Source of the DNA: Lingula anatina
Taxonomy: Eukaryota; Animalia; Brachiopoda
Length of the DNA stretch: 64,000 nt
Assembly: GCA_051362555.1 (NCBI GenBank)
Contig: CM120648.1
Span: 18,906,587 to 18,970,586 of the forward strand
Direction of reading: 5' to 3'
A model generated the notes under the pieces. It was not told where the DNA came from. It was given only the letters and a program-made list of their open reading frames with translations, and searched no databases. Made by a program: the position numbers and the translations under genes. This document shows, in pieces, positions 1 to 64,000 of the stretch (within the stretch, counting starts at the first letter, position 1; each line of letters starts with the position of its first letter).

Positions 1-361
1 CCGATGGCAATCACAGTGCTATCCCCGGGACAAAGTCCAATCCGGAGACCAATCACAACGAGCAAGGCTCACTCAAGACGATCGACACAAATGTCTCTCT
101 AACGAAGCCTAATAAGCACTTCGTGTATCTTTACGTACAGGTAGGCCTAACTATCAGTCGTTACGATGACAAATTGACGATTACTTTGAGATCTCACCTT
201 GTAGAAGGGTGTGACTGGTTGAAAATCCGTTCCCTCCCATACGGTGGATGGAATGTGCTATTGTTCAACTTAGAAGTACCGTCACCGTTTGTTTGCTATC
301 TACCCAAGATCTCCGTAAAGTTCAGAGGTACGTCAATATCGTTGAAAACAGGAAAAGCTGA

Positions 362-499
362 ATCCTGTCGACTGCGCCATTTGTAACTGAGTATCACAAC
401 AAACATCGACTGAATCTCAGAAGAATCAGCTTCTTTATTCCTGTACATACATACACGCCAACGTGACAGTGTGAGTAAAAATAACTCAAGAATACTGTT
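362..499 (-). mobile_element. Gypsy-like 5' LTR end plus primer-binding site, interrupted at 500 by a DNA transposon
   Basis: The minus strand reads AATAAA...CAGTTACA-AA-TGGCGCAGTCGACAGGAT, i.e. an LTR end in CA followed by a TGG-starting PBS at 362-379. A TATA-like ATATAAA lies on the minus strand at about 6537-6543, just after the 500-6523 insertion, consistent with the LTR resuming there. Confidence 0.55.
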
Positions 500-2467
500 C
501 AGTCTGTCCGGAGATTCCGAGCTGCGCGTGCACATTGACTGAAGCGACGGCCATTTCCGCACTACTTTCAGCAAAATCGAGTGAGAATGGACGACTTTTG
601 ATCTCTTCTTGTTTTCATGTGTATTTTTGTCAACTGTTGATGTGATTAAACGATATGTATATAAAAGGAAGCGGGAATGTCTAGGGATTCGGAATTTTAA
701 GGTTAGTTGTCATAAAAAATAGATTTAGAACTGTAAAATGGGAGATTTATCCACGCGGGTGATTGCAAATGGAGCCCCGTTTCAGGTGTCCGCAATTTTC
801 TATTTAAAGATTTCTGTAAGAATTTGAAATCTCACAATTTTTTAAAAACTAAATCATGAAAGCCAATTAAGCTGGGTTTCTGGCAGTATATATGTTTTGT
901 AAATTCAGCTTTGTCCATTTTTTTTAGCGCGAGGTGAAATCGACGCCAAGCACTCGCATTTCTGAAGCGTGTCACACCAGTGCGTTTCAACTATTACAAA
1001 ATTGCTACAATGTTTATTTCACCAGCGTTTTACATATATTCTAAAAGCTAAACAAGTGGGCTTCGTGTTGAAATTAAATATATGTTGCGTTCGGGTCCCA
1101 ACTGGCTGGCAAAGTGTTAATAATCCCGTGAAGTCTGTGTAAAAGTTGCAAAACCGATTATTTCAGGTGCAGTAGGTTACTGTGATTATGTATCGCAGGA
1201 AACGCAAAATATTTTCAAACAATTATATCTTGCAGAAAGACGAGATCATAAACTTTCAAATGCTATATCATAAGGTATGTCTCCTACAATTTTTACCCAT
1301 TTTGTGTGGGGAAATAAGTGAATCTCCAAAACGACGACAAAATGGAACCCCATTTTCGTCATAATTTATAGCGTCACGTGACCAACCTGAAGCACTGACC
1401 CGACTTAGAAAGACTACAAGTTTTCTTAAATATTCTGAATATCAGAGCAAACAGATTACAATGAAAATAAAAATACGAACAAGGACTGTACATCAAACAT
1501 CAGATTTATTCCAAGAGTTATATGCTTCATTCTGAAAACATCAAAAATGGTATAGTTATGATCCACCCCACAAGAAATCCAGTGTGAATTTTGACTAATA
1601 TAGGAAGATATTGCTATATCTAGTAATAAATAAAACACGATTTTTTATTTGGATATATATTTACTGTACAATGAAGTACTGGCCTATGGCCAGGTTGTAC
1701 TTTTTAAAGCCTGAAAGGGTTTTGATAATAAAAAAAAATCATTCAGCACCGGTTTATTCATTATATTAAGATCTGCACTAATGCCTTGTTCTCTTATTTT
1801 ACTGCTCAAGATTTATTTCTATGTACTAGTACTATTTTTGTCTCTTACATATTAAAATATTTAAAATGAGGCCCTTCCAATTATGATTTGAAAAAATCCC
1901 TTATCTACTTAAATTTACATGCAAAATATTAAAATCTGTGTAATAAACACAACTAAGTAAACTTGTGTCCTTAAAACACTGTTCCTGGGAAATGTTCATT
2001 CAGCCTCATGAATATGCACTGAACTTTTTCAAAGTTTGCCTTTTAAATCAAAGCAGTTAACAAGGCTGCAATAAACTATTTGGCAAACTTGATCTGTCTA
2101 TTCTGGGGGCAGGAGAAGCACCTGCCCCATCAAGTCATGAATATTACTTTAGCCAAAACTGACATACAAATAAGATCCTCCCCAGCTGAAAATTCTTAAA
2201 TATAATTTGTAATTAAATAGTCTACATATCAAAGTAAAATGCATTAAAAATGAAAAAAAAAAAAAAAAAACTTCAGTATTGCATACGAGTATGTTTCAAT
2301 ATTTTATTTCCCTAGAATCTTCAATGGTCAGGTCATTTACCTGGATATGACAATCAGAAAACTAAACCAATTTTCAAGTTCAAAATTGTGCTGTTTTCCC
2401 TGCCACCCAGTGGTTGATAGATTCCTTGACTAAATGATCATCAAAACTTGGCCCCTTAAAACTGCCG

Positions 2468-2656
2468 TCAAAAATTTGTTAACTTAAGCATAATATTCCC
2501 CAAACTTGACCTCCAGTCAGATTTGATTCTTTTGAGAGCACTGTATCCTCTCTCCACCTGAGAAGTGGACAAGCTGAACAAGGCAATTTCAGTTAGCATT
2601 ATTGTATGTATTCTAATCTTTGTCTGGTCTCCTAGCCTTGAAACAAATCGGTACAC
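2468..2656 (-). pseudogene. hAT-type (ZNF862/C17orf113-like) transposase C-terminal dimerization fragment
   Basis: EIALFSLSTSQVERGYSALKRIKSDWRSSLG resembles the hAT C-terminal motif (ERxFSxxxRIKxxxRxxL). The second copy also carries FYTVLFDGAVDAGVTEQEMVF (ORF 37750-37992), resembling the first catalytic-Asp block. Fragmentary. Confidence 0.6.
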
Positions 2657-2762
2657 GTCTTTTTTTTTTTAATTCACTATAAACCTGCCACCTATGTACT
2701 CTTTAAAGGCAGGCCACTCTCAATGGAAGTCTTTTGGGTCAAAGCCCATCCTGTTTAATACT

Positions 2763-4443
2763 AAGGGGTCAAAACAGAATTTGGGCAGGACTGGCCAATA
2801 CGGACCAGTGGATCTTAGAGGTACTGGTCCGTACCAAGAAGTACTGGTCCGTAAAATTTTACGTTAAAAATTAGTAGTTTCAAGCTACTAGATATAACGT
2901 AAATGCATACATGTTTAACATCCATTTTTATTTCTATATGATTATCTAAACACATTCATATTCTAGTCAGTTCCTTTAACTGTTTGTACACATCCTCCTC
3001 TGCTAGCTCATCATTATCATAATATATAAAAAATAAAATGGATATATAAAAAATTATTATGAAATAAATATAACTTCTACATATATCCATATTTTAATCT
3101 TAAAAATTTAATTTAATTTTAATTGCTGGGGTTGAACGCGAGACGAAAAAACTTCTCTCAAACTTTACTAGCCCGAACCAAAAAACACTAGCCCAATTTA
3201 AATAATTCATTTAAAAAGTTTAAGCAGATGCTGTAAAGAGTTGTGGTACCATACTGTACTTTCTTATAAACCTTATTATAGAAGTAGAGCAAGTGAATAA
3301 CAAAGTCAATCAGGTTAATTTCCAGTTGATGGGGTGGTAAAATTAATTAAAAACATATTTAATTCTTTTAATATTGAAAAAATTATTTTTTAAAATTTGT
3401 AATACTGAATATAGTTACCCTTACTTTTCATATTTTTATTATATCTTTTTTTCCATTTTTTATATGCAATCAAAATGTTTTTTAAATTCCTATTCTTTTT
3501 ATTGACAATGGCTCTTTTCTGACAATTTATTTCCAATTACATCGGTATATAATGCCACTTCTAATTTAAAATACATAGGTGCTGTAAGGGTAATTAAACA
3601 AACGTCTTACAATTTTTTTTGGTAACAATTCTTTTGGTTATATATTTGTAAAAACAACTTTTCAAGGACTTTACCAGGACAAAGTGTGGAGGGGTAGCCA
3701 TGGCATAAACTGAACTATCCCACATTGTCAAGAATAGTTCATAGGGTATTTATGTAACTGCCATGTATTTACTCATGGACATTAAAATTATAAATAAAAA
3801 ATATAAACAAAAAAGGAAATAGAATACTCCACCCCTCAGTCTGCTAAGTGGTCCTAACCTTAATGTTCTATGAGATAACGCATACATTACACTTGCTTCG
3901 GAGACAGTGTTGTTTTGACAAAGAACCTGTTGCAAGTACCAAAGAATTCCGGTCTGATCCAGTTTCTTGATTGACAGCAATTTGTAGTCATGACAACAAA
4001 CTGGTCAAATTAAAAGATGCCGACACGCTGATCAGACAGACTGCTACTATGAATAACTACAGTGAAGTTATTTATAGCAACTAATCAATATTCAGTAGTT
4101 TGAGCTAGGTGTGAGTTTTTTTCAACTGAGAGGCATATCATACTATCTAGAAACGTCAAATAAGAGGCAGGGACAAAGAAGACTGGCGACTCATATTTTT
4201 GAAATCGTACTGAGTGTTAAAATAGGTTCAAAATTACAGCTAGTGCTTTATAAAATTTCATCTTTTTTACTAGCCCGGTGCCACTATAGGTGGGCAATTG
4301 CCTCGGGCTAGTGCTTAACGTCGCAGACTGTGGGTTTGGCAACGATGTTCGGCACTTTTCAGCGGTCGCCAAAACGACAGGTAGTCGCCCGGGACGTTTC
4401 TAAGTCGCATTGGCGAGTGGGCGACCGTCTGTTTTGACCCCTG
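2763..4443. mobile_element. hAT-like non-autonomous element with 5-bp TSD, nested in copy 1
   Basis: TIR (A/C)AGGGGTCAAAACAGA...TCTGTTTTGACCCCTG, flanked by ATACT on both sides. It is absent from the homologous site in copy 2 (around 37920-37935). Confidence 0.8.
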
Positions 4444-5440
4444 ATACTGGAAGAAAATAATGTTCCAGAACTAGTCTGCTATGAGAAAGGTTTCTAGGGT
4501 AAATAATATCCAAGACTCTACAAAACACCATCTCTTGTTCAGTCACACCTGCATCAACAGCACCATCACACAAAATTGTGTGGAAATAAATTTTCCCTGG
4601 TCTTGACTAGAACACCTCTTCCCTTATTGTCAGCTGATATGAAATTCAGGAATCTGTTAAAAATAATTATAATATAATGATAAAATCATACATGTGGAAA
4701 CAAATTTATACAAAGCAGATAAAAACTGAAATTTAATGAAAAACCTATAGATTAAAAAAAAAAAAAAATCACCTCATTGTCAGTCTCACACCAGTTGTTT
4801 ATCAAAGTACTATATAGTATTAATAATTCCTTGGTCCTACTAGTTATAGGCCAGTTATAAAAAAAATACAGAAGTATTGGCTTTCTTTTTTTTTTTTTTT
4901 TTTTTTTTTTTTTGATAAACACTTAATTACCTTCTAACTGGTATCTTTTCATTTCATGCCATCAAGTCCATTCTCATGCTACAGCTTAGGCAGGGATAGA
5001 CCTGTATGCTGTCAGCATTTCACTAAAACTGAAAAAGCACAATGCATAGGTCATAAAGTATGCTTTGGTCATAAAGTGTGGCTGTGCCTTGACAAACTAT
5101 TTTTTAAAAACTTGTTTAATTTAATTTAAACTTATTTCATTTACTTTTATTTTAATACCAACAATTTCAGATATTAATAGAGAAAAATTGTAAAAAAAAC
5201 ACAATATTTAAACTTATAATGTAAAACAACTTTGGAACCTGCCCTAGAAAGACCTTTAGTACACCTGTAATGCTGATTGCGCAATATGCTAGTTAACAGG
5301 TGTGTATAGACACACACCCCCTATTTTGGAAAATGTCTAGATTCCAACTCCATAAAGGAAATAGAAGGGATAAAGGTACGCAAGTACACATTTAACAAAG
5401 TGCAACTGTAACTTTGCAACAAAATGTAACAATTCACTAT

Positions 5441-5655
5441 GGCTCTGTTCTCACAACTTTTAGATCGATCTATCACCGCGGGGAGTCTCACTAGATTACT
5501 GTCAGATAATCCCCCTTGAGTGTCCGTCCCCGCCTACTACAAGCTGTAAGGGGTAATTAACTTTCGTGTCCGCCCGGCTGACAGCTATTTAGCGTGAACC
5601 CCCAGGGAGTTAGGTCGATCCAATGTAGGTCGATCTAATCTATGAGAATGGGGTG
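5441..5655 (+). mobile_element. PIF/Harbinger-like MITE (copy A)
   Basis: About 215 bp flanked by TAT/TAT. Reverse-complement copy at 19604-19817. Absent from the equivalent position of the 33.5-40.2 kb copy. Confidence 0.7.
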
Positions 5656-6731
5656 TATGACTGAACGTCAACAAGTGCATTTGAACTATGCGAAGGGAGG
5701 TTACTCCAAAATCATTTCTATATATTTCGGCGCTTCTATGAGACTTAGTGAATGCAAAAAAGACTCACCTTTTAGTCTGCAAACCCAAAGCTATGTAACT
5801 TGAAAGGCAAACGGCAAAATTTTCCAGTCCGAAACCATGTTATGGCAGCGATATGGTCTATCTGCAGCACCGATGTCGTTTCTTCATGTATTGTTTTCCA
5901 TAACAGCTCTCACTATGACAGTGACACACTGTATACTATAAATATACACTTGAAAAGCTGAACATTCCATATTTTCAACCGAAATGCAAGATTTACCGAG
6001 AAAAACGCTCTCGAGTCACTTGCTCAGTGCAACGTGACAGTCCCAATTTCGACTGACCTACATAATTCGCACTAAAATAGAGATTTTACAAAGAAGGAAG
6101 GTCTCACAAAAAAATTATTCTTCGTGGTGTAATTTAAGCATATATAGTTTCATAAATCATTATAAAATCAAAAAATTAGGTTTGTCCATTTTTTCTGCAA
6201 TCATTTCATTTTTGGGTAAAAAATTCCAAGGTCAGCTTGGGAAAAACGCGTGTGCTATTTTTAGACAGCTGATACAAATTTTTCCACGGAAATGAAATGT
6301 TAATTTTACATTGTGCGTTTACATCAAGTTCTAAATTTTATTTTTTGAAAGTTTCAAGCAGAATAATGGGCTATTCACAGAGTTTCATGGATTTTCATAA
6401 CAGATATGGATTTTGCAAAATATGGCGCGAAACACACGTCGCGGACTATTTTGTGCAAGCGCGTAGGATTTTTTGTAATAATCACCGCTTACGCATTGAT
6501 ATGCCAGATCTCCGGACAGACTGGTTGAGCGGGTAATTTATATTTCCCGCTCACGTGACTAACAAAGCTCACGTGACCGCCAAAAGGGCGGTGTTGTAGA
6601 TAAAGTAATAAAACTTGCTGGTTCAATTTTTTTTATTATTATTGTACAGTTTTACATTTATTCGTACTAATGCTGAACAGAAAACTGGCAACAGATCTCA
6701 CAAAATCAAGAAAGAATCCCGTTCAGACCTG

Positions 6732-8594
6732 GGCCGGCTTTCACGAAACGTTTCGCAGGTTGCGCATTCGCTATGGTTTGCGCAATTGCGCTAATTTTTT
6801 TTGCGTAGCTTTCTCGAAACAATTCGCAATTTTTTTCGCTGTTAGCGCACGACGTCGTGCCCGGAAGTAAATATTGTAATCTCGAAACACTGCTCTTCGG
6901 GCCGCGGAGGCAAGAAATATGACAACAAATGCTCGTGCTCTGGATGTATAGAACGCAGTTTGTAGGCCTACAAAAATGATTAAAGTATCATTTTGATAAG
7001 ATTTTTTTTTGGGGGGGGGAGGAGGTGCTAACATTATTTTGAGATAGTCACTTTCAACATTTGAGAGAAAAGTATTTTTTACAAAGTCGTTTCATCATTT
7101 TGCTTGTCGAGTCTTATCGTTTTGAGATACCGATATACTCTTTATAGAAACCAACATAAAATATATTAAAAAATATTTCAAAAATGCATAAAAAGTAAAG
7201 GAGTCTTATTAAGCATAAAAAGTAGTGATGGTTGACGTGAATGCATATGTCATCTAAATTCACCTGGGGCTGGCAAATGGCCGTCCCGCAACCGCCTGAT
7301 ATGAGAGTCTCCATAGAGGAGAATAATCGGTCCACTTGCTTTCCAGACATGGTTAGAGTGATGGATACACTTGCACTTGCTTTTATTCGGACACTTGGGT
7401 TGCAAACATTATAATAATCCCATTATCTTTGATCTTATGAACACCTGTCCCCATCTTTTCATTTAAATACTGATATTGTTATTACTAATATCTTTCTTTC
7501 ATCAAGATAACACTGCCATATAAGAGCACTGCTACTGTATTTAATCAAATTCCAACACTACATTTGGATCTATAAATAACATAAGTGATGCTAGAGTTAT
7601 TAAATAAAACATCTTGCAAAATTTCTGGTTATATTTTGGCTAATAAACAACATTTCAACAAGATATTTACTCCCATCCCAAAGTTTTCTCATATTAGAAA
7701 ATTAACCAGGTTTTGACAGAAAAGTTATAACACCGACTAATGCTATTGGTATGCATAGTCGGGCGTGAATTGTCAATAAACAATTGTTTTATTATTTTTA
7801 CATCTGATTTTTCTGTATGCTTATGGCCGTCCTTCATTCAATTATTCTAAAAACGGAGTAGGGTAAAACCATGGATTTTTATAGACAAAAATGACTGATA
7901 GTTATATAAACTTTATTTATTGAAATAACCGCATTCAGTGCTGAGTCCGTTCTCCGCACGCTCGACTGTATCGTTGAACGCTTGTTGAATCTAAAGGCAA
8001 CCTGGCTATATCGATGTTTACTGTATACTTATGAACGTTTTTTTTTTTCTTCCTTTTTTTCATTTTGGAAGACTAGTATACAGTAGTAAACATCGTTTTA
8101 CGTGGTTTTCAATGCAACAAATGAGACAATCGATCGAGTCTGGTTCACCGTCTTGAAAACGTCTACAGACCCGCGTTCATTACGTAGTTTTTTCCAATAA
8201 AGCACCATCGTTACATTTCTAACTATTATCTGATTTTACACTTCTTTCATATGGGACAACGCTTGTGGACGGTATTTATAGCTTGTGGACTGTTGTGTGG
8301 ACGGTAATATTAGTGCTTGTGGACGGTAGTGGTCGGTTGTAGACAGTAATTAGGTACACCGGGTACATGTAAATTCGCCTATTTTCGTTTAGAACGACAA
8401 GAAAAGCTACGCGAACGCCAAAGTACGCTTGCGAAAAGTCTTAGCGACAGGGTCCGACCTGTACCAAATATCTTGCGCAAATAGCGCAATATTTTGCGCA
8501 AAATTACATTGCGAAACGTTCGTGAAAGGGTCTGTTCGCAAAAAGGGACTTTGCGCAATTGCGCAAACTGCGAAACGTTTCGTGAAAGCCGGCC
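6732..8594. mobile_element. Harbinger-like non-autonomous DNA transposon
   Basis: TIR GGCCGGCTTTCACGAAACGTTTCGCAG at both ends, 3-bp TSD CTG, and subterminal TTGCGCAA-rich repeats. Confidence 0.8.
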
Positions 8595-8749
8595 CTGGGA
8601 GATGGATCCTTTTCGCCCATATCCCCTCCTATAGGCACGTCCAGCGGGCCAAAGAAAGTTTGCGGGCCAAAGAAAGTTTGCGGAGAATCCTCAAGATAAT
8701 GGAAACTGCTCTCCAATATCTGACGTCATTGTACAATTTAAAAGTATAA

Positions 8750-11350
8750 TTGAATATCAATTCATATTGGATATAACCATTTAATCCAGGAAAACTATCC
8801 CTGAACTAGCTCGCCTTTGTTTTAAATAATAATTAACACCAAACAGTGCTAACATGATGAGGAAAAATAACAACTAAATCAAAGAAAACCCGTCCTATCC
8901 ATTCAATCATGGCTGGCTACTCAAGACAACAGTAAAAATAAACATAATCTACCCAGTTCCAACAGAACACCCGTTCTGTTACCTAACCCTTCCTTGGGCA
9001 GGCCTCAACATAAAATCCCTGGTCTCAAATACCAGTTTCACCACTCCAACCCGGAGCGTGGTATCCTTAAAATAAAATGTCCGGTCTGACTTTCCACGTC
9101 GCAACCAAGGACGCGTAGCTTTCCCACTAGCTCACTTACTAGCTCATTCGTTTTCAGTTTACTAGGGCCTGACTGTACATTGAGCTGAGCGCGGCTGCTT
9201 TTCGTAAGTCTTACTGCCCTCTGCGACCCAACCGGCCGGTGACCCAGTCGATAGCGATCACTCAATCCCGTAGAGCTAACCAGGCTCCCAGGGAGCAACC
9301 GACGGTCTTATCCCGGGCCCAATGCCATGGGTTATCGGAACTTTGACCGTTTTCACCAGCCTTGCCTGTTCGCCACCGTGTCGGAACCACATCAACATCG
9401 TCTGGCTATAGCTAGGTGAGGACTGTCGTCCCCGTACCACTCAGTGAACTCGTTAACACTGAGCCGACTAGACGGTACCACAGTATCCTGTTAATTCAGG
9501 ATTCGAGACACAGTGGGCCTTCTGTCTCTCTCCCACAGCACTATAGATCGTTTTTATGTGCCCCTGGAGCCTTGCGACTCCACTGCCGCCTGTTAAATAC
9601 AGCCTCGGGGAGCTTATCCCCCTCGCTATCTGTCGATCCAAATTTTTTGACAAGCAGTCCTGATTGCGGCTTGAAACTTTCAGACCTTCCATTCACTCCA
9701 TTCTAGGAGTAAGATACCTTTTTAAATAAATAATTAAATATCTGGTGTTACTTGCATTTATCCATCTGCGGACCTAAATTGACAAGCAGCCCTAATACTC
9801 CTAGAAGCTAACCAGACCTTCCACTCAGAACTTAGAGCAGGGTAACCTTTTAAACAAAATAAAATACTGGGTTTCCATCCTCACCTCGAGGTAATATAAA
9901 CTGACCTGTTTCCATTCACCACGCCATATGAATCTTTTTTTTTTATGAGCCCTCAAGATATTTATTTAACCGTCAATTACTTCCATAATTAAAAGTCCTA
10001 AAGTAGGGGCCTACGCTTGTCGCGTGTTTGTCTGTCTGTGTGTCTATTTATAGTTTCTGTCTGGCTACGCGCGTGTCTTGTCCCGACCGGTTTTGTCCGG
10101 TTTATTTCACCGTTTTTTTTTTTTTTTCAATATCTCCGACGCATCTCTACCTTTGATGTTACCTGTGCATTCAAATGTGCCCTTTGTTGAATAATTTACT
10201 GCCACGCATTTGTTTTTACCTAAAAATCACCATATTCCGACGTTATCTCCGGCCATTAACTCGTTACCTCCGATCTTTATCTCGATCGGCGCAAATTTTG
10301 AACACCTGAATTTCGTTATCTAGCCCTCTGCCTTTGTCAGCACTTGCTTGACTTCACCGGCAATTGTAATTGATAATTTGTTCACTCTTAAAGTCACATT
10401 TCGTTATTTACATAATATACCTTGAATACGCACGCTATAACTAAAACAATTAACGTAAACGAATACCACACGCAAAGGAACCTATTCTACAACGCAGGAA
10501 TCTTCCTTATCGCTAAATATCCATATGATCGACAAAGCAACAATAACCCGAACACATGATATCTTACAACAACAGTAACACGAAAACACGACATAATACA
10601 CCAACGTCGCAAAACTCGTCGTTCTCATTTACGCGGATCGACGATCTCCTTCCTATACCAAAAATTATATTAACCTGCCCGTTCCTACCACGTATCAATT
10701 GTGCGAAGATTTTTACCGACAAATACGTTTTCCGTGCACTTACGATCTCTAGTTTCTTTTGAAAACTATTTAACCTGTCCATATGCTTAACACGTACTTT
10801 TAATACGCGACCCAACATCGAAAATGTTTGAGATTCCCGAATAAAATCGACTATATAAACTACAGAAAAGCCATAAAGTCCCTCTCTACCGACCATGAAA
10901 ATTTACCTTAAATAAGCAAGACTTTGAAACCAAAAATTGCACTCTGACGATCATAAAACAATTTACGTTAAATAATCAAATCTCTCCTATTTTTCACCGA
11001 ATTTGAAAACTTAATTAACCCTAACGTGATACCGCGGCAAGAAACGAACGAAAAGCCGCCGAATACTTAACCTCAAAATTTATACAGAATTTAGCAATTT
11101 ACCAAATATTAGTTCTGACAATATAAATAACATTCATACTTACCCCAACCGGTCCGGTGATACTGCCGGCCAGCCGATCTTCGTCGTGCGAAGTTTTACC
11201 TTTTCTCCTACACTTACCTTTCCTTCTGGCCATTTTGTGTTTGAATGGAAACCTTCTTTGGGCGCATTTTAACGTAAACTGGCGAGGGTCGCCAAATATG
11301 TAATGAATTGCAATTAAGCGAGAATCCCCTTGGAGATAGTTCAATCCAAA
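8750..11350 (-). mobile_element. Probable decayed Gypsy 5' internal region with LTR end and PBS
   Basis: The minus strand reads ...TTCATTACA-TATT-TGGCGACC at about 11290-11307. The LTR end TGTAATGAA matches the end of the solo LTR at 23068. No intact gag or pol motif recognised; the left boundary is approximate. Confidence 0.35.
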
Positions 11351-12272
11351 GTTAGTACGAGAGGGTCTGGGAATGGTCTCTTATACTTGTGGACAAGCTG
11401 GATGATTATGCTGTAGCAATTTCATTTTACTTGTATTTTTATATTCATGCTATCATTACTGTCGAGTAAAATAAAGTAAAGATGTTTTAGATGATCAAAA
11501 TCTTAAGGGAAAACAGAAGCTTTTTTTTTCAACATTATTCAAGGTTGTCTACTAAATGTGATGATGGTATTGACTTTTGTCTTTTGCTAATATGCGTGGT
11601 AGCATATACGACTCAGTTATAGTCGTTCTTATTATTCATTAACTACTTTCCAGTTGTTACCAGTGCCGCTTCCTGCATTTCTATTTCTACCTCATGCAAT
11701 CTCTAGCAGCCTTCACTCCGTTTACATTACATTAAAAATACCATAAGAGCATGTCAATCAACTGAAGTCACTCTACAAAACACTCCCCACTCCTGCATAA
11801 GTCATTCTAATAGATCGAGGGACTTGTTAACAAAAGCGGCCATCACAATACCATTTGAATATTAAACTTGTGTTTGTCTTTAATTGTTGCTGTTCAATTC
11901 AACCAGTCGAGGGACGACGCGCGGGGAGGCGTGTGAGAGGCGGAGAGACCGTTAATGGATTAAGCAGTCTTCTTTTCATGTAGGACCGCCATATTTAGGT
12001 CGCGGCCTTAATAGACCTCGGCTCTTCTCGATGTGAATGCTCCCATAAATTGTTGCTTTTAGTGTGCATTAGGAGACATAAAGGACACATACGTCATCAA
12101 AGGGATTTAATCTCGGCTCCGATGTTTAATTGCAAGGCCCCTGCAGCGGCGGCGCATGTGGAGGCGGGGAGACCATCGAGAATCAGCGGCAGCTCTTGTG
12201 AAGTGTGGTCGGCCATATTTAGTAGGCGGATCAGTTAGTACTCGGATCATCTATTCTAAAATGGAGCCTTAA

Positions 12273-13395
12273 CCCCATAGAGCCCGTCACCGCATATGTG
12301 CGGTTCAATTATCGCTTACCCCAAACGCCCAAAACCGCATATGTGCGTATCTTGGAAAGATCGTCTTCTGTACTCTTTTGTATCGTGAGTCATAAAATGA
12401 TATATAGTTTAACATCCGGGTATGTTTCTTGTCTCTCATTGCCACCATTTTTAAAGGCGATAGAAATATATATGAGCGAGAAAACGGCGATTTTCAAGAC
12501 TTAGGTGGAGAAAGTAAAATCAAGATGGCGGCTCCTCGCTACGGTAGGGACCTGCGAAGGGATACTGTTATTGAAATGATTGAAAACCCGGACTTTGATG
12601 AGAAGTTTTCGTGTGACAGTGACATAGACAGTGACGATGATATTCATTTATTTATGATGTAAAGGACGATAGAAATATATATGAGCGAGAAATCGGCTAT
12701 TTCCTAGACTTAGCTGAAGAAAGTAAAATCAAAATGGCGACTTCTCACTACGGAAGAGGCCTGCGAATGGATACTGTTATTGAAATGATTGAAAACTACG
12801 ACACTGATCAGGTGTTTTCGAGTGACAATGATATAGACAGAGGGGAAGATATCCCTTTATTCATGATAAAAGTTTTAAAGATGTTTTTGCCATAGATGGT
12901 GTTAAAAATTGACTTCTATTCAGCTCTGGCCACGATGTTCAGGTGAGCTGAAAAGCTGGCTCAAGTATAGGTATACCTGGTAGCAAAACGAGCATAACTT
13001 AGAAATTAATGGAGATAACTTGCTGAAATTTCCTGGATTGAAAGTTTCTATAATTGACATCATCTCTGTGAATTTTCAGGCAAATTTATGGAGAAATAAA
13101 AAATTGATGTGCATAAGATAAATCAACTTTGTTTTATTTCACCCATTATCAAATGAAAATGTAGTTTTTAACCGGTCATAATTCTTTGTACAGCACGTTG
13201 AATTTAAATGTAATTCTATTTTTATTTAGCTTGAAATGTTGGCTTTTTAAAAATGTGTACTTTGTATGGGTAATAAAGGCAAACAAATAAATTATGGCCA
13301 ATTTACTGAAGTGACCTGGCTTTTCAAGGCTAGCTCACAGAATTAATTGGGCACAGCAGAACTTTATGGGTCAGCATTAACTGGGTCCTATGGGG
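12273..13395 (+). mobile_element. piggyBac-like non-autonomous element
   Basis: TTAA TSD on both sides; TIR CCCCATAGAGCCC...GGGTCCTATGGGG. Internal ~210-bp tandem duplication (about 12455-12870) encodes an acidic stretch (MAAPRYGR...FSCDSDIDSDDD) typical of piggyBac transposase N-termini. Confidence 0.8.
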
Positions 13396-13894
13396 TTAAT
13401 CTGTGTTTGTTATTCAACTTCTATTGAAGTGTCTAGACTCATATTTTGTTACTTACATCATAAGATACAATGGCGGATTAAGAATAAGTGATCGATTTGA
13501 CAACAAATTATTACTGGTCAGTATCTTAAAATATTCCTTTCTCTTCAAATTTTGCTTTAGAATATTAAAGTTTACTATTTAGATTGATTTAGATTCTTTG
13601 GAATGGTGCCTGATGACATCGGTATTATAGTTTCACAAGTTTATTCCTTTCTATTCACTTTTAAAGTCTTTAAAATGATGTTCAGGCGGGGATGGTCATA
13701 GTTCTCTATCCTTTACTAGCTACGCCACAGATCAAACTTCAATGGAGTCAATAGCTAATCCGGCATGGCAGCATGCATGCATGTCGTACTACCCTTTCAA
13801 CAAAAGCAAGAAGTGTTTTTTTTTCAATAGTCACGTTGCCACTATTGCTTAATCCAAACATGCTCTTGCTTTTTTTCATACCCATCCCCCTTCG

Positions 13895-14140
13895 TAAGGA
13901 CCTGACCCCCCCCCCCTTCGATTTCTGAAAAAAATCAAACCAATGGTCCCCTCTTGAAATTAGAATTTTGACTAGCTGCATCATAGTTCTAAGCCGTACC
14001 AAATGTCACCGTTTGCCCTTTGAAATACCAATTTTTTCTGGTCCCTTCAGCGGGCCCCGGACCCCACGGCAAGGGAGGGGGGTCGACACCGCATCCGCTG
14101 ACCTCCCCCCCCCCCTTCAAAAAACCCTGGATCCGCCCCT
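13895..14140 (-). repeat. Short interspersed AGGGGCGGATCC-type element, related copy at ~41110-41430
   Basis: Ends in CTGGATCCGCCCCTG. Its internal sequence matches the reverse complement of about 41270-41420. Confidence 0.6.
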
Positions 14141-14597
14141 GTCATAGCAAAAAAGTAATCTATCTAGGAATGCTCTGTTTTCAGCTTTTCAAATAAGAGC
14201 TCGTGTACATGATGAACTTTAACAACAATGATGAAAATACTATGTTCGCAGACTGGCGATGCACGGTATGCAGTGCATATGTTCGGCTCATGGCCTATTG
14301 ATTGTTATAGCAGATATATACATGAACAGCCAAACTGGCCCTCTCTTTAAGAAAGTAGAACGTTTCCATTTGATCCGCAACCTTCCAACGAAGCTTTGTG
14401 GCTCCGTGATAACTCCGTCGTCTTGGATACAAATACAGTAGACACTCACACGCGGGATCGAAGCCTAAGATTTTAAACGTAATTTTTTTTAGCTCGAAAT
14501 GATTTCTAAAAAACATGCTTTTGATTACTAAAAGATGAAACTCGTACGTATGGTGGTTGGCGGGTCAGTTACGGCGCAGTCGGTAGCGTGCTTGATT

Positions 14598-14628
<31 letters not shown>

Positions 14629-15499
14629 CATGGAAACGGCAAGTCACGAGTTCAAATCCAAGATGACGCATGTTAGTTCACCACATCAAGGAGCTGGCCC
14701 CGCAATCGAATACGACTGCAGGTTCGCGTGGTCTGAGATGTCGTTTTTGTTTCCAACTTCTTTCCCATCTCGACGCTTTTCCTAATCATAATGCCTCGCT
14801 TTAGAAGAAACGGCAGGACAGGTCAGAAAATGGCGGAAACGGCACCACAGGCCACAGGTACTACAGGCCAGTTGTTAATAGATGGCGCAGCGAGCAGTTT
14901 TTAGAGGACATTGTGTTTTCGGTGCAAAGATGAAAAAAACACTTTCGTCAGGGTTTACAATTGTATTTTTATGGATTATACAATACATTTCTATTTTTTT
15001 TTCTTTTTACCTACACAGTTTGGTAAAATGTTTTTTCTCCTTGATTAAATCGGCTTATAGAAATTTAAATTAAAATTGTTTTGAAAAAATTAATGTAATT
15101 TTGAATTTTTACAAGTGTTAATTTCTATAAACATGTATGTTCAAGCTCTATTTAAATAAAAGAGAAAAATAACAGGAATAAAAGTTTAAGCAGAGTTTCG
15201 TTTTGTTGATATCGAATAAGAATTTTAAAAAAATTATGGTAGATATTTACTGGTCGTTGATGCTGTTTCCCCTCTCTAGCTCTGACTTGAAGAGTGACAA
15301 GCCCCCGAGTGTCCAGACCCCGAGGCCCACGCTAAGGAGGCGAGGGCCATTCCCTAAAAACGCCCCCCCCCGGAAAATAACCTGTATCCGTCCCTGCGCC
15401 CCCCCCCCTTTCATGAACCCTGGATCCGCGGGGAAGGGGGGCATGAATGCCTGTCAACTCCTGCCTTCGCTTTCTATAATGATCTCTTCACCCATCTAG

Positions 15500-15729
15500 A
15501 AATCAGTTAGGCCTACATCTAGGAGCAAACGGCACAGCAGGCCAAGAAATCTTTTACGTTAATATTTTTGATACTGTCTTTTTTTCTCTGTTACAAAGAT
15601 TCGTAAAAATATTGTCTCCTAGACGTATCTGTTAAATATCCCGACTTTCCTTTCTTTTTTAAATTATATAATCTTATATAGAAATTAAAAAAATGAGTTA
15701 AGGAATTAAAGCCGAAAACCTATTGAATG

Positions 15730-15773
<44 letters not shown>

Positions 15774-16090
15774 GTGTGTGTGTTTTGCCTTATAACTCCT
15801 ACCTCCGCTGTCAAAAATAAACTCTCCAGCCGTGTGGTATCAATTATATTTGGGAGAAAAGGGCACTACAGGTCAGGACATCTGTTACATTAATATTTTT
15901 GATACTTTTTTCGCTTTAACAAAAACTTGTAAAAATTGTGTCTCCTTGACATTCTTGTATCTGTTAAATATCCCACTACAATATCCCCAAGATATACCGG
16001 TATATAATCTTATAGGCCTATAGAAATGAATTAAATGATTACCCATGATACGATAGCTTTTTGTAAGATAAGAGAGAGAAAGAGAGAAGC
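15500..16090 (+). repeat. Diverged ~340-bp tandem duplication, each unit ending in a (GA)n tract
   Basis: GGCAC..CAGG..A...TTAATATTTTTGATACT...TGTCTCC...TATCTGTTAAATATCCC occurs at about 15530 and 15862. (GA)n tracts at about 15733-15770 and 16070-16088. Confidence 0.55.
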
Positions 16091-19000
16091 GGGGCGAAAT
16101 TTTGCTGGAATTTTTGGTGAACTTGGCTTGGATGTGGTGTGAAACAATGGACATCGGACACATTTCATCGGACTTGAAGAACAAAACAAACAATCACAAA
16201 ACAGGCACGAACGTAATCTCCTCTCAATTCATCTAACACACTCACGTGGTCAAATGCACCCCAGGTCAGCCTCCCGGTTTATAGCCGCCGGTGGACCACT
16301 GGTGTAGCAGGGCCTACTGCTGGTGGTTAGCTGGTGGCAGATTGCCGTTGGTAATGTAGCTGGTGACCGGTCCACCGGTGACCCATTCGCGATTTTCTCA
16401 TCGCATTGTAAAGTGTAGATTTTTTTTTTCAAATACGCGTATGCGTATTGTAATAACGTTACCTCATTTCGGCGGAAGTGTTTTGTTTTTTTTTCCTTTG
16501 TTCACTCATTTGGGAGTGCGCAATTTCCAAGCATTTCATTGGCCTATAAAATTTACGTGACGTAGACCTACTGCACGCGACGGCTGCACGTGACGTCTGC
16601 GTCGACCACTCTACTCCGCCTGACTGCTGCCACTGGGCTTCGATTTCACTATATTTCATGTAAAATAGGTAAGCCTAATAATAATTAAATACACTGATTG
16701 ACAGATCTTTTCAATGTAGGCCTACATGAAGGAAAAATGTTGATTTATAAAACAGCTTTTTTAAAAATAAATTCTGGAAATTAGAACATTGTTATTGAGT
16801 GGAAGAAACAAAACGCGAAAGCTCCACCTACTATAGCCCTATAAGATATAGGTATGAAAAAAATTATTATAAGATTCGTATTTTGTATTTGAAAGTTTGG
16901 TATTTTTTGCCTATTGAAAAGATCGAGTCAATTAAAAGGTATACATTTTCAAAGTGTATATCTGTCATTCTTTGCTAGTGGTTACAAAATGTTGAATTTG
17001 ACCGAAAATTTCAAACTTTCTCTGGGAAGCTGTAATTTTGCGATGTGATAGCTACACCATCACAGTTTATCATTTCATAAAAAGGGAAACAGCAGCTGCC
17101 CTTTTTAGGGCACACAGGAGAGTTGAACAGCTATACCCACCAAATCCAAGAACGTTACCCTGGGTAATATATTTTGCACAAACTAATGAAAGTCTAATGG
17201 AATGTTTTCAGTTTTAGTTTAAATCATAAGGGGGTGTTGTCTCAATGCTTCAAAACTGGTTTTGAAGAATTTAATCCACATTTCATAATTAATAAAAATG
17301 GTGAATATGTGGGTCACGGTAACGTTATTGATGCAGGTACAAAAACTTTTTATAATCATGTAAATAATAACAATATTTTTGCTATTATCCATACACACTT
17401 CATTCATGAGGGGCACACCACTTTCACATGCTTTTAAAATGGAATTGACAAACACAGAGGAATAATGCACATATTTTATTTACTGTAACTCTGTCATATG
17501 GGACACACACTGAACAAAGTTGATCTAAAGAATGTTCCAGATTGTAGTTTTTTATCAGAAATATTATTTTTTTATTATTATTTTAACACAATAAAGTTCA
17601 GTTAAATACAAAATTTAACAAAATGAAGTTCAGTGTAACACAAAGTTCATAATTATAACATTCTTCCTGACATATGTAGACCAATGGTGATATCTGTTCT
17701 GTGCTCACTAAGGCATCCACTCTTGGGATTCTGAAAAAAAATCACACAAAGAATCTGTTAACTCTGATAACGAACAATGGATAACCTAAGATCACAAATA
17801 GTTTATTGCTTATTCAAACAAAGTACAGTGCATTATGAGTGGCAAACACGCATTACTGAGACACATTTTCTTCACCCATTTTCGGTGCTTCATTGCGTAA
17901 CGTAAGTGTTGCTAGTAATCCATTATTGCTGTTTTTACAGACGGTTAAATTTTAAACGCACGGAATACAGTGTAGCAGCTTAATTTAAGACAAAACTAAA
18001 AAAAGTAATTCAATTTCGATGATTGAGTTTTCGAGAACAAGAGAACATGAATACGGTATCACCGCGTCACCATGTTCAATATGATCTTTAGTCCCCCATG
18101 TGAAACAGACGCAAAACGAAAGTTCAGACGAAGTCACCCTACTTATAGAATGGTAAAAATCAATCGGTACACAAATATGTTGAAACAATTGAAGAAAAAT
18201 GAAACGAAACTCATTATTTCTCACCTTCATACAAAGAAGATCCCAATAAACAATCCTGTGACGGTTAAATCGAGGGAATTACACCTGTGCCCTGCATCCT
18301 ATCTCGACAGCATCAGTGCGTAACATGTTATCAGAATGGGCCACCCGCCAGTTTGAGCTGGCTTTTTTAGTGTGTAAAAGAAGCCATTCGTGTGTAGAAC
18401 TTATCAGTTAGTGAGTATGGAAGAAGATCGCTATCGATGTATAATTTTCACGCGGCATTTTAAAGTCGTCTGATAAGAATCGATCTCTGAAGTTTCAGCG
18501 TTGCGAACGTAATATTGGGACGCAGTGAAGAAATATCGACCTTGCTGAGCAATAAATGTGAAATTCTTAAGAAAACTGATATTATCATGGATTTCGTGAC
18601 ACAAACTAACCGAAATACTACTTTGGACGATTGAACAGTTTTAATACGGAAAGATAGGATTAGATGAAATTTTCATCGGGGTGGGACACCGCATGTATCG
18701 TAAGTTAAGCTAATTTTGTGATCATTTTTCAGTGACTTCAAATAAATTTTTATTTAAATAACCATTTGCACATTCTGTTTATTATATCTTCTTGCAGTAG
18801 GTGTATTCCCTGCTTCAATAATTCATTCAAACCCTAAACAAACTGTTCCTAAATAGAGGTAGGGTCGAAATTCCACAAAAAAAGGCGCCATTTTGAGGGT
18901 AATTTCGATATATTTTCTGCTTTTTCTCTTCTTTTGCTTTTATAACAATATCCTCCTTGCTCATGCAGCTTCTTTGATTTGTTATTGAAACATACACAAC

Positions 19001-19603
19001 GATGTCATGAGAATTTGGTCGGCTATCTAAATTGAAATAACATTCTTGTTATGGTCCCCCCGCAGTGCACCACTAGCAAAGAATGACTGATATATTTTTA
19101 AAAAATAAAAATGTGGTGTATCAGTGTGTTATGAAGGGTTTTCTGTGGCTTTTATTTACGTAAAATTCAATTTAATAAGAATTAAAATGGAAAAGACCCA
19201 TAATAGATTTATGCATGATATTGATAACAATTGGAAAAAGTAAAGTTTGTATCTTAAAATAAACCTTGGAATATAACCAGTGAACATTGGTCCTTTTTCT
19301 TTTGTGGTCCTGCCTAGCTAAATATTATTATTAAAATATCGGCAAAACGTCTGACATATGTGATGACTTGAAAACTGCGCTGCACTCTAACGAGACGGAA
19401 GAGACTATAATTACTCACTCAATTTGGTAGTTGTGACCGCCACTTTTATTTCTTATTTCAATTTAATTTCAATTTATTAAACCTTTGACCCCAACGGCAC
19501 ATCAGAATGAAATACAGTGACATTATAAAGTCATATCAACGAACTACCACTACAACAAAAACTACTACTGATACAAATAATAATAACAATAATTTTAATC
19601 TTA

Positions 19604-19817
19604 CACCCCATTTCCAGAGATTAGATCGATCTACTTTAGATCGACCTAACTCCCTGGGGGTTCACGCTAAATAGCTGTCAGCCGGACGGACACGAAAGTT
19701 AATTACATCCTTACAGCTTGTAGTAGGCGGGACGGACATTTAAGCCGGATTATCTGAGAGTAATCTAGTGAGACTCCCCGCGGGAATAGATCGATCTAAA
19801 GCTCTGGGAATAGAGCC
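19604..19817 (-). mobile_element. PIF/Harbinger-like MITE (copy B)
   Basis: TTA TSD on both sides; reverse complement of 5441-5655. Confidence 0.75.
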
Positions 19818-21199
19818 TTAGCTCCGATGCACATTGTAAGTATTTCCCGAAGTTGTTTAATTATGACACATTGTTAAGCGATAATAATTTAATAAGGTCG
19901 CGCGTCAAGGTTATTTTCAGTTGCACCCTGGATTACGCACGCTTGCTCCGCAAGGTGTCGCCTGTGGTCGGGGGGCATCACAGCCCATATGGTTACTGTG
20001 GTGAAGGTGACAGGTACTTCCAAACATTTTTTCATAACTGTCATTTTTCCTTATTCTATTCATGAATTTGATATTTACGGCAATTAAAAATGTGACACCG
20101 GCAAAAGTGAATCTAGGTGCGTTGACAGGCCGCACAGGTGTCCCCAATTAACCGCCGCCAGAGAAGAGACCCCAAGCATTAAACAACACAACCGGTAGAT
20201 ATTGGAAATTTGGAGAAAGTTAAGCAACTGAGGCTTTATTAGATTTGGACAGAAATCGGGGGTAATGCCTAGTGACATGCCAAACCCCTAAGTTCAAGTC
20301 TTGGCCCTTGACACCTGTAACGCACCCCTTAGTCAAGAATCTGAACAAATCAATGTTGGGCAGGTACAGGGTATACTCTATTTTCTACAGGTGTTTTGTG
20401 ATTTTATCAACTTGATTGTCAAGTGCCAGACCTTTTGTTCTCAGGTACTAGTAGCAAACTTTATCAGATAACAATCTGACACTAACCAAGCTGCACTAAC
20501 AGCGCTGTAAACCCAGTTATCAATGCTGTCATCTTTACCTGTATCTTTACCGGTATTATGCCAGTGGTACGTTTGATACATTTGAGTAAGGAAATATGCT
20601 TTTATGCTTACATTCATTTGTAATACGTTAGCATCAACCTGTTAATAAAAACTTGGAAACATTCAATGTTATTACACAATAACAGTATAATGATGGGAGA
20701 TGTTATGATTAAATGCTTAGAAGAATAATAAAAACAAATTATGTGAAATATAAAATGAATTGATTTTATTTGGGTTATTTGTTTATTTATTTCAAACCAA
20801 TTAATTATCAAACATGAAGCTTATTTTAAGAAACATTCGCAGATATATGAAATAAAACCCTGCTGGTACACAGATCTACAGTTCTAAAATGCAAATACCA
20901 AGTACCTTTCACACACCACTGATGAGATGTAAATAATCATATGTATAAAGTAGTAAAAATATCACAAAATGTGTGTAAGCAAGATATTTCTACAAGTAAC
21001 CTCATTAATCAGTCAGGAAACTTCATAATGCACCCAATAAATGTAGAAATTTGAGCCAGAGAAATTCTACATACAGGCATGACAGATTTACCATATATTG
21101 CCATCAACCCTTAACTGAATGGGCATAGAAAGAACAAAGTGAGTCTCCCTCCCATTATAAATGAGAAATAAAAATAAATAAATAAATAAATAACAGATA

Positions 21200-21480
21200 C
21201 TGTCATTCTTAATACTGAAAAACAATGGCACCTTGCAGCCTTCACTGCCTCACTATTTGCAGACAATGTTCTAGTCACTGTAACTGTGTACTTTTGATGA
21301 GGCATAGATGCAAGAATGACTTCTTTGAAGTATATTGTGAAGGTCTCTTTTGTCATAAATCTGCCACGTATAACCTGAATGTACATATTGCGATTCACAC
21401 CGCAGCTAAGGACTCAACCAGTTTGAAAACTTGTGGCATAGCTTCAGGGACAAGATCACACCATCTATCCTTGCTGTGAT
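21200..21480 (-). pseudogene. Possible SWIM-zinc-finger-type remnant, probably transposon-derived
   Basis: Minus-strand peptide ...VILASMPHQKYTVTVTRTLSANSEAVKAARCHC resembles the ASxxxxxYxVxV...AxCxC lead-in to SWIM fingers. It is truncated before the CxH. Confidence 0.3.
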
Positions 21481-22516
21481 GATGGATCTACTAGTACATT
21501 ATCTATGTCTTGTCCTCCTAGTTTCTCTAATACCATTTCCCCTGATCTATGCTCACATCAATCTCTACAGCTTTACCAACTGCTACACAGTTTTTACATC
21601 TGAAAGTATAAAGCAAAAATTGTACTAAAGCACCATCAATTTACTTGTTAGATATTGATTCGAGGGCAAGAGAAAAATGCAGAAACCTCATATCATAATC
21701 AAGATAATTGAAAATCAAATATGCATAATCAAATTAATAGCTTTAATTGTACATACTACTGATGATAAAATCTTTTAAACTTCAGCATAAATTTCTCTTG
21801 TTAAAGCATAGACACTTTATTAAAATGTGCTTGAACAAATAATAATAATAATAAACAACCTGCACACAAGATGGAACATGGAGGTCAATTGCCACAAAAT
21901 AAGTTGATTTGTACTTGGTAGCCTGAGAAATAGTATCAGGTATTAATTTGAGCAGTAAATTGAGTAATAATACCACAGAGTTAACAATGACACAAGCATA
22001 TGGTGTTGTGTAACAAAATTCATGTATTACATGTACTTGCTGTGGCAGTGTCCTCCCCAACCTATCGTGCACCGCAGGTTTTGATTTTCAATGTCATCAA
22101 AAATGTTTATTGTTGTTAGTTTGATTTACGTATCTGCTATTCAAATAATATCGTTTGGAAAATAACTAACTGATTTAATTATGCTTTTGCAACATGAAAT
22201 CATCATAAACTTTGCCGGTTCACGTGTATACAGTACCTTGCTATCAGTGCTGCTCTTTTCTCCCTAACTCGTCACTGACAGGCTAACCACATCGTTTCAA
22301 AACAACGTTGGTATGCTCCTTTACTTTTGGTGTTGGCAGTTTCGCCCCGGGGACATCGTTTTTGGTTAAAAACAACGTATCGTTTTCACCCATCTACATG
22401 TATACACTGCTCCTGTACAAAATGGCCGCTTGCTGCCCCCCCAAGGGAAAAATCGTAGCACGTGGGTAGTTACGCAAGACCTGTGACGTATGAAGACTGC
22501 GAGCTTTTTGACCTTT

Positions 22517-22565
<49 letters not shown>

Positions 22566-22708
22566 TATGTAGGCCCTATTATATGAAGCCAGGGATGTTC
22601 TCTTGAAGTAGTATTTATTTCAAAACATTTACACAACACGGTCTCCTCTGCATTCACAGCAGCGAGGAGGCCCGGCTTGTTAAAATTCTCAAGAGACTCT
22701 CTTAAATT

Positions 22709-22759
<51 letters not shown>

Positions 22760-23067
22760 ACAACCCTCGCTGAGATAAATTACTACTTACAGTATTTTTT
22801 ATTCAGGTTAACTGAAAATTATAAAGATGGTGAAGTAGCCATTCCTACGAATCATGTAGAAAGGTGATGAATAGAAAATATATGGAAAATTGGTCGTTTA
22901 TAACTGACCAATATCTGAAGAGATATTACAGTTTACATTCAAGTTGTTTTGTGTTCTGACCACCAATATCTGACATATGCATATTTGTAATGTTAAGATT
23001 TTTCATGTTTTTAAAAAGGCAATTCGGTGTTAATTAAATTAAGACTAGCCATATGGAAGTGCACATG

Positions 23068-24024
23068 TGTAATGAACCTTTTACATATGCCTATGACGAA
23101 TGTCCTAAACTTATATAATTTTGTACGCTTAATTCAAGCGTGGGCTCGGAATAGGACATTACGTTTTCGTCTAACTTAGTGGATAACGCGATCCAAAGAC
23201 TCCACAGTTCGTGTCAGATTTACGTAAGGTCACTCAAAGAAAACCCAAGTCCACATAATGATCAGTTAAATGATTTATTCGTTGACGCTAGGTAACTACA
23301 TATTCTAAATGAAGCCTGCAACTCTTAACTCGTCAGCTCCGTACTCCGTCGCTTCCAATCTCCTTCTCCGCTGCTTCCTTCTACGTGTCTCCCTCAATCT
23401 CCCCGTTCAAATCTCATCACTTACTTTAAATACTATTTTGTTATCTTTACATGGATCCAGTGCTGCACTAGTATGAGATTTACGTCAAACCTAAATACCT
23501 TTAATTGTGAAGTTAATTTCTTTACCTCGGCGTTATACAAAGAGGCAACCACATTACTTAATAACTATTGGACTAATATAACACATTACGTCATATGACT
23601 TCGTGTTAAGGTCCACTAAATGCATGTGATGAAATCACTCATTTACATATTATGTTTATACAATCAGGCAGCATATTATCATTCACCTTGCTTCAGTCTT
23701 GAATGAATATTTATCATCCTCTGTATTGGCATACCTGATAAGTACAACTGATATAACTTTCTCTCACTTGTTATCTATTGCATTGCAATTAGTATTTAAA
23801 TGAGTTGCTGCCACTGTGGCATGCAGATAGATTCCCTGTAGATAATGTGTATAAATGCTGAATGCTTGGACTTAATAAAGGACTTTTAGACTTGGAACTG
23901 AATATGTGAGTCTGTGGTTATATTCCCTCTCCCATGTATCAGTGACAGGTAAAATATTAGAAGAACCTGGGTAGGGTGGAACATGGACCCCTACATTCGT
24001 ACGATCTTTATGTCGGACCCGACA
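23068..24024 (-). mobile_element. Solo LTR (Gypsy-like)
   Basis: TGT...ACA termini with a 4-bp TSD CATG (23064-23067 and 24025-24028). Minus-strand AATAAA near 23274. Confidence 0.7.
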
Positions 24025-24124
24025 CATGGTGCATTTTGTGCATTTTGGTAGTCATTTTAAGGTATTTTCATTAATTCCAATCTGATTTCTTTACCGATAA
24101 ATTATTCTTATTATGGTTTTCAGA

Positions 24125-25113
24125 TAACGTTTCATCTTCACCACCCTCCTGCAGATTAAAGCTATGCTGAAGAATAACACTATTGTTCTTACAAGGTTAG
24201 AGCAAAAATTGAAATAGAACAGAAGTCCTGATGACAATATTGTCTTAATTGACGAGTTTGCATTTCCTATGGAGACAAGGGAAGATGTGGCAAGGGTTGA
24301 AAACATACTTAAAGATAAGCATAATGAAATTACTGGTAAGTTAAAAAAATAATAGTATGATAAAAATTAATGTAGTGATTGTTGTGCTGAAGCTACATAT
24401 GGAATAAATAATAAGTTGATTTTTAAAATAGTGGTTATTTTATAAATGATTAAAAAAACATTTTAATCTGAACACTTATCATTTGTTGTATGTATATATA
24501 TAAATGTGCTTTACTTATTAAGAATATTTATATTTATTTCAAAGGTCAAACCACCTTGTCACACTGGGAGGGTTTTCCTCCAAGGAAATGGTACAGTGTA
24601 GATAGGATCATGTCTACTATTTTTAAAACTAACACATTGCATGTCAGTGTAACTGTATTGGGAAGTGCGGAAAGGTTGCACTAAAAAACCTGGCCCTTAC
24701 AAAAGCAATGGAATGTTTGCATTTCGTAATGATCAAATAATGTTTGCTCAGATATATTTTTACATATTAATTGTATTATAATGATCCTGAAGTAAAGTTA
24801 CAGTTCAAAATGTAAAGGTTGTTTCTTCTGAACAACTTTGTCTTTTTATGCTTTTTACATATATTCTCTTAAGGATAAACGCATATCAACCTATTTCTGT
24901 CCTTTGATGAGACCATTCCGTTTTGTAACTCCTGTTTGAACCATTTTTGTTTACTGTCCAATTTAGCACTGTTAAGATAGGAGGATTAAGTTAAGTTTTT
25001 TATATTTTCACAGATGCAGGTAGATCGAGAGCTACGGAGGCTGAATAAGACATGCATCAAATTGTGGCTCAAAAATGCGCATGACAGGGATGGCGGCAGA
25101 AAATTGAGGTAAA
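24125..25113 (+). pseudogene. Three-exon DUF4806-like pseudogene (accessory ORF typical of animal CACTA/EnSpm elements)
   Basis: Frameshifted pieces FAFPMETREDVARVENILKD | V.HLVTLGG...VDRIMSTIFKTN...NCIGKCGKVALKNLAL | ATEAE..CIKLWLKNAHDRDGGRKLR*, separated by GT-AG boundaries. Confidence 0.6.
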
Positions 25114-25259
25114 TCAAAACAAGGAAAAAAGGAGGTAAATAAACACACTGGACAAAAGAAGTGTCACCCCCTGCAGAGTAATGAAAGTTATAATGCCTGG
25201 GTCTACTCCTAATATGACTATTGAGTATAAAACCGCTGTACTATGGAATTGTAGGCCTA

Positions 25260-25293
<34 letters not shown>

Positions 25294-25629
25294 GTGAATT
25301 TTGATGTTTATAAAATGATACCAGGAGCATATCATTCCAGAGTCATTTATCTCCCCCAAAGTATTGGTTCACTTCTATTGTCCAGTGTGTGTAACAAAAA
25401 AAAAATAAAATAAATAAAATAAATAAATAAATAAATAAATAAATAAAGAAAAATAAAAGAAAAATAAATCAAAATAAAATAAAATAAAAAAACACTGTTA
25501 CAGGTGATAATTGTGATGAGAAATATTAGTTTTACGCATATCTATTTTATCTGATGTTAAATTATTATTTTCCAGTTACATTTGTACGTTATTTCTTTTG
25601 CGCGTCTATAGTTTTGCTATTAAAAAAAT

Positions 25630-25702
25630 ACCGGAAGTCGTGTTGCGCAAAGGATTATGGTCTATATGAATGAGGCGCCATTTTGTTCAACAACCAGGAA
25701 GT
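25630..25702 (+). promoter_or_regulatory. Candidate promoter of the NHL-Roco-caspase gene
   Basis: Cluster of ETS-type ACCGGAAGT (25630-25638), palindromic TTGCGCAA (25643-25650, C/EBP-like), YY1-type GCGCCATTTT (25675-25684) and a second ETS core CAGGAAGT (25695-25702), about 200 bp upstream of the ATG at 25884. Confidence 0.5.
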
Positions 25703-25883
25703 AACAGGACGGAGATTGTGGGATAATGTTGAACATATTTGACAAAGAAAGAGATATGATCTGACCGACTTGTAGGTATATGGAGCAAGTGTTTATGTTA
25801 CTGTGATCTCCAAGCTGCAGCACCAGAAGTGAACATAAAGTTTAGCAATCGCTGACAGAAATATTACAGGATCTACTGTCGGA

Positions 25884-26817
25884 ATGGAAGCCATGTTAGG
25901 GCAGTCTAGACGAGGTGTAAATCCAAGATCAGGACAGGTGACAGTACAGACACAACCTCCATTAGCTGAACAGGAAACAAATACAACATCAGCTACACAT
26001 CCTAATGTTTTCTTAGAGAAAGCAGAATGTGTGCGTTCCTTCAGTGCTAAACTGGAAGATGATAGAGAAATAACTGGCATAACTGGGTTAGCCATAGATA
26101 AGGAACACATGTTTGTTGTGGATGATGAAAACAACAGAACAAAAGTATTCACACATGAAGGACAATTTAAGTTTGACATTAAAGTAAACAAACCATATGA
26201 TGTGGCTGTGTCACAGACTGGTCACCTGTATATAACATCACTGGGTGACAGATGTGTCCAAGTGTACTCCACCAGAGGTCAGCAGGTGACAACCATGGGT
26301 CAGGGTATACTGGAGGAACCACAGGGTATTACACTGAACAGACAAGGTCATGTGATGGTTTGTGACAGTAGAAAGAAGTCCATCTTCACATTTCATGCAG
26401 ACAGTGGACAGCTCCTGAACACTATTCCACTCAGTATGTGTGAATTACCAGAGTACATCACAGTGAACACTGTGAATGATAACATTGTGATATCAGACAT
26501 GTGGAGACACTGTGTACATGTGCTGTCACCTACTGGTGATCATCTGTACAAGTATGACTGCAGCAGAGAAGGCAGTGAACTGAGTTTACCATATGGAGTG
26601 TGCACAGACAGCTATGGTCACATCTTCATTGCTGACAGTTGGAACCACAGGATAGTGGCACTGAGTCCACAGGGACAGTTTATCAGATACATTGTCACTA
26701 AGGATGATGGGTTGAAGTATCCCAGGGCAGTAGTCATCAACCCTGCTACTGGTCAACTGGTGGTGGGAGACACAGGGGGCAATGTTAAGACATTCACGTA
26801 CATTGAACTGAAACAAG
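25884..26817 (+). CDS. Exon 1 (putative): TRIM2/3-like NHL-repeat beta-propeller lacking RING/B-box
   Basis: About six NHL repeats (PYDVAVSQTGHLYIT, PQGITLNRQGHVMVCD, PYGVCTDSYGHIFIADSWNHRI). Ends in a consensus phase-1 donor CAAG|GTGAGT; if unspliced, the ORF stops at 26825 (313 aa). Confidence 0.9.
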
Positions 26818-27812
26818 GTGAGTAACATGTATTAACTGTGGATAGATATGATTATTATGTAAATATTTGAAAGTTAATTAGTCTTACAATGTTTTTATCC
26901 ATGAATATGTTTGCCTTTATTTCAATAAAAAAACTTTTAAGCATATTTTAATTCAGTAAGCACACAGCTGTGCTTTAGTAAAAATGTATGTAGAGTGGAG
27001 ACATTTTCTATTGTTAATACTTTACTGTTACTGACAAATTTCCATGAACCCATTAGTGATTAGGATTTTGAATAAGGATAAAGAACTCTTTTTAATGGAA
27101 TTTATAGTATGCTTTATTTGTATTTTTATTAAGTCACAAGAAAAACATCTTACATTGTTTAATCCCTGAACTTCTTGTCCATTTGTCAGTGAAGAACAAC
27201 TCAAGTCTCACAACAGAACAGTCCAGTTCTTCATATTCTTCATCTTGTAGCTGTTCATGAAAGCTTAGATATACCTAAATTCTCAAATGTACTTTGTCAA
27301 GTTTCTTGATGTCTTACCACTTCTAGATTCAAAGACATTTCATCACCAGTTTGTTGTTAACACACACAAATAAATTAAATGTTGAAGTACTTTGGATGAT
27401 ACCTTATTTTCCTGACTTTGTGGATTGCAAATAAAACTAGCAGACGACCATTTTTCATGAAATGGAACTACTTTTCACAGGAAGTAGTGTATTCATACAC
27501 AACAGTGACCTTGGGTTTGGAATACAAAAAAATAGTACATGTATTCATACTGTCACAGCATGCAAATTATAATGAAATATACAAAACTAAAAACATTTTT
27601 ATGTAACACAAAAAGTTAAATGCATTTTATTTATTTATATATATTATATATATATATATATATTATTATTATTATTATTATTATTATACTGGATAAAAAT
27701 GTTGATGAAATGGTTTTGACCACCTTTTTGGAACTTTTAAACTGCTTGCTGATGGACCCACATATTTATGTCATACACACTAAACATAGATGAGAAAGAA
27801 TATATCACGATG

Positions 27813-27880
<68 letters not shown>

Positions 27881-28179
27881 ATGCCTAATATGTATGCACT
27901 ACAGGTTCAATTCCAAATGTTATTCTTAAAAACCATATACTAGTAAATAAAAACGATTTCTTAGAATGCTTGAAAGTGAAATTTTCTGAGTATGATTTAT
28001 TTCAAACAGAACAACTTTATGGCTGTTGACACTTCTGGATTGTCTGATTATATAGCCAAAATAATCCATAAAGCATTCTGCTATAGGAATAAATAACAAA
28101 TCATAAATAAACATCAATGCTGTCATATCATACACAATACAAGAAAAGCATATGTCTACATGCAAATGTACAGTGTGTA

Positions 28180-28378
28180 TATGTTGCCAGAGTGTAGCCA
28201 CTGGCGGCTAGCTTCCAGCAACCCTACCGCTTACCTCCAGCAACATGCACTGTATATAGCCGAGACAAGCTGCTAGCGGCTAGCCTGTGGGGATACTTTC
28301 CGGCAGCATTTTTATGTTGCTGGAGTACTCCTGCTATACTCCGGGAGTACTTCAGCAACATTTTACGTTCTGTAAGGG
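28180..28378. mobile_element. CACTA/EnSpm-like terminus (orphan end)
   Basis: Ends TTCTGTAAGGG (reverse complement CCCTTACAGAA) with subterminal CCAGCAAC/GTTGCTGG repeats. No partner end found. Confidence 0.5.
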
Positions 28379-28746
28379 CATGCATTTCTAAGTTTTATAG
28401 TAAGCACACAGCTAGGTGTTAGTAAAAATGTATGTAGAGTGGAGAAACTTTTTACTGTTATTGACCAATTTCCACTGAACCCATCAGAATTATGAGTGAG
28501 AATGAGACACCTGCCCATCAGGCAAGTACAATATGTCTGTACATCTACTTGCCCTGCTCCAAATGTACTTGGTCTGCTTCAAATTAAAAAAAAAATGGGT
28601 GTTGATAAAATTTATTCTGAACAGTCTATAAGTCAGGCAGATTCAGTACAATGGCGTATGTATTTGTAGGTTGATAAGTTATTCACTAAAGAAAAAAACT
28701 TCATGTAATAATCATAATAGTGATACATAATACATGTATCATGATA

Positions 28747-30087
28747 CAGGGAGGGAAATGGGCGGTCGCCAGTCGCCAAATGCGACCGCTAAAACGAATT
28801 GGCGAGTGCCAATCTCAGTAACTGGTCCAAACGGGCGACTGCTCTATAAGCAGCGGCAACATGAGAAATATACGGGGTTTTTACTTGTCCTTAGATATTT
28901 TTCCTTTTAAAAAAAGAAAAAAAAAAAACGCTCCCAATTTTGTCTGCATCGAAGACTACGCAAATTTCAGATGTGTTGACCTATTTTAATGACGCTTCCG
29001 AACACGTCAGACGTTATTTGCATGCGACCTGACCTCTTGCATCAGACTGTCAATTTTGACCAATCAGATTTTACCACAGCATTCGCGCCGTATGAAGTAG
29101 CAGAGCCTCGAGGATTGAAAAGCTACGTACGCAACAAACCTTTTCGGTAAAAATACTAATTTACTTGAGTGCAGTCTTGTAGTTTTGAAGGGTAAATATA
29201 ATTCTTTAAATGGTTTCTGGTCTTTTTCGATGTCAATAGCTTATAGTTACATTCAAGATTTTACAAGAAACGTTACTTTTCCCGTTGGGGCCGTTAGCAT
29301 GCTGCCGAAATATTTTCTTATTGGAAATTAAATCAAAACTACATTTAGTGTGTGAATTGAATTAGTTCAACTTATCTTACAATTTTATAGCGATGTGGAG
29401 GTTTTTGCCTGGTGTGACAAAGCCGCCAGAGCCTCTAAAACGAAAAACACCGACAAATGACAAAAGCGAACAACCTAGCACTAAATGTAAAAAAAAAGAG
29501 AGCTCGGGTACCTTCCTTTAAAACAGCTACGGATTTTTGAGGAAAATAAAAAGGCGAGGATTTTTTGTTCCGTTTTATGGTTATATTTCAACTTTTGGGA
29601 CTTTGAAGTTACTTCCTATTTCGTGTTAATACAATGGGTGTTAACCCATTGTTCTAATTCCAAACCTTGTTTGGGTAAACACAGAGATTAATAACTCCTT
29701 TATATTTTTTAACCTAATAGTTAAAATACTTGATTTCTATTGTGTGATGTGGCATCATTTCCTTTAACCATAAAAGGTGGGGAGAAAAAGCTGTTTAGTT
29801 TTTAAAATGTGAATAAATGTTGATGAATTTTGGGGAGTTATTTGGTTGATTTCAATTCTTTTAAATAAGTTCAAAATAAAAACATGAAAATTAAACTTAA
29901 TTTGCTTTATTTTATTGGCGCATTTTAATAATAATTTTAAAAAACGAAGTTGCTCAGTATGTTAAAACCGTCCACACATTTTTGATTCTTTCATAATTGG
30001 ACCAGTGCCCCAAGGCCTAGGACCACTACCTCCAGAGTCAACTGGTCCAAGTGGACCAGTGCTGAAAAATTCCCATTTCCCTCCCTG
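28747..30087. mobile_element. hAT-like non-autonomous element with 6-bp TSD
   Basis: TIR CAGG(G)AGGGAAATGGG...CCCATTTCCCTCCCTG, flanked by ATGATA on both sides. GGACCAGT and GGCGAC/GTCGCC subterminal motifs are shared with 2763-4443. Confidence 0.8.
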
Positions 30088-32389
30088 ATGATACATTTCA
30101 CCATGTTATGATGCAAACACCATCAAATGAAAACAAAAATAAACTTGTTATTAAACCATTTCAACAAATGTTTGTGCCAAGCAGATATTTAGCATTGTAC
30201 AATGTATATGGTCAGTGTATGGGGGGGCAAAGTGATTTCCATTTCGTCAGAAAATGAAAAAACGGCCGTTTTTCATTTTCATTTGATAAATTGTCAAAGT
30301 GAAATGGAAAATCAACCTCGATTTTCGTTTTTCCTTTTAAAATGAAAAATGGAAAAACGAGATTATTTTTCGTTTTTTCCGCTTTTTTGTGACATAAAAA
30401 AAAACAAAAAACGACAGATTTCCAAACGTGATAGAAAATAGAAACATCCACTGTTTTCCCATGTCAAGAGAGTGAAATATATTAGAAAATACGTCCTTTT
30501 CTCCTTCTGTGAAGAAATGAAGTATCGAAGCATGTTTATTTTTTGCCATTATGGTTTCAATGGAAAAACGGAAGTCAGTTCGTTTTTCTGATTTTCATTT
30601 TGGAAATAAAACTTGGAAAACGGAAGTATATAAAGACATACAGACAGAAAAATGGCAGCCCTTGAAACTTTGACTTCACGAGACTAGGATTATTCCTGGT
30701 TTTGTAAAAGTATTCGGAAATTTAGTAAATTACTTTAAGAAAAATGAATTAAGGAATTTCAGAAATTCTATAAACTGTGGACAATTATGGAAAAACAATG
30801 CGCCCTCGCTGTGTGTGGTTCAGAAATATGAAATAGGCCCCTAGGTTAGTGTCTAGGTCAAAGTGGAGAAGAGATGAAGGTTGGATCTGTTTCTGTAAGG
30901 ACTTTTTGTGACAAGATTTTGATAGAAAGTAGAAATTTTTATCATGAGAGAAATATTTGAAGGTTATTAAGTCGCCTGGACTGTAGTGCTGGTACCCCAG
31001 ATAGCAACAAGGCGTTGGCCCGACGCTGGGCCAACGTCGGCATGGTTGGCCTAACGACGTCGGGCCAACGTCGTAAGGCCGGCCAGTGCACTGGGCCGAC
31101 GTCGGGCCAGCGCAGGTGCCGGCGTCGGGCCGACGTCCGTGCTCATCGGCCATCTGTTGGCCCGACGTCGGGCCAACGTCGTTTTGCCAACCAGCTGACG
31201 TTGGCCCGATGATGGGCCGACGTTGGCCCGATGGTGGGTAATGGTTGGCCCGATGGTGGCCCAGCGTCAGGGTTATGATGTTGGGCCGACGTTGGCCCAT
31301 TGTAATTATGCCAACCAGCTTATTGGCCCTGCATAGGCCCAAAATTAATTTTTTTTATTTTAAAGTAAGTGATTAACTTTATGAAATTATAAGCAAAAAC
31401 AACAACGATAACAATTTCTGTCTGCAACACAAAATATATTCTTTATTATATCATAGTGGTGATTTCATGGCCAATTTCATGGCCAAATTTAATTTCTGAA
31501 AATTCCTACTTTAGATCAAGTCTGAAAATTATATTATCTGAATATTTAATTAGTTACATAAAACTTATTTATGAATGAACCTTATATTAACCCTGTACAT
31601 TAAGTTCTACAGGATGCTTTCAGTTTAAAAAGGCCTGAATCACTTTATTTATGACTTCATTTTTTAGTTAAAGTTAAAATTGGTTCAATTATGTTCAAAG
31701 TACATACATATATATATATATATATACATATACGTAACCAAATCAACAGTAAATAGAATGTCAATAAATTTAATAAAAAAGAAACCTCTTGTCTTTTTGT
31801 ACAAAACAATGTATGTTTAAAAAAACTACACTGCAAAAAGGCAAATATACAGACACTAAGCAGGGAGAAATGTCACTTATATACATGTAAAGAAAAAAGA
31901 ACAAACCTTATTTTTTTTACTAAAGAAAGCTGCTCATCGAACTAACACAAAAATTGGGAATAAATTATGCATGTACATGGGGGGGGGGGGGTGAGGGGCA
32001 AAAATATTTTTGCACACCTTAGCCTAAATAATATTATACATTGTCATTTTTTTAAACTATTTCAAACGTAACATTAATAAACATAATCACTAGTTCTGTA
32101 ATGAATGAATCTTGAATAGTGAATGAAAAAAACATTGTTTTTTTAGATGAAGGAGAGTTATAACAAAATTATAAATAACCATGCAGTAACTGTTTCAATT
32201 CAACTAGCATGCTGGCTACATACATGTAAACTCTGAAAAAAGAACCATGAAAACTCCATAGATATAGATGTACTAAAAAAAAAGAGAATTACATGTGCAC
32301 AAAAAAAAACCAGTATACTGTTGATGCTTTTGAATTAAATCAAAATAATACTGTTTGTTTTGTGGTCCTCCAATGAGCCACATTTATTT

Positions 32390-33085
32390 TTCTTGGATTT
32401 CAGCATTCCCCATGCATTTTCATCAATGATATTACAATATGCACCTGAATCTGGCAATAACGCCGCCTATCTCTATTTCCATCATGTCTGTGTATATTGC
32501 ATTGGTTCCCACACCAAATGTATATGCACTCCTGGATTATCATGTTCATAACTGTCATTTACTTGAATAATAGTTTAAGTTTCGCAGACTTTTGCAAAGT
32601 GATCCAACGTTCCTTGTTTTCTCAGTCGGAGGGTTTCTATTCGTTTTTCGTGTCTGAACTCGTGGTGTTTAGACTGAGTTGGTTTGTCAAATGACTTCGG
32701 TTTCACCATACTCACATTTTCTGGTGTTCCACTTCCTTTTAAAGCGTTAACTGTCTATGTATATTCATGTTTCTCACCTGTGTTTGGGAGAGTCCTGAAA
32801 ATATCTTGTACACCTGTCCCTGCTGAATGCAACATAAGCGCGCGTCTCCTCTGACATGTATTTTTAATTTTCTGTCGTTGTTCATTATTCATTCCGTCCG
32901 TTGGTTCCGAAACAGTCAATCTTTTCCGCCAGCGAAGAGTTTAAATCTGTCTAGCCAGCGTCCAACGTGGCCCTAATGTCTCCGGACTTCTGTACGGTTC
33001 GATTCGTAATTTCACATTTTTCCTCCATTTTCTCAAAGAAAGTTGGCTCACAGTTTTGCACTAGAGTTAATCCTCGTCGCCAGTG
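32390..33085 (-). mobile_element. Deleted Gypsy LTR-retrotransposon remnant (PBS, gag N-terminus, protease)
   Basis: PBS TGGCGACGAGGA at 33071-33082 (minus strand). Gag-like WLDRFKLF...RRRALMLHSAGTGVQDIFRTLPNTGE and protease-like DSGAYCNIIDENAW, with frameshifts. Confidence 0.7.
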
Positions 33086-34460
33086 TTAATGTCTTCCAAT
33101 TAAATCGCATCACGAATCAAATCACTCAACGAATTGTATCAGTTTGATACGCTTGTGCTTTTTTCATATCCATAACTCTAAGAAACGCTACATTCGGGTC
33201 CTTGACCGGCTTATCATAAAAAGCGGAATTTCAAAACAGCGGGACGAGTAGCTCTAACAAGTTAACAATTCATTCAAATGTCAAGTCAAATTAAACAAAT
33301 AGTGCACTAATGAGGGGACTTTGAAGAAAAGAGAGAAAAAGAGAGAGATAAATTAAATCAAAATTGATCAAATGACGATAGTTCAATCATTCAGCTCACT
33401 GGTCAATAAAAAATAAATAAATAAGAAAAAAAAATAAAAAATTAAAAATTTAAAAAAAATAATAAATGACTTCACCAAATATTGGCTTGATGGCAGCTTA
33501 ACATAAAATTAAAAAAGACTGCAGTCTGTCCGCAGATCTGGCATATCAATGCGTAAGCGGTGATCATTACAAAAACACCTACGCGCTTGCACAAAATAGT
33601 CCGCGACGTGTGTTTCGCGCCATGTTTTCAAAAACCCGTAGTTGTTATATAAATCCATGAAGCTCTGTGAATAACTCATTATTCCGCTTGAAACTTTCAA
33701 AAAATAAAATTTAGAACTTGATGTAAACGCACAATGTAAAATGAACATTTCAATTTCGACGAAAGCCTTGTATCAGTTGTCTAAAAATAGCATACGCATT
33801 TTTCTCAAGCAGATCGTGTAATTTTGTACCCTAAAATGAAATGATTGTAGAAAAAATGGACAAACTTACTTAATTGATATTATAACGATTTATGCAACTG
33901 TATATGCTGGAATTGAGCCAAAAAGAATAAAAAATTTGTACAACCGTCCTTTTTTGTGAAATCCCTATTTTAGTGCGAACTATGTGGGTCAGTCGAAACT
34001 GGGACTGTCACGTTGCACTGAGCAAGTGACTGGAGAGCGTTTTTCTTGGTAAATCTTGCATTTCGGTTGAAAAAAATTGAATGTTCAGCTTTTCAAGTGT
34101 ATATTTATAGTATACAATGTGTCACTGTCATAGTGAGAGTTGTAATGGAAAATAATACGTGAAAAAAAGACATCGGTGCTGGAGATCAACCATAACATAC
34201 AGTGTATATGGTTTTAGAATGGAAAAATCTGCCTTTCAAGTTACATAGCTTTGGGTTTGCCGACTAAAAGGTGAGTCTTTTTTTAAATTCACTATGTTTC
34301 ACTATGTTTCATAAATGATTTTGGAGTAACCTCCCTTCGCATAGTTCAGATGCACTTGTTGACGTTCAGTACTAGTGAATGTTACATTTTGTTGCAAAGT
34401 TACAGTTGTACTTTGTTTACATAAAATGTGTAGATTACTAGTAGTAGGACCAAGGAATTA

Positions 34461-37400
34461 TTATTGTACCACCAGCGTTAGCGCTGGCGGTACACATGGT
34501 TTCGGTCCCGTCCGGATCGTTCCGCCGGCTCCGCCGGCTCCGTTGGCTCCGCCGGCTCCGCCGGACGGCTACCGTTACCGCTTCTCCTCCTAGACGGTAA
34601 GGGCCCCCGTACCCATCTCATGGATTTAGGTCACCTATAATCTCAACTCGTTCCACGTAAAATTTGGGCTTTGTCGGTATTGGGGTCTGGGTGTGGCACT
34701 CATTGCAATTCACCCTTGTCTAAAAATGGCAAAATTAAATGCTAATTATCTACCCTACGGAAGGAGTTATGGGAAAAATTTCTATAGACGGTTTTCCAAA
34801 AGTCATATGTGTAGATTTCAAATATACCCTTGGATTTGACCTTTGACCTCTACTTCAAGGTCAAATGGGCCAAAATTTTCAAAAAAATGAAATTTTTTAC
34901 GAAAAAAAATTTTTTTGCCCTGTTATTCAGACACCACACAGACTTAACCAATAATATTATTGGAAAGTGTTACCCTTCAGGTCATCTTTCATCTCCATGA
35001 ATTTGGGGTCAATCGGTGCATTTTCACGGGAGTAGCGGCCATAAGATACCGAAACTTAAAACTGTCTCTAATTCGGGAACCGTTAATGCTAGAGACCCAT
35101 TCTTTTTTGCATTTTGTAGAGCATGTAAAGCCCAACACTAGAAGTGGTCTCGGTTTTTTTGTATTCCATACGGTTTTCGAGTTACGCTCTATCAAAAAGT
35201 AGATATTGGTGGTAAAAGCAAAATGTGCAGTACGGTAATGGATAATAAATTTTGAACTCTGGAAAAATAAAACATAAGGCTTGGCAAAGCAGACAACTTG
35301 TGTTCAAAAATGACATTATTTCATCAAATTTGAACTTCTGAAACTTCAAGGCACCTCCTATTTCAAGAATTTTGACCAAAATGACATTTTCTTTATTTTA
35401 ATTAATTTTTTCTGTACGAAATTTAAGGCACATTATGGTAATTCCAAAATTATAACATCTAGTCCCTTATATCTCCAAAACTGGCAGAGATAGGTCCATA
35501 GTTACTATTGAAGTTGAATAGGAAGTCATATACTGGCAATCTTACTATGACCTTGAAATTGACCTTTGACCTACTTTTCACCATGAACTGAACTTTGCAA
35601 ATTTTTCTTCCCTTTTATCTCCAAAACTGGCAGAGATAGGTCCATAGTTACTATTGAACTTGAAAAGGAAGTCATATACTGGCAATCTAAATGTGACCTT
35701 AAAATTGACCTTTGACCTACTTTACACCATGAACTGAATTTTGCAAATTTTGCTTCCCTTTTATCTCCAAAACTGGCAGAGATAGGTCCGTAGTTACTAT
35801 TGAACTTGAATAGGAAGTCATATACTGGCAATCTAAATGTGACCTTAAAATTGACCTTTGACCTACTTTTCACCATGAACTGAATTTTGCAAAATTTGCT
35901 TCCCTTTTATCTCCAAAACTGGCAGAGATAGGTCCATAGTTACTATTGAACTTGAATAGGAAGTCATATACTGGCAATCTAAATGTGACCTTAAAATTGA
36001 CCTTTGACCTACTTTTCACCATGAACTGAACTTTGCAAATTTTTCTTCCCTTTTATCTCCAAAACTGGCAGAGATAGGTCCATAGTTACTATTGAAGTTG
36101 AATAGGAAGTCATATACTGGCAATCTAAATGTGACCTTAAAATTGACCTTTGACCTACTTAACACCATGAACTGAATTTTGCAAATTTTGCTTTCCTTCT
36201 ATCTGCAAAACTGGCTGAGATAGGTCCGTAGTTACTATTGAGCTTGAATAGGAAGTCATATACTGACAATCTAAATGTGACCTTAAAATTGACCTTTGAC
36301 CTACTTTTCACCATAAACTGAACTTTGCAAATTTTGCTTCCCTTTTATCTCCAAAACTTGCAGAGATAGGTCCATAGTTACTATTGAACTTGAATAGAAA
36401 GTCATATACTGGCAATCTAAATGTGACCTTGAAATTGACCTTTGACCTACTTTTCACCATGAACTGAACTTTGCAAACTTTTCTTCCCTTTTATCTCCAA
36501 AACTGGCAGAGATAGGTCCATAGTTACTATTGAACTTGAAAAGGAAGTCATATACTGGCAATCTAAATGTGACCTTAAAATTGACCTTGACCTACTTTAC
36601 ACCATGAACTGAATTTTGCAAATTTTGCTTCCCTTTTATCTCCAAAACTGGATGAGATAGGTCCATAGTTACTATTGAAATTGAATAGGAAGTCATATAC
36701 TGGCAATCTAAATGTGACCTTAAAATTGACCTTTGACCTACTTTTCACCATAAACTGAACTTTGCAAAATTTGCTTCCCTTTTATCTCCAAAACTGGCAG
36801 AGATAGGTCCATAGTTACTATTGAAGTTGAATAGGAAGTCATATACTGGCATTATAAATGTGACATTAAAATTGACCTTTGTCCTACTTTTCACCATAAA
36901 CTGAACTTTGCAAATTTTGCTTCCCTTTTATCTCCAAAACTTGCAGAGATAGGTCCATAGTTACTATTGAACTTGAATAGAAAGTCATATACTGGCAATC
37001 TAAATGTGACCTTGAAATTGACCTTTGACCTACTTTTCACCATGAACTGAATTTTGCAAATTTTGCTTCCCTTTTATCTCCAAAACTGGCTGAGATAGGT
37101 CCATAGTAACTATTGAAGTTGAATAGGAAGTCCTATACTGGCAATCTAAGTGTGACCTTGAAAATGACCTTTGACCTACTTATTATCATGAACTGAACTC
37201 TGCTAATTTCTTTCTCTTTTAACTTCAAACTTGACAGAGATAGGTCCATAGTTACTCTTGAACTTGAATAGGAAGTCATATACTGGCAGTTTACTGTGAC
37301 CTTGAAATTGACCCTTGACCTACCTTACGAAGAACTTAAATTTGATTGTACCATATATATTTTTTGCAATAGTTTAAAAATTCTTGTTGATTGCATTTTT

Positions 37401-37529
37401 ACAGCTTGTCAAGCACAAAACTGGTGGCTGTGTCCCTTATTTTGTGTAAGTGGGGGTCTATACGAATGCGCTTGCTCCAGCTGGTGGTACAATATTTGGA
37501 GGCGGTATCGCCTCTCTGATCCTCTAGTT
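34461..37529 (+). mobile_element. Helentron-associated (HINE/DINE-1-like) element with central satellite
   Basis: 5' TTATTGTACCACCAGC with a nearby inverted copy, (CCGCCGGCT)n micro-repeats, central tandem array, 3' subTIR GCTGGTGGTACAA, hairpin GAGGCGGTATCGCCTC and CTAGTT end. Inserted in T-rich DNA without a clear TSD. Confidence 0.8.
35465..37325 (+). repeat. 146-bp tandem repeat, about 13 units
   Basis: CCAAAACTGGCAGAGATAGGTCC recurs at 35475, 35621, 35767, 35913, 36059 and onward to about 37226 (146-bp period). Confidence 0.95.
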
Positions 37530-40500
37530 ATTATATAGTATGGTAAGAAATTACTTTGATAAACAACTGGTGTGAGACTGACAATGAGGTGATTTTTTTT
37601 TTTAATCTATGGATTTTTCATGTAAAAATTTCAGTTTTTATCTGCTTTGTATAAATTTCTTGTTTCTACATGTATGATTTTATCATTTTATTATATTTAT
37701 TTTTAACAGATTCCCAATTTGGGCATATCAGCTGACAATTAGGGAAGAGGTGTTCTGGTCAAGACCAGGGAAAATTATTTTCTATACGGTTTTGTTTGAT
37801 GGTGCTGTTGATGCAGGTGTGACTGAACAAGAGATGGTGTTTTGTACTGTAGAGTCTTGGATATTTTTTACCCTAGAAACCTTTCTCATAGCAGACAAGT
37901 TCTGGAACATTATTTTCTTCAAGTATTATACAGGATGGGCTTTGACCCAAAAGACTTCCATTGAGAGTGGCCTGCCTTTAAAGAGCACATAGGTGGCATG
38001 TTTATAGTGAATAAAAGTAAAGATATGTGTACTGATTTGTTTCAAGGCTAGGAGACCAGACAAAGATTAGAATACATACAATAATGCTATTTGAAATTGC
38101 CTTGTTCAGCCTGTCCACTTCTCAGGTGGAGAGAGGATACAGTGCTCTCAAAAGAACCGAATCTGACTGGAGGTCAAGTTTGGGGAATATTGTGCTTAAG
38201 TTAACAAAATTTTGACAGCAGTTTTATAGGGGCCAAGTTTTGATGATCATTTAGTCAAGGAATCTATCAACCACTGTGTGGCAGGGTGGCACTCTGGGAA
38301 AACAGCCCAATTTTGAACTTGAAAATTGATTTTGTTTTCTGACTATCATATCCAGGTAAATGACCTGGCCATTGAAGATTCTAAGGAAATAAAAAAATTG
38401 AAACATACTCGTATACTGAAGTTTTGTTTTTTTTCATTTTTAATGCACTTTGATATGTATTTAATTACAAATTATATTCAAGAATTTTCAGTTGGGGATG
38501 ATCTTGGTTGTATGTCAGTTTTGGCTAAAGTAATATTCATAACTTGCTGGGGCAGGTGCTTCTTCTGCCCTCAGAATAGACATCAAGTTGGCCAACGAGT
38601 TTATTGGAGCCTTGTTAACTGCTTTAATTTAAAAGGCAAAAAGTTTAAAAAAAACTTTCAAAAAGTTCAGTGCATATTCATGAGGCTGAATTAACATTTC
38701 CCAGGGACAGTGCTTTAAGGACATGAGTTTTAAATGTTTACTTAGTTTTGTTTATCACACAGATTTCAAAATTTTGCACTTTTAAAAAGAGAAATGTAAA
38801 TTTTAAATAGATTAGGGATATTTTTTTCAAATTGCAATTGTAAGGGTCTTATTTTAAATAGTTTAATATGTAAGAGACAAAAATAGTACTAGTACATAGA
38901 AATAAATATTGAGCAGTAAAATAAGAGAACAAGGCAGAAGTGCAGATCTTAATATAATGAATAAACCGGAGTTGAATGATTTTTTTTTATCAAAACCCTT
39001 TCAGGCTTTAAAAAGTACAACCTGGCCATAGACCAGTACTTCATTGTAAATATTTATCCAATTAAAAAAAATCTTGTTTTATTTATAACTAGATCTTATC
39101 ATCTAGCAATATCTTTCTATATCGGTCAAAATTCACACTGGATTTCTTGTGGAGTGGATCATAACTATACAATTTTTGATGTTTTAAGAATGAGTTTATA
39201 TAACTCTTGGAATATTTCTGATGTTAGATGCACAGCACTTGTTCGTATTTTAATTTTATTGTAACTTGTTTGCTCTGATATTCAGAATATTTAAGAAAAC
39301 TTGTAGTCTTGTTAAGTCGGGTCAGTGCTTCAGGTTGGTCACGTGACGCTATAAATTATGATGAAAATGGGGTTCCATTTTTGTCGTCGTTTTGGAGATG
39401 CACTAATTTCCCCACACAAAATGGGTAAAAATTGTAGGAGATATACCTTATGATATATCATTTGAAAGTTTATGATCTTATCTTTCTGCAGGATGTAATT
39501 GTTTGAAAATATTTTGCGTTTCCTGCGATACATAATCACAGTAACTTAATGCACTTGAAAAAATCGATTTTGCCGACTTTAACACCGACTTCACGGGAAT
39601 ATGAACACTTTGCCAACGAGGTGGGACCCAAACGCAACATGTGTTTCATATCAACACAAAGCACACTTGTTTACCTTTTAGAATATATATAAAACGCTGG
39701 TGATTTCAACATTGTAGCAATATTGTTTAAATTGAAACACCCTAGTGTTGCACGCTTCAAAATTGCGAGTGCTTGGCGTCGAGTTCACCTCGCGCTAAAA
39801 AAAATGGACAAAGCTGAATTTTCAATATATATATACTGCCAGAGACCCAGTTTAACCAGCTTTCATGATTTAGTTTTTAAAACTTTGTACAATTTAAACT
39901 TCTTATAGAGATCTTCAAATAGAAAATTTCGGACACCTGAAACGGGGCACCATTTGCAATCACCCGCGTGGATAAATCTTCCATTTTACCGTTCTGAATC
40001 TATTTTTTATGACAACTAACCTTAAGATTCCGAATCCCTAGATATCCCCGCTTCTTTTTATATATCTATCGTTTAATCACATCAACTGTTGACAAAACTA
40101 CACATGAAAATACGAAGAGCTCAAAAGTCGTCCATTTTCACTCGATTTTGCTGAAAGTAGTGCGAAAATGGCCGTCGCTTCAGACAGTGTGCACGTGCAG
40201 CTCGGAATCTGCGGACAGACTGCTGGTCCAACATAAGTTAAAAGCTTAAAAAATGATGTTGGTCCTACGTTGGCCCAACGTTGGCCCCACATCGGATCAA
40301 CGTCAACAAAATGACGTTGGCCCTACATTGGATCAACGACAAAAAAATGATGTTGGTCCTACGTTGGCCCAACGTTGGCCCTACATCGGATCAACGTCAA
40401 AAAAATGACGCTGGCCCGACATTGGCCCAATGACGGCAGACCAACGTCAACAGTGCCGACGTTGGCCCAACGTTGGCCCGATGGCGGCATGCCAATGCCG

Positions 40501-43362
40501 ACCAAGTGCCAACGGTGCCGACGTTGGCCCAACGTCATCTTGCTATCTGGGGGTATAGCCTCATTTGATGTTCTTTTAACTAAGTAGGCCTACTGGTGCG
40601 TGCGACTGGGCAAAGCAGTTATGTAGCTGCACAAATTTTGTAGCTGTGTTTCTGTGGATAACACTGGATAAATTAATAAAATGTTTGTTAGAATCTTTAC
40701 ACCCCTGCGTCTTGTTGCTCTTGAATGTTATTGTTCCTTAGTCAAAGAAGTTATTGAGTTAGTTTTTACAAACCTACAGGGCCCTTTGCGCAATGCATTT
40801 GCTTTATTATCTTATGTACGTAATCACAAACTAATAAACAAATTATGTATTTCCTCTTCCTAAACATTTTAATGCAACCTTTGGGGGGGGGGGGGGGTAT
40901 TTTATTTTATAAAAATTCACACATTTGCATCTTGAGTTTGACTCTCTTTTTTAATGCAATACGAGCGTTGGGACGGACAATCTCAAATATTCGTCGTGTT
41001 GATAAAAATAAGCTGTACATAGAAGGAAAAATAAGTGCAAGATTTCTCTCTTGTTTCAGTTTTTACTGCTGTTACTGTACAAACCAGCAACTAATCAGGT
41101 AACAAAAACAGGGGTGGATCCAAGATTATTTGAAGGTTGGGGGGGGGGGGGGGGAGTCCGCGGTAAGCGTGTCATTGTTGTAATATTATAATATATTAAT
41201 ATTTAACCTTTCAAAAAATTTAGATGTTCAAAAAACAGTCCTTGGATGCGAAGCCGACCCTCTGGCGTGGGTTTCGGGGCCCGCTGAAAGGCATTTTAGA
41301 GAGTACCATTTGGCATGGTTTACAACTATGATTCAGCTGGTGAAAATTCTAATTTCAAGAGGGGATCATTGGTGTGATATTTTTCATAAATCGAAAGGGG
41401 GGATGTCAGGATCCCTACATAAATCCGCCACCTAAAATGTTCACCAACCTGTATCGATCAACTGTATCGATCTTCTGAAGGAGTGAATGAGTATATCATC
41501 TAGTAAGGTCTTGACTTCCTAGCCCGTAGCTGTGTTTCAAGCATAATTAGATGTTTTGAAGGTACATTAAATGAATATGACATGAATAAAAAACTAAGAC
41601 CTTTAGTTTAAGAGAAAGTCTCCCCCCCCCCTCCCCCCCCCCCCCCCACCCCCCTTAATCATAAAATGTTCCTGACGCCTTTTTGGCATTTGACAACCGT
41701 TTTGGTGGGTTTTTCTCTCTTAAAAATTTGCTTACAGCTAGGATAGACGATAATAATTTTGGTCCTAGCTTACAGATAGCCCCCCTACTCCCTTTCGGCC
41801 CTTTGACCGTAGATAACTGATCAGCATTTTCTGACCAAACTTTCAAATAAGAGGAAACACGTGCTGCGATAAATCATTAAACAATAAGACTGATTTTAAA
41901 GAAGTAAGACTGATCAAGGATGAGAACAAAGACAAATTGTTTAAGTTTTTAATCGTGCCGTTGAAGCTAAATGGTAGGCCTATATTATCTACAAATCAGC
42001 GGATCTACAATAAACAACAACAAAAATATGACAATAACCAAATACTTTATTAAAACCTAATTTTCCATGAAAGTTATTCACAGTGGATAGAGAGTTAAAA
42101 CAGTCTGATTAGAATATATTTTCAGCACACAAACAGCTGGCACATGCACTGGGTGCAATAGGCCTATACCTGTCTGTTGCACAAAGTTGAACTCCCTTGT
42201 GCACACTAGTAATGGATCTCTGTTTCTGTTATGCCTTTAAGTGGAAGTTGTAGACCAACGTCAACAGCATATCCCAAATTCTGCATTATTTATAAAAATA
42301 ATTCATTGCATTTAAGCTTTATCTGACAGTATTTAGTCACCAATAACTTGCAGCCATAAATCATTTCTCTGTCTGTGTGTCTGCACGTCCGTTTCTCCAT
42401 TTTCATTCATAAAATGAAAATCAGAAAAACGAACGGACTTTCGTTTTTCTATTTGAATCGAAAATTGAATAATGAACACTTTTCGAGCCTGTCATTTCCT
42501 CAAAGACACGGATAAAAGGGTATTTTATGATTTATTTCACGTGTTAAACATTAGAAAAAATGAAAACGGTCGATATTTATATTTTTGTATCACATCGGGG
42601 ATCTGTCGATATTGTATTCTGCATTTTATAGTAAAATATAAAAAACGAGGGCAATTTCCATTTTTCCATTTTTCATTTTAAATGGAAAAACGAAAACTGA
42701 GTTTCATTTTCCACTACATTTTGGCCATTTCTATAAAATGAAAATGAAAAACGGCCGTTTTTTCATTTTCTGACGAAATGGAAATCACTTTGCCCCCCCA
42801 TACACTGACCGTATATGTATGCTGATTGCCATTTCAAGTCTAAATTAAACAAACATCAACGTTGCCTACAAAACTGATACAACTGCACCAAATATCTCTT
42901 GCTATATGAAATACTTGTTGAAATGATGTTTTCAATAGAACTTATATTTTGTTTCATTTTTTTATTTAATCATGAGAAAAACATTCTAAAATGTTTAATC
43001 CCATTTCTTAGTATTATCATTATGCTTCACATATATATCAAGGCTGTTGCAATGTTTTTTTTTTGTTTTTTTTTTAACTAGTAAGCAAAATCTCTTACAC
43101 TGCTACAGCATATCATCTACTAGCTACAATTTTTACATCTGATGGTTTTTAAATTAAAACTTACTGTCCCTGTGATTCATCAGCTGAGATTTTTTTTTTT
43201 TTTTTTTTTTGAATAAGTCATATTGTGTAATATTATTCTGTGTTGTTGTTAAAGGGATAACAACTGTTTGTATGATATCCATATTTACTAATAAATATAT
43301 TGTAAACAACTCATAAAAATATAACAAATTATGTTTTACCACTAAAATGGCAGTCAACACAT

Positions 43363-44332
43363 TTATTAGTACCACCAGCCTGTAAGCTGTTGGTACTCCT
43401 AATTTTATTCCCGACCCGTCTCATACAGCTCCACTAGCTCCGCATTCTGGAGCTGGATACAAGTCACCATTCTCCTCCTAGACCCCAAGGACCCATGTCC
43501 CCATCTCTTGGATTTAGGTCACATATTATCTCAATTTGAACCCTTTTTTTTGGCTCAGTTGATGCATTATCCTGGGCATGACGTTCGTTGAAACGCACCC
43601 TTGTCAAAATTTTTGAAAATTCGATGCCAAATATCTCTCAAACCAAAGGAATTATCGGAAAAATTACTATAGAATTTTGACCGAAAGTCATATTTGTAGA
43701 TTCCAGATATGCCCTTGGATTTGACAGTTGACCTTTATCTCAAGGTCAAACAGGCCAAAATCTCCAAAAAATGGGGATTTAAAAAAATATGTTTGTGCCA
43801 ATTTTTAGAAACTACACCGACCTAAGTGGGGGGATTACAATTTGGGACTTCTTCGGGAGTTTGGGGTCAATAGGTGCATTTTCACAGGAGAGGCAGCCGT
43901 TAGATGCCAAAGCTGAAAACTCTCTATTAAACCAGAACCCTAAATACAAGAGACCTCTTGTTTTTTGCATTTCGTAGAGCTTGTCAAGCTCAATTGATAC
44001 GTACTGGGGTTGGAATCCATTTTTTTGTTTGTTTTTGATATGTAGGTTAGGAGTTGTGCTATATAAAAAAGTACATTTCAATATTCAGTAGTGAAGCAAA
44101 ATGTGAAATACTCAAAAACTGGCAGAGATACACCCATGGTTACTATTGACCTTGAATAAGAAGTCACATACTGGCAGCCAAACTGTGACCTTGAAATTGA
44201 CCTTTGACCTACTTTTTCATCTTAAACTAAGTCTTGCAAATTTTTTGCCTCTTTTATCTGCAAAAATGGCAGAGATACACTTATAGTTACTATTGACCTT
44301 GAATAGGAAGTCATATACTGGCAATCTTACTC
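43363..44332 (+). mobile_element. Diverged, 3'-truncated HINE copy with about 1.5 satellite units
   Basis: Starts TTATTAGTACCACCAGC, is homologous to 34461-35220, and has satellite units at about 44113 and 44260. Confidence 0.65.
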
Positions 44333-44790
44333 TACGCTGCTTTGTAATCTGGAACATAGTCGATCTTACACGTCAGACTTTGTGTGCAAATCGACTTTGT
44401 GATTTATGAAAAATGTCTGTATACTTCACTTTGTTCTTCAGCAGTGATTCAGTATCCAGATTACACACCCTTTTTATCTATCTGTCTATTTTACTCGAAG
44501 TTTGTTTTACCCTGATATAAATAACGCACCATAGTATTTTTGGGAATTTCTCAATTCAATTCAAAAATTTAATTAAGCTGCGATTTATCGACTTTTGTCA
44601 TCGTGAAAATGTGAGATTTTACATAACACACTGTTACTCTCAAGCACATATGCAGGCATCCACCTCTCTAGATTTTCTCTCGCTTCCTCTCTGCTATCAC
44701 TTCACAATAAATATAACGTCTGCAAACATCATCGTTCACCTTATCCATGAGTCCTTTTGTCAATCTGAAGCATAACATTTGTATTACCAG

Positions 44791-45021
44791 GTGAGTTTAA
44801 TGAACGGCTTCGCCGATTGTGTGAAAGTGGTAAGATTCCAGTATACCGACAGCGAGTAGCTATTGTTGGACCTTACGGTGTGGGGAAGACTTATCTCGCC
44901 AAGCGCCTCATCCATGAGGAATATATCAAAGAAGAAGATGCAAATACAACTGGCGTGAATATATACCGCCATAGGTGTGTTGTCCATAAAGCTGGCCGAT
45001 CCTGTTGGATCAGAGGAAAAG
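44791..45021 (+). CDS. Roc GTPase exon: P-loop and switch I
   Basis: GKIPVYRQRVAIVGPYGVGKTYLAKRL...NTTGVNI. Phase 1-1, CCAG acceptor, G|GTAAGC donor. An in-frame TGA at 44766-44768 and no ATG before the P-loop mean an upstream exon is required. Confidence 0.85.
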
Positions 45022-45470
45022 GTAAGCAGAATATAGGAAAACATTTGACACATATGGAATATGTTTATAAAGAATACAAAGAACAGAAGATAAGACATTT
45101 TCAATTTTACCACATAATTCACAATAAGGAATTATACATACGTGTACGTGTGGGTGTCGAAATGTGTCCTTCCCTATCTTAGTATGGTAGACGAGGGGCT
45201 GAGTGAAATAGTACCTAAATAAGTGGTGCCTTTGTATTGTTATCAATCAATTAACATACATGACACTTTACAATCTACTCCTACAGCCCATTGATTATTT
45301 TTTAACTGGGTACAAACACGATAATTTCATTCTCTGTAAAAACACCATGCTTTATTTTACTAAATATTGAATTGAATTTTTCAACGGTGTAGCCTGATAC
45401 GTACACTCAGAAAGGGTACATTTAGATACAACGCTTGATCTACCTGTATGATCCTTCCAACTATTCTCAG

Positions 45471-45626
45471 ATGATCCAAAAGACCAGTTTGCACAAAACA
45501 TGGCAATTGGAGTACAGAATTCAGATACGTTTTGTGAGCCGGACTTAACAGTATTGGACCAAACGCCACTAGAGGAATCCCCACCAGATTCAGAAGAGAA
45601 TATTAATAACATGCTGACAAATAGAG
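45471..45626 (+). CDS. Roc insertion exon (acidic)
   Basis: TTCTCAG acceptor; DDPKDQFAQNMAIG...EESPPDSEENINNMLTNR; phase 1-1. Confidence 0.65.
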
Positions 45627-45840
45627 GTATTGTACATGATTGTCTCGAATAGTTCATCTTGGTGCAATTTAAACAGATATTTGTAGTTATTCTTCTTTTT
45701 TGCCAAGAGATTCCACCTTCTATGTGTTTTTCTTTGGCCATTCCACATATATGTGCCTTGAAAACATTTTTGTTTACTTCAAGGTTGATTCTTTTTCTGT
45801 TAGAATGTTGTTTGATATTATTCTTCTCTTTATTCTACAG

Positions 45841-45891
45841 CTGCTTCCCCTGATGACAGTGAATCACCTGCCTCTCCTGACAAAGCAGCAG
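45841..45891 (+). CDS. Micro-exon (51 nt) of the Roc insertion
   Basis: Long pyrimidine tract plus TACAG; AASPDDSESPASPDKAA; CAG|GTAAGT donor; phase 1-1. Confidence 0.7.
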
Positions 45892-47350
45892 GTAAGTAGT
45901 TCACATGTAGTAAAACAAAATTCTCGTGTGTTGCTCAGAATGTTCGAGAGTTTTTCTTAGCTTGTTGATAAGGTATGTGAGTTTCTATCTTCTTATTTTC
46001 ATCATACTGGGACTTTGAACTCACATGGGCATGAAGCCTGGTGGTAATCAAATTTTCTTAATGTCCATGTTTTTAATAGAATATAATTAAAATTTTGTGG
46101 TATTTATACAGTTGACCATTATGTTATATTGCATCAAAAACCTACTTTGTGCACTATCACCATAACGTTATAAAAAGAAAACTGTTACCTATTTTATATT
46201 TACAAAAAATGATTCTTAGGATTGACAAATAGCTTAAATTAGAAAAACCAGCTCTTTTGAATTATCCTTTTTATCGAATTATGCATTTTTTGTGAAATTT
46301 TTATTTATCTCATTCTGGTGTGAGCTTGAACTCTCATGGGCCTGAAGCCTTATGCTTTTACTTACATCGTTATATACTGTTGTGCATAATTAAATTTTGG
46401 GGTTGACTGTGCAGTTAAGCATTGTATTACATTAGAACTGACAGCCTCCTATTTTGTGCATTATTATTTTCTGCTTTTTTAAAATTGTGACTTAGATATT
46501 TCATGGGCCTGAATACCGTTGCTAGTCACATTTGGGTGACAAGCCTCTAATCTTCCATTGGGTAACTACTAGCTAAATTCAGAGCTATAAGGTCACTTGC
46601 CTAAATTAAGTTTCAAGTGGCAATAAAATGAGATCATATAAAACACACATGTTGAGATTCCCTGTAAACTCCCATAGGTTAAGTTTTCTGCCAGATAACA
46701 GTGTCCATAATAGGGAAGCAGTGATAATTATGCAGATAAATGTTGTTTAATTTTGCAAATTAGTTTTCAAAAAATTATTTTGTATAATGCCAACATTAAT
46801 GCTAGTTTTAAAAGCAGCTTTACTGAAATGTTTTGTTTTTAATTTTTTTCAAACACTGAGGGTTTCAACTCAATTTTTAACTCCCCTCCACCTGAAGCTC
46901 TGCACATTTTCTGTTTTCCCACAAAAGCAGTTGTATTGGTATTTATGTATTTCAGCATTATGTAACATTATATTATTCTATGCACTGCTTTCATATGTCA
47001 AATATTGTGATTTTCATTACTAGTATGTGAATTTGAACTTTCGTGGTCCTGAAACTGTAATCTTATCATAGGGGCAGATTGGGATCGTCCTCAAGGTTTT
47101 CAGGAAGACGGTCAGATTTTAAAGTTAACATTGACGGGTATCTAATTTTTTTGTTGGAAGACCATCTAAAATGGAGGGTGGATTAACAAAGATATTTTAA
47201 AATACTGTCAGAAAATACATTTGGATCCGCTCCTGTTATTGACCATGTTACCTGTTGTGCATGACTTAAATTCAGTGTCGATTGACCGTGCTATTACAAG
47301 TATTATTTATTATTGCATCAAAATGAGAAAATAACCTATTTTTTGCATCT

Positions 47351-47389
<39 letters not shown>

Positions 47390-47396
47390 TTTTGTC

Positions 47397-48015
47397 TGTA
47401 GACTTGTCCTTCAAGAAATACATGCCTTCAAGAAATCGACGAAAACTGGAAGTGCATGTTTTTTGCACTGTTTTTCCTGTCATGCCCATCGTAAACACTG
47501 TGTTGTCAAGTAAAAGGAAGCATCTGATACAAAGTATCAAACGCGGCATTGACGTGCTTGCTTGCGATGTGTTCAGTACACTTTGTTTACACTGACAAGT
47601 CGAGGTCAGAAATGCACAATGTTTTTCTATGTAATTACGCAGTTTCAATTTTGATTAGTGAATTTTCTTTTATCTGCATGGTCATTTTCCGAACATTTGT
47701 ATAAGCCACGAAATATTTCTCATCGGAAAATCACCCAGCAGCTTTCCAAGTACAAGCGAGTGACGTCATGACGCACTTCCGGTTTTCGTCAAGATCTTGA
47801 AGGGATTAGCGTTATGGTTTGCTGCACATTTAAAGCGTTCTGTCTCTAAATGTACTTGACTGCTTGGATTGAAATTTACAGAACTTATTCTTCACATGAT
47901 ATCACACATATGTGCTTAATTTGAGAGCTTTAGCTGTTATATATTTTCTACAGTGCCCATTCAAAATTGAAAAAGAGCTATTTTCCGTCAATTTTTCTTG
48001 AAGGGCAGGTCTACA
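47397..48015. mobile_element. MITE-like element
   Basis: Imperfect TIR TGTAGACTTGTCCTTCAAGAAA...TTTCTTGAAGGGCAGGTCTACA, flanked by TTTGTC/TTTGAC. Confidence 0.5.
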
Positions 48016-48395
48016 TTTGACAGATTTGCTGTCTTGTTTTATCTGGGTACAAACACGACAATTTAATTTTCTGTAAAATAAGTCTTCTTTATATGACTGA
48101 GGATTATTTTTCTTTTTGCCAAGGGATTCCACCTTCTATGTGTTTTTTGTTGGCCATTATACCTTATGTGCCTTGAAGACTGGACACTTGATACCAATTA
48201 TACTTGATCTTATTAGATGCATTTTCGATGTAATTTATTTATTTTTATACAATATTTATAGACCAATATCCCAAAGTTATATGTTAAAATTTTGTAAAGA
48301 AATTCCTTTATCTTAGCCACATTTTTGTTTACTTTAAGATTGAGTCATTTTCTGCTAGAATGGTGTTTGATATTCTTCTTCTCTTTATTCTACAG

Positions 48396-48428
48396 CCGCT
48401 CCACCTGCCTCTCCTGACAGAGCAGCAG
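48396..48428 (+). CDS. Duplicated micro-exon (33 nt) of the Roc insertion
   Basis: Paralog of 45841-45891 with an 18-nt in-frame deletion; AAPPASPDRAA; splice sites intact; phase 1-1. Confidence 0.65.
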
Positions 48429-49260
48429 GTAAGTAGTGCACATGTAGTAAAACAAGATTCCGTCTTTTGCTCATAATCTGCAAGAGTTGTTCTTAGCTTG
48501 TCGATTAAGTATGTGAGTTCCTGCATTCTTATTTTCATCAAACTGTATTAATAATGTTATATTAAAATTGACTATACCTTACAATTTTAATTGATTTTAA
48601 TGAATGTTAAAACATTCAGTATTTATCACCCAGTTATGTTTTGAGCTTACTCACTTGTATTCAACAGAGAGGATACATTTTTAAGAAAAAAATGTTTTTT
48701 TTTTGGAAATTGCCGATAAACCTTCAGAAACAGATGAAAGCTTCTAATTTATTTGATAACTGTTTCACAAAGTTAATTGACACTAAATACATTCAAATTT
48801 TGTCAATGATTACAATACTTTTTTATGCTAAAAAGTTTTATTTTAACCACACTGTTTATTGTACAGTCCTTTTCAAAGGTGAAAGTGGATCTCATACCTC
48901 TGGGGAAGAAAACATGAGTAGTATAAGAATGTTGACGATATGTCGATGTATGAACAGTCCCTGACAAATGAAATAAATTAGATTGAAAGCATGTCTATAA
49001 AGATTAAGGTCTAGTCTCTCACAACCCCCCCCCCCCCTTGAAGAAGGCACATCAGCTGAAAACTCAATTGGGCGCTTGATACCAATTATACTTATTACAT
49101 GCATTTTCAATCTAATTTATTTATTTTTATACAATATTTATACAATATACTGCGGGATTAATACGATGATTTGGATAAATATGCACGCATTGCAATACAT
49201 AACAATATGCATTATGCTAAAATCATTTAGTTTGGACATAGCTTATTGTATTCATTGCAG

Positions 49261-49506
49261 TGGCAGAAAGGAACCATCTAGATGATATTGACAAGGAGCT
49301 ATTGGAAAAAATTGAGAAAATTGCCCGAGGGGAAGATGTGGAGCCAGAGAAACAGGTCACAATTTGGGATTTTGCAGGACAGGATGTCTACTACACCACG
49401 CACCAAACATTCCTCTCAGAGCGGATCATCTACTTGTTGGTATTCCGACTTGACCAGGACCTCGATGATAAAATCCGTGTATACAGGGGAGAGAAGACGC
49501 TGAAAG
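49261..49506 (+). CDS. Roc exon: G3/switch II
   Basis: VTIWDFAGQDVYYTTHQTFLSERIIYLLVFRL is the canonical Roc motif. TTGCAG acceptor; phase 1-1. Confidence 0.92.
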
Positions 49507-49772
49507 GTATTGTTGAGCTTTATATCTTTACATGTATAAGCTACTCAGGGCCCTCATGTAAATAATGGCCTGTCAACTGTGTGTAATTTCTTTATTAAAA
49601 GGTCCACATTTTTAAATCTCTCTATTGCTCTTAATATATATATATATATATAACATTGAGATTTTAGTAGCGTTAATTTTAAATGGTTCCGATGAGTGTT
49701 TTGGATTTTAATATTCTAGTGATTTTAAGGATTTTAGTTATATTTACCATTGTAAGCCGCCCAATAAGAAAC

Positions 49773-49803
<31 letters not shown>

Positions 49804-49894
49804 TATTGGCGCTATTTTTTAGCAATGCTGAGGAGAAAACACTGATTAATATTCATCTTTGCATTAACATCAAGGCTTTGTATGTATTTTTCAG

Positions 49895-50019
49895 AGTTTA
49901 TTATGTTTTGGTTAAACTCAATCCATATGCACACTATTGGAAAATTGAGGGAAGAAGACAAAAATGCCATGCCATACGTCTTGATTATTGGAACTCATAA
50001 GGACATGTTATGCCCACAG
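49895..50019 (+). CDS. Roc exon: G4
   Basis: FWLNSIH...PYVLIIGTHKD; phase 1-0. Confidence 0.9.
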
Positions 50020-50063
50020 GTGAAAACGCTTTTCTTATCACAATTATTCAATTACTACCATAC

Positions 50064-51785
50064 TTATTGTACCACCAGCGTAGGCGCTGGCGGTACACAT
50101 GGTTTTAGTCCCGACCCGTATGTTCCGCCGGTTCCGTCGGCTCCTGCGGCTCCGCCGCCAAGTCACCGTTACCGCTTCTCCTCCTAGACGGTAAGGGCCT
50201 CCATACCCATCTCTTCGATTTAGGTCACCTATAATCTCAACATGTCCACGTAAAATTTGGGCTTTGTCGGTGTTGGGGTCTAGGTGTGGCACTTATTGCA
50301 ATGCACTCTTGTCCAAAAATGGCAAAATTAAATGCATATTATCTCCTCTACGGAAGGAATTATGGGAAAAATTTCTACAGACAGCTTTCCAAAAGTCATA
50401 TGTGTAGATTTCAAATATGCCCTTGGATTTGACCTTTAGAGTTTCGAGTTACGCTGTATCCAAAAGTACATATTGGTGGTGAAAGCAAAATGTGCAGTAC
50501 GGTAATGGATAATAAATTTTGAACTCCGGAAAAATAAAACATAAGGCTTGGCAAAGCAGACAACTTGTGGTCAAAAATGATATTCTTTCATCAAATTTGA
50601 ACATCTGGAACTTCAGAGCACCTCCCATTTCAAGAATTTTTACCAAAATGATGTTTTCTTTATTTAAATTAATCTTTTCTGTAGGAAATTTATGGCACAT
50701 TATGGTAACTCAAAAATTATAACATTTAGTCCCTTATATCTCCAAAACTGGCAGAGATAGGTCCATAGTTTCTATTGAAGTTGAATAGGAAGTCATATAC
50801 TGGCAATCTACATGTGACCTTAAAATTGACCTTTGACCTACTTTTCACCATGAACTAAACTTTGCAAATTTTAATTCCCTTTTATCTCCAAAACTGGCAG
50901 AGATAGGTCCCTAGTTTCTATTGAACTTGAATAGGAAGTCATATACTGGCAATCTACATGTGACCTTAAAATTGACCTTTGACCTACTTTTCATCATGAA
51001 CTGAACTTTGCAAATTTTGCTTCCCTTTTATCTCCAAAACTGGCAGAGATAGGTCCCTAGTTTCTATTGAACTTGAATAGGAAGTCATATACTGGCAATC
51101 TACATGTGACCTTAAAATTGACCTTTGACCTACTTTTCATCATGAACTGAACTTTGCAAATTTTGCTTCCCTTTTATCTCCAAAACTGGCAGAGATAGGT
51201 CCATAGTCTCTATTGAAGTTGAATAGGAAGGCATATACTGGCAATTTAAGAGTGACCTTAAAATTGACCTTTGACATACTTTTCACCATGAACTGAATTT
51301 TGCATATTTTGCTTCCCCTTTATCTCCAAAACTGGCAGAGATAGGTCCATAGTTACTATTGAACGTGAAAGGAAGTCATATACTGGCAATCTAAGTGTGA
51401 CCTTTAAATTGACCTTTGACCTACTTATTATCAAGAACTGAACTCTGCTAATTTCTTTCTCTTTTAACTCCAAATCTGGCAGAGATAGGCGAATAGTTAC
51501 TATTGAAGTTGAATAGGAAGTCATATACTGGCAATTTACTGTGACCTTGGAATTGACCTTTGACCTACCTTACGATGAACTTAACTTTGATTGTACCATT
51601 TTTAGTTATATATATATTTTTTGCATAATTTGAAAATTCTTGTTGATTGCATTTTTACAGCTTGTTAAGCACAAGACTGGTGGCTGTGTTCCTTATTTTG
51701 TGTATGTGGGGGTCTATACGAATGCGCTTGCTCCAGCTGGTGGTACAATATTCAGAGGCGATATCGCCTCTCTGATCCTCTAATT
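50064..51785 (+). mobile_element. HINE copy with about 6 units of the 146-bp satellite, intronic
   Basis: Same ends as 34461-37529, with a perfect hairpin AGAGGCGATATCGCCTCT near the 3' end. Internal deletion at about 50436; array about 50730-51570. Confidence 0.8.
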
Positions 51786-52115
51786 CTATGTATAATTTGT
51801 ATCCCTTCAACCATATCACGATTCCTGACGAGTGACTTAATTATTTAGAAACTTTTCACTATGTGACTATTTGTGGATGGCATGATTTAATGTTGGGGGA
51901 AAAGGGTGTCCCTTGCCCACTGACTCCATCCTAATTTTATAGGTTCATTGCAGCACACCCATTTTTCAACTTGAACGAAGTGGACTATATCATATACACA
52001 TATATACATGTACATACACACACCCTGGTAGATGTTTTCTTTCGCTCTGACACTTAAGCATTATTATATAGTAGTGAAAAACTACAAAAGAATCTTAACA
52101 TCTTTTCATTCATAG

Positions 52116-53286
52116 GGCGAGGTTGAAAAGATTTTTGATAAACTCAAGAAGTGTCTCGATGACAAGCAGGTACTCAAGGACCACGTCTATCGATATTTTG
52201 CCATAAGCAACTTGGCCGAAGACGATGAGGAGTTTGCTGAAATAAAAAGAGCGATCGAAGATTTGTGCGGTTATAGCAGCGACAGTGAGGCTACCGTTCA
52301 ACATCTTCCAGTGAGTTGGATTAAATTGGAAATGAATTTGGCAAAGAAGAGTGAAGAAACACCCATCATAAGTATTGAAAAATTGATGGAAATGGCGCAA
52401 AGGGTAGGACTCCCTGATGGAGAATTACAAGAAAAATTCATTCCTTACCATCACCGTCAAGGCGACATCCTACACTTTAAAATTGATGGACTGGAAAGTG
52501 TCGTCATAATAGATCCACTTTGGTTAGCAGTTGTGTTTTCTGCCATCATGACCCCAGCCAGCATTCACTCTGGATGCAGTCGCGGCCATGTCCTGAAAGA
52601 TGAGCTTGAAAGAGGAGTCCTAAAAGAGGAGGTATTTGATGAGTATCTAAAAGAATTCAAGATGGCCGAAAAAAAGACTGAAATCATTCGACTTATGCTG
52701 CATTTCGACTTGATGTTAGAAATATCCCAATCAGTTGAAAACCCTCTGCCTGGACATGGAAAAAGAAGATTCCTCGTACCCAGTATGCTGGTATCAAATA
52801 ACAGTGCGAATGAGACAAATCCGCAGAAATATTTGCTTATCGCATTCCCTCATATTCTGTTTCCTACTGGGTTATTTCATCGTCTGACCATCCGTCTTCT
52901 AAGGAAGTATAAAGCTCAGCAATATAAAAATAACATCCCAGTTGTCGGGTTTGACAGCGCCTCCTTCCGCCTGGCTGATAAACAGTCGGTGCTGCATCTC
53001 GCCATTGAAAATAAGGCCATGAAGTTGTTTATAACTAACGCCACTGGACTCCCTCCAAGGACTCACGTGTATTCAGAAGCAAGAAAAACAGTTGAAAACG
53101 AGTTGACAGTCCTTCGGGATACATACTGCCCCAGGATGCATTTTGGCTACAGCATCAGGTTAACAAATGACGGACCCAATATTCCAATAAATGCACATGA
53201 CGTCCAAACAGCCGATTCCATATGTGCGTATGTAGAGAACTCTGAAGTGTCGGTAGATTTAAGGCCATATCGCGTTTGGTTTTCCG
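52116..53286 (+). CDS. Roc G5 plus COR domain exon
   Basis: YFAISN (G5), LPVSWIKLE, YHHRQGDILHF, VVIIDPLWL, FLVPSML and PTGLFHRL are COR-A/COR-B motifs; phase 0-1. Confidence 0.92.
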
Positions 53287-53955
53287 GTAAGCAGTTTGAA
53301 ATATCACGTAATGTTGTTGTGAATAGACATTAGGCCCTATGCTATTTTAACATAGAACATGCATTCCGTGTTAATTGGTTCACAGATCTTAACATTTTAA
53401 AAGATCCCTGATTACACAGCATGTAATATCTGAAACCAGATACCATTAGAAAATTTAGGTTTGATTAGTTTTAATTTTCAAAGTAATTTATCTGGAAAAA
53501 AGTATTAAGGATATTTCTGTTTTGTACATATATTTTTGAAAATATTGATTTTTTACACAAACACTAATGACATACAATGTTAGTTATTTCTTATGAATAC
53601 TCAATTGTATATGCAATAGACTAAAAAATGCACAATTAGAAATTAATGGGAAAATTTATATTAATCTACCCTTCTTAAATGAACTAGGTACTTGTTTGTA
53701 ACATTTTTATTAGAAACAAAAGGCAAGATATCGTATTCAGATTTTACTCAAACGTTGTGAATTAGCAACCTGTGATAACAAGTCATTAGAAACATGTCAG
53801 TGAGAGATAAACCCAAAATTAACAATCATTTCGGAATGACACTTGGATTTTGCAAGGAAAAGTACGGCGTATGATAGGACATAAAGTATTTTGATGGGGC
53901 CCTAGAGGCCAAGTACCAATATATAATATATATTAGGCCAATCTTACCATTTTAG

Positions 53956-54005
53956 CAGCCCCAGAGAATCAAGACCGTCGTGCAGCCAAGTGTCCTGAAA
54001 ACGAG
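53956..54005 (+). CDS. COR-caspase linker exon with GC donor
   Basis: TTTTAGCAG (NAGNAG) acceptor; AAPENQDRRAAKCPENE; GAG|GCAAGT donor. It converts phase 1 to the phase 0 required by the next exon. Confidence 0.7.
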
Positions 54006-54327
54006 GCAAGTTATGAGCTTTTAAATACGTTTGTGTCTTAGTACTGCGCAGCAAACACATAACGTTATTATAACGTTACCATATCATATGTCCAAAAACA
54101 TTTTGGTAACATTATAGTAACGTTCTGTGTTTGCTGACCATTATCCTCACTTGCACAAGTTTTAGTAAGACCATGAAATTAAATGTACTCGTATATACAC
54201 AATCGTAAGAAAAATTGGATACACTTAGGCATAAATGCGCACTTTTCACTCTGTTACACTTGCTATACGACCTCCGATATTTCTAATGATAAATTTCACA
54301 TAAAGACAGTGTATGTGTGCGTTTCAG

Positions 54328-54498
54328 TACAAGAACGATTCCGAACCGAGAGGTCGTGCACTCATTATCAACAACAAGACATTTTCCGTGGACTGGCTTC
54401 CAGAACGTGATGGTACCGAGGTAGATGTTGTTGCCTTGAGGAAACTATTCCATTACCTCCATTATGAGACAGACGTTATCAGTAACCTGACCGCAAAT
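54328..54498 (+). CDS. Caspase p20 exon 1
   Basis: YKNDSEPRGRALIINNKTF...ERDGTEVDVVALRKLF..L.Y...SNLTA; phase 0-0. Confidence 0.93.
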
Positions 54499-54819
54499 GT
54501 GAGTTCATTAATAAGATCATGGTGTGTTTGTAATAAAACGAACATCGTAAAAGCCAAATGGCTTTTAGGTTTCAAAGACTAACACACTTTTTGGTGATAT
54601 CTAAATATATTTATCAGTGACACAAAGATGATACAATTGATACTTGAACCTTTTGGTTCAAAACAGGTGTTGTCAAACAAACTTTTCGGTCACATTTTAT
54701 TATGTTTATCTATTTCACTGCAATGTATTTTTCTACCAAAATGAAGCTTTTCACTCGTTTCTGTTCATTGCATGTATTTGTATTTATATGAGAGACATAT
54801 GGTACACTGTATAGTTATA

Positions 54820-55429
54820 CAACATTGGTCAAAAAGGTTGTCCCACCCCTATTTCCATGTACTTCTATTTACAGGTGATCACCTTACAGCTATAAATTGT
54901 TAGAAATAGATCACTGAATTGGAGTGTGCAATGCAAAGGAGAACCAACCCCATAAAAACCTGGGCCAAATCCCCCAAATCTTGTTTAAGAAGAATCGGAC
55001 AATATTCCACAAAGCAGAATTGTAACCCGTGTTGAAGGCTTGTCGCGCCGTCTACAGGAGATAATTGCAGTACGTGGTAGACGCACACGCTGTTAGGCAC
55101 ATGACCTTTAACGAGCATACACTAATGCTAATTGTGTGTGAATTTGGTGACATTTGATGCCGTCTTTTCAATTTTATAGACATTTCTTTACATCTGTAGA
55201 AGTCACAGAGAAACAGTCGATTTGAGGGGGTTCCTCTTATAAATTTTACTAAATGGTATAAAATATGTATATTTTCATCACTATTTTGTATTTTTAAAAC
55301 CATTAATCACGTTAGACACGGTATCCGTAATAAAAAGCACTATTTCTAACAATTTATAGCTGTAAGGTGATCATCTGTAAATAAAAGTACATGGAAATAG
55401 GGGTGGGACAACCTTTTTGACCAATGTTG
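54820..55429 (+). mobile_element. Tc1-like deletion derivative in a caspase intron
   Basis: About 90-bp TIRs starting CAACATTGGTCAAAAAGG, TA TSD. Internal VEGLSRRLQEIIAVRGRRTRC* resembles the Tc1 transposase C-terminus. Confidence 0.85.
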
Positions 55430-55667
55430 TATACAGACAGACATGGCGCACAATCTACAAATATACCACCATATGTCCGTCCTCGGTGGCTACTGCCTTT
55501 CACATTCTCTGTTAGCGTCAAGTATGAATTGATGCTGCCATTTTGCTTTACGCTGTCGTTGATAACCCAATTCCGTATGTACCACGTCTCTGCAGTCATT
55601 GCATGCTATTTCGTTTGAAGTACACTATGTTTTTATGTCACTACTTCTTTTATTTTAATATGTAAAG

Positions 55668-55887
55668 GAAATGAAGGAAGAAATAGAACAAGAAAGTCAA
55701 AGAGACGATCACAAGATCTACGATTCGTTCATCTTGTTTCTACTGAGCCATGGTACCGAGGGTGCTGTTTATGGAACGGATGGCTATCCTTTACCCTTCA
55801 AATATATCAAAGCCATTTTGAATAACAGGAAATGTCTTGGCCTGTCGGGCAAACCGAAAATGATATTTATTCAGGCTTGCCAGGGAA
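55668..55887 (+). CDS. Caspase p20 exon 2 with catalytic dyad
   Basis: FILFLLSHG...VYGTDG...LSGKPKMIFIQACQG; phase 0-1; GTAAGT donor. Confidence 0.96.
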
Positions 55888-56149
55888 GTAAGTTATGGAA
55901 TGTATTACACAAGCTTGAATACCTGTGATGAAAATAACATGCAAAATTATTAAACAAATGTATTGAGATATTAAACTGTATTAACAGTTTGTCTCCTTTA
56001 AATTATATTCAGCCACACGAAACGAATGACGCTTAGTATTATGTAATTGTTTAATTAGTTAATACTGATATCAATTCTAACTTATATGTAAACATGTAAT
56101 CCACATAAGAGTGTATGGGGTATTTCATTTTTTTTCCATATTCACCCAG

Positions 56150-56320
56150 AGAGAAGGGACAGTGGGACACTCCTGGACGGACAAACAGTTCAACAACCAC
56201 AGCAAGCACCACCTGCAGCAAACCTTGGCGATGAGGTACCCGATGCGCCACACGAGATTCCAAAGCCATCCAATGATCCGACGATGTCCGATTTTCTCGA
56301 AGTCCATGTGACTTCACCAG
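56150..56320 (+). CDS. Caspase intersubunit linker and start of p10
   Basis: KRRDSGTLLDG...DEVPDAPHE...PTMSDFLEVHVTSP; phase 1-1. Confidence 0.85.
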
Positions 56321-57401
56321 GTACTTTAACCGTGTTTCTTTGTATGCCATTTTACTTAGGCCTTACAAATGTGTTTTTCATCAGAAAAAAAAATCAAAAT
56401 GATAAGGTGCACGTGGTGATGCTGGGATTATGGCATTTTGCCTCAGGTAGAAGATGGTGTGCATTTTGTGGTCTTTCGACATATTGTGGAGAACTGTATT
56501 GTACGTGTATACTTTAAAATGCGCACTACATTACTGCACCAGTAAATACTGAAAATGGTGCATGTATTTTTATACAGTATCAAATAAAATATATGTGCCA
56601 AATTTAATTAAAATTTACGTACATTTTTGCCATAATGCTTTTAAAAATGCGTTCAAGATCACTACGAAAAACGAAAGTGTGTCGAGACGTTACCTAATTG
56701 TATTTGGGAAGCTGTCAGACGATTTCTTTCGAAAAAAGACTTTGTAGCTTATGCAAATGTTGAGAAAAAAACATGCCGATTATGGAAAATTCAATTATCA
56801 AAATTTAAACTACGTAATTTGACAGATTTTAATTTAATTTAATTTAAAAATCGCTATCGTGTATTTTTGACATTGAATTCTCAGTGTGCACAAAGTGTAG
56901 GCATCGAAGGCATTCATGAATGTCGACACGTTTGATTCTTTGAATCAGACGTGTGGCAGGCATATCAGCAAAACAAAATGCATCGCCAAGGACCCGAATG
57001 CCATGGCAAAATGTTTTAAGTTTACTTTGTTATTTTGATACAAATAAGCTTCCGGTTGACATAGATTTGACTGGTCTCCAACTTTTCATGCTGCACTGTG
57101 CCTGACCGAAAAAAAAAAAACCCTTAAAATGAGTAGTGATTCAGTGTTCCAGTGATGCCTGCGATGGCTAGAAACGTGACCCGTATTATTGGCCTTTTGG
57201 AGATCATTTCAGGTCGGTTCACTGTAACACTATCGGCAAATATACTTTACTAATAGTTCCTCGATCTATGCGATTTATGAAATTTGCTTTTCCGCACTCT
57301 CAGTGAGACTAAGTACTGTTATATTAACAAAATAAAAATAAACAGTACCGTTGCATCTACGAGTAAATAATACATTAAGGCTTCAGTATTTTCTGTTTCA
57401 G

Positions 57402-57511
57402 ATTACGTATCTTGGCGACACACGGGAAAGGGAACATGGTTTGTTCAATCCATTGTCGATACATTTTATCGTGAAGCACACAAATATGACGTTTTACAAA
57501 TGTTGGTGAAT
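57402..57511 (+). CDS. Caspase p10 exon
   Basis: DYVSWRHTGKGTWFVQSIVDTF...DVLQMLVN; phase 1-0; not in the ORF track. Confidence 0.93.
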
Positions 57512-57747
57512 GTAAGTACTGAAATAACATGAACTATATTATTTTACATTGAAAGTGTGTTAAATTCATTAGAACACCAATCAAATATAAAACATAGCTA
57601 CCAGAAGAAGTGACATGTCGTAAGAGGTGACTTATGTAAATACAGTCCAACATGCACAGACTTTTTAAGAACCAGCGAAATGCTTTTCTGTATATTTTGA
57701 CAGTTTAATCAGAACTGTTCACTTCATGTAATATTTTATTTCACCAG

Positions 57748-57850
57748 GTCAATCACGCGATCTCTCAAAAGCAAACAATAGAGGGCAACAAACAGGCACC
57801 AGAGATAGTTACCAGCTTACGAAAGAAAGTTTTCTTCAACATAACTCCAG
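57748..57850 (+). CDS. Caspase p10 final exon, open-ended
   Basis: VNHAISQK...KQAPEIVTSLRKKVFFNITP, then CAG|GTAAGC phase-1 donor instead of a stop codon. Confidence 0.9.
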
Positions 57851-58019
57851 GTAAGCAAAAAGAGTCGCATCTTCCCGAGGTGTATTCGGCCGAATAATAA
57901 AGACTCGAGATCAAAAGTAAGCAAAAACAACGAACCTGGAACGTGTTAAGGTACAAACAATGCTGCCAGTCCTGCTGAAGATCTCATCCTTTTATCAAAT
58001 GTCTCAAATCTGCCACCCA

Positions 58020-60070
58020 GTTGCAGACCCTACCTACAAAATTGTTTCCCAACTTCAATAAATTATTCCCAACTAAAGCTGGAACTTCAAGGTTATGATC
58101 TTCATAAGGTTATTTTTCTCATCAATGTTATTTCTATGTGTTTCTACCTAAATTGCACCACAACTCCTAGCATTCACGCACCTCACATTCATTTATCAGT
58201 ACTTACTCCTCCTGAAGTGATTTGGGACTACATTGAATCAGGTTATCCTTTGGGCGGATTACTGGCACAATTTAGTCTCCTTCTTACAGATTTCAAATAT
58301 TCAATGTTACATGTTGTCCCTAAATCTGATCTTCACAAAACTCGTGTAATTTACGATCTTTTTTTTTATCCCAACCTGGTCTCGGTTGATTCTAACATTC
58401 CAAGAGAGTTCTCTGTGGCACAGTACGACTTCATTGATGCTGTTATCACGCAGGTCCAACATTTTGTTCGTGGTGCTCTTTTAGGTATATCTTATATTCA
58501 AGATGTTTTCCACATTTTACCGATTATCAACTGCGTCCATCCCTTAAAGGCCCAGTGGGTCACCTGTGACCTACACATTTGACACGTCCCCACCCACACC
58601 ACACAAAATGAATCCACTTCATTTTGCCATTTCCTATTCCCTTTGACGTAGTTTATCTTTGTTGACCAATTAGAAGCTAGATCATTATCCTTCACTTCAC
58701 TCAAATATGTCTGCTTCCATAAGAAGGAGTTAATGCTATTGTCTAGAGGGTTTTTATGTGTCTGTATTGTCATCTCAAGGTAAATAATAATTTCAATATT
58801 CTGGCTTTTCATTCTAAATACAATAGTCTTAAACCACACAGAAATGTTTTATACAGTTGTTAGCTAAGCTTCCAGGTTTAATTTTATTTTTTATGTTGTT
58901 ATTGTAATAAAAAGAGGTTTGTGATATCTTGAAACTTAGTCCAGTGTGTCACCGGTGGAACATAACCAAAAACTAGGTCAGTTTTGCCCAAAACATTTTT
59001 TTTCAACATTTATTGATAAATATGCTTATTACAACCCTATTACCTAGGTATTAAACTTTTCATGCAAGAAAAACATGTCTTGGGCCTTTAAGGGTTTTTC
59101 CTGGATAGATCTGTTTTATTATGAGAAATGTTTGCCAATAGGTGCAAGTTGTTCATGCCAGATTTTTTAATCTATGAGTAAAGCTATGCAATGGATTATG
59201 TTGGAGAGATTTCATTATTCGGCCATGTCCCGTATACTAGATGATATCTGTTTCATTGGACCTCAAAATTCCAAGAAGTGTCAGGTTGATTTTTTTTTGT
59301 GTTATGCACATGGATAAACGTTTCCATTAACGCAGTAAAAACCTTTACTCTGACCACTTGTTTAATGTAAACAACCTTTACTCTGACCACTTTTCTTTAT
59401 TTTATCTCATCGAAATAGATTCAATACAAATGAAACCTTGGATAGGCTTTTAGGGTTTAATCTGAAATAAAATTTCAGGCATCGGTCAAACGTGTCTAAT
59501 TTGGTTCAGTTTTGTTGTGGGATATGGTTGATTGGGTGAGTAATGACCCACCCACTTATTGTCCATGTGGTTCAAGTATGGTGATTTTGATGATCAAGGT
59601 AACTGCTTACTCCCTTGTTTCATAAAGTTATCTGCTATTCGAGGTTCTCTGTTCGAACCAGTAATCTCATTGTGCAACCTCAAATTACTCCTAATGTGCC
59701 CCCTAGTCATGCGATTCCCAGATTATAACTTACTTTGATGTGTTTAGGATCTTATTATTTTTTTACTATAAAAAATGATAATTTTCAGTCATATGCACTT
59801 TACCTCATTTGCCTTTGAGCAAAAACAGAGCTGCGTTGTGCTAATGATCATTTGGCTACATAAAACAGCAATTTAGATAATTGTGTTTATGTAGGGAATG
59901 TCTACATCAGTGAGATTTAAGTCATCCAGCTCTTTAGCTGCTTGATATTTACCCACATTGTTACGTAGTGCAGTATAAGCAGCTACACTGGAAGATTACT
60001 TGCTTCATTATTTCATTTTTATTTGGACACATTCCACCTTCCCGCATCACCCGCCTTAGTCCTTTTGTTT
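58020..60070 (+). mobile_element. Decayed DIRS/Ngaro-type retrotransposon (RT remnant) in the caspase-ZU5 intron
   Basis: VVPKSD..KTRVIYDL..PNLVSVDSNIPREFSVAQYDFIDAVI...RGALLGISYIQDVFHILPI (58136-58582) and ILDDICFIGPQNSKKC (about 59230-59280) resemble DIRS/Ngaro RT. Boundaries approximate. Confidence 0.7.
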
Positions 60071-61043
60071 TTCTCTATTTTTTTTCTTTTTTCACTAACC
60101 AGAGTCTCTATTTCTGCGCCAATAACTATAACTTTGTACATATAACCCTCACTGGGGTAGCGCTAACACTCGCCAGTTTAGCCAAATGCTAAAACTTGCT
60201 GAAATTGGCTAAAGAAAAAGGGCTTGATTTGACTTGTTGTAGTCAAATTATAACCATTTTGATAACAATTTGACAAAAAAGTGGTGATTTGCCTAAGAGA
60301 AAAAAAAATAGCTAGCGCTACCCTAGCCTCACCTGCCTTTGTCGCCACCGATGCTGATGCCATGTACTTTAACTCTGAGTGGAAAACCATATACACTTCT
60401 GTCTTTAAAGCTGCAGAACCAACGAAAAAAAAGGCCCAGCTGGCTTGATCAAATTATTCTTTCAAAACTGATGTTTTTTTTTTTTTTTTTACATGTTTTA
60501 AGAGATAATAACTCTTCGTTTTGGCAAAATAAATGAATTTTCCTGGAGTAAACAACACTTTTCCCATACTTACCAATGGTTAATGAATCCATTTTTACAT
60601 TCAAAGTAAGTCCCTGTTTTTTTTTCTAAAAAGTTTGTTTTTTTTGTTAAAATCTCTTAAAAGATTATAACAGAGTACAGCTATCAATGGAAGTCACGTG
60701 ATCTGAAGACAAGCTCAGATATCAGAATAATAGCTTTAACTGCTGTTTTTGTGGTAAAACAGAATAACACATTTCAAGGAAAACTGATAAGTGTACCTAA
60801 AGCACAGATCAAATGACTAAAATGCAGGTTGAGCTTCAAACTTTTGGGTTTGATAGACCTATCATAAATGATGTGCATGGGGACTTTGGATTTAAGTGGA
60901 CCTGGGGATTTGGGCTGTGCCCGGGAGGAGGGATAAATAAATATTTCTACATTTTAATTTCTGCTATCTTCTCCTATACAATTAGAGGGATTGCATTTCA
61001 ATGTTGATAGTCAACCAAACATCAGGGATGCATGTTTTTTTTT

Positions 61044-61076
<33 letters not shown>

Positions 61077-61137
61077 ATCAGGAGAAATATAGTTCTATCA
61101 ATTGATTTGACAATTCTTTTTCAATACTTTGCTATAG

Positions 61138-61823
61138 GAGACAGAGATGACGGTATGTCTCAAGAAGAAAGAATTTTAAAATTACCTGCACCACCCCAGA
61201 CCAGGCACTCTGCCTCACAAGGCAGGGAGGAGATCAGAACAGATGATCTCAAAGATACATTCCTGAGGAAATTCTCCATCACTCCAGAAGGTGGACATGT
61301 TCACCTGAAGGAAGTTGGAGTATTCCTATTAGTGCCTCCAGGAGCTCTGGCTGAAACTACACAAATGTTCATTGGTATTAGTTGGAGAGAAGAAGACATG
61401 CCACCGCTGCCACCGTGTCAGACTAGAGCAAGTCCAGTTGTTGTCTGCGGACCACATGGCCTGACATTCAGAAAACCAGTGTACCTGTCATTTTATCACT
61501 GCATATCAGGCACACGTCAAAGAAAGATGGGAAAGATCTGTCCTGAAAATGTAACTCAGAATTCAAGAATGGACAATCCATTTTACGTATGGCAGTCAGA
61601 AACTCACTTAAATGCCCCTTGTAAGTGGAAAGTATTGAGCAGTGATTCTGCTGTTTTGACAAACAACAAATGTGTCTTAATTGTGAACCAGTTCTGCAAA
61701 CACAGTTTGTCATGTGACAGTAAGCGTCTTTCTGCCTTGGTGTTTGGGTCATTTCAGCCTGGATATGCCCCGTTGCTGCAACTGATGGTGTGCTGTGTCA
61801 ATGACACCCCATATGAAGTTGAG
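61138..61823 (+). CDS. ZU5 domain exon plus start of UPA-like region
   Basis: ITPEGGHVHLKEVGVFLLVPPGAL...SPVVVCGPHGLTFRKPVYLSFYHC matches the ZU5 pattern; phase 1-0; GAG|GTGAGG donor. Confidence 0.9.
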
Positions 61824-62158
61824 GTGAGGCTTATTCTTCAAGCAGGTCTCTTTCTTTGTAAATGTTTGGACAATTCCTCACATACTGACATAATTTCAAT
61901 GTAATAGCTGATTGTTAAAACTTTGTAAATTGTAATTAGTTACTTCGTTAAGTATTCTTAATTTATGCCAATTCTTTTAAATTGAAATATGCATTCTTTT
62001 TCAATTGAGCATTTTCGGGACAGCCCAACATGTCATATGTTTTCATATCTTTTGTGCTTATTTGTGGAGATTGGTTTTCGCTCCTTATCTTTTGATACCC
62101 CTGAAATGCTTGTATGTTGCTGCTGAATGGTAAATATTTTTTGTTGTAAATGTTGTAG

Positions 62159-62335
62159 AATGTGACAACTAAAACTAAGGAATCCCATGAAATGAAGATG
62201 TTAGCTTTGGAAAAGAAGTTTGAAATCTTGACGTGTAATCACAGTATAAGTGAAGGAAACGAGTCCTATGATGTCATCCTTTGGTTAGACGGGTTCGGGA
62301 CAAAGTGGAACATGCATGAAGATTGCCCTAAAAAG
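62159..62335 (+). CDS. UPA-like exon
   Basis: Open phase 0-0 exon NVTTKTKESHEMKMLALEKKFEIL...WNMHEDCPKK with AG/GT boundaries. Confidence 0.65.
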
Positions 62336-62525
62336 GTTTGATTTTTTTTTTTTTTTCAATATTGTGTAACAAAGATATGTATACTATAATAAGAAGGCTA
62401 TTTTAGGCATAAAGAGCATGTACTGTGATGATCATTGCTGATTGGTGTGAAAATATCAGTTTCTTAGATAATGATAGAGAGAGTGATCGATAGAATAAGT
62501 TTAAAAATACCGTTTTGCATTTTAG

Positions 62526-62714
62526 GTTATTAAGTATGTGAAATTGTTGAAAAACTACCCAGAATATATCACATATGCCCTGAGCCCTAAAATGGTAGAC
62601 AGAATTGATGTGTTTGTCTGCAAGATACACATCAAGCAGGAAATAGCCGAGGCTCAGGACATGAAAATTAAAGACCTGACATCCACTGAGTTTAACATCC
62701 ACTGGAAGTTACCG
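62526..62714 (+). CDS. UPA-like exon
   Basis: VIKYVKLLKNYPEYITYAL...FVCKIHIKQ...HWKLP; TTTTAG acceptor and CCG|GTAAGT donor; phase 0-0, no stop codon. Confidence 0.7.
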
Positions 62715-63450
62715 GTAAGTCAGTAGGCAGAGACATGCTGAAACTATTGGTCCGTTCGGTCATGACACCATGCACCATATGGTATGGAATGCTTGACATT
62801 GACCTGTTATAATGCATCTTGTATGATTTATATACCATAGTTTGTTCAAAGACTCATCTTCCTAGATACATGTATGTTTTAAATATCACCAGTTTTTGAC
62901 TGATTTCTTTTTCCTTTTTCAACTGACCTTTCATAATACTACAGGGTTGCCAGTTAGTTCGGAAAATAAAATTCCCAGACTCTTTACTGTTCGAGATTTT
63001 TTTTTTTATTTGCTGCCTAATACCACCTAATTTTCCTGGCTCCACCTCACCAACAACCATCCAATTCATCCATAATTGTTTTTTTTTTTCATCAAACCAA
63101 CTTTTATTATGTTACGCGTGCGCCATTACCTCCATCTCTTTTCATACACATGCCCCGAGTCCAAGCTTATGACCTATTTTAATGGTACATATTTTAAATC
63201 CTGATGTTGCCAAATAGACCTTTGAGTGGAGACCTGGCACATTGAGATTCAAGTCCTGCTCTCAAAACAATTGACTGGCCTTGGTATTATGATAATAGGT
63301 CTGCATATCAGGTTTTTCATGAATTTATGGCAACATTGTGAAATTTTTTTCTCATCTGGTGTTTTCATTGTGTGGATATAAACACTCATGGACCTGAAGC
63401 TTTATGCTAGTTACATATTCCAAATCTCCATGTTATAATTACCTACTGAG

Positions 63451-63821
63451 CAGTGTTTGCCACTTATACCCCCTTTACACTGGACGGCGTCCTTTCTGCG
63501 ACCATGAAATTTGGCATCGCTGTGGTCTTAATAAGGAGGCAGGAGTATTGGTTTTGTATCAGAATGACTGCTCAATGATCGACCAGTTGTCAGCACGTAA
63601 AGTGTTATAATTTTTTAACTCTCAAATGGGGCTGAACTGCTGGATGCAGATAGGACGCCGTCCATTGTAAAGGGGGCTTTAGGAAAATAAGTTGGTGGAC
63701 CGAAAGCTCAGCCATCTTGAAAATTAGCTGGATGGAATGCCTGCCGGGTGGGAAAACTCCTCTGCTCATTCTAAAAGTTGTCTGCCCCGGGCAGACGGTC
63801 CAGCCTTAATTTCTAACACTG
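63451..63821. mobile_element. hAT MITE (8-bp TSD) containing a Harbinger-like MITE
   Basis: CAGTGTT...AACACTG with TSD CTACTGAG. The inner element 63467-63678 has TIR CCCCCTTTACACTGGACGGCGTCCT and TTA flanks. Confidence 0.8.
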
Positions 63822-63932
63822 CTACTGAGCATAATTAAACTTTGGTTTTGCTGTTGTTGCTTAAAAAAATCTATTGATTTCTCCTTTTTGTTTGCACATT
63901 TGACAGCAACCTTTTCATTTCTCTTCTTTAAG

Positions 63933-64000
63933 AGAAGGCAAGGAAGTCTTTCTGGCCCTTGCAGAAATGCAGAGGAGGATCACTTCAGCAATATCCCTGT
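63933..64000 (+). CDS. Probable next exon, truncated by the window end
   Basis: Pyrimidine tract plus TAAG, then open RRQGSLSGPCRNAEEDHFSNIP. An alternative acceptor at 63906 is also open in another frame. Confidence 0.35.

What the first reader, a model, noticed from the sequence alone, without database searches (positions are those of the whole stretch)
25884..64000. Single-chain NHL-Roc-COR-caspase-ZU5-UPA protein: a candidate all-in-one sensor/GTPase-switch/protease
Seen: 17 + strand exons (25884-26817, 44791-45021, 45471-45626, 45841-45891, 48396-48428, 49261-49506, 49895-50019, 52116-53286, 53956-54005, 54328-54498, 55668-55887, 56150-56320, 57402-57511, 57748-57850, 61138-61823, 62159-62335, 62526-62714) join with matching phases into 1608 codons, still open at the 3' end. 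Roc G1-G5, COR motifs, the caspase His/Cys dyad with S1 arginines, and ZU5 all appear intact. Established: Roc-COR tandems (LRRK2, DAPK1, MFHAS1) dimerize under nucleotide control, initiator caspases activate by dimerization, ZU5-UPA-DD forms the PIDD1/UNC5 module, and NHL propellers bind ligands or RNA. Inference: ligand sensing by NHL changes Roc-COR dimerization and switches on the fused caspase, an NLR/apoptosome-like logic built on a GTPase rather than a STAND ATPase. I do not know of a described protein with this architecture.
Basis: partly seen in the sequence, partly recalled or inferred. Interest (0 to 1): 0.95.

Follow-up and report, generated by a model that had tools for sequence, protein, structure and literature searches.

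The report
Mix-and-match GTPase-switched caspase immune sensor
In what is likely a brachiopod (lamp shell), 17 exons read in frame as one long protein that joins a propeller domain whose one face varies sharply between gene copies, a GTPase, a cell-death protease with its catalytic residues intact and an adaptor tail; it is likely a single-chain immune sensor that would switch on its own protease, from a family whose parts are mixed and matched.

Summary
The 17 exons join into 1608 stop-free codons with NHL, Roc, COR, caspase and ZU5-UPA domains and intact GTPase and caspase motifs. RNA reads cover exons 2-17 on the sense strand and show 6 of 15 introns cleanly, but some reads come from paralogs, and the three joins between modules were not seen directly. 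They rest on homologous gene models and read depth (one chain: about 0.7). All close relatives are Lingula anatina models that reuse the same modules, cut at the same phase-1 borders, in other combinations: two distant Roc-COR cores carry near-identical NHL or ZU5-UPA parts, and HEPN, RHIM-like or caspase ends. NHL variation sits on one face of the propeller (28 of 31 most variable positions). Roc-COR-caspase fusions also occur in Owenia, amphioxus and Exaiptasia, and caspase-first versions in a mussel and a crinoid. Best reading: an NLR-like intracellular receptor built on a Roco GTPase. By analogy with a bacterial Roco, GTP would keep it monomeric (off) and ligand-driven COR dimers would fire the caspase. 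A Roc-caspase fusion is already in print (Owenia, bacteria); this architecture and family were not found in 10 literature searches. New variant of a known kind; interest 0.78.

The parts
25631..25702 (+). Promoter-like cluster: two ETS-type GGAAGT sites (25631, 25695) and a YY1-type GCCATTTT (25677) about 200 bp before the ATG; suggests exon 1 is at or near the 5' end
   Evidence: each ETS 8-mer occurs 2 times in the window; motif identities are recalled; no RNA was laid here
25884..26817 (+). Exon 1: six-bladed NHL propeller (aa 43-307), TRIM2/3-like, without RING/B-box; hypervariable on one face; ends at a phase-1 donor
   Evidence: pLDDT 86; TRIM3 NHL 7qrw, E 5e-21; join to exon 2 rests on homolog P0008
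44791..45021 (+). Exon 2: Roc G1 (P-loop) and G2
   Evidence: joint to exon 3 in 36, 11 and 2 reads (X4, X5, X1)
45471..48428 (+). Exons 3-5 (45471-45626, 45841-45891, 48396-48428): low-complexity insert between G2 and G3; exon 5 is a shortened duplicate of exon 4
   Evidence: 82% DNA duplicate 45764-46009 / 48319-48545; joint 3-4; exon 5 has lower depth and can be skipped in frame
49261..50019 (+). Exons 6-7 (49261-49506, 49895-50019): Roc G3 and G4
   Evidence: joints 6-7 and 7-8 (41 and 39 reads in X4, 23 and 12 in X5)
52116..53286 (+). Exon 8: Roc G5 and whole COR (A and B parts); ends at a phase-1 donor
   Evidence: COR-A; model pLDDT 86; CtRoco COR 3dpt, E 3.5e-13, 332 columns
53956..57850 (+). 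Exons 9-14 (53956-54005, 54328-54498, 55668-55887, 56150-56320, 57402-57511, 57748-57850): caspase, likely caspase-Y type, dyad His1084/Cys1127, candidate self-cleavage Asp1139 and Asp1161; a phase 1-1 cassette
   Evidence: joints 9-10 and 13-14
61138..61823 (+). Exon 15: ZU5 and start of UPA; Phe1443-Cys1444 at the position of the CARD8/PIDD self-cleavage site (manual alignment)
   Evidence: PMC3210808 passages
62159..62714 (+). Exons 16-17 (62159-62335, 62526-62714): rest of UPA; ends at a GT donor, so the gene likely continues past the window into a Gln-rich linker and a CARD-like domain
   Evidence: P0047 and P0219 continue this way; CARD_2 E 0.00098, below cut-off; Atlas CARD leads at 0.8

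Best explanation
The exons encode in one reading frame an NHL propeller, a Roc-COR GTPase, a caspase and a ZU5-UPA tail, and this is likely one intracellular immune receptor in which the variable face of the propeller would bind a foreign or damage ligand, the Roc-COR would set the threshold, and the fused caspase would then fire. Mechanism, step by step. Shown: domains, intact motifs, one-face variability of the NHL, reuse of the same modules in other Lingula gene models. Inferred from homologs and depth: one mRNA for all modules, and a CARD-like end beyond the window. Inferred by analogy with the bacterial CtRoco: GTP binding keeps pulling COR dimers apart, so the resting protein is mostly monomeric and the caspase is off; ligand clusters several chains through the NHL, the COR dimer is stabilised, the two caspase domains (about 25 residues from COR) pair, cut their linker at Asp1139/Asp1161 and become active. 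Weaker inference: ZU5 self-cleavage at Phe1443-Cys1444 frees a UPA-CARD piece that amplifies the signal, as in CARD8/NLRP1. The gene arose by shuffling of phase-1-bounded modules in an expanding family.
For: Open frame and motifs. Folds match TRIM3 NHL and the whole CtRoco COR. Among 4 NHL modules 84-87% identical to the window's, positions with 3 or more residues: 28 of 66 in the D-A and B-C loops (one face), 0 of 53 in the opposite loops, 3 of 146 elsewhere (Fisher p 2e-16); same pattern in 15 TRIM-NHL paralogs (entropy 1.77 vs 0.79 bits). Against P0008 the NHL is 268 of 309 identical and the Roc part 277 of 281 (p 1e-8). Same cores carry HEPN (P0001, P0003, P0005), a RHIM-like end (P0004, E 0.007, below cut-off), caspase (P0002) or ZU5-UPA (P0045, P0046): all immune or death effectors. 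AU tests reject grouping Roc-CORs by what is fused to them (p 0.0005, 1e-4, 2e-7). The caspase groups (SH-aLRT 95, quick tree) with the Owenia ROC-caspase, a Lingula PARP-caspase and a Lingula caspase-RIG-I fusion, matching caspase-Y of PMC11463336. 8 of 8 ZU5 copies keep Phe then Cys (7) or Ser (1). Sense-strand depth over exons 2-17 in X4 and X5, and 0-0.3 over 58098-60068, so no 3' UTR follows the caspase. Precedent: bacterial LRR-Roc-COR-effector counter-invader proteins (PMC8195603 section 15); diversifying brown-algal ROCOs (PMC11378527 passages).
Against: No protein among the 221 fetched has all five modules; none of the 146 new hits has NHL or ZU5 (the query lacked both, and word searches stopped at 2000 aa). 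The joins 1-2, 8-9 and 14-15 were not seen in reads; reading through the exon 1 donor gives a stop after 2 codons, so a stand-alone NHL protein is possible. Reads were laid at 90%: the only exon 11-12 row (14 reads, X4) reads Leu-Asp where the window has Arg-Asp, as in paralog P0212, whose catalytic Cys is Asp, so part of the caspase signal is from a paralog or other allele. Depth on exons 16-17 is lower (13.5 and 5.6 against 19-55 on exons 10-15). X7 shows none of the six joints and X1 almost none. No DNA of paralogs, so no dN/dS; the face definition was drawn after the alignment was seen; surface loops vary for neutral reasons too. The His that CARD8 needs has no certain equivalent. No ligand, infection response or activity data.
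Confidence: 0.58

Rival explanations
1. The chain is shorter than drawn: exon 1 makes a stand-alone NHL protein, or ZU5-UPA belongs to another transcript, and the main product is a Roc-COR-caspase like those of other invertebrates; in-frame skipping may give several isoforms.
For: 18-kb first intron; stop 2 codons past the exon 1 donor and 14 past the exon 14 donor; skipping exons 9-14, 2-8 or 2-14 all stay in frame. Key joints not listed. ZU5 depth may be cross-mapping from paralogs 78-93% alike.
Against: P0008 is 90.5% identical and colinear over aa 1-592 with the same NHL-Roc border; P0007 joins the same NHL to another Roc. Depth shows no UTR-like extension before exon 2 or after exon 14. 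No other gene or family exon was found in intron 1 or upstream: 2 spurious hits from 211 proteins, 0 of 81 ORFs above a Pfam cut-off.
Confidence: 0.17
2. The working arm is the ZU5-UPA-CARD end, as in NLRP1/CARD8: the protein cuts itself at Phe1443-Cys1444, the N-terminal part acts as bait or leash, and its removal or cleavage by the fused caspase frees UPA-CARD to signal; the GTPase then tunes rather than gates the caspase.
For: Phe-Cys/Ser kept in 8 of 8 copies; Cys can be the nucleophile and Gln before the Phe did not block CARD8 cleavage (PMC3210808 passages); paralogs P0045, P0046, P0219 have Roc-COR-ZU5-UPA without caspase.
Against: The CARD is outside the window and only weakly supported; alignment to the cleavage site is by hand; the activating His is uncertain; many Roc-COR-caspase proteins lack ZU5.
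Confidence: 0.12
3. It is a short-lived product of exon shuffling in a birth-and-death family: transcribed and in frame, but with no coupling between modules and no selected function as a whole.
For: No full-length match found; nearby family members look decayed or dead (P0212 Cys to Asp; truncated models); phase-1 borders make any combination in frame.
Against: All catalytic and nucleotide-binding residues are intact over 1608 codons; Roc-COR-caspase order recurs in at least four animal species by separate joinings.
Confidence: 0.08
4. It is a developmental or stress regulator: the NHL binds host RNA as in Brat/LIN41 and the caspase has a non-immune role.
For: NHL domains of this fold bind RNA on one face (PMC5908797 passages); expression differs between runs.
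Against: An RNA-motif reader should keep its binding face; here that region is the most variable, and its charge swings from 13 basic/7 acidic to 6 basic/10 acidic between copies.
Confidence: 0.05

Closest known systems
Owenia fusiformis ROC-prodomain caspase (caspase-Y clade; PMC11463336, passages read)
   Same: Roc fused N-terminal to a caspase-Y-type caspase; the Owenia Bcl-2-Roc-COR-caspase found here (P0052) groups with the window's caspase.
   Different: Noted there in a few sentences as a species-specific oddity, without COR, sensor or family; no NHL or ZU5-UPA; its Roc-COR is a different lineage.
Bacterial AP-GTPase (Roc)-COR counter-invader proteins (PMC8195603, section 15 read)
   Same: Variable N-terminal sensor, Roc-COR, swappable C-terminal effector including caspase; several paralogs per genome.
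   Different: LRR sensor, prokaryotic, single effector; here an NHL sensor, spliced modules and two effector modules in tandem.
Brown-algal LRR-ROCO candidate immune receptors (PMC11378527 passages; PMC3341825 listing only)
   Same: Expanded Roco family, exon shuffling, diversification on one binding face.
   Different: Shuffles single LRR exons and mostly lacks effectors (0 mentions of caspase in the text); here whole domains at both ends are swapped.
NLRP1/CARD8 and PIDD1/PIDDosome (ZU5-UPA-death fold)
   Same: ZU5-UPA after a sensor region, likely followed by a CARD; Phe plus nucleophile at the cleavage position; initiator caspase as output.
   Different: They use NACHT or no NTPase and recruit a separate caspase; here the switch is a GTPase and the caspase is in the chain.
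LRRK2, DAPK1, MFHAS1, CtRoco
   Same: Roc-COR tandem with G1-G5; COR fold matches CtRoco and LRRK1/2.
   Different: No kinase or LRR in the window; a protease takes the effector position after COR.
TRIM2/TRIM3-like TRIM-NHL proteins
   Same: NHL fold and sequence; Lingula TRIM-NHL paralogs are 42-69% identical to exon 1, the likely source of the module.
   Different: No RING, B-box or coiled coil; NHL is N-terminal, not C-terminal.

Membership tests
Roco proteins | Roc GTPase domain with G1-G5 | tested here: met
   Pfam Roc in exons 2 and 6; motifs located (motif names recalled)
Roco proteins | COR domain directly after Roc | tested here: met
   Pfam COR-A E 1.8e-21; fold matches whole CtRoco COR, 332 columns; no Pfam COR-B hit on the window itself
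Roco proteins | GTP binding/hydrolysis and nucleotide-dependent monomer-dimer cycle | not testable with these tools
LRRK/DAPK-type Roco kinases | Protein kinase domain | tested here: not met
   no kinase family on the 14 exon pieces or 81 other ORFs scanned; the 3' end lies outside the window
Caspases (C14A) | His-Gly and QACxG dyad, S1 Arg/Gln/Arg, p20-p10 order with Asp-containing linker | tested here: met
Caspase-Y (lophotrochozoan CARD-type initiators) | Catalytic domain groups with caspase-Y members | tested here: inconclusive
   10-row clade, SH-aLRT 95, quick tree only (careful search unfinished), shared with the Owenia ROC-caspase and a Lingula PARP-caspase; no named reference set in the tree; best PDB match of exon 11 is caspase-2
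Caspase-Y (lophotrochozoan CARD-type initiators) | N-terminal CARD pro-domain | tested here: not met
   NHL-Roc-COR stands in its place
NLR / STAND receptors and Apaf-1 | NACHT or NB-ARC ATPase | tested here: not met
   only 21-24-residue P-loop matches below cut-off (E 0.013, 0.03) against Roc above cut-off; works like an NLR at most
PIDD1/UNC5/FIIND module | ZU5 followed by UPA | tested here: met
   Pfam ZU5; UNC5B alignment into UPA; UPA end not folded
PIDD1/UNC5/FIIND module | Death-fold domain after UPA | tested here: inconclusive
   outside the window; paralog P0047 continues into a CARD-like region below cut-off
PIDD1/UNC5/FIIND module | Self-cleavage at Phe-Ser with an activating His | tested here: inconclusive
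   Phe-Cys by manual alignment in 7 of 8 copies, Phe-Ser in 1; His uncertain
TRIM-NHL | Six-bladed NHL propeller | tested here: met
TRIM-NHL | RING, B-box, coiled coil upstream | tested here: not met
   no tblastn match of TRIM paralogs upstream of 25872
Brown-algal LRR-ROCO | Exon-per-repeat LRR array before Roc | tested here: not met
   single-exon NHL instead

The most novel reading that the evidence does not exclude
Lingulid brachiopods have a class of intracellular immune receptors built on Roc-COR GTPases instead of STAND ATPases: hypervariable NHL propellers borrowed from TRIM proteins are the sensors, and caspase-Y, HEPN, RHIM-like and ZU5-UPA-CARD modules are interchangeable outputs recombined at phase-1 introns. 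This gene is the fully armed form, a one-chain apoptosome/inflammasome in a lineage that has lost Apaf-1 and caspase-2, and other invertebrates reached Roc-COR-caspase fusions independently.
Probability: 0.45. Interest if true: 0.92.

Novelty: new variant of a known kind. Interest (0 to 1): 0.78.

Why it matters
Brachiopods, annelids and molluscs lack Apaf-1, and Lingula also lacks caspase-2 (PMC11463336), so how their initiator caspases are switched on is open; a caspase wired to its own GTPase switch and sensor is a direct, testable answer. It would add a GTPase-based receptor class to animal innate immunity beside the ATPase-based NLRs, and make NHL propellers a variable recognition scaffold like LRRs. 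It also gives Roco biology a simple read-out: protease activity as a reporter of Roc-COR monomer-dimer state, the question still debated for LRRK2. The prediction is sharp: a P-loop mutant should be constitutively on if GTP keeps the protein monomeric, the reverse of NLRs.

Tried and rejected
No whole genome is held for this window, so the 3' end and genomic neighbours could not be read. No RNA holder was listed by index; the runs came by species label. COR dimer prediction: tool not available, no verdict. Atlas search with P0002 did not complete. A paper on Lingula immunity (DOI recalled) is not held. Earlier findings of this scan: nothing by sequence or words. Rejected: a second gene or extra NHL exons in the first 25 kb or intron 1 (the Brix, nucleoside-transporter and DUF4026 hits are below cut-off and look like chance); an NLR/STAND core; one origin for all Roc-COR-caspase proteins on the Roc-COR tree (AU p 1e-4; groups were named after a first tree was seen, so the p values are optimistic; P0049 and P0163 dropped because my motif pattern missed them; one search used 13 rows); counting the exon 11-12 row as support for this locus. 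I did not map the LIN41 RNA-contact residues onto the window, so 'same face as the RNA-binding face' is recalled, not tested.
Full report
1. Observation. The window is intron-rich animal DNA, 36% GC. The 17 exons join into 1608 codons with no stop; all acceptors are AG and all donors GT except a GC after exon 9. Pfam finds NHL (exon 1), Roc (exons 2, 6), COR-A (exon 8), caspase (exons 10, 11, 13) and ZU5 (exon 15), each above its cut-off. The modelled exon 1 is a six-bladed propeller closest to the TRIM3 NHL (pLDDT 86; E 5e-21); the modelled exon 8 matches the whole CtRoco COR domain (pLDDT 86; E 3.5e-13 over 332 columns). Exon 15 aligns to UNC5B from ZU5 into UPA (E 2e-8). G1-G5, His1084/Cys1127 and the S1 residues Arg1026, Gln1125, Arg1192 are in place.

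2. Expression and splicing. Four of nine listed RNA runs were laid on 44301-64000 at 90% likeness. Of the 15 joints listed (115 hidden, the table being crowded by repeats), 6 are predicted introns: 2-3 (36, 11, 2 reads in X4, X5, X1), 3-4 (34, 9, 4), 6-7 (41, 23, 0), 7-8 (39, 12, 0), 9-10 (35, 20, 0; the GC-AG intron) and 13-14 (30, 36, 1); X7 shows none. Depth per exon base in X4 and X5 is 10-80 on exons 2-15, 13.5 and 5.6 on the bin holding exons 16-17, and 0-0.3 over 58098-60068 (bins dominated by repeats left out), which argues against a 3' UTR after the caspase. Limits: joints 8-9 and 14-15 were not listed, exon 1 was not covered, and reads are partly from relatives: the one exon 11-12 row (14 reads in X4) reads Leu-Asp where the window has Arg-Asp, as does paralog P0212 (79% identical caspase fragment with Asp for the catalytic Cys). 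So the family is expressed and spliced as drawn; that this locus makes the full chain is likely (about 0.7), not shown.

3. A shuffled family. All 5 hits to exon 8, the 22 best of 39 hits to exon 1 and all 3 hits to exon 15 are Lingula anatina models (proteins over 2000 aa were not searched), so the window is likely from a lingulid. P0008 is 90.5% identical over aa 1-592 and has the same NHL-Roc border. P0002 is Roc-COR-caspase; P0001 and P0003 Roc-COR-HEPN; P0005 HEPN-Roc-COR; P0004 Roc-COR with a RHIM-like end (below cut-off); P0007 carries the same NHL (87%) on a Roc-COR only 26-27% like the window's; P0045 and P0046 carry that other Roc-COR followed by the same ZU5-UPA (85% and 79%); P0009 joins the NHL straight to a Gln-rich, CARD-like tail that P0047 (68% alike) and P0219 place after UPA. 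Similarity starts and stops at the window's phase-1 introns (after exons 1, 8, 14), and skipping whole modules stays in frame. On the Roc-COR tree the window's sister is the HEPN-ended P0001 (support 99), and AU tests reject grouping it with P0002, with all caspase-ended Rocos, or with the NHL/ZU5-sharing P0007 and P0045 (quick trees). The window's caspase is closer to P0051 (47%) than to P0002's (40%). These are automatic gene models from a fragmented assembly, so some may be cut short or mis-joined (P0221 is fused to an unrelated EXS gene).

4. The sensor face. Among the window's NHL and three copies 84-87% identical to it, 73 of 316 columns vary. Of 31 positions with three or more residues within the propeller, 28 lie in the D-A and B-C loops, 0 in the opposite loops and 3 elsewhere (28 of 66, 0 of 53, 3 of 146, loops set from the model's strands after the alignment had been seen). 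Against P0008, the NHL differs at 41 of 309 positions and the Roc part at 4 of 281. Fifteen Lingula TRIM-NHL proteins show the same bias. Charge and aromatic content of that face change from copy to copy. NHL domains bind ligands on one face (PMC5908797, passages); that it is this face is recalled, not mapped. No dN/dS could be computed.

5. Beyond Lingula. P0002 was scored against 1.84 billion representatives (9305 hits at E 0.001; best 150 listed). Of the 146 new ones, 10 carry both Roc(-COR) and caspase, 34 Roc-COR only, 102 caspase only, none NHL or ZU5. Seven have the caspase after COR (Lingula 2, Owenia with an N-terminal Bcl-2, Branchiostoma, Exaiptasia, 2 unnamed), three before Roc (Potamilus, Antedon, Branchiostoma). 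On a quick caspase tree of 72 rows the window falls in a 10-row Lingula/Owenia clade (SH-aLRT 95) with the Owenia Roc-caspase, a PARP-caspase and a caspase-RIG-I fusion, while the amphioxus, anemone and crinoid fusions use other caspases, which points to repeated joining.

6. How it likely works. Shown: parts, motifs, variability, modularity. Inferred: the NHL face binds a foreign or damage ligand; Roc-COR gates the caspase. The bacterial CtRoco is dimeric when empty or GDP-bound and monomeric with GTP (PMC5714945, abstract). Initiator caspases fire on dimerisation (recalled). I therefore favour: GTP keeps the receptor monomeric and off; ligand clustering stabilises the COR dimer; the caspases pair and cut at Asp1139/Asp1161 (candidate sites by position). 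A second arm may exist: 8 of 8 ZU5 copies keep Phe followed by Cys or Ser where CARD8 cuts itself (manual alignment; PMC3210808 passages say Ser, Thr or Cys can serve and that Gln before the Phe is tolerated), which would free a UPA-CARD piece; the activating His is uncertain. Confidence 0.58 for the whole; the sign of the switch is the weakest step.

7. What is known. Ten full-text searches found no paper on this architecture or on a Lingula Roco family; the library lacks most subscription journals, and a Lingula immunity paper could not be read. Found: PMC11463336 (passages) notes one Owenia caspase with a ROC pro-domain in caspase-Y and reports loss of Apaf-1 in brachiopods, annelids and molluscs and of caspase-2 in Lingula; PMC8195603 (passages and section 15) describes bacterial LRR-Roc-COR proteins with swappable effectors including caspase; PMC11378527 (passages) describes diversifying brown-algal ROCOs and says animals show up to forty Roco domain combinations, in a figure I could not see; PMC9334734 (passages) lists Roco-TIR proteins in Aplysia. 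PMC3341825 and PMC4104024 were seen as listings only. Supplements and figure source data of these papers were not read and may list further Roc-caspase architectures. It is a Roco protein and a caspase by the tests met; it is not an NLR, a TRIM or a Roco kinase.

8. Verdict. Real gene model, new variant of a known kind: the Roc-caspase link and the sensor-Roco-effector logic have precedent, while the five-module chain, the variable NHL sensor and the shuffled animal family were not found in print. Interest 0.78; 0.92 if the receptor-class reading (probability 0.45) holds.

Noticed in passing
P0052 (Owenia, CAH1786849.1) and P0051 (Lingula, XP_013407220.1): Bcl-2-Roc-COR-caspase in Owenia (Bcl-2 E 5e-23) with a Lingula sister on the Roc-COR tree (support 97) whose N-terminus looks like a worn Bcl-2 fold by eye (no Pfam hit): a possibly ancient Bcl-2/GTPase/caspase fusion in animals lacking Apaf-1.
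   Followed up: partly
P0121 (Lingula, XP_013415815.1): Caspase fused N-terminal to a RIG-I/MDA5-like helicase; its caspase is in the same clade as the window's.
   Followed up: partly
P0212 (Lingula, XP_023933245.1): 79% identical caspase fragment with Asp in place of the catalytic Cys, next to the Roc-COR-HEPN model P0001; possible decoy. Reads of this type appear in run X4.
   Followed up: partly
P0004 (Lingula, XP_013405835.1), aa 666-681: RHIM-like motif after Roc-COR (E 0.007, below cut-off): possible amyloid-signalling output.
   Followed up: no
P0195 (Exaiptasia, XP_020902336.1): HEPN, an AAA/STAND-like ATPase, Roc-COR and caspase in one model.
   Followed up: no
window 35463-37323 and 50730-51589: 146-bp tandem arrays (12.8 and 5.9 copies) inside a larger repeat; the second draws very deep, mostly one-strand RNA coverage (up to about 1570), probably from copies elsewhere.
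   Followed up: no
window 500-2762 and 37922-40222: Two copies of a 2.3-kb element, 88% alike, in opposite orientation.
   Followed up: no
window 57950-58579: 210-codon open frame in intron 14, no Pfam hit, almost no RNA; by eye it resembles a decayed retrotransposon reverse transcriptase (recalled, untested).
   Followed up: partly
window 54006-54327: GC-AG intron, confirmed by 35 and 20 reads.
   Followed up: yes
window 25864-25883: An AG acceptor-like site 14 nt before the ATG is in phase 1 with the frame, so an upstream coding exon cannot be excluded, although three homologs start at the same Met and promoter-like motifs lie 200 bp upstream.
   Followed up: partly
P0010-P0027 (Lingula TRIM-NHL proteins): A large TRIM-NHL expansion with the same one-face variability; may itself be a variable receptor family.
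   Followed up: partly

What the first reader, a model, noticed from the sequence alone, without database searches (positions are those of the whole stretch)
26811..44796. NHL module appears grafted onto the Roco-caspase across an 18-kb intron, with a possible NHL-only isoform
Seen: the NHL ORF ends AAACAAG|GTGAGT, a consensus phase-1 donor just before its stop codon. The first Roc exon needs a phase-1 upstream exon (in-frame TGA at 44766, no ATG). I found no other convincing exon in between, where most DNA is transposon-derived. An AATAAA at 26924-26929 follows the unspliced stop at 26825. Inference: a TRIM-derived terminal NHL exon without RING/B-box was recruited as an N-terminal sensor, and splicing versus intronic polyadenylation could yield the full receptor or a 313-aa NHL-only decoy. 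This is the least certain join in the model.
Basis: partly seen in the sequence, partly recalled or inferred. Interest (0 to 1): 0.8.

Follow-up and report, generated by a model that had tools for sequence, protein, structure and literature searches.

The report
Hypervariable NHL cassette plugged onto Roco-caspase
In a lamp shell (Lingula), a propeller-shaped module derived from TRIM genes, one face of which differs greatly between copies, is likely spliced across an 18-kb intron onto a GTPase-caspase gene, likely giving one of a family of mix-and-match immune sensors; the proposed short decoy form is untested.

Summary
Homologues place the window in Lingula. Two RefSeq models carry exactly the predicted junction (…KQ|GEFNER…); one matches the window's first Roc exons at 146/146 residues. 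A 16-exon model reads NHL–Roc–COR–caspase–ZU5, 1,544 aa without a stop. RNA depth suggests the Roc exon is entered by splicing, but no junction read was seen.

The family is the more interesting result. The NHL exon is one TRIM-derived clade of phase-1 cassettes. In 7 of 12 RefSeq loci it is fused at the same point to one of three bodies: this Roc type, a ~30%-identical Roc type, or a CARD-like tail. Seven close cassettes are 91–97% identical off the propeller's top face but 43–60% on it, and indel patterns suggest recombination between copies. This fits a shuffled, fast-diversifying sensor; ligand and function are inferred.

The NHL-only decoy is unsupported. The stop follows from the donor consensus (GK* lies behind two other donors), and AATAAA occurs in 20% of 150-nt intron windows. 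Four RefSeq models do end this way.

Verdict: a new variant of modular Roco receptors.

The parts
25884..26817 (+). [quoted passage not shown]
   Evidence: Pfam NHL E 2e-21; AlphaFold pLDDT 83 with 24 strands; Foldseek best hits TRIM3/TRIM2 NHL; 76-88% identical to Lingula RefSeq cassettes
26818..44790 (+). Inferred 17,973-nt phase-1 intron, largely repeat-derived
   Evidence: Splice sites; same junction in P0008 and P0052; no coding homology inside; repeats
26818..26929 (+). Read-through stop (26823-26825) and AATAAA (26924-26929): possible NHL-only end, unproven
   Evidence: Sequence; chance background
44791..45021 (+). Roc exon with G1 P-loop and G2; phase 1-1, 231 nt; starts with GTGAGT (RS-exon-like)
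   Evidence: Pfam Roc; motifs; about 53-57x depth in run X4 if all coverage is exonic
45471..48428 (+). Three phase 1-1 exons of the Roc insertion (45471-45626, 45841-45891, 48396-48428); the last two are duplicates
49261..50019 (+). Roc exons with G3 (49261-49506) and G4 (49895-50019)
52116..53286 (+). End of Roc (G5) and COR exon
   Evidence: Pfam COR-A E 2e-21; 60-81% identical to five Lingula Rocos
53959..57850 (+). Linker exon (inferred GC donor) and five caspase exons with His (SHG) and Cys (QACQG) intact
   Evidence: Pfam Peptidase_C14 on three of the five exons; motifs; open frame
61138..62335 (+). ZU5 exon (61138-61823) and next exon (62159-62335); in frame with the caspase through a phase-1 intron, join inferred; the gene likely continues past the window
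   Evidence: Pfam ZU5 E 2e-19; frame

Best explanation
The NHL exon is a TRIM-derived phase-1 cassette that is likely spliced across the 18-kb intron to the Roc exon, which would give a cytosolic NHL-Roc-COR-caspase(-ZU5) protein that likely acts as a variable immune sensor coupled to a death protease. Origin (inferred): a 5'-truncated copy of a Lingula TRIM-NHL gene gained a start codon in its linker and a donor just past the old end of the protein. The copy multiplied and was attached, always at this donor, to different bodies: two distant Roc-COR types and a CARD-like tail. Copies diversify mainly on the propeller's top face (shown at protein level), probably by positive selection plus recombination between copies (inferred). 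Mechanism (inferred): ligand, possibly foreign RNA or protein, binds the top face. By blade topology the C-terminus leaves at the opposite face, towards Roc. Binding would shift the nucleotide-dependent Roc-COR dimer and bring two caspase domains together, activating them by proximity. The full-length form is probably the main product; an NHL-only transcript is possible (about 0.3) but not shown.
For: Junction identical in P0008 and P0052, whose Roc parts are 98.6% and 100% identical to the window. All 7 fused RefSeq loci join at the same cassette end. The 16-exon model is open for 1,544 aa, with phase-1 introns at the NHL|Roc, COR|linker and caspase|ZU5 borders. Without an upstream coding exon the first Met lies after the P-loop. 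In run X4 the first Roc exon's bin implies about 57x, against 34-57x for the other three long Roc exons estimated; this leaves about 2x for the upstream flank, as expected for an internal exon. Cassettes form one clade within the TRIM-NHL expansion. Positions with 4 or more residues among 9 cassettes: 15 of 47 top-face, 0 of 53 bottom-loop, 8 of 169 other (Fisher p 9e-8). One clade for the three Roc-B cassettes is rejected (p-AU 0.005) although two of those bodies are 88% identical. All four combinations of two indels occur. GTPase G1-G5 and the caspase dyad are intact. NHL top surfaces bind RNA in Brat and LIN-41 (PMC9070667, PMC5908797, passages). Roco proteins are proposed to act as nucleotide-dependent dimers (PMC4104024, passages).
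Against: No read across the junction was seen: the 15 joints displayed were all within repeat or intronic DNA (130 joints and 619 loose ends not shown), and no reads were obtained on the NHL exon. RefSeq XP_ models are predictions, and neither P0008 nor P0052 extends to COR or caspase. Their NHL parts are only 87-88% identical to the window, so either may be a paralogue. X4 reads pool all copies at least 93% alike, and X1, X3 and X7 show almost no coverage of the first Roc exon. X4 also covers about 40700-42400 in the intron at 25-45x, which could be another first or last exon. TRIM-NHL parents are also more variable on top (35% vs 72% off-top), so loop tolerance explains part of the pattern. 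No dN/dS was possible. The top-face set was widened from 47 to 59 positions, and the Roc-B group was tested after pairwise identities had been seen. No ligand, immune induction or caspase activity was tested.
Confidence: 0.72

Rival explanations
1. Same gene, but with regulated two-product output: intronic polyadenylation near 26950 makes a stable 313-aa NHL-only decoy alongside the full receptor.
For: 4 of 12 RefSeq cassette loci are modelled as NHL-only, ending GE*, GK* or a short read-through (P0051, P0053, P0055, P0056). P0053 is shared by at least four transcript accessions. AATAAA lies 107 nt after the donor.
Against: A stop after two residues follows from a phase-1 GTRAGT donor about 23% of the time, and GK* lies behind donors 45891 and 48428 too. 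P0052 ends in that same GK at a Roc exon, so RefSeq models do stop by read-through. 20% of 150-nt intron windows hold AATAAA; donors 54498 and 57850 have closer ones.
Confidence: 0.3
2. Two separate genes at this locus: the NHL gene stands alone or splices to something else (for example the transcribed stretch at about 40700-42400), and the Roc-caspase uses a different first exon.
For: No junction read seen; X4 sense coverage of 25-45x inside the intron; 4 of the 5 Roc-A models begin after the P-loop exon; 18 kb of intervening repeats.
Against: The exact junction is in two models whose Roc parts are nearly identical to the window. No alternative coding exon was found: none of the 7 strong donors in the interval has an ATG-led phase-1 frame of 20 aa or more, and there is no homology. 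A non-coding first exon would lose the P-loop.
Confidence: 0.1
3. The fusion is real, but the NHL variability reflects relaxed constraint on surface loops in young duplicates or haplotigs, and the protein has a non-immune or no function.
For: TRIM parents show the same top-face bias; several RefSeq models are partial; expression is very low in 3 of 4 runs.
Against: Bottom loops are equally exposed yet 0 of 53 positions have 3 or more residues. Off-top identity is 91-97% and the Roc part 98.6-100%, the frame is open over 16 exons, and catalytic residues are intact.
Confidence: 0.15

Closest known systems
Brown algal LRR-ROC-COR candidate immune receptors (PMC11378527; abstract, passages and section 14 read)
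   Same: Expanded Roco family whose N-terminal repeat sensor is exon-shuffled and diversifying.
   Different: There single LRR exons are shuffled inside one gene; here a whole NHL propeller is one cassette moved between unrelated bodies, and a caspase is fused behind COR.
Modular invertebrate Roco proteins (Trichoplax set in PMC4104024, passages; 73 unnamed relatives)
   Same: Roc with insertion plus COR, flanked by variable modules (ANK, LRR, TPR, Bcl-2, SH2, Neuralized, Death, CARD, TIR, HEPN). Roc-COR-caspase occurs in 2 of 73 (Owenia P0085, Lingula P0096) and in P0002; NHL-Roc-COR-Death in 1 of 73 (oyster P0166, weak NHL hit).
   Different: None of the 73 combines NHL and caspase. The oyster NHL is distant from the cassette (40 bits against the Lingula profile), so that fusion is probably independent.
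TRIM-NHL proteins (TRIM2/3, Brat, LIN-41/TRIM71; Lingula TRIM2/3-like expansion)
   Same: Six-bladed NHL fold (TM 0.77 to TRIM3); linker motif shared with 23 Lingula TRIM-type proteins.
   Different: No RING, B-box or coiled coil; NHL is N-terminal; the top face varies between near-identical copies.
Lophotrochozoan RLR domain grafting (PMC8998645, passages)
   Same: N-terminal modules, caspase among them, grafted by exon gain onto immune NTPases in Lingula.
   Different: There the grafted part is a signalling or effector module on a helicase sensor; here it is the presumed sensor on a Roco GTPase.

Membership tests
Roco (Roc-COR) proteins | Roc GTPase with G1-G5 motifs | tested here: met
   Pfam Roc on two exons; G1-G5 located in the model (motif patterns recalled)
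Roco (Roc-COR) proteins | COR domain directly after Roc in one reading frame | tested here: met
   COR-A E 2e-21; open frame; same order in P0001-P0005
Roco (Roc-COR) proteins | GTP binding or hydrolysis and COR-mediated dimerisation | not testable with these tools
   Inferred from PMC4104024 passages
TRIM-NHL | NHL six-bladed propeller | tested here: met
TRIM-NHL | N-terminal RING, B-box and coiled coil | tested here: not met
   No tblastn hit of any held TRIM in the 25.8 kb upstream; the RefSeq cassette proteins start at the same Met. TRIM-derived, not a TRIM.
Caspases (clan CD, C14A) | His-Cys dyad in SHG and QACxG, with Arg residues of the Asp pocket | tested here: met
   (residue roles recalled)
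Caspases (clan CD, C14A) | Proteolysis after Asp | not testable with these tools
   Needs an assay
Diversifying Roco immune receptors (brown algal type) | N-terminal LRRs, one per exon | tested here: not met
   The N-terminal module is a single-exon NHL propeller
Diversifying Roco immune receptors (brown algal type) | Diversifying selection on the ligand-facing surface | tested here: inconclusive
   Strong one-face amino-acid excess; no paralogue DNA for dN/dS
Intronic-polyadenylation decoy isoform | Poly(A) ends after the unspliced stop | not tested
   No read data were obtained on the NHL exon or its 3' flank; the signal is at chance level
RS-exon (recursive splicing) | A 5' splice site is rebuilt at the exon-exon junction | tested here: met
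   The spliced junction gives AAG|GTGAGT, equal in score to the NHL donor
RS-exon (recursive splicing) | Use of that site, seen as exon skipping | tested here: inconclusive
   P-loop exon depth 53-57x against 44x for the next exon in X4: no dominant skipping

The most novel reading that the evidence does not exclude
Lingula has a variable-receptor system built on the NHL propeller. A library of plug-in cassettes is diversified on one face by gene conversion, possibly also in somatic cells, and is coupled by splicing to interchangeable Roco or death-fold effectors, with NHL-only and P-loop-skipped isoforms tuning the threshold. It would be a non-LRR, non-Ig analogue of NLR or VLR repertoires.
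Probability: 0.15. Interest if true: 0.9.

Novelty: new variant of a known kind. Interest (0 to 1): 0.62.

Why it matters
It shows a candidate receptor family being assembled by exon shuffling in the recent past, with the source gene family, the new start codon, the shared splice point and three different partners all visible. NHL domains are known mainly as conserved RNA-binding developmental regulators. A version whose binding face varies twofold between otherwise 95%-identical copies, wired to a Roco GTPase and a caspase, suggests NHL propellers can serve as variable pattern-recognition domains. It also offers a direct readout (caspase activity) for the open question of what Roc-COR switching does in the large invertebrate Roco expansions.

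Tried and rejected
No whole genome is held, so paralogue DNA, TRIM exon structure, dN/dS and upstream cassettes could not be examined. One search found no RNA holder listed by index; nine same-species raw-read runs were offered. laid 4 of these 9 on 37400-50700; its joint and loose-end tables were filled by repeat-derived reads, so the 5' partner of exon 44791 was not displayed. No read data were obtained for the NHL side. The ESM Atlas gave no answer. Earlier scan findings: none by place, words or sequence. Rejected: AATAAA and the early stop as evidence for an isoform (chance level); a hidden HEPN, RING/B-box or second NHL exon in the interval or upstream (0 hits from 213 proteins); dominant recursive skipping of the P-loop exon. 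The careful tree did not finish, so the quick tree is quoted; partial or deleted cassettes P0056 and P0063 and isoform P0046 were left out of both trees, and P0045 out. Literature searches listed no paper on NHL-Roco fusions or this Lingula family; only listings were seen except for the papers named. Gerdol et al. 2018 on Lingula immunity is not held. Figure 2 of PMC11378527 (about forty animal Roco architectures) and all supplements were not seen and could contain NHL-Roco.

Full report
Observation. The NHL coding exon runs 25884-26817 and ends in phase 1 at AAG|GTGAGT; read-through gives G-E-stop at 26825; AATAAA is at 26924. The Roc exon 44791-45021 has an in-frame TGA at 44766 and no ATG before its acceptor. 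The interval is rich in repeats. None of the 213 proteins held matches it or the 25.8 kb upstream by tblastn at E<=1e-3. None of its 7 strong donor-like sites closes an ATG-led phase-1 frame of 20 aa or more (the donor matrix was built from this gene's own 15 GT donors).

Organism and gene model. All close homologues are Lingula anatina RefSeq proteins. The window's exact NHL protein is not in the collection. Joining 16 exons from 25884 to 62335 gives 1,544 aa with no stop: NHL, Roc with an insertion, COR, caspase, ZU5. One intron needs a GC donor, and the caspase-ZU5 join rests on frame and phase only. G1-G5 and the caspase His and Cys are intact. Without an upstream coding exon the first Met falls after the P-loop.

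The join. P0052 (XP_013379953.1) and P0008 (XP_023930482.1) read from the NHL cassette straight into GEFNERLRRL. Their Roc parts match the window at 146/146 and 277/281 residues, their NHL parts at 88% and 87%. These are predicted models, both stop before COR, and they may be alleles or paralogues. Four of nine offered RNA runs were laid on 37400-50700. Only X4 expresses the Roc exons appreciably. If all coverage is exonic, depth is about 57x and 53x on the two parts of the first Roc exon and 34-57x on later long exons. That leaves about 2x for the upstream flank, which fits an internal exon. Reads pool copies at least 93% alike. The junction itself was not displayed, and no reads were obtained for the NHL exon, so the join at this locus remains inferred (about 0.9).

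A mobile cassette. Twelve RefSeq loci carry this cassette. Two are fused to this Roc type, three to a Roc type about 30% identical (P0007, P0054, P0076), and two to a tail that has a weak CARD hit in P0009 (E 0.0085; P0045 shares its start). Four are NHL-only and one is partial. All 7 fusions occur at the same cassette end (P0045). The same Roc type also occurs with an N-terminal HEPN (P0005) and with a C-terminal HEPN or caspase. The cassettes form one clade among 22 Lingula TRIM-type NHL domains (quick tree, SH-aLRT 99.6). The window has S-T-V-G-M-E-A-M-L-G-Q where TRIMs have S-T-[AV]-G-L-E-A-M-L-G-Q, a motif found in 23 of 56 other proteins scanned. TRIMs stop within a few residues of where the cassette continues to its donor. 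The bodies of P0007 and P0076 are 88% identical but their cassettes 77%. A single clade for the three Roc-B cassettes is rejected even without top-face columns (p-AU 0.005; group chosen after seeing identities). Two indels occur in all four combinations. Together these point to repeated exchange of cassettes.

One variable face. The model is a six-bladed propeller (pLDDT 83) closest to TRIM3 and TRIM2 NHL. I assigned faces from strand order, not from coordinates. Among 9 cassettes, positions with 4 or more residues are 15 of 47 in top loops, 0 of 53 in bottom loops and 8 of 169 elsewhere (p 9e-8); five of those 8 follow the conserved Pro at the start of strand a. With the set widened afterwards to 59 positions, seven close cassettes are 43-60% identical on top and 91-97% off top. 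TRIM parents show the same bias, less sharply (35% vs 72%). Top-face charge varies between copies (K+R 6-13, D+E 3-11), so RNA binding is not assured. The top surface is the RNA-binding one in Brat and LIN-41 (PMC9070667, PMC5908797; passages).

NHL-only isoform. Four RefSeq loci end by read-through, and one of them has at least four transcript accessions, which keeps the idea open. Against it, a two-residue stop follows such a donor about 23% of the time and occurs behind two Roc-insertion donors. P0052 ends at one of those. AATAAA lies in 362 of 1,783 intron windows of 150 nt. I put it at about 0.3. A further option is recursive splicing: the spliced junction rebuilds AAG|GTGAGT, and skipping the 231-nt exon would remove the P-loop in frame. 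Many such exons are constitutive (PMC6224609, abstract), and depth shows no dominant skipping.

Mechanism. Shown: the parts, the phases, the family of fusions and the one-face variability. Inferred: splicing at this locus, ligand binding at the top face, Roc-COR dimer switching (PMC4104024, passages) and proximity activation of the caspase (established for initiator caspases; recalled).

Comparison and novelty. Of 73 Roc-COR relatives newly found with P0007 among the best 150 hits, 2 have a caspase (Owenia, Lingula) and 1 has an N-terminal NHL (oyster; names); none has both. Exon-shuffled, diversifying Roco receptors are described in brown algae (PMC11378527; abstract, passages, section 14), and domain grafting in Lingula RLRs (PMC8998645, passages). 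PMC8195603 passages mention Lingula among organisms with many TRADD-N domain architectures and have no occurrence of NHL. Searches listed nothing on this family; Gerdol et al. 2018 could not be read. The NHL-Roc join is thus already present in automatic annotation as 'uncharacterized protein'. The full architecture, the cassette's mobility and its variable face were not found described. Verdict: new variant of a known kind, interest 0.62.

Noticed in passing
window 44788-44796: The Roc acceptor is directly followed by GTGAGT; the spliced junction rebuilds a full donor, and in-frame skipping would delete the P-loop exon. Depth shows no dominant skipping.
   Followed up: partly
window ~40700-42400: Run X4 shows continuous 25-45x coverage in the same direction as the Roc exons, with no ORF of 100 aa and two haplotypes, inside the large inverted-repeat element. 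It could be an alternative exon or a transcript of another copy.
   Followed up: partly
window 61138-62335: A ZU5 exon and a following exon are in frame behind the caspase; the gene probably continues beyond 64000, perhaps with UPA and a death domain (inferred).
   Followed up: partly
window 30205-42815: A 12.6-kb element with 450-bp terminal inverted repeats and nested insertions, including a second pair of inverted ends at about 30995 and 40552.
   Followed up: partly
window 34461-37529, 43370-44331, 50064-51785: Three copies of a non-autonomous repeat with 146-bp tandem units; heavily transcribed from other copies in all four runs.
   Followed up: no
window 45764-46009 and 48319-48545: Tandem duplication of a small phase 1-1 exon in the Roc insertion; RefSeq relatives differ in the number of such units.
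   Followed up: partly
window 24125-25112: Degenerate exon-like pieces with a weak DUF4806 hit (E 0.09) ending about 770 nt before the NHL start.
   Followed up: partly
window 25625-25870: Promoter-like stretch, then a donor-like site near 25776 and an acceptor at 25869: a possible short non-coding first exon of the NHL gene.
   Followed up: no
window 57950-58579: A 210-aa ORF in the caspase-ZU5 intron that resembles a decayed DIRS-type reverse transcriptase by recall; no Pfam hit.
   Followed up: partly
P0085, P0096, P0166: Roc-COR-caspase with an N-terminal Bcl-2 domain in Owenia (clear) and Lingula (weak), and NHL-Roc-COR-Death in an oyster.
   Followed up: partly

Follow-up and report, generated by a model that had tools for sequence, protein, structure and literature searches.

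To our knowledge, every animal initiator caspase studied to date depends on a CARD or DED platform for its activation. A 64,000-nucleotide stretch of the genome of the brachiopod Lingula anatina (contig CM120648.1; hereafter the window) raises the question of what a caspase fused directly after a COR domain is, and what would activate it. The initial annotation had placed this caspase in the slot held by the kinase in LRRK proteins and had proposed that COR dimerization replaces the death-fold prodomain; it had missed the Roc and NHL exons upstream of COR.

Exons, reading frame and transcription

The window gene likely encodes a single chain of 1272 amino acids, an NHL propeller followed by Roc, COR and caspase, with its start at 25884; all exons described here lie on the + strand. 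The putative first coding exon (25884..26817) carries the Met, a disordered leader and a six-bladed NHL propeller (Pfam NHL, E 2e-21) and ends in a phase-1 donor. P0008 and P0038 begin at the same Met, and the proposed joining of this exon to Roc follows the join in the RefSeq model P0008.

The first Roc exon (44791..45021), with the P-loop GxxxxGKT, reaches the Pfam Roc cut-off. It is followed by a Roc insert exon (45471..45626; 94% to P0008) and by a small phase-1 insert exon rich in Pro, Ser and Ala (45841..45891). A second small phase-1 insert exon (48396..48428), with splice sites and an open frame, is a degenerate copy of the first and can probably be skipped, the depth of RNA run X4 being lower there (about 16x). 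Roc continues with the exon carrying switch II, WDFAGQ (49261..49506; Pfam Roc, E 2e-8) and with that carrying the G4 motif THKD (49895..50019). The end of Roc and the whole of COR, that is COR-A and the C-terminal subdomain, share one exon (52116..53286; Pfam COR-A, E 1.8e-21), which terminates in a phase-1 GT donor.

When COR was spliced straight to the caspase, the frame shifted and then met a stop. The 1-kb intron between them contains one open phase-1-to-0 exon that passed the filter, with three candidate acceptors and an end at 54005, where its GC donor has the top score of the 78 GT/GC sites in the intron. This mini exon (53956..54005; 50 bases) is required for the frame and encodes 17 residues, the spacing between COR and caspase that the initial annotation had given. 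The caspase itself is encoded by five exons, three of which matched Pfam Peptidase_C14: two for p20 (54328..54498, E 3e-9; 55668..55887, E 5e-19, with the catalytic His in SHG and Cys in QACQG), one for the intersubunit linker and the start of p10 (56150..56320), one for p10 with the specificity motif SWR (57402..57511, E 8e-7), and a last exon (57748..57897) that either ends at a stop overlapping AATAAA (57895-57897) or is left through an internal phase-1 donor at 57850. The spliced frame is open from Roc to the end of the caspase, and also from NHL to the stop. All module borders (NHL/Roc, COR/mini exon, caspase end) are in phase 1.

Two Lingula RefSeq models, P0006 and P0016, are 96% identical to the window model and contain the same join, with the mini exon identical at 17/17 residues in both; the three copies, about 96% alike, retain frame, linker exon and catalytic dyad. 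Frame, donor and near-copies together make the COR-caspase join well supported, and the proposed fusion stands. Neither CARD nor DED was found by Pfam in any of the 15/15 window frames scanned, in line with the initial annotation, which had noted no such prodomain.

In run X4, from the same species, all modelled exons inside 39500-59400 were covered on the + strand, at 16-74x by exon (about 54x on the first Roc exon), depths to which close paralogues may add since reads were accepted from 90% likeness. Two joints within Roc had 27 and 28 read starts in X4; of the joints within Roc, 45624>45839 (GT..AG) was present in runs X1 and X4 and 49504>49893 was crossed by 41 reads. The Roc-COR joint 50017>52114 was crossed by 39 X4 reads with 31 starts, and 55891>56157, between the second and third caspase exons, by 14 X4 reads, its net length being that of the 262-base intron. 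No COR-mini-caspase joint was among the 15 listed of the 161 joints.

Only 2/469 tblastn matches fell outside the modelled exons, both in an intron read-through tail of P0008, and no further coding fragments were found beyond those exons. The window yielded no HEPN exon, and no counterpart of the short tail exon of P0006 was found; a frame at 41835-42053 was rejected as HEPN, its five-residue likeness to the HEPN tail of P0005 not being significant. Downstream, two exons (61138-61823 and 62526-62714) encode ZU5/UPA (Pfam ZU5, E 3e-19; Atlas ZU5/UPA, 0.96) and may belong to a separate gene.

The caspase, the GTPase and the propeller

The catalytic domain has the hallmarks of a metazoan caspase (C14A): the p20/p10 fold, the His-Cys dyad, QACxG and the Arg motifs of the Asp pocket. 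The near-copies scored 193 bits with Pfam C14, there was a fold match with a TM of 0.86 by target, and Foldseek returned caspases only. The motifs predict Asp-specific proteolysis and self-cleavage, the latter at the candidate sites TLLD-G and EVPD-A.

QACQG had been taken as a mark of caspase-8/10, but the CARD caspases of Lingula have it too. In a quick tree without bootstrap, the window caspase grouped with caspase-Y, in a clade (SH-aLRT 95) with Casp.Y3 XP_013405490.1 and the PARP caspase. A clade with the DED caspases was rejected (AU p 0.029, P0115 having been entered into the group after the tree was seen), and a caspase-8/10 type, which would also have a tandem DED, was discarded. TLLD-G is present in the linker as described, and so is DEVPD-A; the likeness of the latter to the caspase-9 site PEPD-A is weak, since PEPD does not align there. 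Its VPD-A portion is inherited from caspase-Y1, where K replaces E. In P0006, R follows the first candidate Asp.

Roc is followed directly by COR, as in Roco proteins; this rests on Pfam Roc and COR-A, on the Roc-COR joint in the reads and on profile matches in the PDB, the family profile matching CtRoco and LRRK2 (LRRK2 E 3e-27). The motifs G1, G3 and G4 are intact (GPYGVGKT, DFAGQ, THKD), and COR is folded in the AF2 model of P0016. LRRK1/2, DAPK1 and MFHAS1, which represent Roco groups 1-3 as outlined in PMC6337361, share with the window protein the Roc-COR tandem with intact motifs; lacking LRR, kinase and death domain, the window protein fits none of the three groups. A derivative of LRRK (group 2) was rejected, with NHL in front and a caspase behind and neither LRR nor kinase. 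The LRRK kinase slot thus holds as a position after COR and not beyond that, the more so as the paralogues carry HEPN, Death or OTU.

The best PDB match of the propeller was the NHL domain of TRIM3/TRIM2, and AF2 modelled it with 24 strands (pLDDT 80). Neither RING nor B-box motifs were found on the + strand between positions 1-27000, and a TRIM-NHL fragment was discarded, there being no RING, B-box or coiled coil ahead of NHL. At the protein level, 25 of the 36 masked positions of the predicted top (binding) face differed in pairwise comparison versus 13-14/209 elsewhere, and the other two comparisons gave 23/36 versus 12/209 and 29/36 versus 13/209; the mask was drawn after the first alignment had been seen, so that only the comparisons with P0038 are out of sample. 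Over the same gene the Roc exons are nearly fixed (76/77 residues identical to P0008 in the first, and 123/124). The predicted binding face is hypervariable, as in immune receptors.

Module exchange and relatives

The Lingula caspase-Y1 (XP_013403374.2) shares linker exon and caspase cassette with the window gene: 233/275 residues are identical from the mini exon through the five caspase exons (about 85%, by eye), and 13/17 in the linker exon, also by eye. In this protein the cassette follows a CARD, the prodomain expected for caspase-Y, whereas the window gene has NHL-Roc-COR in front of it. COR therefore stands where CARD stands, and its proposed occupation of the prodomain position is supported at the level of gene structure. 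These RefSeq and caspase-Y1 models are gene predictions; that of caspase-Y1 also takes in part of a second cassette, so chimeric models can arise in these arrays.

Other modules are exchanged as well. The same NHL exon (87%) occurs in P0038 on a Roc-COR only 27% alike. COR is 76% identical in P0002, where the caspase is only 40% identical, and 81% identical in P0001, which carries HEPN instead of a caspase. Among the Lingula Roc-COR paralogues, the C-terminal effector is a caspase of either of two types, HEPN or none.

Roc/COR followed by a caspase was found in 10/165 collected proteins, from Lingula, Owenia, Branchiostoma and Exaiptasia and in two further records; such proteins thus occur in Owenia, amphioxus and sea anemone, and the architecture in at least four animal phyla. 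Word-based searches with the caspase had failed to recover the fusions outside Lingula, which another search found. A single clade for their caspases was rejected (AU p 2.4e-6), so the join arose repeatedly. In 4/14 double-domain proteins the caspase precedes Roc-COR, which argues against one fixed geometry.

One such protein was already known. Owenia fusiformis CAH1787638.1 (Horkan et al. 2024, PMC11463336) has, like the window protein, Roc, COR and a caspase with QACQG that belongs to the caspase-Y group; unlike it, it has no NHL by eye and a much longer, acidic tether. The passages of that paper on this protein speak of a 'ROC pro-domain' without naming COR, regard it as an isolated case confined to one species and suggest DAPK binding; the Lingula near-copy XP_013381226.2 is listed there with an empty pro-domain cell, and Lingula is described as lacking APAF-1 and caspase-2. 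A second Owenia protein, CAH1786849.1, belongs to the same caspase clade as the window caspase.

Bacterial precedents are also known. Kaur et al. 2021 (PMC8195603) describe repeat-Roc-COR-effector proteins in which caspase is one of 24 effectors, and the gasdermin-cutting protease of Runella is a Roc-COR-CHAT protein (Johnson et al., bioRxiv 2021.06.07.447441). As in these LRR-AP-GTPase(Roc)-COR-effector systems, the window family combines a fast-evolving N-terminal repeat sensor (at the protein level, the NHL-Roc joint coming from a RefSeq model), Roc-COR and an effector that varies among paralogues; caspase-like proteases are among the effectors, and paralogues are many per genome. In contrast to them, the window gene is animal and spliced, senses through NHL and carries a true p20/p10 metazoan caspase derived from a host CARD caspase, in which no sign of bacterial transfer was found. 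The molluscan and other invertebrate Roc-COR-Death/CARD/TIR/HEPN expansions (PMC9334734; Atlas clusters) belong to the same broad Roco clade and share the variable slot after COR; those described there carry adaptors or other enzymes, whereas the window gene has the protease itself fused.

Activation of the caspase

Since a close relative has a CARD in the corresponding position, the Roc-COR switch likely takes over activation of the protease. We give an even chance to an NHL-Roc-COR-caspase-Y receptor in which Roc-COR replaces CARD in pairing and activating the caspase, the trigger probably being a foreign ligand bound by the propeller; the receptor probably acts in immunity. The cassette would have moved by recombination within a phase-1 intron. 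Ligand on NHL would alter the nucleotide state of Roc, and Roc-COR dimers would pair two caspase domains over a flexible tether of 25 residues (the mini exon has a pLDDT under 50 in the AF2 model of P0016), although tether length, at 25, 36 and 73 residues, is not conserved. The dimer would then cleave itself at TLLD-G and EVPD-A and might cut effector caspases or a gasdermin-like target, leading to death of the infected cell or to an immune signal.

Dimerisation is the activating step of initiator caspases (PMC1088972, PMC5123071), and by analogy COR dimerisation is a plausible trigger; a homodimer prediction for COR (P0016 residues 1-320 in two copies, alignment not used), with a score of 0.00, speaks neither for nor against it. 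CtRoco is described as dimeric when nucleotide-free or GDP-bound and as monomeric with GTP (PMC5714945), so that switching on need not mean dimerising, and something would have to restrain a dimer at rest. By analogy with CtRoco the pairing state would most likely be GDP-bound or empty, after hydrolysis.

Roc-COR could also be a brake or timer that separates or occludes the caspases, activation coming when a multivalent ligand clusters NHL, or when the caspase is cleaved and released. Cells are rich in GTP, and a default monomer, the form that GTP imposes on CtRoco, would fit such a brake, as would the variable, flexible linkers and the presence of caspases on either side of Roc-COR. Replacement of CARD by the cassette at the same exon border points instead to an activating role, with which a resting GTP monomer is also compatible, and we consider a brake rather unlikely.

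A longer receptor would add to the CARD-replacement explanation: in at least one isoform the donor at 57850, which is strong, would be joined to the ZU5-UPA exons, and a PIDD/UNC5-like tail would follow the caspase. The phases are compatible and the frame stays open, and P0006 and caspase-Y1 continue differently past this donor position. X4 depth over the last caspase exon, about 35x if spliced at 57850 and about 25x if read through to ~57920 (neighbours 27-40x), does not discriminate between the two. P0016, however, reads through to the stop overlapping AATAAA, 0/10 Roc/COR-then-caspase proteins extend far beyond the caspase, a Met lies 6 codons inside the ZU5 exon, and neither a homologue nor a read among those examined joins a caspase to ZU5/UPA exons; such an isoform is unlikely.

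It is quite improbable that the join is a shuffling by-product of an expanding tandem family, one that is young, under weak selection or regulated in the manner of free caspase-Y. Broken cassettes do occur (D replaces the catalytic Cys in P0017, and the second cassette of caspase-Y1 is partial), and expression was high in just 1/4 RNA runs (COR exon 36x versus under 1x). Against this, three copies keep frame, linker exon and dyad, the NHL changes gather on one face when Roc hardly varies at all, and the architecture recurs across phyla. Least of all do we expect two genes side by side, with a Roc-COR gene that ends at a stop at 53333, its final exon running on past the donor, next to an independent caspase gene: the COR frame can reach its own stop 15 codons beyond the donor, the linker exon depends on a rare GC donor and its joints are absent from those listed, but no Met or prodomain exon lies ahead of the caspase, that donor is the strongest site of the intron, two RefSeq models share the join, and X4 depth is similar, on the same strand, over COR and caspase exons.

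Returning to a CARD-replacing Roc-COR, a wider reading can be offered tentatively, on the doubtful side of even: animals may repeatedly have built one-chain death receptors in which the caspase is activated by the Roco GTPase cycle rather than by death-fold polymers of the apoptosome or inflammasome kind. Lingula, reportedly without APAF-1, would assemble them combinatorially from phase-1 cassettes, with an NHL or HEPN front, Roc-COR, a caspase or HEPN tail and a hypervariable face. If true, such proteins would form a hitherto overlooked class of animal immune receptors gated by GTP. The natural exchange of CARD for COR on a nearly identical caspase would provide a matched pair for testing activation by the GTPase cycle only, and a simple protease readout, in an animal protein, for the Roco monomer-dimer cycle, which is disputed and central to work on LRRK2. 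It also connects bacterial defence through Roc-COR proteases with animal immunity, by convergence. 'Prodomain-less' or 'caspase-8-like' caspases in fragmented invertebrate assemblies can, moreover, be pieces of such receptors.

Gene model and its two joins

On the + strand of the window, which is about 36% GC and rich in introns, 14 coding exons were modelled from the sequence and from homologues, with a frame open over 1272 residues: an NHL exon (25884-26817), six Roc exons (44791-45021, 45471-45626, 45841-45891, 48396-48428, 49261-49506 and 49895-50019), a COR exon (52116-53286), a linker exon (53956-54005) and five caspase exons (54328-54498, 55668-55887, 56150-56320, 57402-57511 and 57748-57897). 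A single intron of the model is GC-AG and the rest are GT-AG; the NHL/Roc, COR/linker and caspase-end borders are in phase 1 throughout. Within Roc, a duplicated intron-plus-mini-exon block (45700-45920 and 48100-48460) gives two small phase-1 exons, and the number of such inserts varies among paralogues.

With the COR exon ending in phase 1 and the caspase opening in phase 0, splicing one straight to the other runs into a stop within 30 codons. The intervening intron was scanned for open phase-1-to-0 exons and one donor was returned, the GC site at 54005, which is the top score among the 78 GT/GC sites of the intron (donor matrix derived from 15 modelled donors of the window). Two Lingula RefSeq models on different contigs, XP_013381226.2 (P0006) and XP_013405061.1 (P0016, labelled 'caspase-8-like'), share this join, with all 17 residues of the exon unchanged. 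The fusion of caspase to COR reported in the initial annotation is thus confirmed by a linker exon that keeps the frame and by two models that share the join, and we have little doubt that it is real.

Both RefSeq models start at an internal COR Met. The missing front half is the NHL-Roc protein XP_023930482.1 (P0008), 90.5% identical across 602 columns, which ends at the position of a window intron. The window thus carries in one piece two halves that are listed apart in RefSeq, and the NHL-Roc join is likely real as well.

Four RNA runs were mapped on 39500-59400, with reads accepted from 90% likeness, which may include those of paralogues. In the stranded run X4 every modelled exon within this interval was covered on the + strand at 16-74x; the other three runs gave <1x on the COR exon. 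Among the 15 joints listed of 161 are 45624>45839, 49504>49893 and 50017>52114, all GT..AG; we infer those flanking the linker exon, as they are absent from these 15. The joint of caspase exons 2 and 3, tabulated separately, had 14 reads.

X4 also covers 40164-42819 in the NHL-Roc intron (13-39x, + strand, only in part over repeats). This stretch lacks a long open frame and may be a non-coding transcript or an alternative first exon. The Roc-COR intron holds a dispersed repeat of ~146-base tandem units (50100-51800), strongly transcribed at >1000x in the RNA runs, with kin near 34400-37500 and 43400-44300. Right after the caspase, a 210-codon open frame (57950-58582; no Pfam match, no X4 depth past 58092) resembles, on inspection by eye, the remnant of a decayed retroelement. 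ZU5-UPA exons of a UNC5/PIDD-like gene (61138-62714) head for the window end and are frame-compatible with an internal donor of the caspase.

Identity of the caspase and shuffling of its partners

The best PDB matches of P0016 were a coral caspase (139.6 bits), caspase-9 (136), caspase-3 (130) and caspase-8 (126), a ranking that does not decide the type. A quick tree was built from 47 caspase domains, the window and 46 chosen from 120 caspase-bearing proteins (12 CARD, 12 DED, 9 COR-fused, 8 short and 5 other; partial, tandem and most unlabelled ones were omitted). The window caspase fell in a clade (SH-aLRT 95) with Lingula Casp.Y3, the Lingula PARP caspase, a Lingula RIG-I-like-fused caspase and an Owenia Roc-COR-caspase. 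A clade with the DED caspases was rejected (AU p 0.029, one row having been added after the tree was seen), contrary to the caspase-8/10 type first assigned. The QACQG pentapeptide, on which that assignment had drawn, is not diagnostic, because several Lingula CARD caspases carry it.

A close counterpart is the Lingula CARD caspase Casp.Y1 (XP_013403374.2; Horkan et al. 2024 supplement), in which a CARD is followed by the linker exon and caspase cassette seen in the window, with 233 of 275 residues identical as counted by eye. The second linker motif, DEVPD-A in the window, reads DKVPD-A in Casp.Y1, and its supposed likeness to caspase-9 PEPD-A is weak, since PEPD falls elsewhere in the alignment. 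TLLD-G is conserved, at a spacing after the catalytic Cys that we take to be that of the caspase-3 linker site.

Other caspases of interest were noted. A same-clade caspase precedes a RIG-I-like helicase in Lingula XP_013415815.1 (P0094), replacing the CARDs. The Roc-COR caspases P0002 and P0007 have SACQS instead of QACxG, with His and Cys retained and activity uncertain. Next to a Roc-COR-HEPN gene, P0017/P0018 (LOC106168738 region) show the caspase cassette again, with Asp at the position of the catalytic Cys. Further direct caspase fusions, to a Ras-like GTPase, LRR and BIR, occur in P0158 (Haliotis rubra), P0093 (Glandiceps) and P0052.

The five longer proteins matched with the COR exon are all from Lingula anatina, with near-copies up to 96%. 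Among Lingula paralogues, HEPN_DZIP3 lies behind the related COR in P0001 (COR 81%) and P0003 (66%), HEPN lies in front in P0005, nothing was recognised behind COR in P0004, and P0002 has a COR 76% alike but another caspase (40%). This caspase pairs at 100/99 with that of P0007, whose COR is only 24% like the window COR; the NHL exon recurs at 87% in P0038, on a Roc-COR only 27% alike. Death or OTU is found in bivalve relatives, and in Atlas clusters COR is joined in molluscs to Death, CARD or HEPN, and in cyanobacteria to CHAT (feature scores <0.9, leads only). Since such varied domains occur behind COR, the position is a general effector slot and not, as had been proposed, the kinase slot of LRRK proteins.

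Distribution and repeated origins

With P0002 as query, a full HMMER search yielded 9305 matches, and the top 150 of these were listed. Caspase together with Roc or COR was found in 14 of 165 collected proteins, behind in 10 and in front in 4. Those with the caspase behind come from Lingula (5), Owenia (carrying Bcl-2 at the N-terminus), Branchiostoma floridae, Exaiptasia and two further records; every one is a gene model. For nine of these ten caspases and the window, the starred branches of the tree require at least five label changes, a number made less exact by the long branches P0031 and P0043. A single clade of COR-fused caspases was rejected (AU p 2.4e-6), and the amphioxus Roc-COR-caspase has a CARD caspase of amphioxus as its partner in the tree (support 100).

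Owenia CAH1786849.1 (P0025) is one Bcl-2-Roc-COR-caspase chain. The N-terminal region of Lingula XP_013407220.1 (P0024) is Bcl-2-like by eye, with no Pfam match at E 1e-4. The two may be orthologous, in which case this form would be old.

Variable sensor and predicted activation

The NHL exon model is a six-bladed propeller nearest to TRIM3/TRIM2. A mask of 36 positions, the first-strand start and strand 2-3 loop of each blade, covers what we take to be the ligand face; the structure model bears out their loop positions only. Compared with P0008, whose alignment had already been seen when the mask was drawn, 25/36 masked positions and 14/209 others differ; sliding the mask by 4-10 residues left 0-4 differences and by 1-3 residues 8-14. 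The contrast held for P0038, found later, which differs at 23/36 and 12/209. Roc exons differ from P0008 at 1/77 and 1/124 positions. The variability of NHL is a sign of diversifying selection at the protein level, as distinct from a codon test.

Initiator caspases are held to activate by induced dimerisation (PMC1088972, PMC5123071, in the parts available), and COR dimerisation had been proposed to replace the prodomain. The AF2 model of P0016 (pTM 0.52) shows a folded COR and a folded caspase with a tether of low confidence between them (residues 320-333), which probably leaves the two domains mobile. The NHL sensor would act first, ahead of a Roc-COR switch that would bring about a dimer, in which the caspase would cleave itself; as a whole, we give this sequence an even chance. 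The bacterial model CtRoco is described as monomeric once GTP is bound but dimeric with GDP or no nucleotide (available part of PMC5714945). By analogy the trigger would likely be hydrolysis rather than GTP loading, or else Roc-COR may work as a brake, a reading that the same behaviour of CtRoco would also fit and that we consider unlikely. The observation in the initial annotation stands, and its interpretation is supported in part.

In the portions available, Horkan et al. 2024 (PMC11463336) describe one Owenia caspase of the caspase-Y group with a 'ROC pro-domain', whose printed sequence reads by eye as Roc-COR-caspase, and enter P0006 and CAH1786849.1 without a pro-domain. As far as the accessible text of each source goes, bacterial LRR-Roc-COR proteins have 24 effectors, caspase among them (Kaur et al. 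2021, PMC8195603); the Runella gasdermin protease is labelled Roc-COR-CHAT (Johnson et al.), its LRR and NTPase parts being noted in PMC13475620; Roco-TIR proteins of Aplysia are listed in PMC9334734; and Roco exon shuffling is reported in brown algae (PMC11378527, PMC3341825). The accessible parts of PMC7159879 and bioRxiv 2026.04.20.719644 hold nothing directly on these proteins. In the full-text literature searched, which covers few subscription papers, no description was found of NHL-Roc-COR-caspase, the CARD/COR swap or repeated origins. With one printed animal precedent and the bacterial ones, the architecture does not form a new category. What is added to existing knowledge is the complete receptor, the matched CARD/COR pair, the hypervariable sensor and the repeated origins, and these make the activation mechanism directly testable.
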